Origin: Chryseobacterium gleum
Lineage (GTDB): Bacteria; Bacteroidota; Bacteroidia; Flavobacteriales_D; UBA2798
NCBI GenBank assembly: GCA_945865695.1
Contig: CAMBFX010000002.1
Span: 1-52,512, forward strand
Reading direction: 5' to 3'
Length of the DNA stretch: 52,512 nt
The translations under genes were made by a program, and so were the position numbers. Of this stretch, positions 1 through 52,512 are shown piece after piece. Each line of letters begins with the position of its first letter. Positions within the stretch are counted from its first letter, which is position 1. The notes under the pieces were generated by a model that was not told where the DNA came from, did no database searches, and saw only the letters and a list, made by a program, of their open reading frames with translations.

Positions 1-2
1 AC

Positions 3-31
3 AAAAAAACCTGACGTTTCAGCCAGGTTTT
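3..31 (-). terminator. Candidate rho-independent terminator downstream of the 75..1472 gene
   Basis: The minus strand reads AAAACCTG-GCTGAAACGT-CAGGTTTT followed by TTTGT. This is an inverted repeat at 7-13 / 24-30 with a T-rich tail, but the stem is GC-poor. Confidence 0.45.
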
Positions 32-74
32 AATTTATTAAAAGTATTTACTCCTTTCCAGAGTGAGAAAGTTA

Positions 75-1472
75 TTAATCTTCGTTTGTGCTAGTAGATT
101 TATAAAAATTCATTCCTACATAAAGTAATCCAGCGCAAATTCCACATAATATTAAACCACCAATAACTTGGCCGTTTTCACCTGCAAGAACATCTTTTAA
201 TAAGTCCATAATTTTGTAAATTAAAACAGGTAAAGCGATAATAATACCTAAAGCTAAAATTTGATAGTCTTTAGATTTAATTCCTTTCATTACATAATCA
301 GCACCTAAAGCAATAGCATAAAGCGTAAATAACCAAGCTCCAATTACTCCTGTTTCACCAAATTTTGCAGTCAACAATGCTAAAACAAAAACAGCTGGGA
401 AAGCCATTAACATAATGTTTGCTTTTTTCTCAGATTTAAAATCGTTGTGAACCGAGTAAGATGCCCAAGCAATAACTCCTAATACAACTAATAGGTTTAT
501 GATATAGGCAAACCATCCGTTAATGCTACTGCCTTCCATTAATCCAGATAACATTAACATCATTCCTTGTGTATCTTCTAGAGTCATTGCCCAAGTTAAA
601 CCAACAAAAGCTAAAATGGTAATGGTTTGAAAAGGACGATTCCACCAGAATTTTCCATCAGCATAATATTCTTTACCTGCCATGTAGAAACATACTAATA
701 AGAATGGAACAGCTAACATCGAGAATGTAGTGAAAGCATTCATTCCAACTTGAATTAATAAGTATCCACCAATCCAACCTAATACCAATTTACGAGTATC
801 GTAAGAAGGACGGTCAGTATAGCGCATAAAATGTGGAAGAATTAATAATAAAAAGAACCAAGAGAAAATGGCATGTCCAGTTTTTGCAAACATTCCACCA
901 ACTAGTGCTTCTGGGCCACTCAACAACATTAATGGATTAGAAAGCATTCCAATAATTTGTGTTGCTCCTAACCAAGTTAATAATATGCCAAGATAAATTA
1001 ATGCCCCAACTGTTGAAGTTGCAAGGTAAATTACAGGAATGCTAATAAACATCCAATAAACCATGAATTTAGTGCCACCTAAAATACTAGGCAACTCTAA
1101 CGATAATGCACCTAAAGTCATTCCAGTTAAAATAATACAAAGAGCAGCTGAAGCTTCCATGTATACTTTAGAATCGAATTTATTAAAGAAGGCTAAATAA
1201 AATAAATAACAACCCACTCCCATTGGAATTAAATCAACAATAATTTTTACAGCTGATGGTAAATCACCCATAAATTTAGAAAGTATCATCGTATAACCTG
1301 CAATTCCAAATCCAAAGGCAATAAGTGCCATTATTACTAAAAATATATCTCCTGCTTTTCCGTCTTTTTTGCTGAAGAATTTTTTAATTGAATCAGAAAT
1401 GTCTTGGGTGACGGAATTGGAGCCAACCAGATCTCCTGATCTCATGCTCCACCATTTTGAATCGTATGCCAT
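75..1472 (-). CDS. Polytopic integral membrane protein, function unknown
   Basis: 465-aa ORF with roughly a dozen long hydrophobic segments after a short polar N-terminus. I recognise no catalytic motif. Confidence 0.75.
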   Translation of the reverse strand: MAYDSKWWSMRSGDLVGSNSVTQDISDSIKKFFSKKDGKAGDIFLVIMALIAFGFGIAGYTMILSKFMGDLPSAVKIIVDLIPMGVGCYLFYLAFFNKFDSKVYMEASAALCIILTGMTLGALSLELPSILGGTKFMVYWMFISIPVIYLATSTVGALIYLGILLTWLGATQIIGMLSNPLMLLSGPEALVGGMFAKTGHAIFSWFFLLLILPHFMRYTDRPSYDTRKLVLGWIGGYLLIQVGMNAFTTFSMLAVPFLLVCFYMAGKEYYADGKFWWNRPFQTITILAFVGLTWAMTLEDTQGMMLMLSGLMEGSSINGWFAYIINLLVVLGVIAWASYSVHNDFKSEKKANIMLMAFPAVFVLALLTAKFGETGVIGAWLFTLYAIALGADYVMKGIKSKDYQILALGIIIALPVLIYKIMDLLKDVLAGENGQVIGGLILCGICAGLLYVGMNFYKSTSTNED

Positions 1473-1614
1473 AATCTTATTTGGTTTTTTGGTTTAATGG
1501 TAAATATAGAACAGTTTGTTAAAACAGCAGAAAGTTTAATCGGAAGATTATTAACATTTAAAGTTGAAAAAGTGAGTTTTTCATTGTAGAATGCTTTGTT
1601 AATACATCCTTGAT

Positions 1615-1648
1615 AAAAAACAAAAGGCTTGAAAAATCAAACCTTTTG
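1615..1648 (-). terminator. Candidate rho-independent terminator downstream of citrate synthase
   Basis: The minus strand reads CAAAAGG-(14 nt loop)-CCTTTTG followed by T6 (plus-strand A-run at 1615-1620). It lies about 50 nt past the gltA stop. Confidence 0.5.
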
Positions 1649-1697
1649 TTCCTTTACTCTCGAGGGTCGTGAGAAAGTTCTTCTAACCATTAAATTA

Positions 1698-2987
1698 CTA
1701 ACCTCGCTTAGCCATCGAAATATAGTCTCTTTTTGTAGCTCCAACATAAATTTGCCTTGGGCGACCAATGGGTTCATTATTTTTAGTCATTTCTTTCCAT
1801 TGAGCAATCCATCCTGGAAGACGTCCAATAGCAAACATCACCGTAAACATATCTACAGGGATTCCTAATGCACGATAAATAATTCCAGAGTAAAAATCCA
1901 CGTTTGGATACAAGTTTCTTTCTTTGAAATAAGGGTCATTTAAAGCAACCTGCTCTAACTGTTTTGCCAAATCAAGAATAGGATCATGAATACCTAGTTT
2001 ATTCAAAATATCATCACAAGCTTTTTTAATAATAGTTGCGCGAGGATCAAAATTCTTATAAACACGGTGACCAAATCCCATTAAACGGAATGGATCATTT
2101 TTATCTTTTGCTTTATTTACCCATTTATCAATTCCACCACCGTCTTTTCTAATTTGTTCTAACATTTCTATCACTTCTTGATTTGCACCACCGTGAAGAG
2201 GCCCCCATAAAGCTGCAATTCCAGCTGAAATAGCAGAATAAAGATTAGCTTGAGAAGAACCAACAATACGAACGGTTGATGTTGAACAATTTTGTTCGTG
2301 ATCAGCATGAAGTATCAATAATTTATCTAAAGCAGAGGCAACAACAGGATCAACTTCATATTCAAACGTTGGCATCGCAAACATCATATGCAGGAAATTC
2401 TCCGTATAATTATATTTATTTTGAGGATAAACAACCTGATGACCCAACGAATTTTTATAAGCCCATGCTGCCAAAGTTGGAAGCTTTCCCATTGCACGAT
2501 AAATGGTCAAAAGCTTTTTATCATCAGGGCGATTTGGGTTTTGCGATTCAGGATAAAAAGTAGAAAGCGAACACATCATAGAAGCTAAAATTCCCATTGG
2601 ATGAGCTTTGGATGGATAAGCTTCATAAAAACGTTTCATGTCCTCATGAACCAATGTATGTCTAGTAATATTATTTCTAAAATCTTCCATTTCGATTTTC
2701 GTTGGAAGCTCCCCAAAAATCAAAAGATGTGAAACTTCAAGGAAATTAGATTTCTCAGCTAATTGTTCAATTGGATATCCACGATAATGAAGAATTCCTT
2801 CTTCACCATCTAAAAAAGTAATTGCGCTTTTTGTAGCTCCTGTATTTTTGTAACCAGTATCTAAGGTGATATAACCAGTCATATCACGAAGCTTACTGAT
2901 ATCAATTGCTTTTTCGTTTTCGGTTCCTGTTACAACCGGTAGTTCATATTCTTTACCATCAAGAATAAGTTTTGCTGTTTCGCTCAT
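1698..2987 (-). CDS. gltA: Citrate synthase (type II)
   Basis: 429-aa full-length ORF with hallmark motifs GPLHGGANQEV, MGFGHRVYKNFDPRA and NVDFYSGIIY. Confidence 0.97.
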   Translation of the reverse strand: MSETAKLILDGKEYELPVVTGTENEKAIDISKLRDMTGYITLDTGYKNTGATKSAITFLDGEEGILHYRGYPIEQLAEKSNFLEVSHLLIFGELPTKIEMEDFRNNITRHTLVHEDMKRFYEAYPSKAHPMGILASMMCSLSTFYPESQNPNRPDDKKLLTIYRAMGKLPTLAAWAYKNSLGHQVVYPQNKYNYTENFLHMMFAMPTFEYEVDPVVASALDKLLILHADHEQNCSTSTVRIVGSSQANLYSAISAGIAALWGPLHGGANQEVIEMLEQIRKDGGGIDKWVNKAKDKNDPFRLMGFGHRVYKNFDPRATIIKKACDDILNKLGIHDPILDLAKQLEQVALNDPYFKERNLYPNVDFYSGIIYRALGIPVDMFTVMFAIGRLPGWIAQWKEMTKNNEPIGRPRQIYVGATKRDYISMAKRG

Positions 2988-3079
2988 TTGTAGTGTATTT
3001 AGTTGTTTTTTCTAAACAGCCTAAAAGTAAAAAAAGAAAATTGTATTAAAGCAGTTTTAGAAAAAAAAATATCGGCCGC

Positions 3080-5989
3080 CTATTTTTGAAGGCTAGTTTT
3101 GAAAATATATTCTGTGCGGTTAGAGGTTATGTGAATCAAGTAAAAGCCATTTTGAAGGTGTTCGATAGAGTAGTTTTCGCCAGTCGTCATTTTTTCTTCT
3201 ATTAATCTTCCTGTGGCATCAAAAACCTTGATTTGGGTTCCCGTTTCGCAGGTGCTCAGATGGAAGATATTTCCATTCAAAGTAGGCATTTCAACTGCAT
3301 TTTGACGAAACACCATTCTTACATTACTATATTGAATTTCACCATTTAGATCAACAATTTTAAGTCTATAATAACTATATCCTGTTTCTGGGTGATCATC
3401 GGCACAGGAATAATTTCGAGGTGAATTTGAATTTCCTGAAGCAGTAATTTGAGCAATTTGTATGAAATTTTCCATATCAGTTGAACGTTCTAATACAAAA
3501 TGACTAGTATTCGTTTCAGTGGCTGTGGTCCAAAAAATATAATTGAATTTTTCATGTTTAATAACATTAAAGTCAATTAATTCAACAGGTAAAGCAGTAC
3601 AAATTAAAGTAGCAATAAAAGCCGCATTTACCGCTGAATTTGCGGCTCCTGGGGTTTCATCTGTTGGAACTGATCCTCTTTGATAATTGGCTGCTAATGT
3701 ATAATCGTTGTTGGTGGTATTTTCAAAACCAATATTTTGACCCAAAGTTGTTGTTGTTCCAATTAATAAATTGTCAGGTCCACCGTCCATAACTGCAGGT
3801 AGGGTAGCGGTTCCCCATGAAAAACCATGACTATAAACACCATTAGGATATCTAACTTGAGCCGCATCCTCTCCGTTTGCCAATGAAATATAATTCCAAT
3901 TCCCTATTCCATAAACACAAGGAGAATAACTGTTATCTGTTGAAGTAGGTCGCGTAACACACCCCTCCAATAAAGTACTGTTAGACGGAAGAATATAAAC
4001 TTTATCCGGGATAATTAAATCAGAAGGGTCATCCGCTGGAACGGCTGTATTAATATCGGAAGAATTATAAATTACAATTAAACTTCCACTTGGAACATTC
4101 GACCATTGATTGGAGGAAGTAAATCGCATATGTCCTGCTGCAATTCCTGCTCCTGAAGCTGCCCCGTTACTAAAATCACCATTATTATCATCTATTATGA
4201 AATTACGAATATCTATTGTGGCACATGGATCATTTGCAACTACTAATAGTTCAAAATATTCTTTATTTCCTGACCCGCCTTGAGATATTTCATTAACGAT
4301 GATTGGGCCATAACAAGGAGAAAGAGCGTTAGTAACCAATAAATCTACTCCATTATCAGTGCCCGTTGTAATTGGGTTAGTTGAAACAACACGTATTCGA
4401 TAGTTAGCGGATGGAGTCAATCCCGCTAAAATTGTAGAAGGAATGGTTGATGTTGGACTAACGCCAGATAAAGTTAATTCACCAATAGTAATTGGAAAGG
4501 CAAAACTCCCGGAAGCATCAGATAATTGAGCTCTAAAAATATTTCCCGCATTAAAATTTCCATTCGAAGTAAAAGGAACCGTAGTTACCTGAAATGTTGT
4601 GCAATCTACCGTAAATGGACTGCCAGAAATAACTCCAGTTGTAATTCCACAAGGAACACCCGAAAAATTAATAGTTAAATTAGTTCCATTATCAGAGCCG
4701 TTGTAAGCGGTATTTGCAGAAACAACACGAATTCGGTATCCTGCTCCTGTAAGTGTTCCAGCAGGAATGGTGGAGGCAATGGTTCCCGAATTAGCCGTTG
4801 AAGTTAATGTTCCGATGGTAACTGGTGCGGTAAAACTTCCAGCCGCATCGGATAATTGAGCGGTATAAACATTTCCAGCAGTGAAAGTGCCAACAGAAGT
4901 AAAATCAACATTAACTGCGGTTCCCGATAAGCAAGCAACAGTAAATGGAGACCCTACTATTGCAGAGGTGGAAATTCCACAAGCTCCTCCAGTTAAATTA
5001 ATGGCAAGATTAGTTCCATTATCAGTTCCTGTTGTAAGAGGCAAATTTGAAACTACTCTAATTCTATATGTTCCTCCAGAAGCCATATTGGCCGGAATAG
5101 TTGATGCAATCGTTCCTGAATTTGCTGTAGAGGTAAGAGTTCCAATTACAGTGGGCAAAGCAAAACTTCCAGCTGCATCTGATATTTCTGCGGAATAAAC
5201 ATTGCCAGCTGTAAATGTTCCTACAGAGGTAAAATCAACATTTAATGAAGCTCCAGCCAAACATGAAACAGAAAAGGGCGAGCCGACTACGGCTGATGTG
5301 GTGAGGGTATTAGGTGCAATAAATGTTGGTGTTATTGAAAAATCATCAATACCCAGACCATCATCAGCACCTGATGCATTTAAATCATTCCAACGTATCC
5401 AAAAAGTACTTCCATTTGTAATGGATAGTCCCGTAATGGTTAATGTGATTGAAGTACGATTAGCCGCCACATTTCCATCTAAAGCACCAACGGTTCCGGT
5501 CGAATTTGGTGCGGTAAAATCTAGAGAATTTTCATCTGTCCAGGTTCCTGTTATTATGGATGTGGCGCTAGTGCTATATTGAAAATCCATACGGTCGTTT
5601 CTTCCTGTTGCACCTAATCTCCATTGCTCCCCAATATAAGTAATTGATAAATCTGTAATTGTTCCCCCGGTGTTATTGGTAAATTGTGCGCCAATTATTG
5701 GAATTAAACTCCCAGATTGTAAACCGCCAAAAGCTCTGTCGGCTGCCGCGGTTCCAAAGCTATAAGTGTCACCAGTATTTCCCGTACCTGTTCCTGCAGT
5801 GTAAACTGTATTAGCACCAGATCCTGATTCGGAAAATGCCCACCCAGCAGGAACAACTGATGATGTTCCTGTATTTGCAAGTGAATTAAAATTTTGGGTA
5901 TAAGCTCCACCAGTAAGACTTATTTGAGCAATTGATTTTTCACCGAAAAAGGCCAGAAATAAAAATAATATTTTATAGAATTTTCCCAT
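3080..5989 (-). CDS. Secreted cell-surface protein with a lamin-tail-like domain, three tandem ~110-aa repeats and a T9SS type-A C-terminal sorting domain
   Basis: Signal peptide MGKFYKILFLFLAFFGEKSIA/Q. LTD-like segment IIVNEISQGGSGNKEYFELLVV. The C-terminal ~80 aa (...GFYLIHITSNRTEYIFKTSLQK) has the typical Por-secretion CTD pattern. Confidence 0.8.
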   Translation of the reverse strand: MGKFYKILFLFLAFFGEKSIAQISLTGGAYTQNFNSLANTGTSSVVPAGWAFSESGSGANTVYTAGTGTGNTGDTYSFGTAAADRAFGGLQSGSLIPIIGAQFTNNTGGTITDLSITYIGEQWRLGATGRNDRMDFQYSTSATSIITGTWTDENSLDFTAPNSTGTVGALDGNVAANRTSITLTITGLSITNGSTFWIRWNDLNASGADDGLGIDDFSITPTFIAPNTLTTSAVVGSPFSVSCLAGASLNVDFTSVGTFTAGNVYSAEISDAAGSFALPTVIGTLTSTANSGTIASTIPANMASGGTYRIRVVSNLPLTTGTDNGTNLAINLTGGACGISTSAIVGSPFTVACLSGTAVNVDFTSVGTFTAGNVYTAQLSDAAGSFTAPVTIGTLTSTANSGTIASTIPAGTLTGAGYRIRVVSANTAYNGSDNGTNLTINFSGVPCGITTGVISGSPFTVDCTTFQVTTVPFTSNGNFNAGNIFRAQLSDASGSFAFPITIGELTLSGVSPTSTIPSTILAGLTPSANYRIRVVSTNPITTGTDNGVDLLVTNALSPCYGPIIVNEISQGGSGNKEYFELLVVANDPCATIDIRNFIIDDNNGDFSNGAASGAGIAAGHMRFTSSNQWSNVPSGSLIVIYNSSDINTAVPADDPSDLIIPDKVYILPSNSTLLEGCVTRPTSTDNSYSPCVYGIGNWNYISLANGEDAAQVRYPNGVYSHGFSWGTATLPAVMDGGPDNLLIGTTTTLGQNIGFENTTNNDYTLAANYQRGSVPTDETPGAANSAVNAAFIATLICTALPVELIDFNVIKHEKFNYIFWTTATETNTSHFVLERSTDMENFIQIAQITASGNSNSPRNYSCADDHPETGYSYYRLKIVDLNGEIQYSNVRMVFRQNAVEMPTLNGNIFHLSTCETGTQIKVFDATGRLIEEKMTTGENYSIEHLQNGFYLIHITSNRTEYIFKTSLQK
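4322..5305 (-). repeat. Three tandem ~330-nt (~110-aa) intragenic repeats
   Basis: Units begin at about aa 229, 339 and 449. Shared motif: VGSPF(S/T)V.C..G...NVDFTSVGTFTAGNVY.A..SDAAGSF..P..IGTLTSTANSGTIASTIPA....G.YRIRVVS. Copies 1 and 2 are nearly identical and copy 3 is diverged. Confidence 0.85.
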
Positions 5990-6202
5990 TATTCAGTTTC
6001 ATTGGGCGGTTCAGTGGTAATTTGTTTTACCGAAACTGGAGGGTGTTCGCTTGGTGTAAAATTAAGTAGAATAATTGAATGAGGTTTCAGTTTAGGTTAT
6101 TCAAAGGACAATTATATATGAACTATTTTACAATAAAAATTAGGTATAAATGATTGGTAATATGAAAGTTAATATATTTATGTCCCGTGAATAGTTTTTT
6201 AA

Positions 6203-6403
6203 TTATCGGTTTGCCATTGCTGCGCTGAACTTTTCTTGCCCCATTATCTCCTTTTTCTGCGATCCATTCTTCCCTTGTTGAGTTAGAATTAGTGACTCTA
6301 TTAGGTTCGGAGATTTGCGATACGCCAACTTCTCGTTTACTGGTAGATTGTACCTCTTGAACACTTCTATTTGTTCTGCTGTTAATGTTTTCTTGTTTTC
6401 CAT
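6203..6403 (-). CDS. Small hypothetical protein (66 aa)
   Basis: ORF only; basic and hydrophilic, with no motif I recognise. It sits in an otherwise empty ~500-nt gap. Confidence 0.3.
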   Translation of the reverse strand: MENKKTLTAEQIEVFKRYNLPVNEKLAYRKSPNLIESLILTQQGKNGSQKKEIMGQEKFSAAMANR

Positions 6404-6498
6404 TTTTGTTATTTTTTATTAATGCCTTTAATTTGTCAATTTAGATAAAATTATTGTTAAGAATTTAGCAATAAAGTCAAATAGATTCATCCACGAAA

Positions 6499-7383
6499 TT
6501 ACTTTTCGGTCAATTTTAAAAAGGATTTTATCTTATCGTTATCAATTGTTACCGATAAATCATATAACCATAATTTCCATTCTCCATTTTCTTTTTTCAA
6601 AACTCCTGATGCTTTGCATTCTCCCATCCATGTATCTAATCTTTCATCAAACCAAGCGGTTTGTAGGTTATCATCAAACCGTATATTTCTCTCGAGTGGT
6701 TTAAAATCCCAAGCTTTGCCCTTATCGAAAAAGGGTTTACAAAAAGTGTAAAATTCTGATTTAGTCCAACGTTCTGTTTTGTCCGTTCCTTTATATATGC
6801 AGGAATCACTCATTAAATTGAAAAAGTCATTTTCATTGGCAGTTCCAGCAGCAATATGCCATTTATCCATCAATGAATTTAGAAGGGTTGATTCTATTTT
6901 TGAATTTTTAGCAGAAGTTATATCTCCATTTCCTTTTTTATAACGAGTGTCAATAATGGAAATGATTTTCCATCCAAATTCTTTAATTGAAGGACTTCTT
7001 ATTAAAGTAAATTGATTGATTCCTGTATGACTCAAACTTCCATTAAAATGAAATGCATATTCTGTCCAAATAGTGGACATTAATTCATCGTTCAAAAACG
7101 AAAAGTGGATTAATTTTTCTTCCCATTCACCAACCAATGGTTCATTCATCATTGATTGAAATTCGGGATAAGAAGAGGAGTGAACCAAAACAGAATCTTT
7201 AAATCCCATCACCGTTTTCAACTCAGTACTCGAATCCATAATTTTAGAAAAGCCATTAATATCATTTTTCTGCATACAGGTAAAAAAATAATTAATCACT
7301 TTTTGTAGACTATCTTCTTTAGTTTGAGCCGAAAGATTTAGTGTAAAAACGAATGCAATAATTAAAAAGATATTTTTCATCAT
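6499..7383 (-). CDS. Secreted protein with two NTF2-like (SnoaL/DUF4440-type) domains
   Basis: Signal peptide MMKNIFLIIAFVFTLNLSA/Q. The C-terminal half has the NTF2-family pattern AWFDERLDTWMGECKASGVLKKENGEWKLWLYDLS. Confidence 0.65.
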   Translation of the reverse strand: MMKNIFLIIAFVFTLNLSAQTKEDSLQKVINYFFTCMQKNDINGFSKIMDSSTELKTVMGFKDSVLVHSSSYPEFQSMMNEPLVGEWEEKLIHFSFLNDELMSTIWTEYAFHFNGSLSHTGINQFTLIRSPSIKEFGWKIISIIDTRYKKGNGDITSAKNSKIESTLLNSLMDKWHIAAGTANENDFFNLMSDSCIYKGTDKTERWTKSEFYTFCKPFFDKGKAWDFKPLERNIRFDDNLQTAWFDERLDTWMGECKASGVLKKENGEWKLWLYDLSVTIDNDKIKSFLKLTEK

Positions 7384-7627
7384 TCAAATAATTAGATCAA
7401 AATTGTTTCCGCTTTAATTTTAGTTAATTTTTACCCAAATGAACCGCTACTAAAATTAAATGATTTTAAAGATGTTGTTCATAAAATTGTACCTAAAGGT
7501 ATAAAAACCCTTGGTATTTAGCGTATCTTTAATGACGAGTGGTTGTTTAAAATACGTTTATAACTTATTACAAGTATAAATAATTCGTGGAACCCTCTTT
7601 TCGGTGTGGTAAGATTATATTTGAAGT

Positions 7628-9247
7628 ATGGAAGAGTCAAGAGAGAAATTAACAGAGATTAGAAGAAACAAATTAAAAAATTCAGGTTTAGCATCTGCAT
7701 TTGTAGAAGGCGGGAAATTACCTCCTCAAGCAATTGATTTGGAAGAAGCAGTTCTCGGAGCAATGATGCTCGAAAAAAATGCGGTCAATGATGCCATTGA
7801 TATTTTATCGCCCGAAAGTTTTTATAAAGATGCTCATCAACGCATTTTTGAAGTGATTCATGATTTATTTCAAGAATCACAACCTATTGATATTTTAACA
7901 GTAACAGCTCGACTTCGACAGAAAGGCGAATTAGATATTGTGGGCGGACCATTTTATATTTCACAATTGACCAATCGTGTGGCTTCATCTGCCAATGTAG
8001 AATATCACGCTCGTATCATTTCGCAAAAACATATTATGCGTGAATTAATTCGTCTATCCAATGAAACGATTAAGGATGCTTATGATGAAACATCTGATGT
8101 TTTTGATTTATTAGATAAAACCGAAAGTCAACTTTATAAAGTTACTCAAGGAAATTTAAGAAGAGATTACTCGAGTATGAGTACCCTCATCCAACATGCC
8201 ATTGAAGACATCGAAAAAAATAAAAATCAAACGGATGGTTTAAGTGGTGTTCCTTCTGGTTTCACGGATTTAGATCGAGTTACTTCTGGTTGGCAAAAAT
8301 CCGATATGATTGTTATCGCAGCTCGTCCTGGTATGGGTAAAACGGCTTTTATATTGAGTATGGCGAGAAATTCTGCGGTGATGTTTAATCGTCCAGTTGC
8401 CGTTTTCTCATTGGAAATGTCTGCTTTGCAATTAGTAAATCGTTTGATCGCCAGTGAATCGGAATTACCTGCAGATAAGTTAAGAAAAGGAAATCTTGCT
8501 TTGCATGAGATTCAACAATTACATGAAAAAATAAAAAAACTAGCTGTTGCTCCTATTTATATTGACGATACACCTGCGCTTTCTATTTTTGAATTAAGAG
8601 CAAAATGTCGTAGATTAAAAGCACAATATAATGTGGAAATGATTATCATCGATTATTTGCAATTGATGAGTGGAGGAAACGAAGGAAAAGGAAATCGAGA
8701 ACAAGAAATTTCCAGTATTTCTCGTTCCATTAAATCCATTGCAAAAGAATTAGAAGTTCCAATTATTGCATTATCTCAGTTGAGCCGATCGGTTGAAACC
8801 CGTGGCGGAGATAAACGCCCAATGTTAAGTGACCTTCGTGAATCGGGAGCCATTGAGCAGGATGCAGATATCGTGGCTTTTATTTATCGTCCAGAATATT
8901 ACAATATCACTGAGGATGAGAAAGGTCAATCGCTTCTTGGAACAGGTGAGATAATTATTGCTAAGCATCGTAATGGTTCATTGGACAATGTTCGATTGAA
9001 ATTTGTTCCACAATTAGCTAAATTTGAAAACCTGAATGAGGATTTTAGCGTATCAGGTGGGTATGAGAATCAAGTTCAAGGCGGAGGAAACTTTAAATTT
9101 GAAGATAAATTTGCCGGAAAAATGGAGCCTAATAATGATTTCGACAATAACTCCAGTGCGATTACGTTAAAATCAAAAATGAATGATGCAAAAGAAGATG
9201 AAGATTTCAATTTTAAAGCAAATGATTTCAATGAAGATCCTTTCTAA
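7628..9247 (+). CDS. dnaB: Replicative DNA helicase DnaB
   Basis: N-terminal PPQAIDLEEAVLGAMML, Walker A ARPGMGKTAF, Walker B IIIDYLQLM, SQLSRSVE and the arginine-finger region. It carries an acidic, low-complexity C-terminal extension. Confidence 0.97.
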   Translation: MEESREKLTEIRRNKLKNSGLASAFVEGGKLPPQAIDLEEAVLGAMMLEKNAVNDAIDILSPESFYKDAHQRIFEVIHDLFQESQPIDILTVTARLRQKGELDIVGGPFYISQLTNRVASSANVEYHARIISQKHIMRELIRLSNETIKDAYDETSDVFDLLDKTESQLYKVTQGNLRRDYSSMSTLIQHAIEDIEKNKNQTDGLSGVPSGFTDLDRVTSGWQKSDMIVIAARPGMGKTAFILSMARNSAVMFNRPVAVFSLEMSALQLVNRLIASESELPADKLRKGNLALHEIQQLHEKIKKLAVAPIYIDDTPALSIFELRAKCRRLKAQYNVEMIIIDYLQLMSGGNEGKGNREQEISSISRSIKSIAKELEVPIIALSQLSRSVETRGGDKRPMLSDLRESGAIEQDADIVAFIYRPEYYNITEDEKGQSLLGTGEIIIAKHRNGSLDNVRLKFVPQLAKFENLNEDFSVSGGYENQVQGGGNFKFEDKFAGKMEPNNDFDNNSSAITLKSKMNDAKEDEDFNFKANDFNEDPF

Positions 9248-10535
9248 ATTTCTTCTACTAATTTTATTTTTACTGCCTTTTCATTCAGGAAATAGCTTTG
9301 TGAATAATTCTTTTATTACTCCGGATGGAGGAAAGTATATTCTCATCCCGATGGATGATTCTCAAAAAAATCATATCAAATCTTATGGAATAGCTTATTG
9401 GGTTTTACAAAATGAAATTGATATCGAATGGTTGTTAAATTATCGTGGTGGAAGTTTCATGATTGAACACAAAAAAGACATCGAGGAAGAATTAGTCATT
9501 CGTGGCGTAAGTTATGAGGTTATTTCTGACGGAAAATCACAGGCTATTCGGTCTGAAATTGCACAACCAGAAGTGAACATGGAAATTGTGAAATTAGAAA
9601 AGGCTCCGAAAATTGCAGTTTACGCTCCTCGCACCAATCAACCATGGGATGATGCAGTTACTTTAGTAATGAAATATGCCGAAATTCCCTATACACAAGT
9701 TTATGATTCTGCTATTGTAGTGGGTGATTTACCAAAATATGACTGGTTGCACTTGCATCATGAAGATTTCACTGGTCAATACGGTAAATTTTATTCTAGT
9801 TACCGTAATCAAGCTTGGTATCAGCAAATGGTAAAAGAAACCGAAATGATGGCTAAATTTTTAGGATTCAGTAAGGTGAGTGAAATGAAATTAGGAGTTA
9901 CTTTAAAAATTAAGGAATATGTTTCTGCTGGTGGATTTTTATTTACCATGTGTTCTGGAACAGATTCATTCGATATTGCTCTTTCTGCTGAAGGAACTGA
10001 TATTTGTGGTCAAATGTATGATGGGGATCCAGTAGATCCAGATGCGCAATCAAAATTAGATTTTACTCAAACTTTGGCGTTCGAAGAGTATACTTTAATC
10101 ACTGATCCTTACCAATATGAATTTGCCAATATTGATGGAACAACTGCCCATAATTCAGTAACCGAAAAAAATGATGTTTTTACTTTGTTTGATTTTTCTG
10201 CTAAATGGGATATTGTTCCAACTATGTTATGCCAAAATCATACTTCAGTGGTGCCCGGTTTCATGGGTCAAACCACCGATTTTTACACACAATATATCAA
10301 ATCAAATGTTTTAGTAATGGGTGAGAGTAAGGCATTAGGAACTGCTCGATACATTCACAGTGAATTAGGTCTAGGAACTTGGACTTTTTATGGTGGACAT
10401 GATCCCGAAGATTATCGTCATATGGTGGGTGATCCTCCAACAGATTTAAATCTTCATCCTAATTCTCCAGGTTATAGATTAATTCTGAATAATATTCTTT
10501 TTCCAGCTGCGAAGAAGAAGAAGCAGAAAACTTAA
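9231..10535 (+). CDS. Secreted protein of unknown function
   Basis: I prefer the ATG at 9231 (MKILSKFLLLILFLLPFHSGNS signal peptide) over the ORF-track start at 9183. This start overlaps the dnaB 3' end by 17 nt. The C-terminus is polybasic (AAKKKKQKT). Confidence 0.7.
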   Translation: MKILSKFLLLILFLLPFHSGNSFVNNSFITPDGGKYILIPMDDSQKNHIKSYGIAYWVLQNEIDIEWLLNYRGGSFMIEHKKDIEEELVIRGVSYEVISDGKSQAIRSEIAQPEVNMEIVKLEKAPKIAVYAPRTNQPWDDAVTLVMKYAEIPYTQVYDSAIVVGDLPKYDWLHLHHEDFTGQYGKFYSSYRNQAWYQQMVKETEMMAKFLGFSKVSEMKLGVTLKIKEYVSAGGFLFTMCSGTDSFDIALSAEGTDICGQMYDGDPVDPDAQSKLDFTQTLAFEEYTLITDPYQYEFANIDGTTAHNSVTEKNDVFTLFDFSAKWDIVPTMLCQNHTSVVPGFMGQTTDFYTQYIKSNVLVMGESKALGTARYIHSELGLGTWTFYGGHDPEDYRHMVGDPPTDLNLHPNSPGYRLILNNILFPAAKKKKQKT

Positions 10536-10942
10536 ATGGCAATTTCGGATTTCTAATGTTGAATTTCGAATTTTTTGAATGCACCATTTAGCGGAACTTT
10601 TATTGCTGCAAATTTTAGTTTCGCAACTCTTTGGTGAATAATGGCCGCTTCTAGTTTATTTGTTGGATTTGGATTTTATTTAGTGATGAAAGGTTTAAAT
10701 AAACGATGATTCAATTTGTAGTAGTTTAAAAATCAGTTATTAGTATTTTTTTTAGTTTTATTCATTTGAACATATTTTATTTTTAATAGTGATTTAAATC
10801 ATTGGTATTTTAAAATATTTTTCAACATAATTTCCTGTCTAATTTCCTAAAAACTATATAGGTAACAATATATCTATGTAGTCATACTATTAATTAATCA
10901 TTAAATAAATCGTTTTATTCTCCAAATTTTATTAATAAAAAT

Positions 10943-10950
10943 TAAATTTG
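10943..10950 (+). promoter_or_regulatory. Candidate Bacteroidota sigma-A -7 box (TAAATTTG) for the large operon
   Basis: Matches the TAnnTTTG consensus. It lies 27 nt upstream of the TTG start at 10977, at the end of a 441-nt AT-rich intergenic region. The candidate boxes at the fic gene and at 40648 show the same geometry. Confidence 0.35.
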
Positions 10951-10976
10951 AATACTTAAACTCTAACACTACCCAT

Positions 10977-12764
10977 TTGCGCAACAAGTTTACCTTAATT
11001 TTTATTTTATGTTTTTTTTCTAGTTTTTCAGCCTTTGCACAGGAGGATGAAGAAACGATTAAAGATACGCTTCAATTAAAGCCGCTTTTTAATCCCGATA
11101 CTCTTTCGGGTGATAAAAAGGAGAAAGAAGTTGAAAAAGGAAAAGACACTTCTGGAAAGCTTAGCAAAGTAAAAGAACATGTTACTATTGGTGGTGGAAT
11201 AGGAATTTCTACAGCATTCTATTCTTCATTTGGCGCACCAGCACAACGAGATCCATTCTATTGGCAAGTTTCTGGTTCATTAGATCTAACTATTGGACAA
11301 GTTTCACTTCCTTTTTCAGGCACACTCAATCAACAAGACCGAAGTTTTACACAGCCATTTAACCAATATGGAGTTAGTCCAAAATATAAATGGATAACCG
11401 CACATTTAGGTTATCGTTCATTGCGTTTTTCAGAGTATTCATTAAGCGGAAATCAATTTTTGGGAGTTGGATTAGAATTAGCTCCAGATAAATCATTTGT
11501 AAAAGGAAAATTAGTTTATGGCCGTTTTTCAAAAGCAGTAGATGGATACTATACCGATGGTCAAGTTACTGGTGTGCCAAGTTTTGAAAGATGGGGTATG
11601 GGTTTTCAGGTGGAATTAGGAAAACCAAAACGACATGTAGGCGTTCATGCCTTCAAAGCTAAAGATGATAGAAATTCAATTACTTCTTTTGCGAACGATG
11701 TAACTATCAAACCAGCAGAAAATTTAATTTTTGGTTTATCAACAGCAATGGAAGTTTCTAAGAAATTAAGTTTTAATGGTGAGATAAATTTTAGTGCTTA
11801 TACGCGAGATATTCGAGCGGATGAAACAGTTTTAGAAGGTTACACTTATATCAATAATTTAGGTTCACTTTTCTACGCTAATTCTACTTCCACTTTCAAT
11901 AAAGCTTTAAAAGCAGACTTAAGTTATACCGAAAAAAAATATAAAGTAGGTTTAGCCTATCGTAGAGTAGACCCTGATTATTTAAGTATGGGTTCTGTTT
12001 ACTTAAATAATGATTTTGAAGATATTCAAGCGCAAACTTCATTTAAAGCGATTAAAAATAAAATGAGTGTTAGTTTATCGGGTGGTTTGCAACGAAACAA
12101 CCTTAATAATGATAAATCAACAGAAATGTTGAGATTGATCTCTTCTATTTCTACCACCTATATTATCAATCAACATTGGACGGCAATGGTGAATTTCTCT
12201 AATTTCAATACCGAAAGTCAAATGCAAGTCGTAAATTCTCTAGATACGATGCGATTTGCTCAAGTTACCAAAAATGCTTCATCCCAAATAATGTATAATA
12301 AAGTTTTTACGAAAGTGAGAATAGCTTCTGGAATTTCGGGTAATTATCAAAATGCAAAAATTTTCCAAAATGATACATTGAATGTTACTTCCAGTTCTAA
12401 ATTGTTAAATGCTAATTATTCTTTTCAGTTAGGATTATTGAAATCAGGAATAAATATTACTGCAAATATTGGTGGAGCAATGAATGTTACTGCTGACAAT
12501 GAAATTGCTACGTTAGGTCCAACAATTGCCATCAATAAAAGATTTGTTCATGGAAAATTAAGTTCTTCCGTTGCGGCTTCTACATTAAAATCCTTTATAA
12601 ATGGAGAGTCATTGGGTTATATTTTAAATTTAAAATGCAATAATAATTTCAGAATAAATCGTCATCATGCATTGACGAATACTGTTTCTTATATTGAAAA
12701 AGCTTCTAATAACACATCAGCGAAACAATTTATCGCTACAATTGGATATAACTATGTTTTTTAA
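10977..12764 (+). CDS. Outer-membrane beta-barrel-like protein (first gene of the operon)
   Basis: TTG start followed directly by signal peptide MRNKFTLIFILCFFSSFSAFA/Q. A K/E-rich linker is followed by ~500 aa of alternating-polarity short strands. The C-terminal residue is aromatic (...IGYNYVF), a typical OMP beta-signal. Confidence 0.7.
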   Translation: MRNKFTLIFILCFFSSFSAFAQEDEETIKDTLQLKPLFNPDTLSGDKKEKEVEKGKDTSGKLSKVKEHVTIGGGIGISTAFYSSFGAPAQRDPFYWQVSGSLDLTIGQVSLPFSGTLNQQDRSFTQPFNQYGVSPKYKWITAHLGYRSLRFSEYSLSGNQFLGVGLELAPDKSFVKGKLVYGRFSKAVDGYYTDGQVTGVPSFERWGMGFQVELGKPKRHVGVHAFKAKDDRNSITSFANDVTIKPAENLIFGLSTAMEVSKKLSFNGEINFSAYTRDIRADETVLEGYTYINNLGSLFYANSTSTFNKALKADLSYTEKKYKVGLAYRRVDPDYLSMGSVYLNNDFEDIQAQTSFKAIKNKMSVSLSGGLQRNNLNNDKSTEMLRLISSISTTYIINQHWTAMVNFSNFNTESQMQVVNSLDTMRFAQVTKNASSQIMYNKVFTKVRIASGISGNYQNAKIFQNDTLNVTSSSKLLNANYSFQLGLLKSGINITANIGGAMNVTADNEIATLGPTIAINKRFVHGKLSSSVAASTLKSFINGESLGYILNLKCNNNFRINRHHALTNTVSYIEKASNNTSAKQFIATIGYNYVF

Positions 12765-15700
12765 AAAAATGATACAAGCTTTTCTAAGGAGCATTGCAAT
12801 TCCAGCAATGGTGTTGATGCCATTAATTGGCCATTCTCAATTTATGCCGGTTGGTGTAAATGTGATTATGAACCCTCCTAATTCACCATTTATTTCTGAT
12901 TATTATAGTCTTGAATCAAATGCGTTTCAATCTTTCATCACCTTAAATGACTTAAATGAACCAACTTGGGATGTTCGTTTAGTAGTTACTATAGAAGGAC
13001 AAGGTTTGGTCATTGAAACCAAAAGATCATTTATACCATTACAGCCTATTTCGTTAATTGCAGGAGTTCCTGTCATCATTCAAGGTGCTGATTTGACAGA
13101 ATATATGAACGTTAATAATGTTAATCTTCAAGGAATAACTGCTGCTACTTTAAATCAAAACGGAAAGCTACCTGAAGGGCTGTATAATTTTTGCATTGAA
13201 GTTTTAGATTATAGAAGCGGTGTTCCTTTAAGTATAAAATCATGTGGAACTGCGTTTATTTTTTACGAAAATCCTCCTGTACTCTTAGTGCCTGAAAGCG
13301 AAACTGCTTTACAGCCTTCTGATCCGCAAAATATTTTCTTTCATTGGCAAATGGCTGGTGGAGCATCACCAACTATTGCTGCAACATCTCAGTATAAATT
13401 GTTCGTATATGAGTTGCAAGATGAAAATGAAAATCCATATTATGCTGTTCAAAATAGTAAAGCTTTATTAATTTACGAATCAGATTTTCAGCAAACCACC
13501 TCTCAAACAATTGATTTTGGTATGTCAAACTCGGCACCACTAACGCCTGGTAAAAGATATATTTATAGGGTAAGGGCTGTTGATGCGGATTTAAAAAATA
13601 TTTATAAAAACGATGGTTATAGCGAGTATGGTTGGTTTTTCTACGGTTATCCATCGGATGGAGTTTTAAATATTAGCGCTCCTTTGGATAAACATATTTA
13701 TACAAAAATAGAAAACAAGATATTCAATTGGACAACCAGCAATAAAGGAATCCCTGGTCAAGAATATGAGTATATGATTTTCTTTAAAGAGAAAAATATC
13801 GGCCAGACCAATGAGCAGGCAATGGAAAATAATCCAGAATGGTTATTAGTCAATCAACCTGCAACAACTTCAATGAACGGTGGCGATTTTCTATTAACAC
13901 AAGAGCTAGATCCAGGTCAAAATTATGTATGGCAAGTAAAAGCCATGACTGGAATTCAACAAGTGGCAGAAAGTCCAATTTATGAATTCTTTGCGCCTTC
14001 GGTGATGGATCAGTTTATGGCAGGAAATTTCCCGGTGAAAATTGTTACGATGAATGATTTTACCAAAGTGGGAAATAATTACACGAATGTTTCAGGTAAA
14101 GGAAGAATTCAATTATCGGAAGATCCATCTGATGTAATAGACGCTGATTTTACGAATATTCGTATTGATGATTTAGCAGGGACAATGATCATGACCCAAG
14201 GTACTTTTAATTTTGATCTTTCATCTCGAGAGCCCAATGAACTTGAACCTTTAGTTGCAGAAAATGGTGCTGCGAAATTTTATTATGAAAATGGAGTGGT
14301 GAACAGTCAAGGCGTAAAAATTAATGGGCATATTGAATGGCCTTTTCCTCACGCGACTACTTCAGGTGAATTAGAAAAATTAACCACTCAAGATGCATTA
14401 TTTACATTGAATTCTTCATTTAAATTGAATGGAGCAGCAACTTTAGGAGAAGCAAAAGATTTTAATTTATTGGAGCCTCATGAAATGGTAATCAAGTTGG
14501 ATGCAAATACTGAAATTAGTGTTTCATCTGATAAGTATAACCTTAAAATGAATGGAAACATTTTGGTTAGTGATGAAGTTCTTACAAGTAGTGGAACACC
14601 TTATTCTATTAAAATAATGCAGCAACCACAATTGTATTATTTCAATGCAAATAATTTATTGGTTTATAGTTCTAATTTCTTGAAGCCAATTCAAAATATG
14701 AATATTGGCTTTATGCCCAAATCAGCTGTAATCGATTTAAGTGAATCTACTTCTCCAGGTAAAAAAGAAAATGAGCCTTCTTGGAAAGGAATTTATTTCG
14801 AAGAATTCCAAGTGAGATTATTTCAATCAGAATTTGATGGAACTAATCAAGTTTTAATTCCGGGAAATATAGATTACCACGAAGATCAAACCATTCATGA
14901 TTTCTGGATTGCTAATCAAGGTTTGCATCTAAAATATGATTTCACTACCACCGAAACGGATGTATTCTTTAATAGATTTAGAACTACGATAGACGGTAAA
15001 ATTCGAATAGAAGACAATGAGGTTTCTAATTCTAATTTTAGAGGAAATATTAAAATCCCGGTTATTAGCGATCAAGATTTATTTGGATTTGAAATCCCAT
15101 TAAATACCCAAGGTTTACAATTAGGCTATTTATATGAAGATTTAAGTTTGCGTTCTATTGCGTTCAATCCTTTCGGAGGTGAAAATAGAATAGATGTAAC
15201 TATTAATCGTGCTGTCTTTGCAGATAATGAAAGATTGGATTTAGAAATAAATGCAGAAGTAGCCGCATTTGGATGTACCATAACTGGAATTAACGATTTT
15301 AGAATTTATGGTGATAATGTAATTGGTGTGGGAGGAAGAAACGGTTCTAAAAAATTAGATAATCGTGTTTCTGGTGAATACAACAATTACACCGTTTATA
15401 TCACAGATGTAGGTGCATCATTATTTAATGGAAATTTTGTTTTCTCCTATAAAGCCGAAATGGATATGGGTGAAGATGTGGTGGGTGCAGATGGACCACC
15501 AGTATTATCGGTATCTTCTATTTCACCAGCTGGCGATGATGTTGAATTACCTGTTTATTCAGTTTCTACTCCTCAACCTGAACCTGCTATTGCCGTTCCT
15601 ACAGATCCTGAAGCAGCCACAAGTCAAACACTTGTAGCTGTTGATTTATTTATAGCCATTAATAATTCAATTGTTGAATTAGAAGGTTATCTTAAAATTC

Positions 15701-18700
15701 GTGCCAACGATCCTGTTTGGGGAAATTCATTTTCAGGAGGAATAAATGGGAAAATCAAAGTTCCAACAGAAATCCAATGTGGAGCTAACATGATTATGGG
15801 TAACCGTGAAGGATTAAAGTTCTGGTATTTTGATGCATGGTTTAATGATACTCAAGGAATGGGATTGAAAGTGGGACCACTTTTCAATATTACTGCCATG
15901 GAAGGAAGAATTTACCATCACATGTCAATTCAAGATGGTCAATTTATGCCTGATGCAAATTTAGCTTTTGGTGGTGCTTTGTATCTGCAAATAATAGATC
16001 CTAGTGGCGGAAGAATGGTTGCTGCTGATATTGGAGCAGAATTGAAAGTTTATGAAGATGGTGAATTCACTATAGGAATGAAGGGTGATGTTGCAGTTTT
16101 AAATAAAACACAACGAACTGCTGGTCCTGCTGGATCTCTTTCAGCAGTTGGTGAAGCGGCGTTGGCAGAGGTAGTTGAATCAATTGGACCTCTTTCTCTA
16201 TCTGTTGAAGTTGGAGGCGGAACATTAACTGTAACTGCTGAAAGTTTGAAAAAAGGATCTCTAGATTATGCTAAAGGAGATATGAAAGTTGGATTTGATA
16301 TTGATGTTACAGCAAAGCCAGGGGTTGGTTTTAGCTTTGAAAAAGGGGGTAATGGATTTTCTATGAATGCTGATGCAAGCGGAGAATTTGGTCTTGGAGT
16401 AGCAGTTGATGGCGTAGAAGTTGGTATTGGTATTTCAGGCACGAGCGGTGGTTATTTAGATTTTGCATACGAAAGTTTTAAAGTGACTGCAGGTGTTAAT
16501 AGAACCACAAAAACAGGAAGTTTTGATTTTGATTATGATGGAAAAGGATTTGGAATTAACGTTGGAAAAACATCGGGGGATTTAAATTTACGACTTTCAC
16601 CAACGCGTAAATTCGAAGCTGGATTTAACTCAGCCGGTTCTGCTTATATCGGTCTACAATATGACGATAATATGTTTAGACTCGCTGGTGATAAAGTAAC
16701 CAAATCAGGTAGTCTAGAAGCCGCATTCGGTGAAATTGAGCTGTCATTGGCGGCCAATGCCCAAGAAGGTTCTGCTAGCGCAATTTTGAAAATGCCGAAT
16801 TTCTTATTGGATATTGGTGGTAAAAAAGGAAAAGGAGGAAACTTCAATCTAGCAACTTCAGATTTCTCACTTGATATCGAAGCCGATATTGAAGAAAAAT
16901 CGGGAGCGCTTGGTTTTTCTTTTGATGGAGGAAATAAAGCTTTTAGAGCCGAATTAGATGGCGGATCAACCGGGAAAATCAGTTTCAAGCATAATGAAAT
17001 TGAATTTGGAATCGGAGGAAATGCTGATGGTTCAGCTGGAAGTGTGATGTATAAAGATGGTTCGAATGAGTTTGAAGTAGCAGTTGACAAGAACGCAGGT
17101 ACAGGAGCTTTAACCTTATTAATCGATGGAAATGGAATTGAATCAGCGGTGGAGGCAGACACTGCTTATGTTTCTTTTAAATACGATAACTATTTATTTG
17201 GAGTAGGTGCAACACCAGCAGGAGCAGGAGCTATTTCTTTTTCTGATGGATCAACCTCTTTTGCTTTAGCAGGTAACCCAGATGAGAAATCGGGTTCATT
17301 CAATTTAGAATTTAACGGAAATAAAGTTGCATTAGCTACTAATCTAACTACTAAAAAACATTCATTCTTAGTTGAAGCAGGTGATGTATCTTTCAATGCA
17401 AAAAGTGAAGACAATAATTTTGAAGTAGGACTTGGTTACCAAAACCATGAGGTTAAATTATCAAAAGGTGGTTCTGCTGGAAGCACAGATGGTTCATCAG
17501 GAAGCGTTTCTTATACGGATGGAACTAACACTTTTGCTTTAGCTGCCGATCCAGACGCACGAACAGGAAGCCTTACCATTGATTTAAATGGAAATGGTGT
17601 AAAAACCGCAATCGATCCCGATTCTTCATTTGTTGAGTTCAAATATGAAGGATATGAATTTATCAGTGGTCTTTCTTCAAGTGGAAATGGGGTGGTAAAA
17701 TATTCACAACCGAATAATTCATTTGAGTTATCTGGAAATCCAACACAACAAAGAGGTGCGGTGGAGTTGAATATTGGTTCAAATAAATTAGCGGTTTCAA
17801 CGGATATCCCTGCTAAAACACACTCCATAGAAATTGCAACTTCTGAAGCGAAGTTTGTAGCAAGTACATCTCCTTCTACTAAAAATCTTTCTTTAGAATA
17901 TGGTAATTACGCTGTCTTCGCTAAAAAGAGCTCAGATGATTATGGAGTAGGTTTAACGATAAACGGCCGTTCTATAGAAGGAGGAATTGATAATAATATA
18001 AAATTCATCAATTATAAAGGCGATGGAGTTGAAATAGGAATCGCTTCCAATAAAATATCTTTAAAGAAAGGAACAAACTCTTTAGAAGTAACTGAAGAGG
18101 ATATTTTTATTGATGGTACATCTGTTCAAGATTTATTGGCAAATGCAACGGCAACTTATACTAAAACTATAGGAGGCTTAACTGCTACCATCGTATTAAA
18201 TGCAGGTGAATATTCAGTTGCCTTTTCATCAGGTGGTAATGGTGTAAAAGTAACAACCTCTGATTTTGCTAATGGTGAAGTTGAAGTTACTATTAATGGA
18301 ACGCCAGTTACTATTAGTAAGGATAACGAAAAGTATTCTCTTGCTGTTAATGATTATGAAGCCATATATGAGCCAGGAAACTTAACCCTTAAAAAAGGAG
18401 CTGATAGAAGTATAAATGTAACGGGTGATGCATTAGCAGTTGCTTTTGACGGATATAATGTTTCTGTTTCTGCGTCTGAATTGAAATACGATGATGGACA
18501 AAATTCAGGTTCATTATCAGCTGAAGGATTAGAATTAAAACGTGACGAATATGAATTATTCGTGAGCGAAGCAGAGTTTGGTTTAAAAATGGGTGCAACA
18601 AAAAGTTTGGAGTTAACTAAAACATCTATTGCTGTAAATTATGATGATTTCAAAGCTTCTTATACCCAAGGTGAATCAATTGAAGTAGGTTATGATGATT

Positions 18701-20454
18701 ATATGATGGCTTTTACGGATGGTAAATTGAGCTTAAGTGTAGGCACAGGTAGAAATATTGAAGTAGGTAAAGATTTATTAGACATAGATTTTGACGGTTA
18801 TAATTTCAATGTAACCCCAACGGCTTTTACATTCCTTAATGGCGATAATAAGGTTTCTATTTCTGAAAATGGATTGGCTCTTGCCAAAGGAGAAAATAAA
18901 TTTTTTGTTGGACCGGAAGAGTTCGGCATAGAACTAGGAGCATCAAAGCATGTCTTCTTGACTAAAAAATCTCTTGATGTAAAATATGATAATTACCTAG
19001 CTTCCTTTAGTGCATCAAATGCTTTATCATTTAGTGATGGAACCAGAAGTTTTGCATTGTCAAATGAAGGACTCGAAATGTCGGATGGAAATAAAAGTAT
19101 TGCAATTCTTGACGATAATGGATTTCCTGCAATTGCTCTACAATCGGGTAATGATAAATTTGAATTAAACCAAAAAGGTTTTGCTGTTGAATATGGTGGA
19201 AAACGTTATGCAGTAAATGAAACCGAATATTTAACGCTGGATATCGATGCTACTCGTAAGGTTGAAATAATGAACAACGGTGTAAAATATGTTGATGGAG
19301 ATTATCAATTTATCTTAGGTGGTTCTGAAAATTATGTGGAATTAACAGATGGCACAAAAAGTATCGCGCTTTCACAAGATGATAAATTAATTCTGAAAGA
19401 CGGTGAGTACTATGCTTCTTTAAGTAAACAACTAGCCGTAGAATTTAGAGATGGAACACGGACGGTAAAATTGTTCGATAACAAGCATTACCTAAGTTAT
19501 GAGCAGGGTTCTTATAAATTCGGTATTCGGGGTGCAAACGGAGCAAAACCTGGATTGGATTTCTCCTATGATGATTATTCATTTTCTGTAGAAGGTGATA
19601 GAAATAAGAATGTAACTGTTGGTGTAACAGCACCGCAATTTGGAACAATTAGTGCCACAGTTAATAGTCAAAAGGATATTACTGCAACTTATAGAGCCGA
19701 TGCATCTTCAGTTTATGGCTTTCTTGTGGATAATGGAAAACTTCAATTGGTCAATGGAACGTTGAATCCTCCAGTTCCTGAGCAATTAGATGGTGCACCA
19801 AGCATTCCTGCTCAAGATGGCCCTCAACATTTAACCAATAGCATTTCAGCCGATGCTGGTGGAAGTATAATAGGAACTTGTAATATTTTCTTTGATAGTC
19901 GTGCTTCAAGATTTATGTTGAGTGCTGCTGTTGCAGGTAACAGTCCAGTTTGTATAAAAGGGGCAATGGCTTTAGATATTTCTCCTGGACAATTTCATTT
20001 AGATTTAGGAACGGAGCAACAACGTATTGAAGTTTATCCACTTTGTAGCGGATTCGGTGGAGGTGGATGGTTAGGTATTCACAATACAAATGTAGATTTA
20101 GGAGTATTTGTTGGATGGAAAGCTAGTGCTTCAGTTTCAATTGGATCAGATGTGATTGGCGCCAAATTAACAGCTGCAGCTTCAGCCGAATTAGGAGTTA
20201 AGTGTAATTTGGATTTAGATCCTTTTAAGATTAACAGAGCAGGTGTTTGGGTGGAAATTTATGCTGGAATTTATGCTAAATATTGGGCAGTAGGTGTAAG
20301 TGGATCTTTAACTATTGCAGAAATTTATTTGAAAGGAACTTTGGATGTGGAGTTTAATGATAAGACTAAAGTGTCAGGAAGCTTGGATGGAAGAATAAAT
20401 CTTTTGGATATTATCACAGCAAGTTTCGGAATGTCTTTTAGTGCAGAAATTTAA
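12754..20454 (+). CDS. Giant secreted or surface protein (~2,566 aa), family unknown
   Basis: I prefer the ATG at 12754 (MFFKKMIQAFLRSIAIPAMVLMPLIGHS/Q signal peptide) over the track start at 12694. It overlaps the upstream stop by 11 nt. The N-terminus has Ig/FN3-like modules, the centre is Gly-rich and repetitive with a beta-rich character, and there is no recognisable T9SS CTD. Confidence 0.85.
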   Translation: MFFKKMIQAFLRSIAIPAMVLMPLIGHSQFMPVGVNVIMNPPNSPFISDYYSLESNAFQSFITLNDLNEPTWDVRLVVTIEGQGLVIETKRSFIPLQPISLIAGVPVIIQGADLTEYMNVNNVNLQGITAATLNQNGKLPEGLYNFCIEVLDYRSGVPLSIKSCGTAFIFYENPPVLLVPESETALQPSDPQNIFFHWQMAGGASPTIAATSQYKLFVYELQDENENPYYAVQNSKALLIYESDFQQTTSQTIDFGMSNSAPLTPGKRYIYRVRAVDADLKNIYKNDGYSEYGWFFYGYPSDGVLNISAPLDKHIYTKIENKIFNWTTSNKGIPGQEYEYMIFFKEKNIGQTNEQAMENNPEWLLVNQPATTSMNGGDFLLTQELDPGQNYVWQVKAMTGIQQVAESPIYEFFAPSVMDQFMAGNFPVKIVTMNDFTKVGNNYTNVSGKGRIQLSEDPSDVIDADFTNIRIDDLAGTMIMTQGTFNFDLSSREPNELEPLVAENGAAKFYYENGVVNSQGVKINGHIEWPFPHATTSGELEKLTTQDALFTLNSSFKLNGAATLGEAKDFNLLEPHEMVIKLDANTEISVSSDKYNLKMNGNILVSDEVLTSSGTPYSIKIMQQPQLYYFNANNLLVYSSNFLKPIQNMNIGFMPKSAVIDLSESTSPGKKENEPSWKGIYFEEFQVRLFQSEFDGTNQVLIPGNIDYHEDQTIHDFWIANQGLHLKYDFTTTETDVFFNRFRTTIDGKIRIEDNEVSNSNFRGNIKIPVISDQDLFGFEIPLNTQGLQLGYLYEDLSLRSIAFNPFGGENRIDVTINRAVFADNERLDLEINAEVAAFGCTITGINDFRIYGDNVIGVGGRNGSKKLDNRVSGEYNNYTVYITDVGASLFNGNFVFSYKAEMDMGEDVVGADGPPVLSVSSISPAGDDVELPVYSVSTPQPEPAIAVPTDPEAATSQTLVAVDLFIAINNSIVELEGYLKIRANDPVWGNSFSGGINGKIKVPTEIQCGANMIMGNREGLKFWYFDAWFNDTQGMGLKVGPLFNITAMEGRIYHHMSIQDGQFMPDANLAFGGALYLQIIDPSGGRMVAADIGAELKVYEDGEFTIGMKGDVAVLNKTQRTAGPAGSLSAVGEAALAEVVESIGPLSLSVEVGGGTLTVTAESLKKGSLDYAKGDMKVGFDIDVTAKPGVGFSFEKGGNGFSMNADASGEFGLGVAVDGVEVGIGISGTSGGYLDFAYESFKVTAGVNRTTKTGSFDFDYDGKGFGINVGKTSGDLNLRLSPTRKFEAGFNSAGSAYIGLQYDDNMFRLAGDKVTKSGSLEAAFGEIELSLAANAQEGSASAILKMPNFLLDIGGKKGKGGNFNLATSDFSLDIEADIEEKSGALGFSFDGGNKAFRAELDGGSTGKISFKHNEIEFGIGGNADGSAGSVMYKDGSNEFEVAVDKNAGTGALTLLIDGNGIESAVEADTAYVSFKYDNYLFGVGATPAGAGAISFSDGSTSFALAGNPDEKSGSFNLEFNGNKVALATNLTTKKHSFLVEAGDVSFNAKSEDNNFEVGLGYQNHEVKLSKGGSAGSTDGSSGSVSYTDGTNTFALAADPDARTGSLTIDLNGNGVKTAIDPDSSFVEFKYEGYEFISGLSSSGNGVVKYSQPNNSFELSGNPTQQRGAVELNIGSNKLAVSTDIPAKTHSIEIATSEAKFVASTSPSTKNLSLEYGNYAVFAKKSSDDYGVGLTINGRSIEGGIDNNIKFINYKGDGVEIGIASNKISLKKGTNSLEVTEEDIFIDGTSVQDLLANATATYTKTIGGLTATIVLNAGEYSVAFSSGGNGVKVTTSDFANGEVEVTINGTPVTISKDNEKYSLAVNDYEAIYEPGNLTLKKGADRSINVTGDALAVAFDGYNVSVSASELKYDDGQNSGSLSAEGLELKRDEYELFVSEAEFGLKMGATKSLELTKTSIAVNYDDFKASYTQGESIEVGYDDYMMAFTDGKLSLSVGTGRNIEVGKDLLDIDFDGYNFNVTPTAFTFLNGDNKVSISENGLALAKGENKFFVGPEEFGIELGASKHVFLTKKSLDVKYDNYLASFSASNALSFSDGTRSFALSNEGLEMSDGNKSIAILDDNGFPAIALQSGNDKFELNQKGFAVEYGGKRYAVNETEYLTLDIDATRKVEIMNNGVKYVDGDYQFILGGSENYVELTDGTKSIALSQDDKLILKDGEYYASLSKQLAVEFRDGTRTVKLFDNKHYLSYEQGSYKFGIRGANGAKPGLDFSYDDYSFSVEGDRNKNVTVGVTAPQFGTISATVNSQKDITATYRADASSVYGFLVDNGKLQLVNGTLNPPVPEQLDGAPSIPAQDGPQHLTNSISADAGGSIIGTCNIFFDSRASRFMLSAAVAGNSPVCIKGAMALDISPGQFHLDLGTEQQRIEVYPLCSGFGGGGWLGIHNTNVDLGVFVGWKASASVSIGSDVIGAKLTAAASAELGVKCNLDLDPFKINRAGVWVEIYAGIYAKYWAVGVSGSLTIAEIYLKGTLDVEFNDKTKVSGSLDGRINLLDIITASFGMSFSAEI
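17029..17950 (+). repeat. Two tandem 462-nt (154-aa) intragenic repeats, each an internal ~70-aa half-duplication
   Basis: GSAGSVMYKDGSNEFEVAVDKNAGTGALTLLIDGNGIESAV... aligns with GSSGSVSYTDGTNTFALAADPDARTGSLTIDLNGNGVKTAI... The two units start at 17029 and 17491. Confidence 0.8.
18382..19070 (+). repeat. Two tandem 345-nt (115-aa) intragenic repeats of a second family
   Basis: LTLKKGADRSINVTGDALAVAFDGYNVSVSASELKYDDGQN...FGLKMGATKSLELTKTSIAVNYDDFKASY aligns with LSLSVGTGRNIEVGKDLLDIDFDGYNFNVTPTAFTFLNGDN...FGIELGASKHVFLTKKSLDVKYDNYLASF. Confidence 0.75.
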
Positions 20455-20461
20455 AAATAAA

Positions 20462-22450
20462 ATGAGAGTATTTTTTTCTATATTACTTTTTATACCGCTT
20501 TTTTTAAAAGCTCAAAACCGCACGGATATTGCCGAGGTATTTGCTTCTAATGATTTTGAAGGTAAACAATTAGTTCGTGTGAAGTGGCTTTATAATTCTG
20601 TTTATAATCCAAATGGTTTTGATATTTATCGAGGTGAAAATGGAAACTATACAAAATTGAATAGCAGTCCTATTTTACCAGTAAAAACTTTACCGGCAAA
20701 TCATAAACTGGATGATGAATCAAAAGATTTTCATAAAGTAGTGGTTACTTCAGATTTCAAATCTTTAAGTGAAAATATGACAAGGGTTTTTATTATTATA
20801 AAAGCCATTTATCAAGATGAATTAGCACTGAATATTGGTATGGCATTTAAGGATGAAACAGCTGTGTCTGGTAATGAATACACCTATAAAATATGTGTTT
20901 CAGGAACTACCAATGCCCTCGGAATTAGCAAACCCATTAAAGTAGGTGCTTATTCTAAAATGGCAGCACCAGAAGAAATTAAATTCAAAAGATTTAAAAA
21001 GAGAGTGGATTTTTCATGGAAGCCCGACCTGTATCGCTATTATGGCGTTTTCGTTTACCGCAAAACGGGTGATGAAACTACTTTCACTAAAATAAATAAA
21101 CTCCCACGTGCTATTCAAAAAGAACAAGCCGATAAATTTTCCGAAAAATCTGTTTTTTACCAAGACACCAATATCGTTTACAAAGAAAACTATATCTATA
21201 AATTTGCTGCAATCGATTATTTCGGGCAAGAAACTGAATTCTCTCCCGAATTTTCTGTTCCGGCAGAAGATTTCATTCCTCCATCAGCAGTTTTAGATTT
21301 AATTCCAACAGCCTCTTCAGTTAATGGGTATGTGAGGCTAGATTATCAATTAATTGATGAAATTGACTTAGTGGGTGTGAATATCTATGAAACGAATAAT
21401 CCAGATGGTGAATACAAAAAAATAAATACTCAACCTGTTCCCAAATCCCAATTGACCTATACACATCTTAATGCTTCAACAGGAAGTCACTACTATAAAG
21501 TGGCTACAATTGATTTAGCAGGCAATGAAAATTTAAGCGCTCCAGTATTTGTAGAAATAAAAGACGTAACTCCACCATCAAAACCAGTTGGATTAGTTTC
21601 TGAGAGTGGTGAAGGTTTTATTTCTTTAAAATGGAATGCTAATTCTGAAAAAGATTTAGATGGTTATTATATCCAAAGATCTTTAAAAAAGGAAAGTACA
21701 ATCAATGCTAGTTATGTTAACGTAAATGTAGCACCCATTAAAGAAACCAATTTTACAGAGCAATTACCAAAGAATGTAAGAAACGAATTCGTTTATCGTG
21801 TTGTAGCAATAGATACTAATTTTAATAGAAGTGCTCCTTCTGAAAATACGCTGGCTAAAATGCCTGATGTTACACCGCCATTGCAGCCGGTTATAAAAAA
21901 TGTAAAAGCAGATACAACGTCAACAGTAGTTACATGGCTAGCAAATGCAGATCTAGATTTAGCAGGATATAACCTTTACAGAAGATTAAAAGGAGATAGT
22001 TTATCGGTACAGAAAATTAATTTCAATATTATTCCTAAAACAATTACTAGCTACACCGATAGAGAAGTAAAATCAGGTACTGCTTATGAATACTTTATTG
22101 AAGCTATTGACGAAAGTAGTAATGCCTCTACAAAATCACCTGCTTTTTATTCGAAAACACTAGATGCCAAAAATGAGGGTTCCATTATAATTGAAGTTAA
22201 AAAGGTAAACGCCAAGAAGGGAACATTGAATTTAGAGTGGACAGCCAATACAAAACAAACGGTAAAAGGCTTCGTGGTTTATCGACAATTATCAGATAAG
22301 CTTCCGTTCAAACCATTAACTGGTTTAATAACTGAAAATAACACGAATATTTTAATTGGAGAAAATATTGAAGGTGTTTTTTATATCAAATGTTATACTG
22401 AAAATGGCAAAATTATTCAGTCGGATAACTTTAATTTAATATCAGAATAA
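20462..22450 (+). CDS. Secreted protein built from ~6 fibronectin type III-like modules
   Basis: ATG at 20462 gives signal peptide MRVFFSILLFIPLFLKA/Q; the track start at 20441 is a GTG inside the upstream gene. Modules are delimited by repeated P-P-x-x-P linkers and carry D(L/I)(D/V)GY..YR and Y.Y.V.A(I/V)D..(G/F)N.S signatures. Confidence 0.8.
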   Translation: MRVFFSILLFIPLFLKAQNRTDIAEVFASNDFEGKQLVRVKWLYNSVYNPNGFDIYRGENGNYTKLNSSPILPVKTLPANHKLDDESKDFHKVVVTSDFKSLSENMTRVFIIIKAIYQDELALNIGMAFKDETAVSGNEYTYKICVSGTTNALGISKPIKVGAYSKMAAPEEIKFKRFKKRVDFSWKPDLYRYYGVFVYRKTGDETTFTKINKLPRAIQKEQADKFSEKSVFYQDTNIVYKENYIYKFAAIDYFGQETEFSPEFSVPAEDFIPPSAVLDLIPTASSVNGYVRLDYQLIDEIDLVGVNIYETNNPDGEYKKINTQPVPKSQLTYTHLNASTGSHYYKVATIDLAGNENLSAPVFVEIKDVTPPSKPVGLVSESGEGFISLKWNANSEKDLDGYYIQRSLKKESTINASYVNVNVAPIKETNFTEQLPKNVRNEFVYRVVAIDTNFNRSAPSENTLAKMPDVTPPLQPVIKNVKADTTSTVVTWLANADLDLAGYNLYRRLKGDSLSVQKINFNIIPKTITSYTDREVKSGTAYEYFIEAIDESSNASTKSPAFYSKTLDAKNEGSIIIEVKKVNAKKGTLNLEWTANTKQTVKGFVVYRQLSDKLPFKPLTGLITENNTNILIGENIEGVFYIKCYTENGKIIQSDNFNLISE

Positions 22451-22452
22451 AT

Positions 22453-23553
22453 ATGAAAAAAATTATTTTTATGAGTTTTTCAATGTTGGTATTGGTGAAA
22501 ATCACCAATGCTCAAGTTGGAATTGGAAATGCAACGCCAAATCTAGGAAGTATTTTGGATTTGACTAATTCAAACGACAAGGCATTAATTCTGCCAACAT
22601 CAACGCCAATACCAACCTCTGTTGGAACATTTACTGTGTCAGGAATGATGATGTATTTTAACGATAAAATATTTCTGAAAACAAGCACTGGTGTTAACGT
22701 GCTTTCACCTTGGATTTATAGTGGTGTTCCCGCCAATGGAATCTTTAGTGAAGTAGGTTTACCTATTGGTATTGGCATTGCTCCTTTACTAAACTCTTCT
22801 GCTATTCTAACTATTGCTGATGCAACAAGTGAAGTTACTGTTACTACTTCTACGGCTTCTGTTGTTATAGGTGACAATGATTTTAATGCCACTCATATGT
22901 TAATCGACAAAGACGAATTGTTGGTCAAAACAAATGCAAATACAGTAGGTACTTTGAAATTGCAAGAAGCAAATGGAGGTACAGTCCAGGTTGGAGAAAA
23001 TTTAACTAATCAATCTAATCTAAATGTTTTCGGAAAAATTCAACAAAATGGAAGAGACTTAGTTCCTGTTGGATCTATTATGCTTTGGTATGGACTATTT
23101 GATACTGACTATCCCATAGTAGCAGGAGTTACAAATACTAATTGGCATATATGTGATGGAACAAATGGCACACCTAATTTATCAAATGCATTCGTTGTAG
23201 GAATTGATATGTCTACCACTGGTAATAGTGCACCTTTAACCAACAACGGCCAATCAATGCTTAAAACAATTGACATAGCTAATCTACCGGTTCATACACA
23301 TACAATCGATCATGGGCATGGTGTAACAGACTTACAGCATAGCCATACTACTCAAATGGGAGATAATGTTGGTAGTGGGCAACCTGATGATGCAACTGGA
23401 AGTAATGGAGGAAATGCTACTTCTAATGCATCTTCTTCAAATGTTACTGTGAATGATCTTGTCGGTGGAATATCTGGTTTTACTGGATTAGGAACGCAAT
23501 TGAATATTACCCCTGCAGCGAGTCGTTTAGCTTACATTATGAAAATAAATTAA
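22453..23553 (+). CDS. Secreted phage tail-collar domain protein (MdpB-like), paralog 1
   Basis: Signal peptide MKKIIFMSFSMLVLVKITNA/Q. The C-terminal half carries PVGSIMLWYG...WHICDG..GTPNLSNAFVVG...ANLPVHTHTIDHGHGVTDLQHSHT...LAYIMKI, which is the tail-collar / microcystin-dependent-protein pattern. Confidence 0.8.
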   Translation: MKKIIFMSFSMLVLVKITNAQVGIGNATPNLGSILDLTNSNDKALILPTSTPIPTSVGTFTVSGMMMYFNDKIFLKTSTGVNVLSPWIYSGVPANGIFSEVGLPIGIGIAPLLNSSAILTIADATSEVTVTTSTASVVIGDNDFNATHMLIDKDELLVKTNANTVGTLKLQEANGGTVQVGENLTNQSNLNVFGKIQQNGRDLVPVGSIMLWYGLFDTDYPIVAGVTNTNWHICDGTNGTPNLSNAFVVGIDMSTTGNSAPLTNNGQSMLKTIDIANLPVHTHTIDHGHGVTDLQHSHTTQMGDNVGSGQPDDATGSNGGNATSNASSSNVTVNDLVGGISGFTGLGTQLNITPAASRLAYIMKIN

Positions 23554-23621
23554 TAATAGCATTGAAATTTATGAAAAACAAATCATTCAATCATTTAAAT
23601 AGAGCCAAAATAAAAATCACA

Positions 23622-24752
23622 ATGATGAAAAAAACTATTTTAATTTCTACAGTTTTCATTGGTTTTGCATGTTTTGCAAATGCACAAGTGGGTATTGGAA
23701 ATGCTACTCCAAATCTAGGAAGTATTTTGGATCTTACTAATACAAATGATAAGGCATTAATTCTGCCAACATCAACAGTAATACCAACGTCTGTAGGAAC
23801 ATATACTGTTTCTGGAATGGTATTTTATTATAACGATAAATTATTTTTAAAAACAAGCACTGGTGTCAACGTACTTTCACCTTGGATTTATAGCGGTGTT
23901 CCCGCTAATGGAATTTATAGTGAAGTAGGTTTACCTATTGGTATTGGAATTGTACCATTAACCAACTCTACTGCTATTCTAACCATTGCTGACGCAACAG
24001 GCGAAGTTAGGGTTACAACCTCCACTGCTTCTGTTGTCATTGGCGATAATGATTTTAATGCTACTCATATGTTAATCGATAAAGACGAATTGTTGGTAAA
24101 AACAAATGCGACCACAGCAGGAACTTTGAAGTTGCAAGAAGATGGGGGAGATGTGGTAATTAGAAGTTCAACTGCAGATGCTGGTGTTACAACAATTCTT
24201 ACTGCGCATGGTTCAGTTGATGCAAAAGGTAAAATAAAAGAGAATGGTAATGATTTATTGCCCGTGGGCTCTATTATTATGTGGAATGGAACCACTGTGC
24301 CTGCAGGATGGGCATTGTGTGATGGCGGAACGTATAATCTTGATGCAGGCGGAACAATTGTAACTCCAAATTTAATGGATCGTTTTATTGTAGGAGCTGA
24401 TGCAACAAATGGTAATGGTGTTGCTGTGGGTACTTATGCTTATACAAATACAGGTGGAGCAACTTCTACTATTTTAAGTACTGCCAATTTACCTTCACAT
24501 GATCATACAATTAATCATGGGCATACTGTGACTGACCCAATGCATAGCCATACTCTTAACATGGGGGATGACAATGGATCTGGTGTGCCAGATGATGCAA
24601 CTGGAACTAATGGTGGAAGTTATACTACTGTTTCTGCCGCAACTGGCCTTACAGTAGATAATCATACAGGAAATTCGGGAAGTACAGGCTCAGGGACACC
24701 TTTTGAAAATCGTCCACCATATTTTGCATTAGCTTTTATCATGAAATTGTAA
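23622..24752 (+). CDS. Secreted phage tail-collar domain protein (MdpB-like), paralog 2
   Basis: By analogy with paralog 1, I prefer the start MMKKTILISTVFIGFACFANA/Q at 23622 over the TTG at 23562. Motifs: PVGSIIMWNGTTVPAGWALCDGG...TPNLMDRFIVGA...ANLPSHDHTINHGHTVTDPMHSHT...NRPPYFALAFIMKL. Confidence 0.8.
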   Translation: MMKKTILISTVFIGFACFANAQVGIGNATPNLGSILDLTNTNDKALILPTSTVIPTSVGTYTVSGMVFYYNDKLFLKTSTGVNVLSPWIYSGVPANGIYSEVGLPIGIGIVPLTNSTAILTIADATGEVRVTTSTASVVIGDNDFNATHMLIDKDELLVKTNATTAGTLKLQEDGGDVVIRSSTADAGVTTILTAHGSVDAKGKIKENGNDLLPVGSIIMWNGTTVPAGWALCDGGTYNLDAGGTIVTPNLMDRFIVGADATNGNGVAVGTYAYTNTGGATSTILSTANLPSHDHTINHGHTVTDPMHSHTLNMGDDNGSGVPDDATGTNGGSYTTVSAATGLTVDNHTGNSGSTGSGTPFENRPPYFALAFIMKL

Positions 24753-24802
24753 ATAGATTGAAATTGAAATTTGATTTTCTCACTCAAAAAAAAATTAATA
24801 GA

Positions 24803-27800
24803 ATGAAAAATTCTAATTGTAATACAGTAAAAACAAGACAACTTTCCTGCAGGAAACTGTTTCTTGGTATGCTGTTTTTGGTCTTGTCTTCATCAGTAAT
24901 GAATGCCCAACAACATGTGGTGCATACCGGAGAATTTATAACCATTAAACCATCAACGGATTTATATCTTTTTGGAGATTTTGATTCTAGAAGTACTGTG
25001 AATTCAGAGGTTCTTAATGAAGGTGTTTTTCATCTTCAAGGTAATTTGATTCACAATGGACAACAAAATTTATTTGGCGCCACGCCCAATACAGGAACCT
25101 TGCGATTCTTTGGTAATCCTGCAACAAACGCAACGATTACAGGTAATGCAGCTATAAATTTGAAAAATTTGACCATTGATCTTACTAGCAATATAACCGG
25201 TGGAGGAAATGTTTTATTGAGAAAAAACGGTGTAACTGCATTCGGGGATGTTAGTTTTACCAATGGTGGTTTTGAATTGGATACGTATGTTTTTAATTTA
25301 TTTCATGACGTATCGAGTATTTCTTCAGGTATAATTGCAGAAGCAAATGGAGCGAGACCTTATATCGGTGTATCTAATCCAATAGGTAAAATTTCTTTAC
25401 TCAATTATGCTTTTCCAAGTGGTAGCACTTATACCAATTTAAAAGGGATGGGTCTTAGTTTTACGCAAGATGATCCTTTGGGAGGAACTCCGGTGCTTCA
25501 TCGAACATTTGATACTTTAGATTGTGGTGATACGTATGGAAGTATTTTAAGAGCATTCCGAATAGAAGGCAATGCTAATCCCGCCCAGTTCTCTTCTACA
25601 AAAATAAAATTCCTAAACGGGTCCGAACTAGGAACTAATCCCAATGGAACCAATTTGAATGTTTTTGTGAGTGAAGATAATGGACAAGTTTGGCGCCCAA
25701 AAACAATAGATATAGGAACATCAACTCAGGTGAATAGCATAGGATCCACTGTATTTTCTACTTCTCCAAATTATACGGTTATTACAGCAGCTACACCTTG
25801 TGGTTCGGTTGTTCCTATCGAAATAAATCAAATCATTACAGGCGTTACTCCTAACGATACTTTATTTGATATTAACCAGGCTTATGCTTGTGATTTTGCA
25901 AATGTTTCTGCAAGATTGTATGCTGTAGGTGATGCCGGAGTTTATTTTGAATGGAGAAGTGACTTAAATAATTTTTATTCGGCTCAAACACCTCCCGGTT
26001 ATTTTGAAGCAACGGCTATAGGTAAATATTGGGTGAGAAGTACCAATATTCGCGGTTGTCGAGATTCCATGTCGATAGATGTTTATCTATCTTTACCTAG
26101 TAATTCAAATTTTACTACTAGTCCCTCTTCAGTATGTTTAGGTAGTTCTATTTCTTTTGCACCCAACACTACTGTAGCAGGTGCAACTTATAGTTGGGAT
26201 TTTGGTGATGGGAATACAGCTAATGCCACAAATACTTCTCATACGTATGCTGCTATTGGAGTTTATACGGTAACATTGAATGTAACCACCTTAGAAGGCT
26301 GTGTTGCCTCTTCAACTTCTTCCGTTACCATTAAAGATATTCCTAATCCTGATTTTATTGCTGGCTCTGCCTGTCCGGGTGCTGCCGTAAATTTTGATAA
26401 TAATAGTTCTGTTGTAGGTTTATTAGGTACAGTAGATTTGGATTGGAATTTTGGAGATGGAAATATAGGAAATTCACAGGGTAATCAAAATGGTTCTGGT
26501 GGAACAGGAGATGTTTCTCATGTATATGCAGCAGAAGGAACTTATTCGGTAACCTTAACTGCAACAGCAAATGGATGTACATCTGATCCATTTATAGCTA
26601 CCGTTACGGTTTATCCTGTTCCTACCACTTCTTTTACAATAAGCAATGCATGCGCTGGACAAAGTATCACCTTCACCAATTCATCTGATATTACAGATAA
26701 CTCCACCTTAACTTATGTTTGGGATTTCACTGGAGGAGGAGGACCAACTAGTAATACAACTAGTCCAGTTTATACCTATCCAGTTGCGGGAAATTACGCG
26801 GTTTCTTTAACGGCTACCAGTGTTAATGGATGTGTGACTACCATTAACCAACTCATCACGATTTATCAAAATCCTGTGGCAGCATTTTCTGTAACGAATG
26901 CTTGTGTAAATGATTCTGCTTCGTTCGCAGATATTACTCCAGAAATTGTTGGATCTACTCCTTATACTTATGCTTGGACATTTGGAGATGGTAATGTTGG
27001 ATCATTGCAAAACATATCGAATTTATATGCTGTGGCCGGCACTTATAATGTGGCAATGACCGTGACCACTGCTAATGGATGTGTTGGCTCCACAACCAAT
27101 AGTGTTACTATTTTTACAGGACCAAGCGTTTCGTTTTCTGCTTTGAGTGCTTGTGCAAATAGCCCTATAAATTTTATTAATACAACCTCCAATGCTACTT
27201 CTTATTTATGGAATTTTCCATCTTTAAGTTTAACCGCTACTTCACAAAATACCACTCAAACATTTCCTACAGATGGTACTTTCCCAGTGAATTTGACAGC
27301 AACATCTTCAAATGGTTGCCAAGGAACGTTCAATGGAAACATAACTGTTTTTGCGCTGCCTGTGGTTAATTTAGGATCTACCATTACCACTTGTGGAACC
27401 ACTTATACATTAGATGCAAATCCTGGAGGAGTAAATAATGGATGTAATTTTCAATGGGGAACAGGCGATATTACACCTCAATATGTTTGTACGTATGATG
27501 ATAATTTTAGTGTAACTGTTACCAGTGGAAACGGATGTGTTACTACAGATAACGTAGATGTAACTTTAAATGGAGTGGTTTTACCAACACTTGGACCGAA
27601 CGCTACATTTTGTGATATTGCAACATTAGATGCAGGATATCCAGGATCTACTTATACTTGGAGTACAACTGAAACGACACAGACCATTAATGTTACTGTT
27701 TCAGGAACTTATTCTGTAACAGTGATCGATCAAAACTCATGTACAGGTTCTAATTCAGTAACGATAACTATTGTTCCTGCTACGCCTGTTTCATTCGGTG

Positions 27801-29194
27801 CAGATATTACTGCTTGCTCTAACAATCCAGTAACATTGAATGCAGGTTTAGCATCTTCTTATTTATGGAGCGATGGATCTACCGGCTCTACATTATTAGT
27901 TCCGAGCTCAGGTTATTATTGGGTACAAAATACCAATGCAGGCGGATGTTCTTCCTCAGATACAGTTCAAGTGACCTATAATAATGCCCCAGTATTTACT
28001 TTAGGAGCTGACGCTACAGCATGTGATGCATTATTGTTGAATGAGTTTTTACCCAATAGCACTTATTTATGGAATGCATCTGCAACAACGCCTTCGTTTA
28101 ACGTTACCTCTTCGGGGACGTACACTTTAACGATTACGTCAACTTTAAATGGCTGTTCAGAAACTGATGCGATAATTGTTACTATCAATGATCTTCCAAT
28201 TGTAAACTTAGGAAATGATACTTCATTATGTAGCTATGCAACTGGAGTTATTGATGCTGGAAATACAGGTTCAACTTTTCAATGGAATAGTGGACAAACC
28301 ACTCAAACTATTTCAGTAGCTGCCACAGGAAATTATTTGGTTACTGTTACGGATGTTAATGGTTGCACCTCTTCTGATAATTTAAATGTTACCATGCTTC
28401 CATTGTTTTCAATTGAGTTAGGGCCCGACAAACAATTTTGTAATGGTTCAAGTATTTTATTAGATGCAGGATTAACCACCATAGGTAATACATATGTTTG
28501 GGAGGATGAAACAGGAATAATTGGAACCAACGCAACCTACTCTGTATTGGATACCGGTATGCATTACCTAACGGTTACAGACGCAAATACTTGCATTGCC
28601 GAAGATTCTGTGAATATTACCCCTTCTAATATTTCATTGTTTGCATTTTTCCTTGCAGATTCAGATATCATTCAGGGAGACGCTGTAGTATTCGTGAATT
28701 TATCTTATCCTCGTCCTTATACGTCACAGTGGTATATTGATAATACATTCATCACCAATGATTCAATGCCAACCTTCACATTCAATCAACCGGTAACGCC
28801 TCCATCAGATACCATTTATGTTAAACTAAAAGTGGATAATGTTTTTTGTCAATCAGAAATTACCAAACCAATTGTATTGAATTCTGCTTTTCAACCAACA
28901 CCTGGAACAGAAACTACTCCGGTTGATAATGGTTTATTTACAAGCATTAGAAATTCGAATCTATATCCAAATCCAAATAATGGAGTATTTAATTTCTACA
29001 TTGATTTAACTCAGGAATCACCTGCAGAAATATCAGTTTTTACAGTAACCGGCGCAATGGTTTACTCAGAGAAAAGAACCTTGTCTACAAATCTTCTAGC
29101 GTATGATTTCAGTCACCTTGAGAGAGGAATTTATTTCTTACGAGTAGGAATTTATAATGAATACAGAACGCACAAGTTTATAATTATTAGATAA
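24803..29194 (+). CDS. Large T9SS type-A cargo: unknown N-terminal domain, 5 PKD domains, 6 Cys-containing ~70-aa modules, type-A CTD
   Basis: The ATG at 24803 is preferred over the TTG at 24758; signal peptide ...LFLGMLFLVLSSSVMNA/Q. PKD signature W(D/N)FGDG...H.Y...G.Y.V.L appears 5 times. The C-terminus NLYPNPNNGVFNFYIDL...GIYFLRVGI...FIIIR is a Por-secretion type-A CTD. Confidence 0.85.
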   Translation: MKNSNCNTVKTRQLSCRKLFLGMLFLVLSSSVMNAQQHVVHTGEFITIKPSTDLYLFGDFDSRSTVNSEVLNEGVFHLQGNLIHNGQQNLFGATPNTGTLRFFGNPATNATITGNAAINLKNLTIDLTSNITGGGNVLLRKNGVTAFGDVSFTNGGFELDTYVFNLFHDVSSISSGIIAEANGARPYIGVSNPIGKISLLNYAFPSGSTYTNLKGMGLSFTQDDPLGGTPVLHRTFDTLDCGDTYGSILRAFRIEGNANPAQFSSTKIKFLNGSELGTNPNGTNLNVFVSEDNGQVWRPKTIDIGTSTQVNSIGSTVFSTSPNYTVITAATPCGSVVPIEINQIITGVTPNDTLFDINQAYACDFANVSARLYAVGDAGVYFEWRSDLNNFYSAQTPPGYFEATAIGKYWVRSTNIRGCRDSMSIDVYLSLPSNSNFTTSPSSVCLGSSISFAPNTTVAGATYSWDFGDGNTANATNTSHTYAAIGVYTVTLNVTTLEGCVASSTSSVTIKDIPNPDFIAGSACPGAAVNFDNNSSVVGLLGTVDLDWNFGDGNIGNSQGNQNGSGGTGDVSHVYAAEGTYSVTLTATANGCTSDPFIATVTVYPVPTTSFTISNACAGQSITFTNSSDITDNSTLTYVWDFTGGGGPTSNTTSPVYTYPVAGNYAVSLTATSVNGCVTTINQLITIYQNPVAAFSVTNACVNDSASFADITPEIVGSTPYTYAWTFGDGNVGSLQNISNLYAVAGTYNVAMTVTTANGCVGSTTNSVTIFTGPSVSFSALSACANSPINFINTTSNATSYLWNFPSLSLTATSQNTTQTFPTDGTFPVNLTATSSNGCQGTFNGNITVFALPVVNLGSTITTCGTTYTLDANPGGVNNGCNFQWGTGDITPQYVCTYDDNFSVTVTSGNGCVTTDNVDVTLNGVVLPTLGPNATFCDIATLDAGYPGSTYTWSTTETTQTINVTVSGTYSVTVIDQNSCTGSNSVTITIVPATPVSFGADITACSNNPVTLNAGLASSYLWSDGSTGSTLLVPSSGYYWVQNTNAGGCSSSDTVQVTYNNAPVFTLGADATACDALLLNEFLPNSTYLWNASATTPSFNVTSSGTYTLTITSTLNGCSETDAIIVTINDLPIVNLGNDTSLCSYATGVIDAGNTGSTFQWNSGQTTQTISVAATGNYLVTVTDVNGCTSSDNLNVTMLPLFSIELGPDKQFCNGSSILLDAGLTTIGNTYVWEDETGIIGTNATYSVLDTGMHYLTVTDANTCIAEDSVNITPSNISLFAFFLADSDIIQGDAVVFVNLSYPRPYTSQWYIDNTFITNDSMPTFTFNQPVTPPSDTIYVKLKVDNVFCQSEITKPIVLNSAFQPTPGTETTPVDNGLFTSIRNSNLYPNPNNGVFNFYIDLTQESPAEISVFTVTGAMVYSEKRTLSTNLLAYDFSHLERGIYFLRVGIYNEYRTHKFIIIR

Positions 29195-29195
29195 A

Positions 29196-32100
29196 ATGAA
29201 ATACGTTTTTTTAACCATATTGATTGTTTTTACAGCTAACCTGAATAAGATTCATTCGCAAGCTTGTTTGAATAATTACCAGTATCGTGTTCCAATTTCG
29301 GTTCCTAATCTCAATGCCTCCGTATTGACTAATTTTCAAGTAAAAGTATTAGTGAATACATCAGCGCTGATTACTGCTGGAAAATTACGAATTGATGGAG
29401 GAGATGTTCGTTTTACTGATGGTAGCGGAACCAATCTTTCTTATTGGTTTGACCCTGCAACTTTCAATTTTCCCGCTACTGAGTATTGGGTGAAAGTGAA
29501 TAATTTGGCGCTTGGAGCAAATACCATTTATTTATTTTATGGCAATGCTACTGTTCCAGTAGTTGCGAGTGGAGATGCAACTTTTGAATACTTTGATGAA
29601 TTTTCAGGAACCGTTTTAGATAATTCTAAATGGAATCGTTGCGGAGATATTACCAATGTAACTTTAGCAGGTGGAATTATTAATTTTAGCTCAAATAATT
29701 CAGCACCTAATTTTAAAGATGGAATTATTACTTCACTTCAAACTTTTGGCAATAATGTAATTGTTGAAACTGATGTGGTTTCTGTCAATCAAGGAAAAGC
29801 TATTCTTGGATTTATGACAGCAGCTGAAGAAGGGTATGCTACCACTTTTGAAAAAACGACTGGTGTGGATATTTTTAAATTATCCAGAATTACTACTGAT
29901 GCGGTTACTTGTCAAATTCTAACCGATATTTTACCAACTTCTGCTGCAGGAACACTTTCTGGAATATGGTCATTTAGTTGGCCAACTGCTTCTAGTCAAA
30001 CTATCGGCTGGGCGAGTGGTGTTTCTTCGTTTACCTATGCAGATGCAATACATTCGGGTGTTTCGGGTAATCAGAAAAAAATTATTTTAGGATCGCATAT
30101 CAATGCTTCTACCAATACAGGTACATTAGCTATTGATTGGTTACGTGTAAGAAAATTAGCCATAGATCCAATTACGGTTTTAGGGGCTGAGCAAGAATAT
30201 CCTGTTTCTCCTAATCCAACCAATACTGGCCCTTATTGTAATGGCTCTACCATTCAATTTAACTCCACTTCTTATTCTGGAGCTGTTTATACCTGGAAAG
30301 ATCCTTCTAATGGTACTTTTTCTACGATATCAAATCCTACTATTTCGGGAAGTACAATTGGAAATACAGGAACGTATACATTAGAAATTGCTGTACCGGG
30401 ATGTGCACCTGTAGTGACCACTACTTTTGTGGATGTTTCTAATTCTTCGAATGCAGGAGTTACTTCTGGAACAACTACTGTTTGTTCAGGAACGAATGGA
30501 GGAACTGTTTCCGTTGCAGGAATTACAGGCAGTGTTGTAAGATGGGAAATGGCTAATAATATTGCTGGACCTTGGTTTACCATTTCTAGTTCAGCTACGA
30601 GTATGACTTATGCCAATTTGCTTCAAACTACTTTGTTTCGTCCGATAGTAAAAACAACGGCATGTCCTGAGGCAGTAGGAACAGCGGCTGTGATTACAGT
30701 AGATAATGCAACAGTTGGAGGTTTTGTCATAGGAGGAAATTCGGTTTGTGCAGGAACCAATAGCGGAACAGTGAATCTTGTTTTCCAATCAGGAACTGTA
30801 ACTAAATGGCAGTTTTCTATTGATGGCGGTTTAAGTTGGACAGATATCGTTTCGAATAGTACTTCTTATTCATTTACTAATATTTCTACAACCACATTAT
30901 ACAGAGCAGAAGTTAAAAATGGATCTTGTCCGGCACAATTTTCTGCAGCGGCAACGGTGATTGTAAATCCCCTTCCTGTTCCTGGTTTTTCGGTAGCAAC
31001 GGTTTGTGAAAGTGTAGCATCGAATTTTGTGAATACAACCACCATCGCTTCTGGTTCTATCGCCAATTATCAATGGGATTTTGGAAACAGCAGCAGTAGT
31101 ATCTCTGCCAACCCAATTTATATTTATCCCAACTACGGAATTTATTTCGTGCAATTGACTGCTGTTTCAAGTGCAGGTTGTACTGCCTCTACAAGTTCAT
31201 TGGTTACTGTCAATGCGGCTCCTGATGTTTTCTTTAATGCAGCTTCTGTTTGTCAAGGTTCACCAACCAACTTTCAAGCCATCGCTTTCGTTCCAGGCGG
31301 AGGATCAATCTCCAATTATTTTTGGGACCATGATGATGCTTCTACATCCACAGTTCCGATACATTCTTATACGTATTCTTCCACTGGGGTTTACGATGTA
31401 CTTTTAGTTGCAACTAGCAATAATGGCTGTATTGATTCGGTGCGTAATGCAGTAGAAGTAGCCGCGCCTGTTTCAGTGAGTTTTATTGCAGATAGTGTTT
31501 GTTTAGGAACGGCTATTAATTTCATCAATACTTCCGCCACTAATTCTCCAAGTGTATCTTATACTTGGGATTTCGGTAATGGAAATAATTCCACTTTGCT
31601 TAGTCCGATTTATAGTTATCCTGTTATTGGAACTTATACCGTTACTCTTCAAGCACAAGTAGTGGGATCTCCATCTGCATGCGTTTCTTCTACACAAAGG
31701 ACTGTTGTGATTTATGAAGTGCCCAATCCTAATTTTACATTGGCAAATGTTTGCTTGATCGATTCAGCTTCATTTACAAATCTTACTTTTTATACAGGAA
31801 ATCCAACTGATCTTTCTTATTCATGGAATTTCGGTGATGCCACCACAGAAACCTTAACGGATCCTTTTCATACCTATGTCTCACCCGGAAATTTTAATGT
31901 ACAATTGACTGCTTCCACTATCGATGGATGCTCTGCCACCAATACACAATTGATTTCTATTCATCCAATGCCAACGGCTAATTTTGCATTCACAGATGTT
32001 TGTTTGAATACAAATATGAATTTCACTTCTACCGCAACAGTGAGCAGCGGAACACTAACACATGCTTGGGATTTTGATGATGCTTCCACTTCACCCGTAC

Positions 32101-33212
32101 AAAATCCAATTCATTTGTATGGAGCAGATGGAACTTATGATGTTGAATTGATAGTTACCACCAATAATAATTGCCGTGATACCATTGTAAAAACAGTAAC
32201 CGTTTTTCCGCGTCCATTTGTAGATTTCATCAATACACCCGTTTGTGACGGACAACCGAGCACCTTCACCGAATCTACTTCTATTTCTGGTGGAACAGTG
32301 GTTTCTTTCGACTGGGATTATGGTGATGGTTCATCCGCCAATGGAAACTCAACTGTTTATCAATATTTGAATCCGGGAACGTATAATGTGACGCTAACTT
32401 CAACGTCAAATTTCGGTTGCACGCATGATACAACTAAAGCGGTAATTGTAGATGCAGTTCCTGTTCCTAATTTCACTGCTGCTGATGCTTGTTTCGGTGC
32501 CGCGAATCAATTTACCAATACATCCTCTGTATTAGGAAATGGGCCATTAACGCATTTATGGAGATTTGGCGATGGCGGAACTTCTGTTCTTACTTCTCCC
32601 GGAAATATTTATCCAGCTCCAGGATTTTATAATGTAACATTAGTTGTTACCACTGGTGCAGGTTGTGTAGATTCAATAATCAAAGTAACCGAAGTTTATG
32701 CTTTGCCAACAGTGAACGCAGGAAATGATACAACCATTTCAAAAGGAAATGAAGTACAATTAAACGGTTATGATCCTGCTGCTATTTCCTATTCATGGAC
32801 TCCAGTTGCTACATTAGATGTATCGGCGATACCCAATCCTATTGCACGACCAACGGATACTACCACTTATACATTGACGTTAACGGATTTTTTTGGATGT
32901 CAAAATACAGATGATATGACCATTAATGTATTGAATGATTTTAAAATTTTAATTCATAACGTAATCACGCCGGATGGAAACGGACAAAACGATGTTTGGT
33001 ACATTACCAATATTGATTTTTATCCTGAAGCTACGGTGCAATTATTTAATCGTTGGGGTGAATTGATTTACGAAACATTAAATTATCAAAATGATTGGAA
33101 TGGTGTAGTTGGAACCGATCAATTACCTGACGGAACTTACTATTACATTATCACTTTCCCGGATTCAGATATTCATTACAAAGGAGCAGTTACTTTATTA
33201 CGTAATAATTAA
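29196..33212 (+). CDS. Large T9SS type-B cargo: DUF2341-like plus LamG-like N-terminus, Ig-like repeats, 7 PKD domains, gliding-motility-associated (type-B) CTD
   Basis: Signal peptide ...VFTANLNKIHS/Q. YRVPISV...GGDVRFTDGSGTNLSYWFD is DUF2341-like. There are 7 WDFG(N/D)G-type PKD units. The C-terminus NVITPDGNGQNDVWYITNIDFYPEATVQLFNRWGELIYE...LPDGTYYYII is the type-B CTD signature. Confidence 0.9.
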   Translation: MKYVFLTILIVFTANLNKIHSQACLNNYQYRVPISVPNLNASVLTNFQVKVLVNTSALITAGKLRIDGGDVRFTDGSGTNLSYWFDPATFNFPATEYWVKVNNLALGANTIYLFYGNATVPVVASGDATFEYFDEFSGTVLDNSKWNRCGDITNVTLAGGIINFSSNNSAPNFKDGIITSLQTFGNNVIVETDVVSVNQGKAILGFMTAAEEGYATTFEKTTGVDIFKLSRITTDAVTCQILTDILPTSAAGTLSGIWSFSWPTASSQTIGWASGVSSFTYADAIHSGVSGNQKKIILGSHINASTNTGTLAIDWLRVRKLAIDPITVLGAEQEYPVSPNPTNTGPYCNGSTIQFNSTSYSGAVYTWKDPSNGTFSTISNPTISGSTIGNTGTYTLEIAVPGCAPVVTTTFVDVSNSSNAGVTSGTTTVCSGTNGGTVSVAGITGSVVRWEMANNIAGPWFTISSSATSMTYANLLQTTLFRPIVKTTACPEAVGTAAVITVDNATVGGFVIGGNSVCAGTNSGTVNLVFQSGTVTKWQFSIDGGLSWTDIVSNSTSYSFTNISTTTLYRAEVKNGSCPAQFSAAATVIVNPLPVPGFSVATVCESVASNFVNTTTIASGSIANYQWDFGNSSSSISANPIYIYPNYGIYFVQLTAVSSAGCTASTSSLVTVNAAPDVFFNAASVCQGSPTNFQAIAFVPGGGSISNYFWDHDDASTSTVPIHSYTYSSTGVYDVLLVATSNNGCIDSVRNAVEVAAPVSVSFIADSVCLGTAINFINTSATNSPSVSYTWDFGNGNNSTLLSPIYSYPVIGTYTVTLQAQVVGSPSACVSSTQRTVVIYEVPNPNFTLANVCLIDSASFTNLTFYTGNPTDLSYSWNFGDATTETLTDPFHTYVSPGNFNVQLTASTIDGCSATNTQLISIHPMPTANFAFTDVCLNTNMNFTSTATVSSGTLTHAWDFDDASTSPVQNPIHLYGADGTYDVELIVTTNNNCRDTIVKTVTVFPRPFVDFINTPVCDGQPSTFTESTSISGGTVVSFDWDYGDGSSANGNSTVYQYLNPGTYNVTLTSTSNFGCTHDTTKAVIVDAVPVPNFTAADACFGAANQFTNTSSVLGNGPLTHLWRFGDGGTSVLTSPGNIYPAPGFYNVTLVVTTGAGCVDSIIKVTEVYALPTVNAGNDTTISKGNEVQLNGYDPAAISYSWTPVATLDVSAIPNPIARPTDTTTYTLTLTDFFGCQNTDDMTINVLNDFKILIHNVITPDGNGQNDVWYITNIDFYPEATVQLFNRWGELIYETLNYQNDWNGVVGTDQLPDGTYYYIITFPDSDIHYKGAVTLLRNN

Positions 33213-33217
33213 TAATT

Positions 33218-34762
33218 ATGATAAAAGTAATTCACTCCACTATTAAAAAATCAAATAAGATGTTTAGGAAATCTCTTTCGATAGCATTATTTAGCGGTAT
33301 TTCCATTATCGGAATTTCTCAACAAACGGGTTCTTTAGATCATTATTTAGTGAATCAATATTTCATCAATCCTGCAGGAGCGGGAATGAATGGAACTTCC
33401 ATTTTTATGGATTACCGAAAGCAATGGTCAGGATTTACAGGAGCACCAGAGACACAAATTCTAGCAGTGGATGGAAATATTAAACGTGAATCGATGGGAT
33501 TAGGTTTGATGATTCAAAATGATCAAGTAAATGTTTTGGGTTCAACTTCTGTGATGGCTACTTATGCTTATCGAATAAAGTTTGCCGAACAAAATTATTT
33601 ACGTTTTGGTTTATCCTTAGGATTAATTCAAAACCGAATTATTTTTAGTCGTGTGATTGCACAAGATCCTTCTGAATTGCAAATTTTTCAGAACGATCAA
33701 AACAGCTCTACTTTTGATGGAAACGCAGGATTTATTTATGAAATTAAAAATCTTCAAGTAGGTTTTTCGGTTTCTCAATTATTAGGTGGACGTTATTACT
33801 ACGAGAATAATTTCCAAAGCAATACTTTGAATTTTTCAAACATTCGTCATTTTGTGGCCAATGCACAATATCGTTTTGATATTAAAAAAGGAAAATGGGG
33901 AGTGATGCCTTCTGTAATTTTAAGAACATCTCAAGGAATTGCCCCTTTGTATGAAGGAGGAGTAACGGGCTTTTACAAAAAATATGCATGGGCAACTTTT
34001 AGGTATTCCAACAAAGTAGGAATGTCTGCTTCTATTGGAGGAATCATTGCTAAAAATGTTGTTGCTGGTTATTCGTATTCGTTTAATAATAATGCCATGC
34101 GCAATTATAATCAAGGCACGCATGATATTATTCTTGGATTTAGAATTGGGGGAGGTAAAAAAGGCGGAAGTGATATAGATAGTAAGGAATTCGAAGAATT
34201 GAAAAATAAGAGCAATGAACTTTTTGAAAAAACAGATTACTTAAAAAGTGAGAATGAACAATTGCGTAAAGATTTAGAAGCGCAAAAACGAGCGATGAAA
34301 AATTCGGTTTATGGATTGGATAGCTTGAAAAAAATTATGGAAGGTGATATGGATGCTTTGCAGAAATTAATGAAGGAGAACGAAGAGAAGATGAAGAATT
34401 ACAAAGGAAGTGATAATAATGGAACGGGTAATAATGGAACGGGTTCAAACGGTACTGGTTCAAATGGAACTGTAAAAGTGAACGCAGATGGAGTAGAGGA
34501 TGTTCAGGATGGAAAAGTATACATCGTTATTGGTGCGGTAACGAAATTAGAAAACGCCAAGAAATATCAACAGATGATTAAACGTGAATATAATGAAGAA
34601 ACACAGATTGTGCAGGATGACAATCAATTTTGGTATTTCATTTACACGAAGTCTTTCGATAAGAAAGAAGATGCCGTTAAAGAACGCATGCGTGCAGATA
34701 AAGTGGATGTGAAGCAAATTTACATCGGTGATGCTTGGTATTATATTTCCAAGAAGAAGTAA
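33218..34762 (+). CDS. PorP/SprF-family T9SS outer-membrane protein fused to a coiled coil, an NGTGS low-complexity linker and a SPOR-like domain
   Basis: PorP/SprF N-terminal signature ...YLVNQYFINPAGAGMNGTSIFMDYRKQWSGFTGAPETQ. The alternative start M15 (33260) gives a cleaner signal peptide. The C-terminus VYIVIGAVTKLENAKKYQQMIKRE...FWYFIYTKSFDKKEDAV fits the SPOR beta-alpha-beta-beta pattern. Confidence 0.85.
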   Translation: MIKVIHSTIKKSNKMFRKSLSIALFSGISIIGISQQTGSLDHYLVNQYFINPAGAGMNGTSIFMDYRKQWSGFTGAPETQILAVDGNIKRESMGLGLMIQNDQVNVLGSTSVMATYAYRIKFAEQNYLRFGLSLGLIQNRIIFSRVIAQDPSELQIFQNDQNSSTFDGNAGFIYEIKNLQVGFSVSQLLGGRYYYENNFQSNTLNFSNIRHFVANAQYRFDIKKGKWGVMPSVILRTSQGIAPLYEGGVTGFYKKYAWATFRYSNKVGMSASIGGIIAKNVVAGYSYSFNNNAMRNYNQGTHDIILGFRIGGGKKGGSDIDSKEFEELKNKSNELFEKTDYLKSENEQLRKDLEAQKRAMKNSVYGLDSLKKIMEGDMDALQKLMKENEEKMKNYKGSDNNGTGNNGTGSNGTGSNGTVKVNADGVEDVQDGKVYIVIGAVTKLENAKKYQQMIKREYNEETQIVQDDNQFWYFIYTKSFDKKEDAVKERMRADKVDVKQIYIGDAWYYISKKK

Positions 34763-34810
34763 ATAGATAATTTGAAAATGTGTTAATGTGTAAATTGTAG
34801 TGCAGTTTTT

Positions 34811-34852
34811 AACCACGAAGGACACAAAGAAGATCACAAAGGACACAAAGAG
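34811..34852. repeat. REP-like intergenic element built from CACAAAG(G) iterations
   Basis: aaccACGAAGGaCACAAAGaagatCACAAAGGaCACAAAGag. It resembles the element at 43118 (aaccGCAGAGGcGCAGAGttCACAGAGG). Confidence 0.5.
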
Positions 34853-34872
34853 AAAAATAGATTTTAAAATTG

Positions 34873-34905
34873 AAAAAGGCGCGAAGTGATTCGCGCCTTT
34901 TTTTT
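34873..34905. terminator. Bidirectional rho-independent terminator between convergent genes
   Basis: AAAAA-GGCGCGAA-GTGA-TTCGCGCC-TTTTTTTT. The stem is a perfect 8-bp GC-rich helix with a 4-nt loop, an A-tract upstream and a T-tract downstream. Confidence 0.9.
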
Positions 34906-34935
34906 CTTCAATTATTAATTCTTAATTCTTAATTA

Positions 34936-35484
34936 TTACCGGTGCTGATCCACCAAAATTACATTCCCATCCGGATCTTTCATTGTAATGTAAGCAGGGC
35001 CCGTAGTTTTTTCATCGGCTTCGGCATCTAATTTATAGCCGGCTGTTTTTAATGATTTTTGAATTTCACGAACATCATTCCACTTTTCCATTTCTTTTGC
35101 ATTTTCATCCCAACCTGGATTGAACGTAATCATATTTCCCTCGAAAAATCCTTTGAAAATTCCAATCAAGGCATTTCCATTTTTCATGATTAAATAGCCG
35201 CCCGAAATATCCATGTCTTCTTTGGCTTTGAATCCAAGTGCTTCGTAAAACTTTTTAGATGCTTCTAAATCTTTTACATTTAAACTTAAGGAGAAAGCGC
35301 CCACTTTTAAATCAGATTCTGCAGGTAATTCAACTTCTTTTTTTGATTTTTCTTCAACGTCTTTTTTATCATCTTTCTTTTCTGTCGTAGTGGTTTCTTT
35401 ACTTTTAGGTGCAACCATGTAGCGCGTCATATATCCTAAAGTAAATGCAGCGAGGACAACGATGATGAGGATAGAGTTTTTCAT
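34936..35484 (-). CDS. Membrane-anchored VOC/glyoxalase-family protein
   Basis: The ATG at 35484 (MKNSILIIVVLAAFTLGYM anchor) is preferred over the TTG at 35532. A K/E-rich linker precedes the VOC pattern LSLNVKDLEASKKFYEALGF...MKDPDGNVILVDQH. Confidence 0.7.
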   Translation of the reverse strand: MKNSILIIVVLAAFTLGYMTRYMVAPKSKETTTTEKKDDKKDVEEKSKKEVELPAESDLKVGAFSLSLNVKDLEASKKFYEALGFKAKEDMDISGGYLIMKNGNALIGIFKGFFEGNMITFNPGWDENAKEMEKWNDVREIQKSLKTAGYKLDAEADEKTTGPAYITMKDPDGNVILVDQHR

Positions 35485-35564
35485 ACTATATTTATTTTTA
35501 GTTGAAATAAGTTTTAAAAAGGGAGAATTCAAATATCGGTAGAATTATTTCCCAACTCCCTTTT

Positions 35565-36692
35565 TTATTTAAAAATATCAAAATATTCTTCGAAAAAATA
35601 TATTCTGTTACGTTGGCTTTCGTTTAATGATTTTAGGATTTTTAGTTTTATAAAATCTTCAATTAATTTATACGAAGAGACCAATGATAAACCTGTAATT
35701 TCTGCCACTTCCCTTGGGCGAACCACTGGGTTACTAAACAAATGATGCAATAAAAGTTCTGCTTGAATGGATTTTTTTCCAAGCTTCACTATTCTTTTTG
35801 TTTCGCAATGTTGTTTTAATTGTATGATTTTCTTTAAACCATTAATTGCTTTTTCAGCTGTTTCAATAACGCCAACCAAAAAGAATTTAAGCCATTGTTT
35901 TAAATCACTTTTGATACGAACAGTTGTTAAATGTTCGTAATACAAACTCCGATGTCTTTCAAAAAAATCGGAGAGATACAATACCGGTTTATTCAAAACA
36001 TCTGCATGAATAAAATAGAGTGTAATTAATAATCTTCCGATACGACCGTTACCATCCAAAAACGGGTGAATCGTTTCAAATTGATAATGGGCCAATGCTA
36101 CTTTTATCACATGTGGTAAACCACTTTCATCCGAATGAAGAAATTTTTCTAAATCACCGATGAGCGATTCCACTTCTTGCCAAACAGGTGGAATATAAGA
36201 AGCGTCTTTCAAGGTGGCACCGCCAATCCAGTTTTGACTTTTACGGTATTCTCCAGGTAATTTATGTTTTCCTCTAACGCCTCTCAATAATGTTTTCTGC
36301 GCTTGTTTCAATAAACGCGAAGAGAGTGGAAGCGTTTTTAATTCTTTCACACTATGGTTCAAGGCAACAATATAATTATTCACTTCCTGCCAATCGTTGC
36401 GTTTCTCTGGTTCGATTTCCATTTCGGTAAGAAAAACTTCTTCCATGGTGGTTTGTGTTCCTTCCATCTTACTCGAAACATTTGCTTCTTTTGATATATA
36501 CAAACGAATAAAATGATCGATATCGGGAACCAACTCGGCATACGCATTTAATTCACCCAATTTTAAATTGGCTTTTTCAGTAAGCACAACCAAATCGGGA
36601 TCATCAAAAACATAAGAGCGATTGATGAACTCCGGTTGAAAGGCTTTATAGTTCAAGGCTTGAATTCGCTGCCCTGATTTGAACTTTTTCAT
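35565..36692 (-). CDS. Class-II Fic family protein (probable AMPylase) with C-terminal winged-helix domain
   Basis: Fic motif HPFLDGNGRIGRLL. The N-terminal inhibitory-helix motif SSKMEG fits (S/T)xxxE(G/N). C-terminal wHTH-like segment PREVAEITGLSLVSSYKLIEDFIKLKIL. Confidence 0.9.
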   Translation of the reverse strand: MKKFKSGQRIQALNYKAFQPEFINRSYVFDDPDLVVLTEKANLKLGELNAYAELVPDIDHFIRLYISKEANVSSKMEGTQTTMEEVFLTEMEIEPEKRNDWQEVNNYIVALNHSVKELKTLPLSSRLLKQAQKTLLRGVRGKHKLPGEYRKSQNWIGGATLKDASYIPPVWQEVESLIGDLEKFLHSDESGLPHVIKVALAHYQFETIHPFLDGNGRIGRLLITLYFIHADVLNKPVLYLSDFFERHRSLYYEHLTTVRIKSDLKQWLKFFLVGVIETAEKAINGLKKIIQLKQHCETKRIVKLGKKSIQAELLLHHLFSNPVVRPREVAEITGLSLVSSYKLIEDFIKLKILKSLNESQRNRIYFFEEYFDIFK

Positions 36693-36718
36693 TTTATGAA
36701 TAAATTTTAAACTCTTTG

Positions 36719-36790
36719 CAAAGTTAAATAATATTTTTCTTATTTAACTATATTAGCATTAAAGTTAAATAGTGATTTTTTTAGTTAAAT
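36719..36790 (-). promoter_or_regulatory. fic promoter region: -7 box TAACTTTG plus four AGTTAAATA repeats
   Basis: The minus-strand TAACTTTG at 36719-36726 lies 27 nt upstream of the ATG. The 9-mer AGTTAAATA occurs at 36722 (+), 36741 (inverted, perfect), 36763 (+) and 36783 (+, 8/9), spaced about 20 bp apart. Confidence 0.45.
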
Positions 36791-37299
36791 GTAATTAAAT
36801 CTACCTATTGGAGATCAAAACTCAAAAATAGAATGGTTTAATGTGGATTTTAGTAATAGAAGCGAAGAAAATGAACATCCCATTTTTTTCAAGGTTCGGG
36901 CCATGGGACTAATGGTATAATATTCGCCTTCATCGGAGAATTGGTGGTATTTTTTAAAATCAAAAATCCCGCCGTGATGTAAACGTAGTAGGGAAGTATC
37001 TTTTTTGTATTCAACGAATCGATGGATTGCGCTTGGGTTTAAAGCGAGAAACAACAGCCGAGTATGTTTAGTAATAACCAGTGAAAATAAAATGGATTAA
37101 CCAATGTTTTACTTTTCCTATCAACTATTCTAAAGAATAAAATTAATGAAAATCGGATAGGCTAAAAATACCCCTTGTCATCCTTCCGCATAGGCAGAGA
37201 TCCGACTGAGGTAAATAGTAAATATTAATTCGGTAGAAAGGTGTTTGAAAAAGCAAGCAACTTGAAAAATTCTGCAAGATTTACTTGTATCTTTACGGC

Positions 37300-37728
37300 A
37301 TGAACAACGCTGCCTATTATATTCAAAAACTCGACTTGCTGCCTCACCCCGAAGGCGGACATTATAAAGAAATTTACCGCAACGAAAAAAATATTTTGGT
37401 GGATGGTTTTGAGGGAGAACGATCGATGGGAACGAGTATTTATTTTTTATTGCAGGCCGGAGAGCGTTCTGCCTTGCATCGCATCAAGAGCGATGAGATC
37501 TGGTATCATCACGATGGCGGAGCATTAGAAATTATTGAGCAAGACGAAAACCAACAAGAAATTATTACCCGCCTCGGAAAAAACATAGCGAATGGCGAAA
37601 AATTACAACATGTGGTAAAAGCCGGAAGATGGTTTGGTGCGCATCCCGCCAAAGAAACCGAATTTGTATTGGTAGGTTGCCAGGTAAGCCCGGGGTTCGA
37701 TTATAGGGATTGGGAGATGTATGAGTGA
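37300..37728 (+). CDS. Cupin-fold protein (DUF985 family)
   Basis: MNNAAYYIQKLDLLPHPEGGHYKEIYR...SIYFLL...SALHRIKSDEIWYHH.G..L.I is the DUF985 cupin pattern. The ATG at 37300 is preferred over the TTG at 37285. Confidence 0.8.
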   Translation: MNNAAYYIQKLDLLPHPEGGHYKEIYRNEKNILVDGFEGERSMGTSIYFLLQAGERSALHRIKSDEIWYHHDGGALEIIEQDENQQEIITRLGKNIANGEKLQHVVKAGRWFGAHPAKETEFVLVGCQVSPGFDYRDWEMYE

Positions 37729-37852
37729 GATTTAAGCGATATTTATTGGGAAAAGGCCATTGACTTGGATAAGGAGTAGAAAGTGGCGGTGGAGGAGTTT
37801 AAGAAGGGGTGGAGTGTTGGTGAGGAGTTTTCAAAAATAAAACACAATAAAT

Positions 37853-40060
37853 TCATAAAACCTTTTCAAAAATCCCAACTACTCTAAAATTAATCAATTC
37901 ATCATCCGAAAGTTCGATGTCGGAATAATTTGCAAGGTTGGATAATGGTTTTAAGGTAATGGATTGATGCTTCCATTCATCAAGTGAGGTTTTCTTTTTA
38001 CTATGATATTCTTTAACCGTATAACCTGAACCAAATTCAGAATCTTTTATATTAGTCGATTCAACTAATACGATTTTACCATTCCTAGTTCCGCCTTCAT
38101 CTTGTTTGAATAGACAATAGGAACCATTCGGAATTTTCTTATTCATAGATTCACCTATAACCTTACAAACAAAATAACCTTTTTTCGCAGCAATATTCAT
38201 TGGAGGTTCAATCCAAGTTAATTCGGAATGATTTTGCAAATCACTAAAGTTTCCAGCCGCGGCAGAAATATCTACCAATGGAATACAGTTGACATATGGT
38301 TTTACTTCATCATTACGTATAATTCTGAATGGGATTTCCTTTTCGAACATTTGAATATGTTGTTTGAAATAATCTCTTAATTCTTTGTTATAAGCATAAA
38401 CGAATGTTCCTTTTATTCCACGATACATGATTGTTTTGTAAATATTGATGATGTATGATTTCAGTTGCTCAGGATTAGAAATTCCCTTTTTCCCATTAAT
38501 GTCAAAATATTTTTTTGGATCTATTTCAATTATATTTTTTTCCTTATTGTAATTTATTTCCTTTCCGAAGATCACAGCAGTATAATTCAAGTCATATCCT
38601 TGAGTGGTATGTATACATCCAACTTCTTCAAATGCATTTTCCGAATTAATCCAATCTTTATCGGTAGAATTCCATTTGAATTTTAATCCATCCAAATCAA
38701 TGTCAGTCACATTTGAAACAGGTTTTGGATCCAGTTTCGGATTCGACAACCATTGCCAAGCATATCCTGCAATCATTCTACATAATCCAAATTGATGTTC
38801 TCTTTTTACTAATTCAGAATGAAGATCAATGAACGAATCAAAAATCAGTAGTTCATATTTCTCTTCTTGGTATTTAGAATTTTCACTTCTTTTGACATGA
38901 AGTAAATCATCAACAAATTGAATGTAATTATTCCCTCCATTCACTCTCATTTGAGATTTTAATGCGAGTTGTAATGTAGATTTATTCGTTAATAATTTGA
39001 GGAAGTTTTTAGAGTCTACATCTGAAGGTTTTACAGATTGTGCAGAATCATAAAAGAAAATTTGATTTTTACTGTTTGCCAAAATCCAATCCAATTCGGT
39101 TCCACTATCATCCAAACCTAGTTTTTGATTGTTCTTCTTGAATGCGCCCATCCAACTGATATTTTTATATTGTCTTAAACGATGAGCTTCATCTACAATC
39201 AATAAATCATATTTATCTTTTAGTTTGAACGTATCAGATGGATTAACGATCATTGATGATTTTAATCCTGGAATTTTTTTGAAAACATTTTCTAAAGATT
39301 CTCTCAAAGAAGTCATTGCTACAACTAATCCTATTTTTGCATTAGGATATTTTGTTTGGAATGCTTTGATATAATTTATTTCCCTTAACTCATCATCATT
39401 AAATTCTTCTAATTGATTATTTTCAACAACAGTAAGCAATAGTTTCATTAAATAGGTTGCGAGAATGGTTTTTCCAGTTCCTGCACTACCACTAATAAAA
39501 ATCTGGTTTGATTTTTTAGATGCCAATCCATCTAAAATTTCTAAAACAGATTGATATTGGTCTTCATTTAGTGATTTGTAAGGAGAATATTTGAAAAGTT
39601 CAGAATTTTCAATTTCAGTTAAAGATTTGGTGACAATTTTTTTCTCCACCAATTTGTTCCAAACTTCTTTAAATAGATTTCTATATAAATCTTGTTGGTA
39701 ATATTTATGATTGATTAAACCGTAATTTCCATTTTGCAATTCAAAAGTTCCTTCGGCAGTGATATATTGAATTAAATTAGACTCAATATCTAACGTAGCA
39801 GATTTATTGAATTTATCTGAACCAATGATGGAAATTTTATCCAATTTACATCTTTCTGGATTTGCCAAATGATTTTTGATTCTACTAGCTGCATTGGTAG
39901 ATTCACCAACATAAGCCAATTTTTTGGAATCACTTTGAATGAAATAAACTAAAGGCCATTGATTTTTAACCCAAGTGTTTTGCTCTATTTTGGGTAATGA
40001 TTCCTTTTTGAAATCAAATTTTTCTGAAATTTCAATTGATAATTCGAATGATAAACTCAT
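37853..40060 (-). CDS. Three-domain fusion: GIY-YIG nuclease, DUF2075-like P-loop (SF1-like) helicase/NTPase, and LexA-type S24 self-cleaving peptidase domain
   Basis: GIY-YIG: LVYFIQ...LAYVGES...R..NH...LDIESNLIQYI (aa ~37-100). Core: KYSPYKSLNEDQ, Walker A GSAGTGKT (nt 39467-39490), Walker B LLIVDEAHRL. C-terminus: PLVDISAAAGNF (LexA-like Ala-Gly cleavage context), VIGESMNKKIPNGSYCLF (Ser nucleophile motif), YTVKEY (Lys). Confidence 0.85.
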   Translation of the reverse strand: MSLSFELSIEISEKFDFKKESLPKIEQNTWVKNQWPLVYFIQSDSKKLAYVGESTNAASRIKNHLANPERCKLDKISIIGSDKFNKSATLDIESNLIQYITAEGTFELQNGNYGLINHKYYQQDLYRNLFKEVWNKLVEKKIVTKSLTEIENSELFKYSPYKSLNEDQYQSVLEILDGLASKKSNQIFISGSAGTGKTILATYLMKLLLTVVENNQLEEFNDDELREINYIKAFQTKYPNAKIGLVVAMTSLRESLENVFKKIPGLKSSMIVNPSDTFKLKDKYDLLIVDEAHRLRQYKNISWMGAFKKNNQKLGLDDSGTELDWILANSKNQIFFYDSAQSVKPSDVDSKNFLKLLTNKSTLQLALKSQMRVNGGNNYIQFVDDLLHVKRSENSKYQEEKYELLIFDSFIDLHSELVKREHQFGLCRMIAGYAWQWLSNPKLDPKPVSNVTDIDLDGLKFKWNSTDKDWINSENAFEEVGCIHTTQGYDLNYTAVIFGKEINYNKEKNIIEIDPKKYFDINGKKGISNPEQLKSYIINIYKTIMYRGIKGTFVYAYNKELRDYFKQHIQMFEKEIPFRIIRNDEVKPYVNCIPLVDISAAAGNFSDLQNHSELTWIEPPMNIAAKKGYFVCKVIGESMNKKIPNGSYCLFKQDEGGTRNGKIVLVESTNIKDSEFGSGYTVKEYHSKKKTSLDEWKHQSITLKPLSNLANYSDIELSDDELINFRVVGIFEKVL

Positions 40061-40395
40061 AGTTCATCATATTTCTTCGCAGTTCCTTTCGCCTTTTCAA
40101 CTGGATATTTTTCACCATTCTTTTTTATTTTATCCAACACAATTTGTTTTACATCCAAATTATGTCTTTCAGCCAATAAGAATGCGTACGCAAAAACATC
40201 GGCCAACTCTTCTTTTAATTTTTCTTTATTTACGTTTTCACTTTCCTTCACATCTTTCCAAAGAAATAATTCATTGAGCTCGGCTGCTTCAATAGAAATG
40301 GCTGTGGCTAAATTTTTTGAATCATGAAATTGTTCCCAATCACGTTCGTTGCGGAATTTAAGAAGGGCAGAGGTAATTTCTTGGATATCGGTCAT
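40057..40395 (-). CDS. MazG-type nucleoside triphosphate pyrophosphohydrolase (DCTPP1-like, all-alpha)
   Basis: FRNERDWEQFHDSKNLATAISIEAAELNELFLWK...EELADVFAYAFLLAERHNLD...KNGEKYP. Its stop overlaps the start of the downstream fusion gene (ATGA at 40057-40060). Confidence 0.85.
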   Translation of the reverse strand: MTDIQEITSALLKFRNERDWEQFHDSKNLATAISIEAAELNELFLWKDVKESENVNKEKLKEELADVFAYAFLLAERHNLDVKQIVLDKIKKNGEKYPVEKAKGTAKKYDEL

Positions 40396-40613
40396 AATTG
40401 TATTCTGTTATTCATTTGCGGTGAAAGTAAATTTATAGTGGGTTAAATTTAGCCTATTTAACCAATATATCAATAGGAAAATAATAGGAATGATACTTGT
40501 TTCAATAATCATTGGACTTCTTACCTCATCAACATCACAATTCTAGCCGCAAACGTAATATATTTCCTTTTATTTCTGATTAAAACAATTATAATCAACT
40601 ACTTATATATTAG

Positions 40614-40655
40614 TTGTACAAAACGTACAATTATTGTACAATTTGTATAACTTTG
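40614..40655 (+). promoter_or_regulatory. Operator-like TTGTACAA palindrome array overlapping a -7 box (TAACTTTG)
   Basis: Perfect 8-bp palindrome TTGTACAA at 40614-40621 and 40634-40641. Degenerate copies acGTACAA at 40623-40630 and TTGTAtAA at 40643-40650, giving ~10-bp phasing. TAACTTTG at 40648-40655 lies 28 nt upstream of the ATG at 40683. Confidence 0.5.
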
Positions 40656-40682
40656 TAGGAAATAAATCGTAAAAAAGGGTAG

Positions 40683-41204
40683 ATGAAAGTTCGTATTATC
40701 GAAATAGCAACAGGCAGATATGTAAATGGAGAAATCCGGATTCCCGAAAAAGAAATGGAATTACCATCCTTACAACTAGGATGGAGATTTAATTTTATGA
40801 AACATTCAAAATCAAAAGGAGCTAAAACTTTTATTTTGGTTAAGGAAGAAACACTGGATATTATTGAAGGTTGTTTGATATTTGAAATGAAAAATAATCA
40901 AGAACCTTATATGGCTTATATTGAACTTGCGCCTCATAATAGAGGTGACAAAAGAAGGCATGAGGAAGTAGCGGGCTGTTTAATCGCTTTTGCATCTCGT
41001 TTGAGTTTTGATTATGGCGAAGGACCTTTCAGAGGCTTTTTGGCATTTCATGTTTCAGAAGAAAAAGAAAAAGATCAAATTAAACTTATCTCTCATTATA
41101 GCAAACAGTACAATGCTATATGGCTAAAAGGAACAAAAAAAATGATCATTCATCCTGAAGTAGGTGAAAAATTAATCAATAAATATTTAAAACCATTTTT
41201 ATGA
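40683..41204 (+). CDS. Hypothetical protein, possibly GNAT-like fold
   Basis: 173-aa ORF. The segment IEGCLIFEM...YMAYIELAPHNRG...EVAGCLIAFASRLSFDYGEGPFRGFLAFHV resembles an acetyltransferase beta4-alpha3 region, but no clear Q/RxxGxG/A motif is present. Confidence 0.55.
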   Translation: MKVRIIEIATGRYVNGEIRIPEKEMELPSLQLGWRFNFMKHSKSKGAKTFILVKEETLDIIEGCLIFEMKNNQEPYMAYIELAPHNRGDKRRHEEVAGCLIAFASRLSFDYGEGPFRGFLAFHVSEEKEKDQIKLISHYSKQYNAIWLKGTKKMIIHPEVGEKLINKYLKPFL

Positions 41205-41248
41205 AAATATAAATAACCCGAACAATAAAACTCAAAAATAACCATCAC

Positions 41249-41752
41249 ATGAAAACAAAGAAAATTAAGATAAAGGGAAAAGCCACCGGAGTCAATGAAA
41301 TATCCGAAAAGGAAATCTGGAATAAGGATGAACTGGATAAAGTTAGAGAATATATCCTAAAAGAATCCAAGAAGCAAAGTCCGGAGCAAAAATTGAGAAA
41401 TGAATTATTGTCGATTCAGTTTAAAATGGAAGACTATATTCAGAATAATGAAATAGAAAATGAGATGAACTTATCCGATTTTTTCAAACTCTATTTGAAA
41501 GTTTTGCATTTAAAACAAAATCAAATTGCAGAAGTATTAGAAATGCAAGACAGTAATCTCATTAAATATTTGAATGGTGATAGAGGATTAAATCCGGATT
41601 TTGTTATGAAGTTGAGTTCATTTTTTCATACGAAGCCGGAACTTTGGTATATGGTAGAAATAAAGAATAACTTGAATAAATTAAAAACGGAGAATAAGCA
41701 AATCAATAAGTATAAAAAGTACGATTATCGTAAATTTGTAACAGCTATTTAA
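41249..41752 (+). CDS. XRE/HigA-like helix-turn-helix protein
   Basis: The C-terminal half KQNQIAEVLEMQDSNLIKYLNGDRGLNPDFVMKLSSFF is a classic XRE-type HTH. The N-terminal ~70 aa is charged and helical. Confidence 0.65.
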   Translation: MKTKKIKIKGKATGVNEISEKEIWNKDELDKVREYILKESKKQSPEQKLRNELLSIQFKMEDYIQNNEIENEMNLSDFFKLYLKVLHLKQNQIAEVLEMQDSNLIKYLNGDRGLNPDFVMKLSSFFHTKPELWYMVEIKNNLNKLKTENKQINKYKKYDYRKFVTAI

Positions 41753-41777
41753 ATAAGACTTTATTGGAAGAAAATTC

Positions 41778-41803
41778 AAGCAGCTCATTTGGGCTGCTTT
41801 TTT
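41778..41803 (+). terminator. Rho-independent terminator after the XRE gene
   Basis: AAGCAGC-TCATTTGG-GCTGCTT followed by TTTT; 7-bp stem, 8-nt loop. Confidence 0.7.
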
Positions 41804-41821
41804 GTTATTGATGGAAGAATT

Positions 41822-43063
41822 CTACCTCATCACCCTCACAACTCTTCCCACCAATTCTCTACCTACAAAAGGCGTATTCTTCGATTTACTCTTAATATCT
41901 TTTGCAGTAAAAATCCATTTTTCATCAGGGTTGAAAATAGTGAGATTCACTTTTTCTCCATTTTTGATTTCAGGATTTTGCAGGCCTAATAATTTGCGCG
42001 GTTGAGTGGTGAATTTCTCAATGAGATCTTCGAGTTTTAATTTTTTCTGAGTGGCAGTGCGGGCCACAGCAAAGGCGGTTTCTAATCCTATCATTCCGAA
42101 TTCGGCATGTTCAAATTCTAAATCTTTGCTCTCGATATCTTGTGGCACATGCGAAGAAGCAATGCAATCAATGGTTCCATCTGCGAGTCCGTCTATCAGT
42201 GCATCTATATGTTCTTGCGAGCGGAGAACAGGAAGCACTTTATAATTGGAGTCGAAATCTTTCAATGAAGTATCATCGAGTAATAAATTCGCAACGGCTA
42301 CTTGTGCGGTTACTTTTGTTCCCGCTTTTTTGGCTTTGCGAATGGATTCTACAGCTTCCTTGGTAGAAACATTCAGGAAGTGTAGTGCAGATTGATTGAA
42401 TTCGGCCAATTGTATATCTCTGTTCACTTGTAATTCTTCGGCTATCGCAGGAATTCCTTTCATGCCTAATTTGGTAGATTCAATGCCTTCGTGCATCTGT
42501 CCGCCTTTAGAAAGGGCTTTATCATTGGGAAAAACCATGATTAATCCGCCTGAGTTTTTGCTGTACATCAATGCTCTCGAGAGTAATTCTGAATTCACCG
42601 GACGAAATCCATCGGTGAAAGCTCTCGCTCCTGCCAAATACATATCGTGGTATTCGCTCATGTTTTGTCCATCAAAGTTTACCGATAGCGAACCGTAAGG
42701 AACGATTTCTACGATCTTGTTTTCACTTTTCCTGCGGATGTATTCCACTTGCGATTTTCCGCTCACCACAGGCGAGGTTTCGGGTAATAATCCCACCCCG
42801 GTAAATCCTCCTGCCATGGCAGCGTTGATTCCACTTTCAATCGTTTCTTTATGCTCGTATCCTGGATCGCAAAAAGAAGCGGTCATATCGAACCAACCAA
42901 TAGAGACGTGAAGATTTTCTCCTTGAATTGTTTCATCGGCTGCATCCGAAATAGAATCTTCGATTTTCTCGATGATTCCGTTCACAATCAAAATATCTTT
43001 TTTCTTTCCGTGGAGAGAAGAACCTTTGGAGATGATGGTGACGTTTTTTAATAGAGTAGGCAT
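41822..43063 (-). CDS. Dihydroorotase-like protein lacking the metal-binding residues (PyrC'-type pseudoenzyme)
   Basis: Collinear with type-I DHOase (PGYEHKETIESG..AA.AGGFT; QMHEG...LGMKGIP..AE; GLET). However, HxH is replaced by DMTASF, HcED by FPND, LHi.HvST by LHFLNVST, and TDHAPH by SSHVPQ. Confidence 0.85.
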   Translation of the reverse strand: MPTLLKNVTIISKGSSLHGKKKDILIVNGIIEKIEDSISDAADETIQGENLHVSIGWFDMTASFCDPGYEHKETIESGINAAMAGGFTGVGLLPETSPVVSGKSQVEYIRRKSENKIVEIVPYGSLSVNFDGQNMSEYHDMYLAGARAFTDGFRPVNSELLSRALMYSKNSGGLIMVFPNDKALSKGGQMHEGIESTKLGMKGIPAIAEELQVNRDIQLAEFNQSALHFLNVSTKEAVESIRKAKKAGTKVTAQVAVANLLLDDTSLKDFDSNYKVLPVLRSQEHIDALIDGLADGTIDCIASSHVPQDIESKDLEFEHAEFGMIGLETAFAVARTATQKKLKLEDLIEKFTTQPRKLLGLQNPEIKNGEKVNLTIFNPDEKWIFTAKDIKSKSKNTPFVGRELVGRVVRVMR

Positions 43064-43117
43064 ATTTTATTTTTTAAAACGAGATTGTTTTTAAGGATGG
43101 AAGAGAAATTCAAATTT

Positions 43118-43227
43118 AACCGCAGAGGCGCAGAGTTCACAGAGGAAGAGAAATTAAATCTTCTAAAAAAAGTATAAAGAATAGAAATGCTTCGCATTTT
43201 CTTTGCGATTTCTGCGCCTCTGCGGTT
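43118..43227. repeat. REP/MITE-like element: perfect 17-bp inverted repeat separated by 76 bp
   Basis: AACCGCAGAGGCGCAGA at 43118-43134 and its exact reverse complement TCTGCGCCTCTGCGGTT at 43211-43227, followed by a T-rich run. It lies in the 197-nt gap between two minus-strand genes. Confidence 0.7.
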
Positions 43228-43260
43228 TTTTCTTTTTTTCATTTTTCTTTAAAGGTCATC

Positions 43261-45309
43261 TTATTCTTTCCAAAGTCTTAAAAGTAAACTCTCCGTCAAC
43301 AAAAATATCAGCGCCAAAATTATACACCATTGCCAATATTCTTTTGTGCTATCTTTCTTTTCAATTCCCAATTCTTCTTCGGGGCCTTTGTCTTCGAGGA
43401 GGAGGAAATTTTCCATTCCGTTTTCTAAGAGATAAGCATTCAGATTGGTGATGCAACTTAAATCCGATTCTTGTCTATCGAAATTAAAACCAGCACCGAT
43501 TACTGCTTCTTCTCCAAAATTCAATTGGTAATTTCCTGCATCTTTGATTTGTCCCATCAAATAAATATCAATGCTTCCACCGTTATTTCTCGATTCGGGA
43601 ATTAATTTCGCTTCACCGTTAATCTGAATAATTTCAAATGGTTTTTCGCCTGAATAACTTTTATTGACAATCGAAATATTTTCTTCTTTACCAATGGTAA
43701 AAGCAATGGTTTTGGAAGTTTGACTCCATTCGGCCATTCTCAAAACAATAGGAACAAACACCGCATGACGAGTGAAATTTCCTGCTTTTTCAGAAAGTGG
43801 AACAGAAGAAACAAATATTTGTCCGATGCCACGACTGTATCTGGTGATGACAGGTTGCGCATTTTGTAAACCTAAAATTGTACTCACGCCCGGCATTAAA
43901 TTTTGTGAACTAGAGTAGTGCGCCTTGATTCTGGGCAAATCAATGCTCGAAGGATCTTTGTCAAAAATATTCCGGAAGAATGGTTCTTGTCCTTTTAGCG
44001 GTTGCAATTTGTAGGTATTTGTATCCAAAGAATTAAATCCATTGCAATTATTACTATTGAGAAAATCATTATACGTAATCACTTTTCCATTTATATCCGG
44101 AAAGAAAGCAACCGTTCCGCCACCATCAATGAATTTCTTAATTTCGCGACTCATCCCTGAGGAAATTTCTTTTGGTTCGTTCAGGATAATGAAATTATAA
44201 GTGTTCAATTTAGAATAATCTACTCTCGAAGAAGGAACAGAGTTTATCTTGTAGAAAGCATCTCCTGCAAATAATTTATTAATTGGATTTTTGGCAGTAT
44301 CTAAATGATCACCATAAATATTCAAAACATTTAATTGTTTGAGTGTGGAGTAGGAGAAGTAATAATGATCATCATACGGAAAATCTACATCTCCAATAAA
44401 AACATCGGCATGAATAATTCCCGGTAAACTATTAGAATAAAACAAAGCAGTATCTACATACGAATTGGGTTCCACCGCAAAGCTGCCGATACTTTTTTCG
44501 CTTCCGTTTAGCATTAGTCTCATTGGTGCATTGTCCACCTGTATATCCGAAAGATTTTTAATTCTAATGTTTAATTTTTCAGAAGCATTCAATTGTCTCA
44601 GCGGAGAATCATACCAAACCGAATCGATATAGACATTGGCTTTTTGAGCAGCGTTTAAGGGAAGGAAAATGGTTCGAGGTAGCTTTTTATCTTTTAATTG
44701 ATCTAGATCCGCAGTGGATTTTTGAAAATCGGAAAGGATGACAATTCTTTTTTCTAATTCGGGTTCGTTGTTTTGAATATCAGTGATTCGAGAAATGACC
44801 TCGCTCATTTTACGAGAGGAAGTAGAAACTTTCACCTCTTGCACCATGTCTTTGAATTCTTCCTTATTCACCAAACGTTGCTCGAGTCCATCAAAATTAT
44901 TGGTCACTAGTTGGAACAAATCATTCTCTGAATATTCATCGGCCAGTTGCAAAGCTTTTTGTTTAGCAATTTGAAGCAATTGGCCATTTTTGCCTTTGGC
45001 TTCCATGCTGTAGGAATTATCAATATAAACGGAGATGGCTTTTTTACCTTTTAGTTTCTCTCCACCGGGTCCAGGAATGAAAGGACGTGCAAAAGCGAAA
45101 ACCAGAAAAGCAAAAGCGAGAATTCGGCAGAGAAGAACTAATAAATGTTTGATTCGATTTCTATTCTGTGTTTGCTCTTTAATTTCTTTAAGGAAACGTA
45201 TATCTGAGAAATAGATTTTCTTAAATCTTCGGAAATTAAATAAATGGATAATGATGGGAATCGAGATAACCGATAGGGCAAATAAAAACTCCGGGTAGGC
45301 AAACTTCAT
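43261..45309 (-). CDS. BatA-like protein with N-terminal double-transmembrane (aerotolerance-regulator N-terminal) domain
   Basis: MKFAYPEFLFALSVISIPIIIHLFNFRRFKKIYFSDIRFLKEI is the characteristic N-terminus. There is a second TM after about 50 aa and a C-terminal TM anchor. Confidence 0.8.
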   Translation of the reverse strand: MKFAYPEFLFALSVISIPIIIHLFNFRRFKKIYFSDIRFLKEIKEQTQNRNRIKHLLVLLCRILAFAFLVFAFARPFIPGPGGEKLKGKKAISVYIDNSYSMEAKGKNGQLLQIAKQKALQLADEYSENDLFQLVTNNFDGLEQRLVNKEEFKDMVQEVKVSTSSRKMSEVISRITDIQNNEPELEKRIVILSDFQKSTADLDQLKDKKLPRTIFLPLNAAQKANVYIDSVWYDSPLRQLNASEKLNIRIKNLSDIQVDNAPMRLMLNGSEKSIGSFAVEPNSYVDTALFYSNSLPGIIHADVFIGDVDFPYDDHYYFSYSTLKQLNVLNIYGDHLDTAKNPINKLFAGDAFYKINSVPSSRVDYSKLNTYNFIILNEPKEISSGMSREIKKFIDGGGTVAFFPDINGKVITYNDFLNSNNCNGFNSLDTNTYKLQPLKGQEPFFRNIFDKDPSSIDLPRIKAHYSSSQNLMPGVSTILGLQNAQPVITRYSRGIGQIFVSSVPLSEKAGNFTRHAVFVPIVLRMAEWSQTSKTIAFTIGKEENISIVNKSYSGEKPFEIIQINGEAKLIPESRNNGGSIDIYLMGQIKDAGNYQLNFGEEAVIGAGFNFDRQESDLSCITNLNAYLLENGMENFLLLEDKGPEEELGIEKKDSTKEYWQWCIILALIFLLTESLLLRLWKE

Positions 45310-45401
45310 TAAAAACCAAAATTAAGTGTTTTCGAGTCAATACAAAATTATACTTTGAATCTTCTGAAATTATAACGCATTAAAAAATCGAAAAATTACC
45401 A

Positions 45402-46187
45402 CTATTTGATCTTTTTAACCTTTTTTAAGGGGTTTTTCACGGGTTTTTTAGTCGTTTTGAGCGATAAATTAACAATTTCTCCATTCTTCAAAATAGGCAC
45501 AACAGGTGTTTGATTGGGCGTTAAACAGTAAATAATATCGCGATTAAGGTTTAATTTCTTCAATCTTCTTCGATGGGAAGAGGATTTTAAAAATCCCATG
45601 TAATTACTTTTCGCAGAAATAAATAAATACTTAGCGGCAATCGAAGAGTCTTCATGCGACTCATACTTTAATGAATCCAACATCATTTCAGCAATGGCAC
45701 CCGCACATAATGTGTCTTCGAGATTGAATTTATCTTTCCAGCCACTGCAAAGCAACAATACATTTTTATTTTGTTTGATCAACCAATCACTCAGCACGTT
45801 CATGTTTAAGAATGATCCCACCACGATAGTTTTAGCGTCCTTTTTAGCAACGTTAATGGTCTTTGTTCCATTAGTGGTGGTCATCACAATGGTTTTTCCT
45901 TTAAAAGCAGGATCCATATAGGCGTAAGGTGAATTTCCAAATTTGAATCCTTCTACAATTTCACCTTCGCGTTCGGCAGCCACAATAAATCCTTTTTTCT
46001 TATATTCAAAGGCTTCTTCTAAACTAGCAATGGGAATAATGGATTTTACACCGTGATGCATGGCCGTACAAATAGCCGAGGTGGCACGCAAAACATCAAT
46101 CACCACTACAATTTCAAAATCTTCCTTATGCAAAGCATAAAGATTAGGCGAGAAACAAACTTCTACTCTTTTTTTAACTCGATGCAT
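45402..46187 (-). CDS. 2-phosphosulfolactate phosphatase (ComB) family protein
   Basis: VVVIDVLRATSAICTAM..G...IIP, GFKFGNSP and TIVMTTTNGTKTI match ComB-family motifs. It has a basic C-terminal tail. Confidence 0.75.
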   Translation of the reverse strand: MHRVKKRVEVCFSPNLYALHKEDFEIVVVIDVLRATSAICTAMHHGVKSIIPIASLEEAFEYKKKGFIVAAEREGEIVEGFKFGNSPYAYMDPAFKGKTIVMTTTNGTKTINVAKKDAKTIVVGSFLNMNVLSDWLIKQNKNVLLLCSGWKDKFNLEDTLCAGAIAEMMLDSLKYESHEDSSIAAKYLFISAKSNYMGFLKSSSHRRRLKKLNLNRDIIYCLTPNQTPVVPILKNGEIVNLSLKTTKKPVKNPLKKVKKIK

Positions 46188-46191
46188 TTAC

Positions 46192-47280
46192 TTAATTTTT
46201 ATAAAATGGAATTTTTACCACTTCTGCCTTTAACGCTTTATCTCGAACCTTGATAAAAATTTGTGAACCAGGTTTAGATAATTCGGTAGGAACATATCCT
46301 AAGCCAATGGCTTTTTTCAAGGAAGGAGACATCGTTCCTGATGTAACAATTCCAATTACTTTATCATTTCCATCTACAATTTCATAATCGTGACGAGGAA
46401 TTCCTTTATCAATCATTTCGAAACCGATCAATTTACGCGAAACACCTGCTTCTTTTTGTTTGGCAAGATTTTCGGAGTTCACAAAATTCTTAGTGAATTT
46501 AGTTACCCAACCTAAGCCTGCTTCTAATGGAGAAGTGGTATCGTTGATATCGTTTCCATAGAGACAAAAGCCCATTTCTAAACGCAAAGTATCACGAGCC
46601 GCTAAACCGATGGCTTTTATTCCATGAGGTTTTCCTGCTTCAAAAATCGCATCCCAAATTTTTTCGGCAACGCTATTCGGCATATAGATTTCAAATCCAC
46701 CTGCACCTGTATAACCTGTTGCAGAAATGATGATATCGTCAAATCCCGCAAATTTTCCGCTGGTAAAAGTATAATAGGTCAATGCCGAAAGATCTACGTC
46801 TGTCAATGATTGAAGTGCAGCAATGGCTTTTGGTCCTTGAATAGCTAATAGAGCGGTATCATCCGAAAGGTTTTCCATTTTAGCACCAAACTCTTTATTG
46901 TGAGAAGAAATCCAATTCCAATCTTTTTCGATATTAGAAGCATTGACCACTAAATAATATTCGGTATCGCTAATTTTATACACTAAAAAATCATCTACAA
47001 TTCCACCTTTATCATTGGGAATCGTTGAATATTGAATTTTTCCTGGAAATAAAACCGAAGCATCATTTGAAGAAATTCGCTGAATTAAATCAAGGGCTTT
47101 TTCTCCTGTAATTTTAAATTCACCCATATGAGAAACATCAAAAACACCCACGTCATTTCTAACGGTATCGTGCTCATCATTTACGCCTGTATAGGAAATA
47201 GGCATATTATAACCAGCAAAGGGTGCCATTTTTGCACCAAGAGTAAGGTGTCTATGGAGAAAAGGTGTATTCTTAATCAT
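46192..47280 (-). CDS. gcvT: Glycine cleavage system aminomethyltransferase (T protein)
   Basis: Full-length 362 aa: [12 protein letters not shown]...[49 protein letters not shown]. Confidence 0.95.
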
Positions 47281-47374
47281 TTTAACTTTTATTTAATGGT
47301 TTTATTGAGCGCTTCGCGGTTAATCATTTAGTTTTTCTGTGGATGTAAAATTACAAGAAAACTAATATCAGCGA

Positions 47375-48553
47375 TTAATTTTTATTGACAGTTTTGATCA
47401 TCCATTTTTCAAGTTTTTCGCTAAATGTTTTCCAGTTATAATTCTCAGTTACAAACCTTCGTCCATTTGAACTGATTTTTGTCACCAAGTCGGGCTCTGT
47501 TAATAACCGCTCTATTTGGTGGGCAATTTCTTCGGGCGTATTTCCAATAAGTATTTGTTCATTGGCGGTTGCGCCCAGTGCGTTATTGGCCAATTGGGTA
47601 GTAACACAAGGAATACCAATAGCCATGGCTTCTAATAATTTATTTTGCAAACCAGTTCCAATTTGCATCGGTGCGATAAATATTTTTGAACTCCAATAAG
47701 CCTCTCGAATATCGTCCATCCAACCGGAAACTTGAATATTTTTATTGGCAAGAGAGAGAACAGAATTTACAGGATTTGCGCCCGAAATCATGAATTTTGT
47801 GTCCGGAAATTTTTTTAAAACAATGGGTAAGATTTTTTCGGCAATAAAATGAACACAATCAATATTGGGCGGATAGCTCATATTACCATTGAAAAGCAAA
47901 TCAAAATTTAATTCTTTTTTTTTGGGCGAAAAATAGTCCGTATCCACCCCATTGGAGATAATTTCAATTTTTTTCTGATCGGGATGATAAATCAAGGCAC
48001 GATCTTGCTCTGAAATGATAGTTTTATTCTCGAAATAGTCGAATATAAGGTTTTCATATTCCAGTAATCGTTTAGATTCTTTTTTCAAAAAGAATTTCAG
48101 TATTCCTGATGATTTGGATATTCTTCTTTCCATTCCTTTGGAAAGCGCATCCATATAATCTAAAGTTTTAGGAATATGATGAATATTTTTTACATATTCA
48201 CTCACCCGGATTAATTGGGCGTAAATATGATCAGGTTGAATTTCGTTAATGTATTTTTTTATTTTTTTATCAATAAATTTACTGTGAAAATAATGAACCT
48301 GAAAGGGTGTTTTGGTAAAAATTCCAGCAAATAATCTAGCGCCAATACCCATTTTATTTAACGAAAAGAAACGAACTTCTTTGCAAATTTCTTTCAATTT
48401 ACTTTCTGCTTCTGGATGGATTTTTGAATCATTCAAACAAGCTAAATAGATTTCATGATTTTTGGAAAGTTCTTTAATTTGATGCCAAGCTCTTAATTTA
48501 TCCCCTTTTTCGAGACGGTAGGGAATACGTGAAAGGAGCACAAAAATTTTCAT
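47375..48553 (-). CDS. Glycosyltransferase, GT4-like (GT-B fold)
   Basis: C-terminal EX7E-type region: FIAPMQIGTGLQNKLLEAMAIGIPCVTT. Confidence 0.8.
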   Translation of the reverse strand: MKIFVLLSRIPYRLEKGDKLRAWHQIKELSKNHEIYLACLNDSKIHPEAESKLKEICKEVRFFSLNKMGIGARLFAGIFTKTPFQVHYFHSKFIDKKIKKYINEIQPDHIYAQLIRVSEYVKNIHHIPKTLDYMDALSKGMERRISKSSGILKFFLKKESKRLLEYENLIFDYFENKTIISEQDRALIYHPDQKKIEIISNGVDTDYFSPKKKELNFDLLFNGNMSYPPNIDCVHFIAEKILPIVLKKFPDTKFMISGANPVNSVLSLANKNIQVSGWMDDIREAYWSSKIFIAPMQIGTGLQNKLLEAMAIGIPCVTTQLANNALGATANEQILIGNTPEEIAHQIERLLTEPDLVTKISSNGRRFVTENYNWKTFSEKLEKWMIKTVNKN

Positions 48554-48559
48554 AAATAG

Positions 48560-49774
48560 TTATGTTTTTATTTTTGAAGCGATAAGCATGTGATAAAATT
48601 CAATTAATTCTTCGGTCAGTTTTTTATTATCGTACTTTTCCTCTACTAATTTTCTTGCATTTTTTCCAATATCAATATGGTTTTGATAATTATTGACCAA
48701 TGCATAGATGCTATTTACAAAATCTTCTTTGGTATCAGCAATGAAAATATCTTTTTTGTTTTCACCTTCAATTCCATGCGCTCCAATTGTGGTACTGATC
48801 ACCGATTTTTTTAAGGCCATTGCCTCAATAATTTTTACGCGAATTCCTCCTGCCGTTAAAAGCGGAACAATCATAATGGATTTGGATGACATAAATTCAT
48901 TAGCGTCTTGAATCTCTCCCACCACAATTACATTTTTATGTTTCGTTTGTAACATGGATTCAGGCATTTTTCTTCCTGCCAAATAGAATTTTAAATCAGG
49001 AAATTTTTCGTTTACAGAAGGCCAAATTTCTTTTAAAAACCATTCTATTCCTTCAATATTTGGCAACCAATCCATAGCTCCAATATGAAACAATGATGGG
49101 AATTCTTCTTTATTATTATCCGAATTATATAAATCTAAGTTTATTCCAAAAGGAATAGTTACTAATGGCTTATTATACTCACTATGCAAATATTTTTTAC
49201 CATCTTCACCACTAATGGCGGCAATTCCATCTACCGCATCTAAAACGCCAAATTCGTATTTTTTCAATTGCTTAGCCAGAATCTTTAAGTATCTTTTTTT
49301 AGCGAAATTTTTAGAAGTTTCTGCCATTCTTTCCCAAATCATATATTCGAGATTATGCGAACGAAGAACAATTTTTCCTTTTGAATTTCTGCGTATGGTA
49401 GCAATATAAGGAGTCATAAAAAGACTTTCGAGATGGATGATATCGAATTTCTCTTTACGGAGTAATTGGGTTAATTTTCGATCAAAATCAGGGGAGAAAA
49501 AACGCGAAATATTATACGAATCGGAAGTAACTAAAGCAGAAAAAGCGTCAATTAAATTTAATGAGGTATCAATAAAAACGCCTTCAATTTTTGTTTTATC
49601 AATATACTCAGCAGTTAATTTTTCTAATTGTAAAGGATGTTTGGATGTAACGATGGTAATGATTTTTAATTCATGGCCATTTTGCAATAATCCTTGTGAA
49701 ATATTATTCATGGCAATGCAACCTCCATCAATGGCGGGAACAGGTGGTTTATGGCAGAGCTGAAGTATTTTCAT
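48560..49774 (-). CDS. Glycosyltransferase, GT4-like (GT-B fold)
   Basis: N-terminal MKILQLCHKPPVPAIDGGCIAM and C-terminal IMIVPLLTAGGIRVKIIEAMALKKSVISTTIG. Confidence 0.8.
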   Translation of the reverse strand: MKILQLCHKPPVPAIDGGCIAMNNISQGLLQNGHELKIITIVTSKHPLQLEKLTAEYIDKTKIEGVFIDTSLNLIDAFSALVTSDSYNISRFFSPDFDRKLTQLLRKEKFDIIHLESLFMTPYIATIRRNSKGKIVLRSHNLEYMIWERMAETSKNFAKKRYLKILAKQLKKYEFGVLDAVDGIAAISGEDGKKYLHSEYNKPLVTIPFGINLDLYNSDNNKEEFPSLFHIGAMDWLPNIEGIEWFLKEIWPSVNEKFPDLKFYLAGRKMPESMLQTKHKNVIVVGEIQDANEFMSSKSIMIVPLLTAGGIRVKIIEAMALKKSVISTTIGAHGIEGENKKDIFIADTKEDFVNSIYALVNNYQNHIDIGKNARKLVEEKYDNKKLTEELIEFYHMLIASKIKT

Positions 49775-49794
49775 TTACGATGCGGTTGGCAAAG

Positions 49795-51249
49795 TTACTT
49801 TATTTGCACTTTTTTCATACCTAATAATCGTTTATAGGTATCCAAATCAAATAATTTTGAATCAGAATTGGATTGTTGTAATAATATTATAGCTACTGGA
49901 GTGAGGATTAATGCGCTCAACCACATTCCTGTAATGGGAGAAAGAGCACCACCTTTTGCCATTTTTTCGCCAGTGATAGAAATGATATAATAAACCAAAA
50001 ATAAAATGGTGGCTGCTACAATAGGTGCGCCAATTCCTCCTTTTTTGATAATTGTTCCCATGGCGGCTCCTATAAAAAACAATAGAATGCAAGCTATCGG
50101 TAAAGTTAATTTGCGATGCCATTCTACTTTCATTAAGCTAATAATTTTATTGTTGTTGGCAATTTGATCTAAACTAAAATTATAGGTTCTTTGTGCATTT
50201 CTTAAGGTGTTAGCTGCATCGTCTGAAGCATTTCGTTGTAATTGCGGATTAGCCGCATCTGCTTTCATTATCTTTACATGCTTATTAAAAGTAATCGTAT
50301 CATTGAGATTTTGAGCATTTTTTATCGGCTCACGGAAAATAAGAAATGCTAATTTATGGTTCTCCGAGTAGTTGTTGAGAATTTTTACATTTTGTTTTTC
50401 TACCGAGTCAATAGCATAATTTAATTGCTCCATATTAAACATCTCATACAAATCTTTAAATAAATCAGTATTGGTGCGTTGCATTTTTAGTGATGAAAGA
50501 TCCATTCGAATTTTAGCCTCTTTGAATTGGGTAGATTGATGCGGAAAAATATCAGATGAATCTAGTCCACGAATTAATTCTTCTTCCATCACCCCGTTTT
50601 TCATAGATAGAATCATGTATTTATGATCTGCTGTTTTTTTGATATTTCCTTCTTCCGAAAAAATATCTTTTTTGTACAATGGTTGATTGAAATTGGCTGG
50701 AGTAGAATGATCAGCAATACGCACACCTTTAAAATGATCAGGTTTATTTTTCACTTTTTCGTCAATACGAATGCTAAAGTGATCAATATCGTTATTAAAT
50801 ACTTTTTCACGAAAAGATAGAGTAGGTCGCTGATGGGCGATATCGGCAATGAGTGCTCGGAATTTTAAGTTAGCAACGGGCCAAGTATAATTGGCAAAGA
50901 AAAAGGACCCGATTGAAATGGCGAAAATGAAAATAATTAAGGGTTGCATGATTCTTAAATTGGATAAACCCACCGATTTCATGGCAGTCATTTCATTACT
51001 CTCTGCTAAATTCCCAAATGTCATGATAGAAGAAAGCAAAATGGCAATGGGTAAAGCCATAGGAACCAAATTGGCGGAAGCATAAAACATTAATTCGGTG
51101 AGAATATAGACATCGAGACCTTTTCCTAATAAATCGTCAATGTATTTCCATAAAAACTGCATGATTAGGAAAAACATGGCAATAAAAAAAGTGAGCAAGA
51201 AAGGCCCGATATAGGCGCTGAAAACTAACTTATGCAGTTTTTTATTCAT
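49795..51249 (-). CDS. LptF/LptG-family (YjgP/YjgQ) permease
   Basis: N-terminal KLVFSAYIGPFLLTFFIAMFFLIMQFLWKYIDDLLGKG...AMKSVGLS, a large periplasmic insert and three C-terminal TM helices. Confidence 0.85.
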   Translation of the reverse strand: MNKKLHKLVFSAYIGPFLLTFFIAMFFLIMQFLWKYIDDLLGKGLDVYILTELMFYASANLVPMALPIAILLSSIMTFGNLAESNEMTAMKSVGLSNLRIMQPLIIFIFAISIGSFFFANYTWPVANLKFRALIADIAHQRPTLSFREKVFNNDIDHFSIRIDEKVKNKPDHFKGVRIADHSTPANFNQPLYKKDIFSEEGNIKKTADHKYMILSMKNGVMEEELIRGLDSSDIFPHQSTQFKEAKIRMDLSSLKMQRTNTDLFKDLYEMFNMEQLNYAIDSVEKQNVKILNNYSENHKLAFLIFREPIKNAQNLNDTITFNKHVKIMKADAANPQLQRNASDDAANTLRNAQRTYNFSLDQIANNNKIISLMKVEWHRKLTLPIACILLFFIGAAMGTIIKKGGIGAPIVAATILFLVYYIISITGEKMAKGGALSPITGMWLSALILTPVAIILLQQSNSDSKLFDLDTYKRLLGMKKVQIK

Positions 51250-51314
51250 GTAGAAGAAACGGCAAAAGGCCGTATAAATTTCGCGTGAAAGTAATTAATA
51301 TTGAAGTAATGGAA

Positions 51315-51701
51315 TCAGGCTCCTAATTTCTTTTTCAAAGCATTGATGTGATTATCCCAAAGAAAAGTAGATTCCTTAATTTCTTTTTCTTCGGCAAAAT
51401 CGGTGATGATGAGCGCCACTTCTTTGGTTAGCGGATCGGTTTTTATATTGAATTCAAAATATGAATTATCGTCATCTTCATTTTCCCATTGGAATTTAAT
51501 CGACTCAAAGGGCTTTTTACTCAATAGTTTGGCTTTTTCTTCGGCACCATCCCAAATAAACGAATAGATATCATCTTTCACATTCACTTCATCGGCAAAC
51601 CAAGCGCTTAGACCATCCGCAGTACTAATGCTATTAAACAAAACTTTGTTGGAAGATCTGATGAAATATTCAATTTCAAACTTCTTTTTAGTAGCAGTCA
51701 T
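51315..51701 (-). CDS. START-like / SRPBCC (AHSA1-type) small protein
   Basis: 128 aa; the pattern F..IST..GLS.WFADEV.V.DD.Y.F.W is typical of START-like domain proteins of Bacteroidota. Confidence 0.6.
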   Translation of the reverse strand: MTATKKKFEIEYFIRSSNKVLFNSISTADGLSAWFADEVNVKDDIYSFIWDGAEEKAKLLSKKPFESIKFQWENEDDDNSYFEFNIKTDPLTKEVALIITDFAEEKEIKESTFLWDNHINALKKKLGA

Positions 51702-51769
51702 AAGGTGAATCTAAGGTTAATTAGTAATTTCGTGCCGTTTCAAGGCTCATGCAATATAAGAAAATTTAA

Positions 51770-52512
51770 ATGGCTCTAATACATTCTTTAGAAAAAAACG
51801 GAAATCTTTTGTTTAGATACAGAGGACAAATACCGATTTTGATATTTCTAGCAGCATTGCCTGCTATCTATTACACGGATTCTTCGTGGGTGAATGAAAC
51901 GAAATATTATGTGATGTTAGGCATTTCCATTGCCCTTTCATTTGCGGGATTCATGGTGCGAGCAATAACCATTGGAACTACACCAAGAAATACTTCAGGT
52001 AGAAATACCAAAGAACAAATTGCCGAGGTGGTGAATAAAACAGGAATTTATTCTACTGTTCGTCATCCACTATATTTAGGTAATTATTTTATGTGGATAG
52101 GAATTGTGTTTTACACCTTCAATTTTTGGTTTGTATTGGTCATTTCGTTGGCATATTGGATTTACTACGAACGCATCATGTTTGCTGAGGAGCGCTTTTT
52201 GGAGAAGAAATTTGGGGATGATTATGTTTCTTGGTCCAATTCGGTTCCACCTTTCTGGCCTTCCTTTAAAAACAAGATTCCCTCTAAAATTCCATTCTCA
52301 TTGAAGAGTGTTTTGAGACGAGAATACTCTGGTTTCATTGCTACTGTGGCAGGATTTGTATTCGTGGATATCGTTAGAGATTGGATGTCGATGCCCACTT
52401 TTAAGTTTAATATGAATTATGCTTGGGTTTTCGGAATTGGATTATTAATTACGCTGGTTCTCAGAACACTTAAGAAAAATACGAATATTTTAGAGGAGGA
52501 TGGACGCTGGTA
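51770..52512 (+). CDS. ICMT/PEMT-like membrane methyltransferase family protein (3' end truncated by the window)
   Basis: This ORF is absent from the supplied track because no stop falls inside the window. My own translation from the ATG at 51770 is open to the window end. It contains GIYSTVRHPLYLGNYFMWIG...ERIMFAEERFLEKKFGDDY, the isoprenylcysteine carboxyl methyltransferase-like motif, and multiple TM segments. Confidence 0.7.
   Translation, partial: MALIHSLEKNGNLLFRYRGQIPILIFLAALPAIYYTDSSWVNETKYYVMLGISIALSFAGFMVRAITIGTTPRNTSGRNTKEQIAEVVNKTGIYSTVRHPLYLGNYFMWIGIVFYTFNFWFVLVISLAYWIYYERIMFAEERFLEKKFGDDYVSWSNSVPPFWPSFKNKIPSKIPFSLKSVLRREYSGFIATVAGFVFVDIVRDWMSMPTFKFNMNYAWVFGIGLLITLVLRTLKKNTNILEEDGRW

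Follow-up and report, generated by a model that had tools for sequence, protein, structure and literature searches.

A conserved Bacteroidota envelope gene set around a divergent TANFOR-type giant protein

Eight co-directional genes (g1 to g8) at positions 10977-34762 of the window, by which we mean the whole 52,512-nt stretch of DNA that was analyzed, form one transcription unit and belong together as a conserved functional set instead of being neighbors by chance. The best explanation is that they encode a Bacteroidota-specific envelope apparatus, widely conserved and uncharacterized, around a giant protein of the TANFOR type. We give about even chances to the more specific reading that the apparatus is a wall-anchored surface fiber whose giant is exported or held by its own barrel, the link between these two being purely one of gene neighborhood.

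ORF listing and inspection of start codons returned the same coordinates and junctions for these packed genes as the initial annotation (all gene, leader and domain coordinates given here are on the plus strand). The junctions from g1 to g8 are -11, +7, +2, +68, +50, +1, and +5 nt, the last becoming 47 nt if g8 begins at its second methionine (33260). Ahead of g1 lies the 441-nt AT-rich leader that had been described (10536-10976; 23.4% GC vs. 35.8% for the operon), which matched no Rfam family. It contains TAAATTTG, a Bacteroidetes-type -7 box, at 10943-10950. The box is present as claimed, but its motif is not enriched (TAnnTTTG occurs 67 times across the window against 78 expected), and the promoter call is therefore plausible yet tentative and without statistical support. 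The unit is closed by a bidirectional intrinsic terminator, also correctly called, whose hairpin (34873-34905) folds at -21.1 kcal/mol (z = -4.5), a value equaled by none of 200 shuffles. Within the unit, terminator-like sites occur no more often than chance predicts, and none of them falls between genes. The two longer gaps (68 and 50 nt) have no plus-strand copy of TAnnTTTG. All eight products have the reported Sec signal peptide, with n- and h-regions and, directly after the cleavage site, Gln. Gln at +1 is the Bacteroidetes "Q-rule" for signal peptidase I substrates, and its presence in all eight is therefore expected, not special. The operon is flanked by housekeeping genes (DnaB, citrate synthase, and dihydroorotase).

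The product of g1 (10977-12764, TTG start) is, judging from its AlphaFold2 model (pLDDT 77.8, 26 strand elements), a large β-barrel of the outer membrane with about 26 strands, which upholds the original barrel call; it belongs to a sizable uncurated family. Its signal peptide is followed by a disordered, charged region of ~45 aa and it ends in a ...GYNYVF β-signal. Searches of Pfam, NCBIfam and PHROG profiles gave no match, and Foldseek returned large barrels only (MtrB, PapC/FimD, LptD, and TonB-dependent transporters), all with TM-scores of 0.48 or less. The family, which counts 2,766 clusters at the 50% identity level, is present in at least 574 species genomes; some members are fused to a LysM domain. 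POTRA, plug and usher domains are all missing from g1, which therefore cannot be linked to any known mechanism of translocation.

The second gene (12754-20454) encodes a Sec-exported giant of 2,566 aa in which profile searches found no T9SS C-terminal domain (CTD), as first noted. Homology links g2, as a divergent relative, to the TANFOR class of polymorphic toxins from Bacteroidetes. Its N-terminal TANFOR-like domain (12841-13650, aa ~30-299) has LPEG, PP, GKxY, and NDGYSE motifs that are invariant in the alignment; comparison of the g2 family with toxin-type N-termini, the trafficking region of those toxins, by hhalign gave a probability of 100% (E 3.4e-58, 274 columns), and the homology was also detected by BLAST (E 2e-36). 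The TANFOR model itself, TIGR02542 (curated cut-off 67 bits), did not match g2, and matched its relatives P0276, P0284, and P0270 below threshold. The rest of the conserved N-terminal module (13651-15933, to aa ~1060) contains Fn3/Ig-like stretches with weak fn3 and Ig matches, and the module retains 30-33% identity even in family members of 1,600 aa.

Behind this module is a Gly/Ser/Asp-rich shaft of variable length (16051-19755). The part modeled with AlphaFold2 (aa 1471-2334; pLDDT 81, pTM 0.47, a monomer prediction) consists of 93 consecutive amphipathic β-strands joined by turns of 2-4 residues, with an amphipathicity above that of all 500 shuffles. Homologs range from 1,606 to 3,147 aa, with shafts that differ by ~1,500 aa and are sometimes all but missing, and some contain pentapeptide repeats. 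The suggestion that the giant forms a long shaft thus agrees with both homologs and model. Matches in BFVD were to phage tail-fiber, gp5-like hub, and neck-appendage proteins, those in the PDB had very low TM-scores, and the shaft, with 93 or more β-hairpin strands, resembles phage fiber shafts. The protein ends in a conserved β-module (19867-20451, aa 2372-2566; 22-57% identity across the family) with a GFGGGGW motif, a conserved Cys and six long amphipathic strands. Profile searches of this module revealed no recognizable toxin or T9SS CTD, only a weak match to DUF2715, and the module is missing from toxin-type TANFOR loci.

The 662-aa product of g3 (20462-22450) had been called an FN3 array. 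Fn3 matches were obtained, but all were weak; the NCBIfam match was to a CbhB Fn3 region (E 4e-15), with fn3 matches in orthologs. Proteins like g3 are near-constant partners of the barrel and TANFOR-type genes.

Products of g4 (22453-23553) and g5 (23622-24752) are paralogs. The g4 protein is Sec-exported and phage-tail-fiber-like; a conserved N-domain (aa 21-~175) is joined to a head of the collar/gp10_C type with three HxH motifs. Their assignment as tail-collar proteins stands by Pfam Collar for g5 (29 bits; also phrog_1800, E 5e-27); Pfam Collar did not detect g4, which is of the tail-fiber type according to PHROGs (phrog_8469, E 4e-11) and PDB 6ov6. Gp10_C was found in collar orthologs, and three or more HxH motifs occur in 68 of 69 collar homologs. 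They resemble the HxH motifs that bind metal in trimeric phage fibers. The proposal that these proteins are interchangeable tips fits the pair itself, in which the N-domains are 89% and the heads 44% identical, as well as the copy number of one to three across loci and the mosaic N-domain/head identities among collar proteins. However, N-domains and heads are about equally divergent in the family overall (46 vs. 43%), and the pattern is therefore local to some loci.

The last three genes relate to the T9SS. The g6 product (24803-29194) has an array of five PKD domains and a type A CTD (~28961-29185; Por_Secre_tail 46.5 bits), and that of g7 (29196-33212) has a DUF2341 domain (29394-29636), seven PKD domains, and a type B CTD (32949-33194; CHU_C 83.8 bits, TIGR04131 61.2 bits), as the annotated cargo types would have it. 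The g8 product (33218-34762) is a PorP/SprF-family carrier (33320-34141; PorP_SprF 187 bits) with a coiled coil (~34175-34402), an Asn/Gly/Thr linker and a SPOR-like region (34511-34690). The PorP/SprF half of the proposed fusion is secure, while SPOR is marginal in g8 (cut-off 21 bits; the full protein scores 17.1 and its C-terminus alone 21.4 bits) and clear in its orthologs (22.9 and 31.5 bits). Wherever a PorP carrier is within reach of a locus, it is fused to SPOR or OmpA. The Cys-X-Cys motif of SprF couples that protein to the moving gliding track (PMC12635249); g8 has no cysteine. Static complexes of type B cargo, carrier and PorE-like protein have been proposed (PMC9143113, PMC12618676) and fit a wall-anchoring role for g7-g8.

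That g1-g8 are one conserved set is based on the fact that the whole set recurs at ~30-40% identity and in other gene orders, which bears out the idea of a single conserved system. The order barrel, giant, FN3, one to three collars, type A, DUF2341/type B, PorP-SPOR is found in L005-L008, L090, and L091, with all eight families in L090 and L008 despite protein identities of only ~30-40%; the set is kept while identity drops to 31% for the collar and ~30% for the barrel. The order is shuffled in Marinoscillum and Imperialibacter (type B, PorP-SPOR, barrel, giant), in L065-L069 (barrel, FN3, collar, type A, PorP-SPOR), and in L092 (collar, barrel, giant, FN3), and the families occur in other orders in Cytophagales and further lineages. 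Of the 45 genome loci that had 8 kb or more of flanking sequence on each side, all contained at least one partner gene.

Barrels of the g1 family and g3-like Fn3 proteins adjoin TANFOR-type giants in both fiber-type and toxin-type loci. In a reciprocal scan from toxin-type N-termini, the barrel was found in 20 and the FN3 protein in 23 of 27 full-flank loci. In Flavobacterium psychrophilum, two TANFOR-type proteins are encoded immediately downstream of the barrel (profile E 1e-110); they are 92% identical over their first 480 aa and divergent afterwards, and each has a small ORF behind it; P0276 has a C-terminal Toxin-deaminase domain (51.9 bits). In toxin-type loci the barrel, FN3, and PKD genes are retained, but collar and PorP are absent. 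Class II and IV loci have the barrel directly after type B cargo and a PorP-SPOR or PorP-OmpA carrier; class IV loci have no giant, FN3, or collar, and some loci retain nothing but type B cargo, PorP-OmpA, and barrel. Based on these partial loci, g1-g8 may be two or three cooperating modules and not one machine.

In the fiber reading, g1 would be the dedicated exporter and/or outer-membrane socket of g2, in a division of labor like that of two-partner secretion (CdiB/CdiA), even though g1 lies outside the CdiB family. At this operon g2 would be a fiber, with no toxin, a β-hairpin shaft of at least 45 nm that is probably trimeric and phage-fiber-like (the model being a monomer), and a conserved C-terminal β-module. 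The g3 protein would be a structural partner, and g4 and g5 trimeric, phage-tail-fiber-like tips that dock through their common N-domain and offer two different ligand-binding heads. The T9SS would bring g7 to g8, which would staple the assembly to the cell wall, giving a static adhesive or target-recognition organelle; g6 may be a second T9SS-delivered PKD-array component.

A rather unlikely alternative is that all secreted parts, including the giant, exit via the T9SS, with the TANFOR region acting as the non-canonical signal or hitch-hiking domain that Jana et al. proposed and g1 serving only as an anchor or accessory carrier analogous to the PorP/PorV-type shuttles. The definers of the TANFOR class proposed T9SS export for it. 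T9SS is present in >95% of TANFOR genomes, and SprB, like PKD and T9SS-CTD genes, is enriched near TANFOR genes (Jana et al., 2020; PMC7073777). Judging from class II and IV loci, the latter having no giant, the barrel's tie to T9SS carriers is at least as close as its tie to the giant. However, profile searches found neither type of CTD in g2-g5, and toxin-type loci, which have the barrel, contain neither PorP nor type B cargo over a range of 10 kb. Shuttle barrels of the T9SS have 14 strands, a size far below the 26 predicted for g1.

We consider it unlikely that the giant is a contact-dependent weapon whose C-module is a membrane-inserting (pore-forming or translocation) effector, with targets recognized by the collar tips. 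Relatives that share the g2 N-terminus are polymorphic toxins accompanied by immunity-like ORFs, phage-type receptor-binding heads would suit target-cell recognition, and the C-module combines long amphipathic β-hairpins and a Gly-rich motif with the weak match to DUF2715, an outer-membrane barrel family. Yet this module is conserved across the family, not polymorphic, profile searches detected no toxin family in g2, and the ORF 7 nt downstream is the conserved FN3 gene, not a small immunity-like one.

It is quite unlikely that two independent units, barrel/giant/FN3/collar and an ordinary T9SS cargo plus PorP carrier, are simply adjacent. The modules do occur apart (toxin-type loci without PorP, class IV without giant) and the largest gaps lie near the border of the two halves, but the gaps contain no terminator or -7 box, the association survives shuffling of gene order and ~30% identity, and barrel-linked PorP carriers always have a peptidoglycan-binding fusion. 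Very improbable is a periplasm-spanning lipid or protein conduit in the style of TamA/TamB or LptD/LptA, with the g2 β-sheet as a hydrophobic groove. One strand face of g2 is hydrophobic, its Foldseek matches include the ApoB100 β-belt and LptD, and peptidoglycan-binding domains are frequent in the system; against this, g2 has a cleavable signal peptide, no N-terminal membrane anchor and no AsmA or DUF490 match, it is accompanied by receptor-binding heads of phage type and by surface cargo of the T9SS, and a shaft varying by ~1,500 aa is ill-suited to a fixed periplasmic width. A phage-derived element (prophage remnant or tailocin-like particle) is already disfavored and scarcely credible: despite the tail-fiber families matched by g4/g5 and the likeness of the g2 shaft to predicted phage fibers, genes for a sheath, tube, baseplate, capsid, terminase, or integrase are absent, PHROGs matched only g4, g5, and (weakly) g3, all eight proteins carry Sec signal peptides, housekeeping genes flank the block, and the barrel family is widespread, with conserved neighborhoods in the sampled Flavobacteriales/Cytophagales loci.

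Among known systems, the type B cargo followed by a PorP/SprF-family gene repeats a known arrangement (SprB/SprF, Fjoh_3952/3951/3950, PG1035/PorP/PorE), as the initial annotation recognized. Peptidoglycan binding is shared with the PorE-like systems, for which published models predict a static complex, but in g8 the binding domain is on the carrier (coiled coil plus SPOR; OmpA elsewhere) instead of a separate PorE-like protein, the track-coupling motif of SprF is absent, and the pair lies inside a larger conserved set with a second barrel. The g4/g5 heads match phage tail-fiber families (PF07484, PF21939; PDB 6ov6), with which the two proteins share HxH motifs and the plan of an N-terminal docking part plus variable head, but they are encoded in a cellular operon, have Sec signal peptides and carry an N-domain specific to the g1-g8 system. 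MtrB, the PapC/FimD ushers and LptD, the best Foldseek matches of g1, are like it in strand number and overall size, but sequence identity is ~9% at these low TM-scores, g1 has no plug, usher or N-terminal β-jellyroll domain, and its locus has no chaperone gene. These structural matches are barrels that hold or pass protein.

The g1-g2 pair resembles two-partner secretion (TpsB-TpsA, CdiB-CdiA) as a functional analogy only. A barrel gene adjoins one for a giant β-rich filament protein exported by Sec, a targeting role would suit the conserved N-terminal part of g2, and g2 relatives have C-terminal polymorphic toxins followed by small ORFs. However, g1 is not Omp85-like (no POTRA, no ShlB/Bac_surface_Ag matches, ~26 strands vs. 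16), and g2 has no TPS domain or FHA β-helix repeats.

TANFOR toxins (TIGR02542) are likewise large and Sec-exported, with the homologous N-terminal ~300 aa followed by Fn3-like domains, and their loci, like g1-g8, have surroundings enriched in Fn3, PKD, and T9SS-CTD genes (Jana et al., 2020). The g2 protein differs in having a long variable shaft and conserved C-module instead of a polymorphic C-terminal toxin and immunity gene. The initial statement that no described system matches was therefore too strong, given this kinship and a neighborhood published in 2020. A Salibacter halophilus locus in that study is even tabulated as a 561-aa protein, TANFOR, FN3, and Collar, although Collar and SPOR were not enriched in its neighborhood test (PMC7073777). 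The statement was also partly right, as the barrel (which has no domain model), collar proteins and PorP-SPOR carrier are outside the published TANFOR description. What is new here is the barrel family, the conserved eight-family set, the wall-anchor fusion, the shaft, and the tip pattern; the operon points to the dedicated g1-type barrel as the missing export or anchoring partner of giant TANFOR proteins, which in related bacteria carry toxins.

The eight plus-strand genes between positions 10977 and 34762 had been read in the initial annotation as one compact operon, and the ORF listing and inspection of starts agree with that reading, down to junctions of -11, +7, +2, +68, +50, +1 and +5 nt. 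The products, in order, are a barrel (g1), a giant protein of 2,566 aa (g2), an FN3 protein (g3), two collar proteins (g4 and g5), type A and type B T9SS cargo (g6 and g7) and a PorP/SprF-SPOR carrier (g8). The proposed AT-rich leader is indeed 441 nt long and has 23.4% GC, versus 35.8% in the unit, and a motif search places a putative -7 box, TAAATTTG, at 10943-10950 within it. With 67 copies observed against 78 expected, this class of motif shows no enrichment in the window, and we therefore grade a promoter in the leader as plausible only. Folding confirmed the terminator that had been suggested to close the unit, a strong hairpin at 34873-34905 (-21.1 kcal/mol, z = -4.5), which a simple terminator scan overlooked because its stem reaches into A/T tracts. 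Internal terminator-like sites occurred at chance frequency in a scan of the unit, and none was located between genes. The earlier observation that every product starts with a signal-peptide-like stretch followed by Gln also holds for all eight; this combination is the ordinary "Q-rule" of Bacteroidetes.

No tRNA or Rfam family was found in the window. Downstream of the operon, on the minus strand at 37853-40060, is a gene for a 735-aa protein in which a GIY-YIG nuclease is fused to a Schlafen-group-3-like helicase (PF09848, E 1.8e-61) and a Peptidase_S24 domain; it looks like a defence-type or SOS-linked module. A Fic adenylyltransferase gene (35565-36692, minus strand) is about 1.2 kb away. 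A 969-aa protein encoded at 3080-5989 (minus strand), in which a type A T9SS CTD alone can be recognised, is a further T9SS cargo in the window with no relation to the operon. The co-directional minus-strand run at 43261-51249 may be a Bat (aerotolerance-type) operon, as the ORF at its low-coordinate end (43261-45309) encodes a BatA N-terminal domain.

Sequence searches of Pfam, NCBIfam, PHROGs and the PDB returned nothing usable for g1 or g2. Read directly from its sequence, the N-terminus of g2 (MFFKKMIQAFLRSIAIPAMVLMPLIGHS/Q) is a cleavable Sec signal peptide. An N-module (aa 1 to ~1060) and a C-module, both conserved, flank a Gly/Ser-rich centre whose length varies. BLAST showed no similarity of the N-module to g3, g4, g6 or g7. 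The model, which covers aa 1467-2566, shows an unbroken run of 93 short amphipathic strands, each linked to the next by a tight turn, ahead of a 12-strand C-module. The PDB matches of this predicted shaft in Foldseek (ApoB100, teneurin, TcsL and OspA) were uninformative, with TM values of at most 0.15 normalised to the query, and we take them to mean "long β-meander" only; an RHS/YD-shell identity was rejected, no RHS repeat matches being found. Among predicted viral structures (BFVD), those nearest the g2 model were tail-fibre, gp5-like hub and neck-appendage proteins, and these matches suggest that the modelled shaft is a fibre shaft that would in reality be trimeric. One of the BFVD entries, A0A6J7XI16, an uncharacterised caudoviral protein of 217 aa, matched a part of g2 model m6ea5fa40400c unusually well, with a target TM of 0.72 and an rmsd of 2.1 Å over 176 columns. 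Five g2 homologues (P0244, P0254, P0256, P0262 and P0264) carry pentapeptide repeats (PF00805/PF13599) in the variable centre, and in these a different β-solenoid appears to be inserted into the shaft.

[quoted passage not shown] The TANFOR model TIGR02542 did not match the g2 N-terminus even at E ≤ 10. It did match relatives below its cut-off of 67 bits, at their N-termini and over nearly the whole model (P0276, 28.8 bits; P0284, 23.8 bits; and P0270, a short member of the g2 family, 20.8 bits), and in a profile-profile comparison the N-termini of the g2 family matched toxin-type N-termini at E 3.4e-58. Distant relatives whose similarity to g2 is confined to the first 300-470 aa are polymorphic toxins; in P0276 a Toxin-deaminase domain forms the C-terminal end, and the gene is followed by an 89-aa ORF. 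A locus in the fish pathogen Flavobacterium psychrophilum (GCA_900186385.1, 754-13075) encodes a PKD protein, a g1-family barrel and, directly downstream of the barrel, two tandem TANFOR-type proteins of 1,210 and 1,563 aa whose first 480 aa are 92% identical and whose remaining parts diverge, with an ORF of ~130 aa after each. Such a tandem is the hallmark of a polymorphic toxin/immunity array. A fragment of a Y1 transposase is also found close by. A supplementary table of the TANFOR study gives the locus order in Salibacter halophilus as a 561-aa protein, TANFOR, FN3 and Collar (PMC7073777). Neither collar nor SPOR was flagged in the published neighbourhood analysis, to which the barrel was invisible because it has no domain model (PMC7073777).

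The AlphaFold2 model of g1 is a barrel of ~26 strands with a disordered N-terminus, and no curated family in Pfam, NCBIfam or PHROGs matched the protein. Foldseek returned generic large barrels only, any likeness to PapC/FimD being confined to the barrel (TM ≤ 0.43), and we do not claim homology to these matches. The barrel family is large, comprising 2,766 clusters at 50% identity, and is present in at least 574 species genomes, those inspected including Flavobacteriales, Cytophagales and a MAG labelled Sphingobacteriales. Some of its members are fused to LysM domains: P0370 has three at the N-terminus, and P0367 has two at the C-terminus along with Big_9/cadherin-like domains. In six Cyclobacteriaceae loci (L080-L082, L088, L043 and L062) the barrel is accompanied only by a type B cargo (FG-GAP/Ig_7/CHU_C) and a PorP-OmpA fusion; genes for a giant, an FN3 protein or a collar were not found within 10 kb. 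Since these loci have the barrel without the giant, the barrel may have a role tied to T9SS carriers, with no need for a TANFOR-type protein.

Co-occurrence of the genes in this genome only, the outcome that the initial annotation had named as refuting a single system, is itself refuted by recurrent loci with conserved partners, including loci in which all eight families occur in the same order at only 30-40% identity. Elsewhere among the lineages these families stand in different orders, and at least one partner gene is present at all 45 full-flank loci. The barrel is the gene common to all variants, and barrel, TANFOR-type giant and Fn3 protein form the commonest triad. Cytophagales versions have extra conserved genes (L035 17011-17928; L064 18776-19702; L064 11575-13632): a HEAT-repeat protein of ~305 aa is encoded after the giant, and Imperialibacter has a 685-aa BamB-like β-propeller gene separating barrel and giant. 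Peptidoglycan-binding domains recur throughout the system, as SPOR or OmpA on PorP and as LysM on some barrels, which supports a load-bearing anchored structure.

As judged from their sequence matches, g4 and g5 are phage-tail-fibre-like proteins of the collar/gp10_C type. Collar (PF07484) was detected in g5 at 29.1 bits; g4, in which the Pfam Collar model was not detected, matched phrog_8469 (E 4e-11) and PDB 6ov6 (E 2e-4), and Gp10_C is present in collar orthologues. At least three HxH motifs occur in 68 of 69 collar homologues (three in 56, four in 12 and two in one). The N-domains of g4 and g5 are 89% identical and their heads 44%, a pattern shared by the collars of one related locus (L008), and related loci have one to three collar copies. 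A general excess of variability in the heads over the N-domains was unsupported family-wide (46% vs 43% in 71 sequences: g4, g5 and the 69 homologues), the divergent-head pattern being limited to some loci. Literature searches on tail collars with T9SS, Bacteroidetes or gliding found nothing relevant.

Of the T9SS-linked products, g6 is a PKD array with a signal peptide and, at its extreme C-terminus, a type A CTD (PF18962, 46.5 bits; TIGR04183, 39.5 bits), as befits type A cargo, and g7 combines DUF2341 with seven PKD domains and ends in a type B CTD (CHU_C, 83.8 bits; TIGR04131, 61.2 bits). The g8 gene, 5 nt downstream of g7, encodes a PorP/SprF carrier (PorP_SprF, 187 bits; TIGR03519, 193 bits) with a coiled coil and a C-terminal SPOR-like domain, marginal at 21.4 bits against a cut-off of 21. 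SPOR is clear in carrier orthologues (L065, 22.9 bits; L064, 31.5 bits), and in other lineages OmpA takes its place (L080, 75.9 bits). Literature searches on PorP with SPOR yielded nothing relevant.

We give about even chances to a reading in four parts, namely a barrel exporter or socket, a toxin-less fibre, phage-type tips and a wall-stapled T9SS part. The barrel would serve the giant as its dedicated exporter or socket, resembling two-partner secretion without being a member of it, and the present operon would be the fibre version of a TANFOR-type system, without a toxin. Phage-type heads would form the fibre tip, and the fibre would be joined to PKD proteins that the T9SS delivers and that are held by a carrier stapled to peptidoglycan; from this stapling it would follow that the assembly is static, not gliding. 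We infer export, surface location, trimerisation and docking of the components. More tentatively, g1-family barrels and TANFOR-type N-domains, probably with the Fn3 partner, might constitute a hitherto unrecognised outer-membrane export/display pathway of Bacteroidota, independent of the T9SS translocon. Polymorphic toxins would be its cargo in some lineages, and the present operon would use it to build giant fibres that are anchored in the wall and bear receptor-binding proteins of phage type at the tip.

The main rival, which we consider unlikely, is that export is T9SS-dependent and the barrel an accessory. The outer-membrane route of TANFOR proteins was left open in 2020, with T9SS only hypothesised (PMC7073777), and a full-text search of one literature library found no later paper treating TANFOR substantively or settling the route. 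Against the rival, a reciprocal metagenome scan anchored on four toxin-type N-termini gave 27 full-flank loci, 20 with the barrel and 23 with a g3-like Fn3 protein, and in these no collar, PorP or g2-type C-module was found. A CDI-like weapon whose conserved C-module acts on membranes is less probable: the C-module is conserved across the g2 family, no toxin family was detected in g2 (Pfam, NCBIfam), and the next gene, 7 nt downstream, encodes the conserved FN3 protein. Slightly more doubtful again is that two independent units are merely neighbouring. A periplasmic conduit is very improbable; a TamB/LptD-like one was considered and rejected. A phage remnant, which the collar proteins might bring to mind, is scarcely credible, the operon being flanked by housekeeping genes (citrate synthase, DnaB, Fic and dihydroorotase), and a prophage or tailocin identity of the block was rejected on these flanks and the PHROGs search.

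That the giant belongs to a class already published, and how type B cargo pairs with PorP, was known before. Four points are new: a barrel family that is coupled to TANFOR-type proteins, a fibre locus of eight families that is conserved, fusions of PorP to SPOR or OmpA, and the architecture of the shaft. The barrel family, unannotated although it has ~2,800 clusters at 50% identity, shows a genetic coupling with TANFOR-type proteins; it provides a concrete gene for deletion in a tractable species, for example F. psychrophilum, and reduces the open matter of TANFOR export to a simple deletion experiment. The toxin-less fibre branch of the TANFOR-type family, joined with receptor-binding proteins of phage type and with a peptidoglycan-anchored T9SS carrier in a new, fused form, bears on the attachment of environmental Flavobacteriales and Cytophagales to particles, algae or prey. 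Because the barrel, the giant core and the Fn3 partner, three sizeable protein families, have no curated model, the system is invisible to comparative studies based on domain annotation.

Among known systems, chaperone-usher pili need an usher with plug and N/C domains and a PapD-like chaperone, and none of the eight products has an usher or PapD match in Pfam. Type Vb two-partner secretion needs an Omp85-type 16-strand barrel with POTRA and a cargo with a TPS domain, whereas g1 has ~26 predicted strands and no Pfam or NCBIfam match, and g2 has no TPS or haemagglutination-domain match in these databases. AsmA/TamB-like proteins need an N-terminal membrane anchor and a DUF490/AsmA β-taco; the signal peptide of g2, in contrast, is cleavable, and Pfam and NCBIfam gave no match to AsmA, TamB or DUF490. 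With TANFOR toxins g2 shares the Sec signal peptide and, through g3, g6 and g7, the neighbourhood of Fn3, PKD and T9SS-CTD genes, but not the variable C-terminal toxin and downstream immunity gene. [quoted passage not shown] The pairing of g7 with g8 is that of a type B cargo with its cognate carrier. Type B cargo with a peptidoglycan-binding partner has been proposed to form static complexes (PMC9143113, PMC12618676), wall-anchored assemblies of PorP-like and PorE-like proteins, and the features of g8 fit this idea, its predicted peptidoglycan-binding domain being an anchor fused to the carrier itself.

Follow-up and report, generated by a model that had tools for sequence, protein, structure and literature searches.

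Tandem fibre-like proteins with tail-collar heads and signal peptides in a T9SS-linked gene cluster of Bacteroidota

What is the function of two adjacent genes whose products end like the tips of phage tail fibres and begin with a signal peptide, in a bacterial chromosomal region where no phage gene is found around them? Such a pair, here designated tcA and tcB, is present in the window, i.e., the whole stretch of 52,512 nucleotides analysed here, as two ORFs of the + strand found where a preliminary description had placed them (Table 1). The reading favoured below, considered only slightly better than an even chance, is that tcA and tcB are Sec-exported, trimeric and metal-stabilised fibre-like adhesins with exchangeable heads, for which surface display, partner and ligands are predicted.

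Tail-collar heads on a shared N-terminal domain

The ORF of tcB opens upstream at TTG 23562 and the start retained by the gene caller was ATG 23571; ATG 23625 (MKKTIL...) is the start in line with all the homologues (36 relatives compared). As for tcA, two independent ENA contigs encode an identical protein. Compared by BLASTP, the two proteins are 60% identical overall (E = 5e-145), with 90% amino acid and 86% DNA identity over residues 21-172 against 52% amino acid and 61% nucleotide identity over residues 203-366. As such, the two initial observations, namely an N-terminal block sharing about nine in ten residues and a sharp divergence past it, both hold, and the block limits agree with the independent output of a repeat finder, which returned an ungapped direct repeat D1 (22507-22806 versus 23679-23978, 87% over 300 nt) and a second pair located further downstream (23278-23424 versus 24483-24629, 71%).

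Table 1. Features of tcA, tcB and the surrounding gene cluster in the window.
Feature	Position	Strand	Basis
p595, probable outer-membrane beta-barrel, first gene of the cluster	10977..12764	+	Signal peptide; C-terminus YNYVF
Giant secreted protein, 2566 aa, family unassigned	12754..20454	+	ORF; conserved length
FN3-like secreted protein, 662 aa	20462..22450	+	Weak FN3 and titin matches; synteny
tcA, tail-collar fibre-like protein, paralog 1, 366 aa	22453..23553	+	ORF
tcA signal peptide, residues 1-20, predicted cleavage TNA-QVGIG (before Q)	22453..22512	+	Read from sequence
tcA shared N-domain, residues 21-172, ending LKLQE	22513..22968	+	Identity to tcB; repeat D1
tcA collar and head, residues ~198-366	23044..23550	+	Motifs; PHROG match
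tcA HxH triplet, H281/283, H287/289, H296/298	23293..23346	+	Family alignment
tcB, tail-collar fibre-like protein, paralog 2, 375 aa	23625..24752	+	ORF, start by homology
tcB signal peptide, residues 1-20, predicted cleavage ANA-QVGIG (before Q)	23625..23684	+	Read from sequence
tcB shared N-domain, residues 21-172	23685..24140	+	Identity to tcA
tcB collar and head, residues ~206-375	24240..24749	+	AF2 model; Foldseek matches
tcB HxH triplet, H292/294, H298/300, H307/309	24498..24551	+	Family alignment
pkdA, PKD repeats and T9SS type-A C-terminal sorting domain	24758..29194	+	PKD_4, Por_Secre_tail, TIGR04183
pkdB, DUF2341 and PKD, T9SS type-B (CHU_C) sorting domain	29196..33212	+	Pfam, TIGR04131
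PorP/SprF-family outer-membrane protein, presumed pkdB anchor	33218..34762	+	PF11751 E 6e-55; TIGR03519

As first proposed, the C-terminal halves of tcA and tcB have homologues in the tail-collar tips of phage fibres. The motifs PVGSI..W, TPNL...F.VG and the terminal IMK(I/L) are found in both proteins alike, the tcA head reading PVGSIMLW...CDG...TPNL..F.VG...AYIMKIN. In Pfam, the Collar domain (PF07484) is matched by tcB (29.3 bits for a cut-off of 24) and by 76 of the 88 family members, and Gp10_C by 29 of the 88, while tcA stays below the Collar threshold with no Pfam match at E <= 0.01. In PHROGs, tcB matches phrog_1800 “tail collar fiber protein” (E 5e-27) and tcA, over residues 200-353, phrog_8469 “tail fiber protein” (E 3.8e-11); in the PDB, residues 198-376 in the alignment of tcB match the tail fibre 9qgo (E 2e-7), including the C-terminal PPY..LAFIMKL strand. 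The AF2 monomer model of tcB has a pLDDT of 83-95 at residues 201-260 and above 85 in the C-terminal strand, the His-rich region lying below 50. Using Foldseek, the structural check that had been proposed for each half, the head matches in the PDB a chain of 526 residues from the T4 baseplate (5iv5_AI, E 7e-5, probability 1.00) as well as 9nxk, 8kec, 6ov6, 2fkk and 2xgf, the proteins matched including the fibres of Pa223 and A-1(L), Bizionia C24, gp10 and gp37, and in BFVD 31 entries at E <= 1e-3, named tail-collar for the most part. The low TM-scores (0.15-0.3) are due to the use of a monomer model in place of an intertwined trimer.

Histidine clusters are present in both heads at the positions originally reported; calling them unusual proved inappropriate, since across 88 relatives the first HxH pair (H292/H294 in tcB) is 99% conserved and the third (H307/H309) 100%. 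Of these relatives, only about 17% have the middle HGH, and a distal HxH found in 82-86% of relatives is absent from tcA and tcB. [quoted passage not shown]

Gene cluster, export and handle

Upstream of the pair, p595 has no match in Pfam, NCBIfam or PDB; its homologues occur in 11 cluster loci and, in the canonical ones, directly upstream of the giant gene. The giant protein, which has no family or PDB match and is not a TANFOR protein, measures 2557-2567 aa wherever the full gene length was recorded. The FN3 gene, which here stops 2 nt before the tcA start, adjoins the tail-collar gene(s) in all but a few cluster loci, and pkdA sits downstream of them in nearly all. The PorP/SprF-family protein is extended at its C-terminus by a region with a weak SPOR-like match. 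T9SS type-B cargo is known to pair with PorP-like proteins (PMC9143113); pkdB and the PorP/SprF protein would form such a cargo/anchor pair, and the cluster would therefore build cell-surface structures. The canonical order, i.e., p595-giant-fn3-tc(1-3)-pkdA-pkdB-PorP with one to three tail-collar copies, is kept by seven loci from metagenomes (L001-L007) and by about 12 species genomes, and the cluster is rearranged or partial in about 20 more; overall it is seen in about 30 Bacteroidota species genomes, from Flavobacteriales, Cytophagales and Saprospiraceae; the close relatives of tcA and tcB all come from metagenomes or MAGs. Compared with the L001 locus, identity decreases from the giant protein (91%), PorP (90%) and fn3 (83%) to pkdB (69%), pkdA (61%) and the tail-collar proteins (43-64%). 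The tail-collar genes and pkdA are thus the most variable of the cluster, a ranking that fits what could be expected of exposed, ligand-facing parts.

A literature search found no published description of this gene cluster. It may tentatively be viewed as an undescribed Bacteroidota surface apparatus, with phage-derived fibres as its exchangeable specificity module, a new export route and an involvement in an arms race, a proposal we regard as rather doubtful as it stands. The arms race, of which the swapping of heads between strains would be the sign, would concern recognition of prey, host or particle in aquatic Flavobacteriales. More specifically, the cluster could be an extracellular appendage for contact-dependent capture or antagonism, where the fibres choose the prey, host or particle. 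Eight exported proteins keeping their order and sizes, among which two probable outer-membrane barrels, a giant of near-fixed length and two T9SS cargoes, argue for it, as do the spread of the cluster over Flavobacteriales, Cytophagales and Saprospiraceae and the precedent of the Bdellovibrio MAT fibres (PMC10769870). However, the domain searches of the cluster revealed no toxin, no immunity protein and no enzyme, and the giant is not of the TANFOR type; such a capture role appears unlikely, and would in any case be a special case of the adhesin reading and no true alternative to it.

Export via Sec, as originally claimed, is backed by the predicted leaders of both proteins, which comprise a basic n-region, a hydrophobic core and a cut at N-A/Q-V-G-I-G. 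An A-x-A/Q signal peptide is present in 38 of the 38 family proteins examined (tcA, tcB and 36 relatives from other loci), although the signal peptides of tcA and tcB are only 35% identical to one another. Gln at +1 fits the Q-rule of Bacteroidetes (PMC5837995, PMC10653852). No T9SS sorting domain was found in tcA or tcB with Pfam and NCBIfam (no match to Por_Secre_tail, CHU_C or TIGR04131), their C-terminus being the collar strand in common with phage fibres and not a sorting domain. Neither leader has a lipobox with Cys at +1: that of tcA is devoid of Cys, Cys16 of tcB lies outside a lipobox context, and in the other relatives listed no Cys is seen beside the cleavage site, which is A-x-A/Q. 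With neither a sorting domain nor a lipobox, tcA and tcB have no obvious known way of crossing the outer membrane and could be retained in the periplasm. Under the surface-apparatus proposal, two options can be envisaged for a new route taken by the fibre trimers, namely (i) the barrel of the cluster itself together with the giant protein, or (ii) piggy-back transport on a T9SS cargo.

The trimers could play their role within the envelope and stay inside the outer membrane, for instance binding peptidoglycan or the periplasmic portions of outer-membrane proteins of the cluster, or acting as assembly factors of the giant or PKD proteins. Besides a signal restricted to signal peptidase I, the SPOR-like match of the PorP/SprF extension hints at contact with the cell wall. 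On the contrary, the heads vary at the strain level while core proteins of the cluster are 83-98% identical, and a self-directed ligand is an unlikely driver of such variation; moreover, the characterised homologues of the head all bind external receptors, and PF26696, the module to which the N-domain appears related (see below), is fused elsewhere to lectin-type heads (C1q, H-lectin, CBM). An envelope-internal role is accordingly judged quite improbable.

With the N-domain as query, or “handle,” a profile search retrieved 436 proteins, nearly all of the 120 listed being precomputed as PF26696 (PTL_trimer), and the PF26696 proteins among these matches are fused to collagen, C1q, Hcp-like, H-lectin or CBM heads. 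The resemblance concerns the first ~65 residues and is an assignment via annotated relatives, not via a direct profile score; many full-length relatives are precomputed as PF26696 plus PF07484, the cluster representative of the window (P0001) being PF07484 only. Residues ~85-172 constitute an extra, family-specific region beyond the PF26696-like module. For this half, the Foldseek check gave no significant PDB match with a poor AF2 model (pLDDT 65), and it is the profile search instead that points to PF26696. Using tblastn against 50,697 phage records, no counterpart of the N-module was found, none of the matches listed lying before residue 97; judging from these comparisons, the handle is probably cellular in origin, not viral.

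The idea of the N-terminus as a docking module for the operon's scaffold needs correcting, its first ~65 residues resembling a generic Bacteroidota module borne by many heads elsewhere. Since PF26696 is fused to many other heads outside the cluster, the N-module is not operon-specific, and the handle may merely nucleate trimers instead of docking to an operon partner. In addition, the N-domains of paralogs are only 54-66% identical in L001 and L005, the closest three-copy loci, so a single shared docking site is not universal. A role of the N-domain as an anchor is suggested by analogy only.

Mosaic genes and the origin of the pair

Between tcA and tcB, the N-domain has a dS of 0.52, a dN of 0.06 and an omega of 0.12, against a dS of 1.18 for the head. 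The most telling comparison is with L088, a near-conspecific locus (nucleotide identity of 96.9% for fn3, 95.6% for pkdA and 97.3% for the giant gene) for which the strain baseline dS is about 0.12. While tcB and L088_tc2 have heads that are 96% identical (dS 0.16), their N-domains are only 57% identical (dS 1.2), and on these sequences a segment has been replaced. The N-domains of tcA and L088_tc1 are 95% identical over most of their length (dS 0.08), apart from one patch that has been replaced (dS 1.4), the heads of these positional counterparts being about 29-30% identical (dS ~1). Patches with a dS of 1.0-1.4 inside genes otherwise close to baseline (dS 0.08-0.16) can result only from segment replacement, unless the contigs are assembly chimeras. 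Within genomes, eight loci have paralogs with N-domains 81-100% identical and heads 32-55% identical, e.g., an exact N-block of 494 nt followed by heads roughly 40% identical in L012. As read from these alignments, the genes of the tcA/tcB family are mosaics, the modules of which are reshuffled even between near-identical strains.

Regarding recombination, the modularity at the N/C boundary seen in L088 and the eight loci is thus stronger than had been anticipated from the window, but the idea of gene conversion does not extend to recent events between tcA and tcB, as the dS of their N-blocks (0.52) is well above the strain baseline (about 0.12) and indicates that they were not recently homogenised. 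The dS of 0.52, together with the omega of 0.12, is also what can be put forward for a plain tandem duplication followed by purifying selection, where the N-halves would be alike through constraint without any recombination; the constraint is real and the similarity not recent. Such a scenario is nonetheless very improbable considering that the head has more than twice the dS of the N-domain, that N-blocks 98-100% identical in DNA lie beside heads about 40% identical in other genomes, and that the L088 genes contain the above-mentioned patches amid near-baseline segments, chimeric assembly aside.

No sheath, tube, baseplate, capsid, terminase or integrase gene was found with Pfam among the ORFs of at least 120 aa in the 52 kb of the window, where the flanks are phage-free over 22 kb upstream and 28 kb downstream and the rest corresponds to housekeeping genes; syntenic loci, on contigs of up to 477 kb, show the same non-phage cluster, in keeping with the initial claim that no prophage or injection system is nearby. 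For all the clear homology of the heads to phage tail-fibre tips, the notion that the pair is what survives of a prophage, tailocin or contractile injection system, the remaining genes having decayed or lying elsewhere, is effectively refuted, and hardly credible, given these flanks, the identical non-phage neighbours across orders of Bacteroidota, Sec signal peptides unexpected on fibres assembled in the cytoplasm, and a cellular N-module unmatched in the phage records among the matches listed.

Coming back to the adhesin reading, tcA and tcB would be secreted via Sec and then cut by signal peptidase I before Gln21, with cleavage and pyroglutamate formation expected from the Q-rule. The mature chain of ~350 residues would assemble into a short homotrimeric fibre, as suggested by the trimeric phage fibres and the name PTL_trimer, with (i) a handle made of the PTL_trimer-type module and the family-specific, probably beta-rich region (residues 21-172), (ii) a short putative shaft, and (iii) a C-terminal head combining the tail-collar domain with a presumably intertwined His-rich region. 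The handle would tether the fibre to a conserved partner, most plausibly the FN3 protein or the T9SS cargo pkdA, and the head would recognise an external ligand that varies, probably a glycan or a surface structure. Specificity would change through recombination where handle and head meet (LKLQE-GG, about residue 175-200), with paralogs of the same genome and alleles of other strains as partners.

Significance and comparison with known systems

Bacterial proteins annotated as tail-collar or MdpB number in the thousands: at E <= 1e-3, tcB matches 9,653 cluster representatives. We know of no established cellular role for bacterial tail-collar/MdpB proteins. A tail-collar subfamily with a fixed set of partners, namely T9SS surface proteins, provides a concrete and testable context for this annotation problem. 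The strain-level mosaicism suggests that shuffling of receptor-binding modules in the style of phages, so far described mainly in phages, tailocins and Bdellovibrio MAT fibres, is at work in a chromosomal bacterial operon. If surface-exposed, the fibres would show by what means Flavobacteriales that abound, uncultured, in fresh and marine waters change what they adhere to or capture, and would point to an export route for proteins without a T9SS sorting domain. The boundary LKLQE-GG may further serve as a natural junction for engineering heads of new specificity.

With phage tail-collar tips (T4 gp12, gp37, Bizionia C24, 9qgo), the homology covers the C-terminal ~170 residues, including the collar motifs, the HxH pairs and the terminal PPY..L.FIMKL strand; phage fibres similarly combine a conserved N-terminal attachment part with a recombining C-terminal receptor-binding part. 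Unlike them, tcA and tcB are short (~350 aa), bear Sec signal peptides and a cellular N-module, and are encoded in a chromosomal operon with T9SS cargo, not beside baseplate or tail genes. The PF26696 proteins of Bacteroidota have in common with tcA and tcB the leader and first module, AQVGIG..P..S.LDL.....K.L.LP...GM.FYY......W, but most are 130-314 aa long, with collagen, C1q, Hcp-like, H-lectin, CBM or DUF1566 heads and no tie to the cluster. The same collar and HxH head is found in the “microcystin-dependent protein” MdpB/COG4675, the source annotation of many relatives; this is an annotation label only, without a defined mechanism, and the BFVD matches so named are 224-317 aa long against 366 and 375 aa for tcA and tcB, with no sign in these results of the PTL N-domain or of the cluster around them.

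Regarding the SprB-SprF cargo/anchor pairs (PMC9143113), pkdB and the PorP/SprF protein would constitute such a pair, tcA and tcB themselves being without sorting domain. The literature search returned no paper linking Spr or Rem operons with tail-collar genes. To our knowledge, no described Spr or Rem operon includes such genes.

The MAT fibres of Bdellovibrio bacteriovorus (PMC10769870) are, like tcA and tcB, bacterial, non-phage and fibre-like. They are beta-prism fibres of 600-1100 aa, many with an S74 chaperone-protease, encoded at dispersed sites in the genome and associated with predation, whereas tcA and tcB are ~350 aa long with tail-collar heads and no long shaft, in 1-3 tandem copies in a fixed, T9SS-linked cluster. 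The comparison is one of description: no Bdellovibrio appears among the named matches of the 120 listed for the N-domain profile, and the sole Foldseek match of the N-domain to Bd2133 is at C-terminal domains (E 0.9). Nevertheless, the architecture of MATs, i.e., a signal peptide, a conserved beta-rich N-domain without PDB homologue (~130 aa against ~150 aa in tcA and tcB) and a variable C-terminal tip, is found again in tcA and tcB, and MAT tips are thought to be swapped (PMC10769870). By analogy, the MAT fibres thus appear closest in logic to tcA and tcB.

Export and genomic setting of tcA and tcB

Five elements make up the best-supported reading of tcA and tcB, two neighbouring tail-collar fibre-like genes: (i) the products would be exported by Sec, (ii) they would probably form homotrimeric, metal-stabilised short fibres, (iii) the N-domain, or handle, would nucleate the trimer, tether it or both, possibly by docking to a cluster-encoded partner, (iv) the C-terminal part, or head, would bind a variable external ligand from a putatively surface-exposed position, and (v) specificity would be renewed through cassette exchange at the handle/head junction. 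Both genes belong to a tightly packed array on the plus strand, where tcA starts 2 nt past the stop codon of the FN3-like gene upstream; the position matching the ATG chosen for tcB is the start in all homologues and yields a canonical signal peptide.

Features of the window
Feature	Position	Strand	Description
969-aa protein	3080-5989	-	T9SS type-A sorting domain; upstream of cluster
434-450-aa protein	9183-10535		hydrophobic leader; overlaps dnaB 3' end
p595	10977-12764	+	595 aa; signal peptide, ends YNYVF; probable outer-membrane barrel
giant	12754-20454	+	2566 aa; no family match
fn3	20462-22450	+	FN3-like, 662 aa
tcA, tcB	22453-24752	+	tail-collar paralogs
tcA	22453-23553	+	ORF, 366 aa
tcB	ORF from TTG 23562; chosen start ATG 23625	+	MKKTIL..., 375 aa
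pkdA	24758-29194	+	PKD repeats, Por_Secre_tail (T9SS type A)
pkdB	29196-33212	+	DUF2341, PKD, CHU_C (T9SS type B)
PorP/SprF	33218-34762	+	outer-membrane protein
Fic/DOC-family protein	35565-36692	-	just downstream of cluster
735-aa fusion	37853-40060	-	GIY-YIG nuclease, Schlafen-group-3/DUF2075-type helicase, Peptidase_S24 domain
two small ORFs	40683-41752		adjoin the 735-aa fusion gene; one with HTH domain

A basic/hydrophobic leader ending in A-x-A|Q-V-G-I-G is carried by tcA, tcB and 36 of 36 relatives from other loci, the Gln at +1 corresponding to the Bacteroidetes Q-rule for signal-peptidase-I substrates, in which this residue is afterwards cyclised to pyroglutamate (PMC5837995, PMC10653852). 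Inspection of these leaders revealed no lipobox, and neither Pfam nor NCBIfam detected a type-A or type-B T9SS sorting domain in tcA or tcB, while both downstream genes have one; with both signals absent, the proteins were rejected as T9SS cargo or lipoproteins. The sequence gives good support for entry into the periplasm but not for passage across the outer membrane, and this gap is the main weakness of the best-supported reading. The chief rival explanation is that tcA and tcB act in the periplasm, in favour of which no route across the outer membrane is evident for them.

Respective to genomic context, the order of the cluster recurs on metagenome contigs of up to 477 kb, with gene lengths within a few residues. 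The giant protein spans 2557-2567 aa across loci of 57-97% identity, a near-constancy more usual in a machine part than in a repeat adhesin. Neither p595 nor giant matched Pfam, NCBIfam or PDB, and, within the reach of these profiles, the idea that giant is SprA-like or a polymorphic toxin of the TANFOR type was rejected. According to a synteny script, about 30 of 80 GTDB species-representative loci have the tail-collar gene next to one or more other cluster genes. Uncultured Flavobacteriales, Bacteroidia and Bacteroidales MAGs provide most cases of the canonical order, and rearranged forms keeping fn3-tc-pkdA are found in Cytophagales, Cyclobacteriaceae, Roseivirgaceae, Saprospiraceae and Sphingobacteriales, including the cultured Chryseosolibacter histidini and Portibacter lacus; clusters hold one, two or three tail-collar copies. 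Relative to L001, a metagenome locus, identity is 91% for giant, 90% for PorP, 83% for fn3, 69% for pkdB, 61% for pkdA and 43-64% for the tail-collar genes, the latter and pkdA being the fastest-evolving members. A scan for sigma-70 promoters and terminators (10400-25400) gave counts not above shuffles and no terminator-like site between fn3, tcA, tcB and pkdA, a result compatible with co-transcription of these four genes but uninformative, since promoters in Bacteroidota depart from the sigma-70 consensus. The PorP/SprF protein exhibits a C-terminal extension of ~200 aa past the barrel domain, with a weak SPOR-domain match (residues 432-491, E 0.007), which could serve as a peptidoglycan tether.

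In agreement with the preliminary description, which had seen no prophage or injection-system genes nearby, a Pfam scan covering the window ORFs from 120 aa upwards revealed no such families, and the rest of the window comprises housekeeping or unrelated genes (citrate synthase, DnaB, Fic, GcvT, glycosyltransferases, LptF/G); that the pair is a prophage remnant is contradicted by the data. Elsewhere in the window, the 735-aa fusion could be a defence gene or regulated in an SOS-like manner. The ORF overlapping dnaB, without Pfam or NCBIfam match, has the same arrangement in three other contigs (L091-L093).

Phage-type heads and cellular handles

As a pair, tcA and tcB are strongly similar (BLASTP, E = 5e-145), and codon-level comparison resolves three zones (see the table of zones below), with both similar blocks found independently by a repeat finder. 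The coordinates and the identity of nine residues in ten first put forward for the N-block therefore hold, and the motifs then quoted are correct in both genes.

The heads are homologous to phage fibre tips, and the tail-collar fold initially proposed finds support at several levels. In tcB, the Pfam Collar domain scores 29.3 bits (gathering cut-off 24), residues 211-375 match phrog_1800 "tail collar fiber protein" (PHROGs, E 5e-27), and the solved tail fibre 9qgo aligns by sequence with residues 198-376, including the terminal PPY..LAFIMKL strand. Among 88 full-length relatives, 76 match Collar and 29 the T4 Gp10 C-terminal domain. An AF2 monomer model of tcB built from 88 sequences (mean pLDDT 72) has pLDDT values of 83-95 for the collar (residues 201-260) and the C-terminal strand, and of less than 50 for the His-rich stretch, a drop to be expected when an intertwined trimer is modelled as a monomer. 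Foldseek matches of the model include a chain of 526 residues from the T4 baseplate structure 5iv5 (E 7e-5) and also gp10, gp37, the tip of Bizionia C24 and the fibres of Pa223 and cyanophage A-1(L); in BFVD, 31 matches were obtained at E <= 1e-3, most named "phage tail collar domain". On its own, tcA, in which the first collar strand is followed by an insertion, is below the Pfam Collar threshold, yet it is unambiguously homologous to tcB and to the PHROG tail-fibre family phrog_8469 (E 3.8e-11). The family is sizeable: tcB is matched by 9,653 cluster representatives (50% identity) at E <= 1e-3, of which 61 remain at E <= 1e-30, and of the best 150 matches roughly half align over the full length.

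The histidine cluster, at first regarded as unusual, is on the contrary usual for the fold: H292/H294 are 99% and H307/H309 100% conserved in the 88-member alignment, the middle HGH of tcA/tcB occurs in only ~17% of relatives, and the distal HxH of 82-86% of them is missing from both proteins. In T4 gp12, Zn on the three-fold axis is held by His445 and His447 of each chain (PMC3004832), and paired histidines on the three-fold axis of gp37 bind seven Fe ions (as summarised in PMC11705849). Taken together, the cluster is a normal feature of the fold and, by analogy, the HxH pairs of tcA/tcB may bind metal.

The N-domain is of cellular origin. Its profile retrieves 436 proteins, nearly all of the best 120 being precomputed as PF26696 ("PTL_trimer"), with which it has in common the first ~65 mature residues (QVGIG..P..S.LD.....KG.L.PR...GL.VY....FYY.G..W). 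PF26696 proteins among the matches listed are mostly 130-314 aa and from Bacteroidota, with collagen, C1q, Hcp-like, H-lectin, CBM or DUF1566 as other heads. When tcB was searched by tblastn against 50,697 phage records, 99 matched, none at 80% query coverage; among the matches listed, none lay before residue 97 and identity was at most 34%. No N-domain relative was found in IMG/VR viral contigs, which is weak evidence as this single-protein query is sensitive only to close relatives. A separate AF2 model of the N-domain was of low confidence (pLDDT 65), with no Foldseek match in PDB at E < 0.1, and an internal duplication (two GIGI..P...L units) was rejected as not significant (BLASTP between halves, E 0.22). 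On these results, tcA and tcB are chimeras that join an N-module specific to Bacteroidota to a phage tail-fibre-type head. Other Bacteroidota proteins (P0139, P0175, P0229 and P0172) carry the PTL_trimer leader module (AQVGIGT..P..S.LD..S..KG.L.PR), in some cases twice per chain, in fusion with DUF1566-type, Hcp-like or C1q heads or with collagen repeats. Such modular secreted proteins may be lectins; no description of the family, or anything on PF26696, was found in the literature.

Mosaicism of the tail-collar genes

No other new result is as strong as the modular evolution of these genes. Within-genome paralogs at eight loci share 81-100% identity in the N-domain but only 32-55% in the head, and no N-domain from another genome comes as close as the within-genome paralog (for the window, the best such match is 72-74%). 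In the MAG loci L012 (8756-11180) and L015 (565-2860), N-domain DNA is 98-100% identical and heads ~40%, i.e., a 494-nt exact block followed by ~40% identity in the former and an N-block ~98% identical in the latter; such DNA patterns indicate very recent intragenomic conversion or head replacement. Near-identical blocks of this type could confound short-read assembly.

Zones of tail-collar genes compared
Pair	Zone	aa identity	nt identity	dS	dN
tcA vs tcB	signal peptide, tcA residues 1-20	35%	53%	0.99	0.68
tcA vs tcB	N-domain, tcA residues 21-172, ends LKLQE	90%	86%	0.52	0.06
tcA vs tcB	head, tcA residues 203-366	52%	61%	1.18	0.43
tcB vs L088_tc2	head	96%		0.16	
tcB vs L088_tc2	N-domain	57%		1.2	
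tcA vs L088_tc1	residues 1-40	93%		0.14	
tcA vs L088_tc1	residues 41-80, replaced patch	50%		1.4	
tcA vs L088_tc1	residues 81-165	95%		0.08	
tcA vs L088_tc1	head	30%		~1	

Locus L088 is from a near-conspecific strain (nt identity to the window of 96.9% for fn3, 95.6% for pkdA and 97.3% for giant; baseline dS 0.11-0.13), and its tail-collar genes are mosaics of tcA and tcB. Each of the two configurations was recovered from several independent contigs, which argues against assembly chimeras without excluding them. In every pair compared, identity falls at about residue 160-200, around the conserved LKLQE-GG junction; that the likeness of the N-halves reflects duplication and constraint only is contradicted by these data. 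In the window itself, the N-block dS of 0.52 is four times the strain baseline (0.12), so that the exchange involved a diverged allele rather than a recent copy of the adjacent gene, and recent intragenomic conversion was rejected there. As such, the proposal in the preliminary description that the N-blocks are substrates for recombination or gene conversion is borne out by the mosaics and by the apparently recent events in L012 and L015, and fails for the window as regards a recent event.

Comparison with known systems

Domesticated fibre-like adhesins and the PTL_trimer plus Collar architecture are known kinds. The fixed association of tail-collar genes with a T9SS surface-protein cluster including two uncharacterised families appears undescribed, no literature tying tail-collar proteins to PorP/SprF, DUF2341 or the T9SS having been found, and so does strain-level swapping of both heads and handles in a chromosomal operon. 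The logic proposed for tcA and tcB is that of phage receptor-binding proteins and, among cellular systems, of the mosaic adhesive trimer (MAT) fibres of Bdellovibrio, which possess a signal peptide, a conserved beta-rich N-domain of ~130 aa whose partner is unknown, and swappable tips (PMC10769870).

Follow-up and report, generated by a model that had tools for sequence, protein, structure and literature searches.

A pair of overlapping minus-strand genes in a 52,512-nucleotide stretch of Chryseobacterium gleum DNA (the window) is best read as a horizontally mobile module of a widespread family, whose apparent core is a MazG gene coupled to a nuclease–SF1B (DUF2075) helicase. The pair most probably constitutes an anti-phage or DNA-damage-triggered system that has yet to be named. 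At a level of confidence just short of even, we tentatively favour an unnamed variant of nuclease–DUF2075-helicase defence against phage or invading DNA, which would be gated by S24 autoproteolysis and served by a MazG partner. The domain architecture had been described in an initial annotation of the window and is confirmed here, while the comparative conservation of the MazG–helicase pair is a new result. Both of the reported open reading frames, and their ATGA overlap, were found in the sequence:

40057..40395, minus strand: gene 1, MazG-like all-alpha NTP pyrophosphohydrolase, 112 aa (Pfam, PHROG, conserved metal-binding residues)
37853..40060, minus strand, including the stop codon: gene 2, GIY-YIG / SF1B DUF2075 helicase / S24 fusion, 735 aa (Pfam, conserved motifs)
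40057..40060, minus strand: ATGA stop/start overlap, translational coupling (sequence; nearly all orthologous loci alike)
40396..40612, minus strand: upstream non-coding region, presumed operon promoter (no gene abutting MazG)

The identical 4-bp overlap between the MazG and helicase genes recurs in nearly all orthologous loci, and so does not reflect chance. The pair is located within a low-GC patch of the window. No gene abuts MazG on its upstream side, in contrast to some loci that carry a coupled upstream TPR gene. Scanning the upstream region for sigma-70 promoters and terminators gave a background-level signal with a sigma-70 model that is unsuited to Bacteroidota, and comparison of upstream regions across loci revealed no shared motif except for remnants of the TPR gene.

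Full-length orthologues of the 735-aa protein, with 58-98% identity, were found in 50 genome loci. A MazG-like gene is directly upstream of the helicase gene in 41 of the 42 close Bacteroidota loci for which both flanks were available. Among 63 diverse metagenomic loci with 26-73% identity, 49 likewise have it near the helicase, upstream on the same strand in 41 cases, downstream on the same strand in five, and otherwise arranged in three. An upstream MazG is also seen on a B. thuringiensis megaplasmid and on a faecal phage-like contig. The pair is conserved across phyla, with about a fifth of loci lacking MazG, and the family comprises 441 clusters at 50% identity (E<1e-30). Relatives are plasmid-borne in Bacillota, Actinomycetota, Bacteroidota and archaea, and chromosomal copies also occur. 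Distribution is patchy, with a location that differs between genomes and flanking genes that differ from locus to locus, and the proteins are 75-82% identical between different Bacteroidota orders. There is also variety at both ends of the helicase protein: depending on the relative, the N-terminus is GIY-YIG or PD-(D/E)XK, the latter only in a sister group, and a C-terminal S24 module is present or absent. Taken together, non-conserved flanks, cross-order identity, low GC, plasmid carriage and modular ends are typical of conflict systems. Carriage by phages was considered and rejected, as IMG/VR held no close relative and GenBank phages gave only four weak or partial matches, the best of which was to an unverified faecal contig.

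Mobility and plasmid carriage would also suit a selfish, toxin–antitoxin-like addiction cassette, wherein the nuclease-helicase is a toxin that MazG neutralises and coupling stabilises the cassette rather than benefiting the host. The strict two-gene coupling through overlapping codons fits this idea, as do a zeta toxin and other TA-like genes near the module's loci. We nevertheless hold it to be very improbable: the gene order is variable (MazG is downstream in five loci), about a fifth of loci have no MazG, the proteins are far bigger than usual TA components, and the catalytic residues of MazG persist in widely divergent loci, contrary to expectation for an antitoxin that acts purely by binding. 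The toxin–antitoxin-like pair that had been noted beside the module in the window was upheld in part, in that one member is annotated as a HigA-like HTH protein but the other, a 173-aa ORF, proved unannotatable. This HTH/ORF pair is missing from the nearest relative, L001.

The following features were located within gene 2:

39716..39973, minus strand: GIY-YIG nuclease domain, approximately aa 30-115 (Y39, Y50-V-G52, R60, H64, E93, N110; Pfam, I-TevI alignment, residues, AF2)
38351..39613, minus strand: SF1B helicase core of the DUF2075/SLFN group III type, approximately aa 150-570 (Pfam, Foldseek)
39467-39490, minus strand: Walker A GSAGTGKT, aa 191-198 (motif)
39182-39193, minus strand: Walker B DEAH, aa 290-293 (motif)
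38252..38257, minus strand: predicted scissile bond Ala602-Gly603 (alignment to LexA A84-G85, conservation)
37856..38251, minus strand: S24 catalytic core, aa 604-735 (Pfam, PHROG, hhalign to LexA, Foldseek)
38147-38149, minus strand: Ser638 codon (S24 catalytic core)
38012-38014, minus strand: Lys683 codon (S24 catalytic core)

The proposed fusion of GIY-YIG, DUF2075-like helicase and LexA-type S24 domains was borne out, as all three score above their Pfam cutoffs and their key residues are conserved; by sequence comparison, the protein retains its predicted catalytic residues. The helicase gave the strongest match (SLFN-g3_helicase/DUF2075, PF09848, residues 187-557, E=1.8e-61). Walker A, the Walker B DEAH and the FKYSPYKSL..DQ element (residues 156-168), the last of which falls a little beyond the Pfam DUF2075 envelope, vary little or not at all among 42 orthologues, and K197, E291, P160 and Q168 are invariant among 108 diverse relatives, with D290 conserved. 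Foldseek, run on a mediocre full-length AF2 model (pLDDT 71, pTM 0.44), returned RecD2 (2.5e-9), RecD, Dda, Dna2, SLFN11 (7zel, 4.5e-7) and Upf1; with helicases filling this list, the terminal domains are not assessable from the full-length model. A sequence search of the full 735-aa protein against the PDB gave no match, and profile searches with the terminal domains gave weak matches to LexA and I-TevI, the latter (1mk0) aligning on the GIY-YIG motif at E=0.27. The Pfam match to GIY-YIG (PF01541) is marginal, clearing the cutoff of 22.6 bits with a score of 24.1, and at residues 37-72 it extends over no more than the first half of the domain. Y39, Y50, G52, R60, H64, E93 and N110 are all invariant in the 42 orthologues, and among the 108 relatives (30-81% identity) Y50, R60, H64 and N110 remain invariant while Y39, G52 and E93 are at least 90% conserved. 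A qualitative reading of the AF2 model gives this region a beta-beta-alpha-beta-alpha arrangement (E37-43, E48-54, H57-66, E75-81, H86-103; pLDDT 75-89).

The 112-aa partner is MazG-type, as its E..EL.E and EELADV-like acidic motifs had suggested. It matches the MazG-like family PF12643 (E=8.5e-20) and a PHROG pyrophosphatase (3e-17), and its match in PADLOC, to RmrA, is weak (3e-4). The acidic residues of the putative metal site (E36, E39, E42, E63 and D66) are at least 90% conserved among 60 diverse partner proteins, showing at the sequence level that catalytic residues are retained, and the protein may edit the dNTP pool. Membership of PF12643 and an E-x-x-E...E-x-x-D metal site are common to the window MazG and the DCTPP1/MazG-like house-cleaning pyrophosphatases. 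However, the house-cleaning enzymes are encoded by stand-alone genes, whereas the window MazG is coupled to a nuclease-helicase across phyla.

The C-terminus of the 735-aa protein comprises a complete LexA/UmuD-type S24 module that is predicted to be self-cleaving. Peptidase_S24 (PF00717) matches residues 595-687 with 29.1 bits against a cutoff of 23.3, the region matches the PHROG repressor C-terminal region phrog_4 (9.8e-9), and the S24 domain of one relative, L066, scores 3e-19. In hhalign, A602-G603, S638 and K683 align to A84-G85, S119 and K156 of E. coli LexA, the sequence of which was checked against PDB 7b5g. A602, S638 and K683 are invariant in the 42 orthologues and G603 is at least 90% conserved. 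Distant relatives with 38-51% identity retain the S24 determinants, with A-G or a UmuD-like C-G at the scissile position, and S638 and K683 are both kept in 11 of 12 distant representatives. The Ala-Gly (or Cys-Gly) site, the G-x-S-M serine and the T-V-K lysine of LexA, UmuD and lambda cI all align with the window S24, and the cleavage site precedes the catalytic core, as it does in LexA. A C-terminal-only AF2 model was poor (pLDDT 54); its top Foldseek match was the lambda cI cleavable fragment 2ho0 (E=0.031, probability 0.91), with all others at or below 0.2. In LexA, UmuD and cI the S24 domain is attached to a DNA-binding repressor domain or a polymerase-manager tail, whereas here it appears to be carried on a 600-residue nuclease-helicase. 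Cleavage of the 735-aa protein may be triggered by RecA, and might ‘unleash’ the enzyme, although some S24 proteins are reported to self-cleave without RecA (PMC7101444). Most family members lack S24, which indicates that damage sensing is an add-on and that RecA sensing is not the core mechanism.

In agreement with the initial annotation, no named system was matched. PADLOC v2.0.0 gave no system hit for the pair and no strong full-length match of both genes to any one system or candidate, and our literature search found neither a MazG+DUF2075 pair nor an S24-fused effector described in any paper. The 735-aa protein gave weak partial matches to AbiO (the best, at 6.4e-10), PDC-S14 and PDC-S41, and no match to the Nhi models at E<=0.01. 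Its relatives match the PADLOC models Nhi (1e-10 to 1e-15), AbiO and PDC-S41, and on these profile matches the module is distantly related to all three. Of the systems already described, Nhi, Nhi-like and AbiO come closest. Membership of the Nhi-like group was rejected, as BLASTP aligns only the P-loop (E=0.028). Two further candidates were checked and found to be unrelated, namely the GIY-YIG type IV enzyme CMoRE and the recently described Schlafen RNases of bacteria, which have the RNase domain in common with SLFN11 but not this helicase.

Nhi from S. epidermidis (SERP2475) and Nhi-like from B. cereus, which have experimentally shown anti-phage activity (Bari et al. 2022; Millman et al. 2022), resemble the window protein in combining an N-terminal nuclease with a DUF2075/SF1B helicase in one polypeptide, and the PD-(D/E)XK-bearing relatives of the window protein align collinearly with Nhi-like. 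Nhi is active as a dimer, and has been proposed to detect phage replication intermediates and degrade them (Bari et al. 2022). Both proteins have a PD-(D/E)XK nuclease and no S24, whereas the window protein has GIY-YIG and S24. They also act as single genes with no pyrophosphatase partner, in contrast to the window family, where MazG accompanies the helicase in all but one of the 42 close loci and in 49 of the 63 diverse ones. AbiO of Lactococcus similarly joins a nuclease to an SF1B helicase of SLFN group-3 type, has an Abi phenotype and is toxic at high copy number. It differs in its PD-(D/E)XK N-terminus, its length of ~470 aa and the lack of S24 or a described MazG partner, and its match to the window protein covers only part of the helicase. 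Pairing of an effector with a nucleotide-hydrolase-type subunit has analogues in Kongming and Gabija. Kongming KomB is reported to have an NTP pyrophosphatase fold and to be a subunit of the KomBC effector complex, which is activated by dITP, and Gabija GajB is reported to hydrolyse (d)ATP and (d)GTP beside the GajA nickase. The resemblance of KomBC and GajAB to the window pair is one of analogy only, as their folds are HAM1/ITPase-like or UvrD-like, their effectors are different, and there is no sequence relationship.

Under the S24-gated defence reading that we tentatively favour, the S24 module would keep the 735-aa protein as an inactive and probably dimeric proenzyme in resting cells. RecA-ssDNA filaments that assemble on damaged DNA or on intermediates of phage replication would stimulate cleavage at Ala602-Gly603, which would free a 602-residue nuclease-helicase. 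The helicase could then load on aberrant or replicating DNA that the nuclease would degrade, in the manner of Nhi and AbiO. Translational coupling would ensure that MazG is made in fixed proportion to the helicase protein, and MazG may hydrolyse dNTPs that are non-canonical or specific to the phage, which would starve the invader or protect host DNA from such bases; alternatively, it may be a regulatory subunit through which the effector senses nucleotides.

The switch might instead run in the opposite direction, such that the intact dimer is active and RecA-stimulated cleavage inactivates or destabilises it during SOS, so that repair intermediates of the cell itself escape attack. When LexA or lambda cI is cleaved, the functional N-terminal domain parts from the dimerisation domain and the protein is thereby inactivated; with Nhi acting as a dimer, and S24-less relatives evidently working without a cleavage step, a similar logic is conceivable. 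UmuD follows the opposite logic and is activated by cleavage, so precedent is not decisive on the direction of the switch, and we view inactivation by cleavage as a decidedly doubtful option.

A more specific form of the proenzyme model draws on human SLFN11, which belongs to the same helicase family PF09848, associates with ssDNA at forks under stress and causes the death of damaged cells. Its action at forks parallels what may be a helicase wired to a RecA-ssDNA sensor. By this analogy, a Schlafen-group-III-type helicase-nuclease proenzyme, held by S24 and released by RecA-ssDNA-stimulated autoproteolysis once ssDNA from phage replication or DNA damage floods the cell, with an obligate MazG partner that senses or destroys specific (d)NTPs, would be a bacterial counterpart of SLFN11-type killing. 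This is possible, though we would not call it likely. SLFN11 differs in having an N-terminal tRNA-cleaving Schlafen RNase domain, and in lacking S24, GIY-YIG and a MazG partner. Were the SLFN11-like reading true, S24 self-cleavage, otherwise a switch of repressors or polymerase subunits, would for the first time be seen to control an immune effector, and the MazG–helicase pair would define a new family of defence systems that spans phyla and can exchange its nuclease and sensor ends. It would also provide a tractable bacterial model of how Schlafen-type helicases couple ssDNA sensing to destructive output. A defence role would, more generally, add a widespread family to the bacterial immune repertoire, with a new use of the LexA-type autoproteolytic switch, through which a DNA-damage signal would directly arm (or disarm) a nuclease-helicase after translation, and a further nucleotide hydrolase as obligate partner of a DNA-targeting effector, beside Gabija and Kongming.

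The genomic neighbourhood gives this defence reading some backing. About 6-7% of neighbouring proteins are strong PADLOC matches, a crude measure of enrichment composed of lower-bound tallies of HMM matches rather than system calls. The window itself contains a SoFic-like Fic (2.4e-112), with Fic-like genes in four other loci; a type IV restriction enzyme with a NUDIX gene lies immediately upstream in three loci, and PADLOC neighbours elsewhere include Pycsar, PDC-S41, SspH, DpdF-like, PDC-M62A, HerA+SIR2, DruE, Dsr1 and PDC-M22. Many neighbours are ordinary housekeeping genes, which makes the defence-island signal moderate rather than overwhelming. The defence role proposed at the outset has therefore gained comparative support, in the form of conservation, mobility, swapped ends and defence neighbours, but island enrichment is only moderate. 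We also counted against it the unusually high conservation of the proteins for defence genes (mean identity of the N-terminal domain 82%), the housekeeping neighbours, the lack of an Nhi match for the window protein, and the ability of Nhi-like to function as a single gene with no MazG partner.

Several of these points would also suit a DNA-damage repair or tolerance module, wherein the nuclease-helicase processes stalled forks or lesions, S24 ties its activity or lifetime to RecA filaments in the way of UmuD, and MazG rids the pool of damaged dNTPs. Established roles in the damage response exist for S24, for GIY-YIG, whose domains UvrC and Slx1 employ, and for house-cleaning MazG enzymes. The 82% identity of the nuclease domain indicates strong purifying selection, many loci are set amid housekeeping genes, and genomic context is stable within one species. 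Even so, we judge a repair role unlikely, given the patchy distribution and variable location between genomes, the plasmid-borne relatives, the swapping of nuclease type, the recurrence of type IV restriction, SoFic, Pycsar and other such neighbours, and the fact that the nearest characterised relatives are phage-defence proteins. Control by an SOS box was also rejected. The Bacteroidetes LexA operator motifs are CTAA-N5-TTAG and GGA-N5-TCC (PMC8565304), and 13.8 kb of upstream DNA from 46 loci held no exact copy of the former and one of the latter, at or below background. As the LexA box is absent upstream, any damage control would be post-translational.

The gene pair might also perform a type IV-like restriction of modified DNA, with the nuclease-helicase attacking non-canonical bases and MazG hydrolysing the matching modified dNTPs, either to deprive the phage of them or to prevent salvage into host DNA and consequent self-attack. 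DCTPP1, a relative of MazG, prefers 5-modified dCTPs. We consider this distinctly unlikely, as no modified-base reader domain (SRA, PUA, EVE, DUF3427 or McrB-N) was recognised by Pfam in the 735-aa protein, and association with type IV enzymes is seen in few loci only. In three loci (L004, L007 and L008), the pair directly follows an analogous pair comprising a NUDIX hydrolase and a PLD-helicase-DUF3427 type IV restriction enzyme (1.5e-239). If the defence reading favoured above is correct, the tandem of NUDIX plus type IV nuclease-helicase and MazG plus GIY-YIG nuclease-helicase hints at a general design rule. In a Paenibacillus plasmid locus, a DUF3578 protein, which we take to be McrB-N-like, is encoded directly upstream of the relative, and NUDIX and HNH genes are found near the Bacillus plasmid copy. 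The adjacency of DUF2075 NTPases to DUF3427 enzymes, which also favours a type IV-like role, has been noted previously (Lutz et al. 2019).

The module on the minus strand of the window has the following features.

40057..40395, minus strand: MazG-like gene, 112 aa (Pfam PF12643, E=8.5e-20)
37853..40060, minus strand: nuclease-helicase-S24 fusion gene, 735 aa (Pfam, three domains)
40057-40060, minus strand: ATGA overlap of the MazG stop with the fusion start (sequence)
Fusion residues 37-72: GIY-YIG domain (Pfam, 24.1 bits against a cutoff of 22.6)
Fusion residues 187-557: SLFN-g3_helicase/DUF2075 domain (Pfam, E=1.8e-61)
Fusion residues 595-687: Peptidase_S24 domain (Pfam, 29.1 bits against a cutoff of 23.3)

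The initial annotation described two minus-strand ORFs joined by an ATGA overlap, which is indeed present, and Pfam recovered every one of its domain calls (MazG-like, GIY-YIG, DUF2075-like helicase and S24). The GIY-YIG and S24 matches pass the Pfam cutoffs narrowly in this 735-aa protein. All four catalytic modules nevertheless appear intact, because of their conserved motifs, the fold matches of the helicase and the acidic residues of the MazG protein. None of the GIY-YIG residues Y39, Y50, G52, R60, H64, E93 and N110 varies among 42 full-length orthologues, and Y50, R60, H64 and N110 are also invariant in 108 relatives at 30-81% identity. An AF2 model of the N-terminal domain shows a beta-beta-alpha-beta-alpha arrangement (pLDDT 75-89). 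Foldseek likens the helicase core to the SF1B helicases RecD2, RecD, Dda, Dna2, human SLFN11 and Upf1, and residues E36, E39, E42, E63 and D66 of MazG are retained in 60 diverse partner proteins.

For the S24 module, a profile-sequence alignment with E. coli LexA (using a sequence identical to PDB 7b5g) pairs A602-G603 with A84-G85, the scissile bond of LexA, and S638 and K683 with S119 and K156 respectively. A602, S638 and K683 are invariant in the 42 orthologues and G603 is at least 90% conserved; relatives at 38-51% overall identity retain Ala-Gly or a UmuD-like Cys-Gly, together with G-x-S-M and (T/S)(V/I)K. The family phrog_4 of PHROG (CI-type repressor) matches fusion residues 592-729. 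The S24-only AF2 model is poor (pLDDT 54), and its sole Foldseek match of meaningful probability (0.91) is 2ho0, a lambda repressor fragment containing the cleavage-site region, which would lend weak yet specific support to the S24 fold. One exception is the 728-aa cluster representative P0123, in which the Ala-Gly site is absent (…EDRTPIGS…) and Arg stands in place of the catalytic Lys (TIRIY). The S24 module of this protein is apparently degenerate and probably does not cleave.

The 735-aa architecture is common: the fusion protein gave 7067 matches, the best 120 of which are all full-length, at 75-99% identity, from Bacteroidota MAGs and isolates. An exhaustive search of 50%-identity representatives yielded 441 clusters with E<1e-30. 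Most are ~560-590-aa proteins with GIY-YIG and helicase only, and full-length S24-bearing clusters number ~13 among the best 150, so S24 is an add-on within a broader GIY-YIG-DUF2075 family. Among 50 close genome loci from different Bacteroidota orders, the MazG-like gene lies immediately upstream in 48 of the 49 with upstream DNA (41/42 with both flanks). The 4-bp overlap is almost always the same across these loci, and the flanking genes are not conserved. A diverse set of 80 metagenomic loci was gathered with the family profile (26-73% identity); of the 63 scored, all with both flanks, 41 have a MazG-like gene directly upstream, 5 have one directly downstream and 3 have one in some other nearby position. 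Judged from sequence, the conserved unit is MazG plus a DUF2075 nuclease-helicase. At two loci (L090:3087-4583 and L115:3963-5942), the ORF that directly precedes the helicase gene is much longer (498 and 659 aa) and has a MazG-like domain at its C-terminus, perhaps through true fusion, perhaps as an artefact of ORF extension in GC-rich contigs.

Around this unit the architecture varies. A sister group of ~790-820 aa matches the window protein in its helicase and S24 parts only; its N-terminal domain (~260 aa) has no Pfam match and carries a clear PD-(D/E)XK signature, KRIDFI.TG ... I.ELKQW. MazG is upstream in most of these loci, one of which comes from a human gut metagenome, and the proteins appear to be, in effect, 'Nhi-like + S24'. 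Forms without S24 occur too (L128, L131, L132), and L066 and L067 encode GIY-YIG-helicase proteins whose S24 has diverged but still matches Pfam at 3e-19. S24 and the type of nuclease thus look like interchangeable accessories of the module. In a three-gene form, found at 10 close and 7 metagenomic loci, the MazG gene has stop-start coupling to a gene for a 557-659-aa TPR protein, whose repeats are N-terminal and whose C-terminal ~400 aa are without annotation; this protein may be a third, sensor component. Two close loci (L017, L018) retain decayed 3' pieces of the TPR gene upstream of MazG, and the window has the two-gene form, without it.

L101-L110, L114, L116, L117, L119, L120, L122 (e.g. 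L110:5266-7638): PD-(D/E)XK-helicase-S24 proteins
L010:3321-4994, L012:1055-3031, L015, L020, L021, L023, L025, L044, L047, L050, L054-L056: TPR gene, close loci
L101, L105, L106, L117: TPR gene, distant versions

Two loci, L107:1307-3691 and L120:5266-7637, have one ORF for the helicase (~665-680 aa) and another for the S24 core (~103-113 aa); frameshifts, pseudogenes or a natural split might account for this.

Window proteins and neighbours were compared with PADLOC models as HMM matches, not system-level calls. The window fusion matched AbiO partially (6.4e-10) and PDC-S14 and PDC-S41 weakly, with no strong PADLOC match and none to the Nhi models; the window MazG matched RmrA only (3e-4). 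Relatives of the fusion match PADLOC Nhi (1e-10 to 1e-15), AbiO and PDC-S41. The proposal that this is not a named system agrees with these weak or partial matches and with our literature search, in which no paper described a MazG-DUF2075 pair or a defence effector carrying S24. Nhi is a PD-(D/E)XK + DUF2075 nuclease-helicase that acts alone and dimerises, and is a proposed degrader of phage replication intermediates. The N-terminus of Nhi-like (Millman 2022) is likewise of PD-(D/E)XK type, and BLASTP aligns this protein with the window protein at the P-loop only. AbiO, which becomes toxic when its copy number is high, joins PD-(D/E)XK to an SLFN3-type SF1B helicase. The 'bacterial Schlafen' papers of 2025-26 concern an RNase domain, not the window protein's helicase. 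The domain, PADLOC and literature comparisons together describe a module that would resemble the Nhi/AbiO class in mode of action but falls outside it in three respects: the type of nuclease, the HMM comparison and the single-gene organisation of that class. On the best reading it belongs to a known class of defence protein as a variant that has no name.

The module lies in a patch of ~30% GC (38-41.5 kb of the window), and the flanks are at 35-40%. A cupin gene and a Fic gene lie downstream, and upstream, on the opposite strand, is a pair of small genes.

35565-36692, minus strand: Fic protein (PADLOC SoFic, full-length, 2.4e-112; NCBIfam 167 bits against a 550-bit equivalog cutoff)
40683-41204, plus strand: ORF173, 173 aa (no match in Pfam, PADLOC, NCBIfam or PHROGs)
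41249-41752, plus strand: HTH167, 167 aa (C-terminal HigA-like HTH, TIGR02607 9.8e-8; PHROG 'plasmid antitoxin with HTH')

The Fic neighbour noted initially stands on its SoFic match, but scores under the NCBIfam equivalog cutoff. Of the toxin-antitoxin-like pair, one member is the HigA-like HTH protein and the other is without matches. The pair is missing from the close locus L001, whose module is 97% identical, and is therefore a separate insertion, possibly a novel TA-like pair.

In other loci, Fic-like genes (four loci: L003, L007, L037, L040), RhuM-family genes (L006, L010, L043), PDC-M62A and a TPR-GreAB-C-PIN protein lie near the module. The 126 neighbours of close homologues include SoFic twice, PDC-S41 (4.6e-289), a Pycsar cyclase + 2TM effector, DpdF/PsyrT-like, SspH and mad6, and the 148 neighbours in diverse loci include PDC-M22A/B, HerA+SIR2, mREase_IV, DruE, Dsr1 and NERD. 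Strong PADLOC matches make up ~6-7% of neighbours, a count and not a system-level call; one review puts defence genes at ~1.5% of bacterial genes. The anticipated defence-island enrichment is thus moderate, as these matches favour it but many neighbours are ordinary metabolic genes. Such housekeeping neighbours also suit the main rival reading, a non-immune DNA-damage repair module, as do the domain repertoire and the strong conservation of the module proteins; the defence genes nearby argue against it, along with the patchy and mobile distribution, carriage on plasmids, nuclease swapping among relatives and the absence of SOS boxes upstream. The PDC-S41 neighbour, at one locus within L020-L044, is a near-perfect full-length match and a nuclease-DUF2075-type protein, which would set two distinct DUF2075 nuclease-helicases side by side.

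As to mobility, the B. thuringiensis plasmid pIS56-233 carries the pair, annotated 'nucleotide pyrophosphohydrolase' + 'DUF2075 domain-containing protein', near a NUDIX hydrolase, a zeta toxin and an HNH nuclease. Plasmid matches were also found in Bacillus, Streptomyces, Paenibacillus, Enterococcus, Hymenobacter and archaea, and the pair is present on a faecal phage-like contig. The IMG/VR search returned no close relatives, which places the module in cells or on plasmids and not in phages. A selfish addiction cassette is a possible alternative to defence.

We infer that the 735-aa protein is an effector that targets DNA as a nuclease-helicase, much like Nhi and AbiO, and in which the S24 module would be a post-translational gate answering RecA-ssDNA. 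No Bacteroidetes LexA box was found in the upstream DNA scanned, and therefore any link to damage does not run through transcription. A cut at A602-G603 would part a 602-residue nuclease-helicase from a 133-residue S24 (dimerisation) domain. Under UmuD logic cleavage activates, and under LexA logic it inactivates. Precedent points both ways; we weakly favour cleavage that activates the fusion enzyme, with S24 as an off-switch also possible.

MazG, for its part, might destroy phage-specific or non-canonical dNTPs, or shield the host from salvaged modified nucleotides. In three close loci (L004:4334-7631, L007:4348-7645, L008:4349-7646), a 134-aa NUDIX hydrolase (PADLOC PDC-S07, 3.5e-43) and a 966-aa type IV restriction enzyme (PLD-nuclease/SF2-helicase/DUF3427; mREase_IV, 1.5e-239) lie directly upstream of the module, forming two 'small NTP pyrophosphatase + nuclease-helicase' pairs in tandem. 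This tandem of NUDIX + type IV and MazG + GIY-YIG pairs makes the host-protection role attractive; a type IV-like role of the module, aimed at modified bases, is possible. Alternatively, MazG could serve as a subunit that senses nucleotides, on the model of KomB in Kongming, or could couple nucleotide hydrolysis to DNA cleavage, as GajB does in Gabija. The overall defence interpretation is partly supported.

Three TGTACA/CGTACA hexamers with 10-bp spacing (40615, 40625, 40635), then TTTGTATAA (window 40612-40650, plus strand), lie ~40 bp upstream of ORF173 (ATG at 40683), and 5 of the 11 window matches to TTGTACR fall inside 28 bp of this cluster. It is probably the operator/promoter of ORF173/HTH167, not part of the MazG module. 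Elsewhere, window 29196-34762 (plus strand) encodes a 1338-aa PKD/CHU_C-domain surface protein, then a PorP/SprF-family protein (Pfam labels); these are ordinary type IX secretion cargo and fit a Flavobacteriales-like host.
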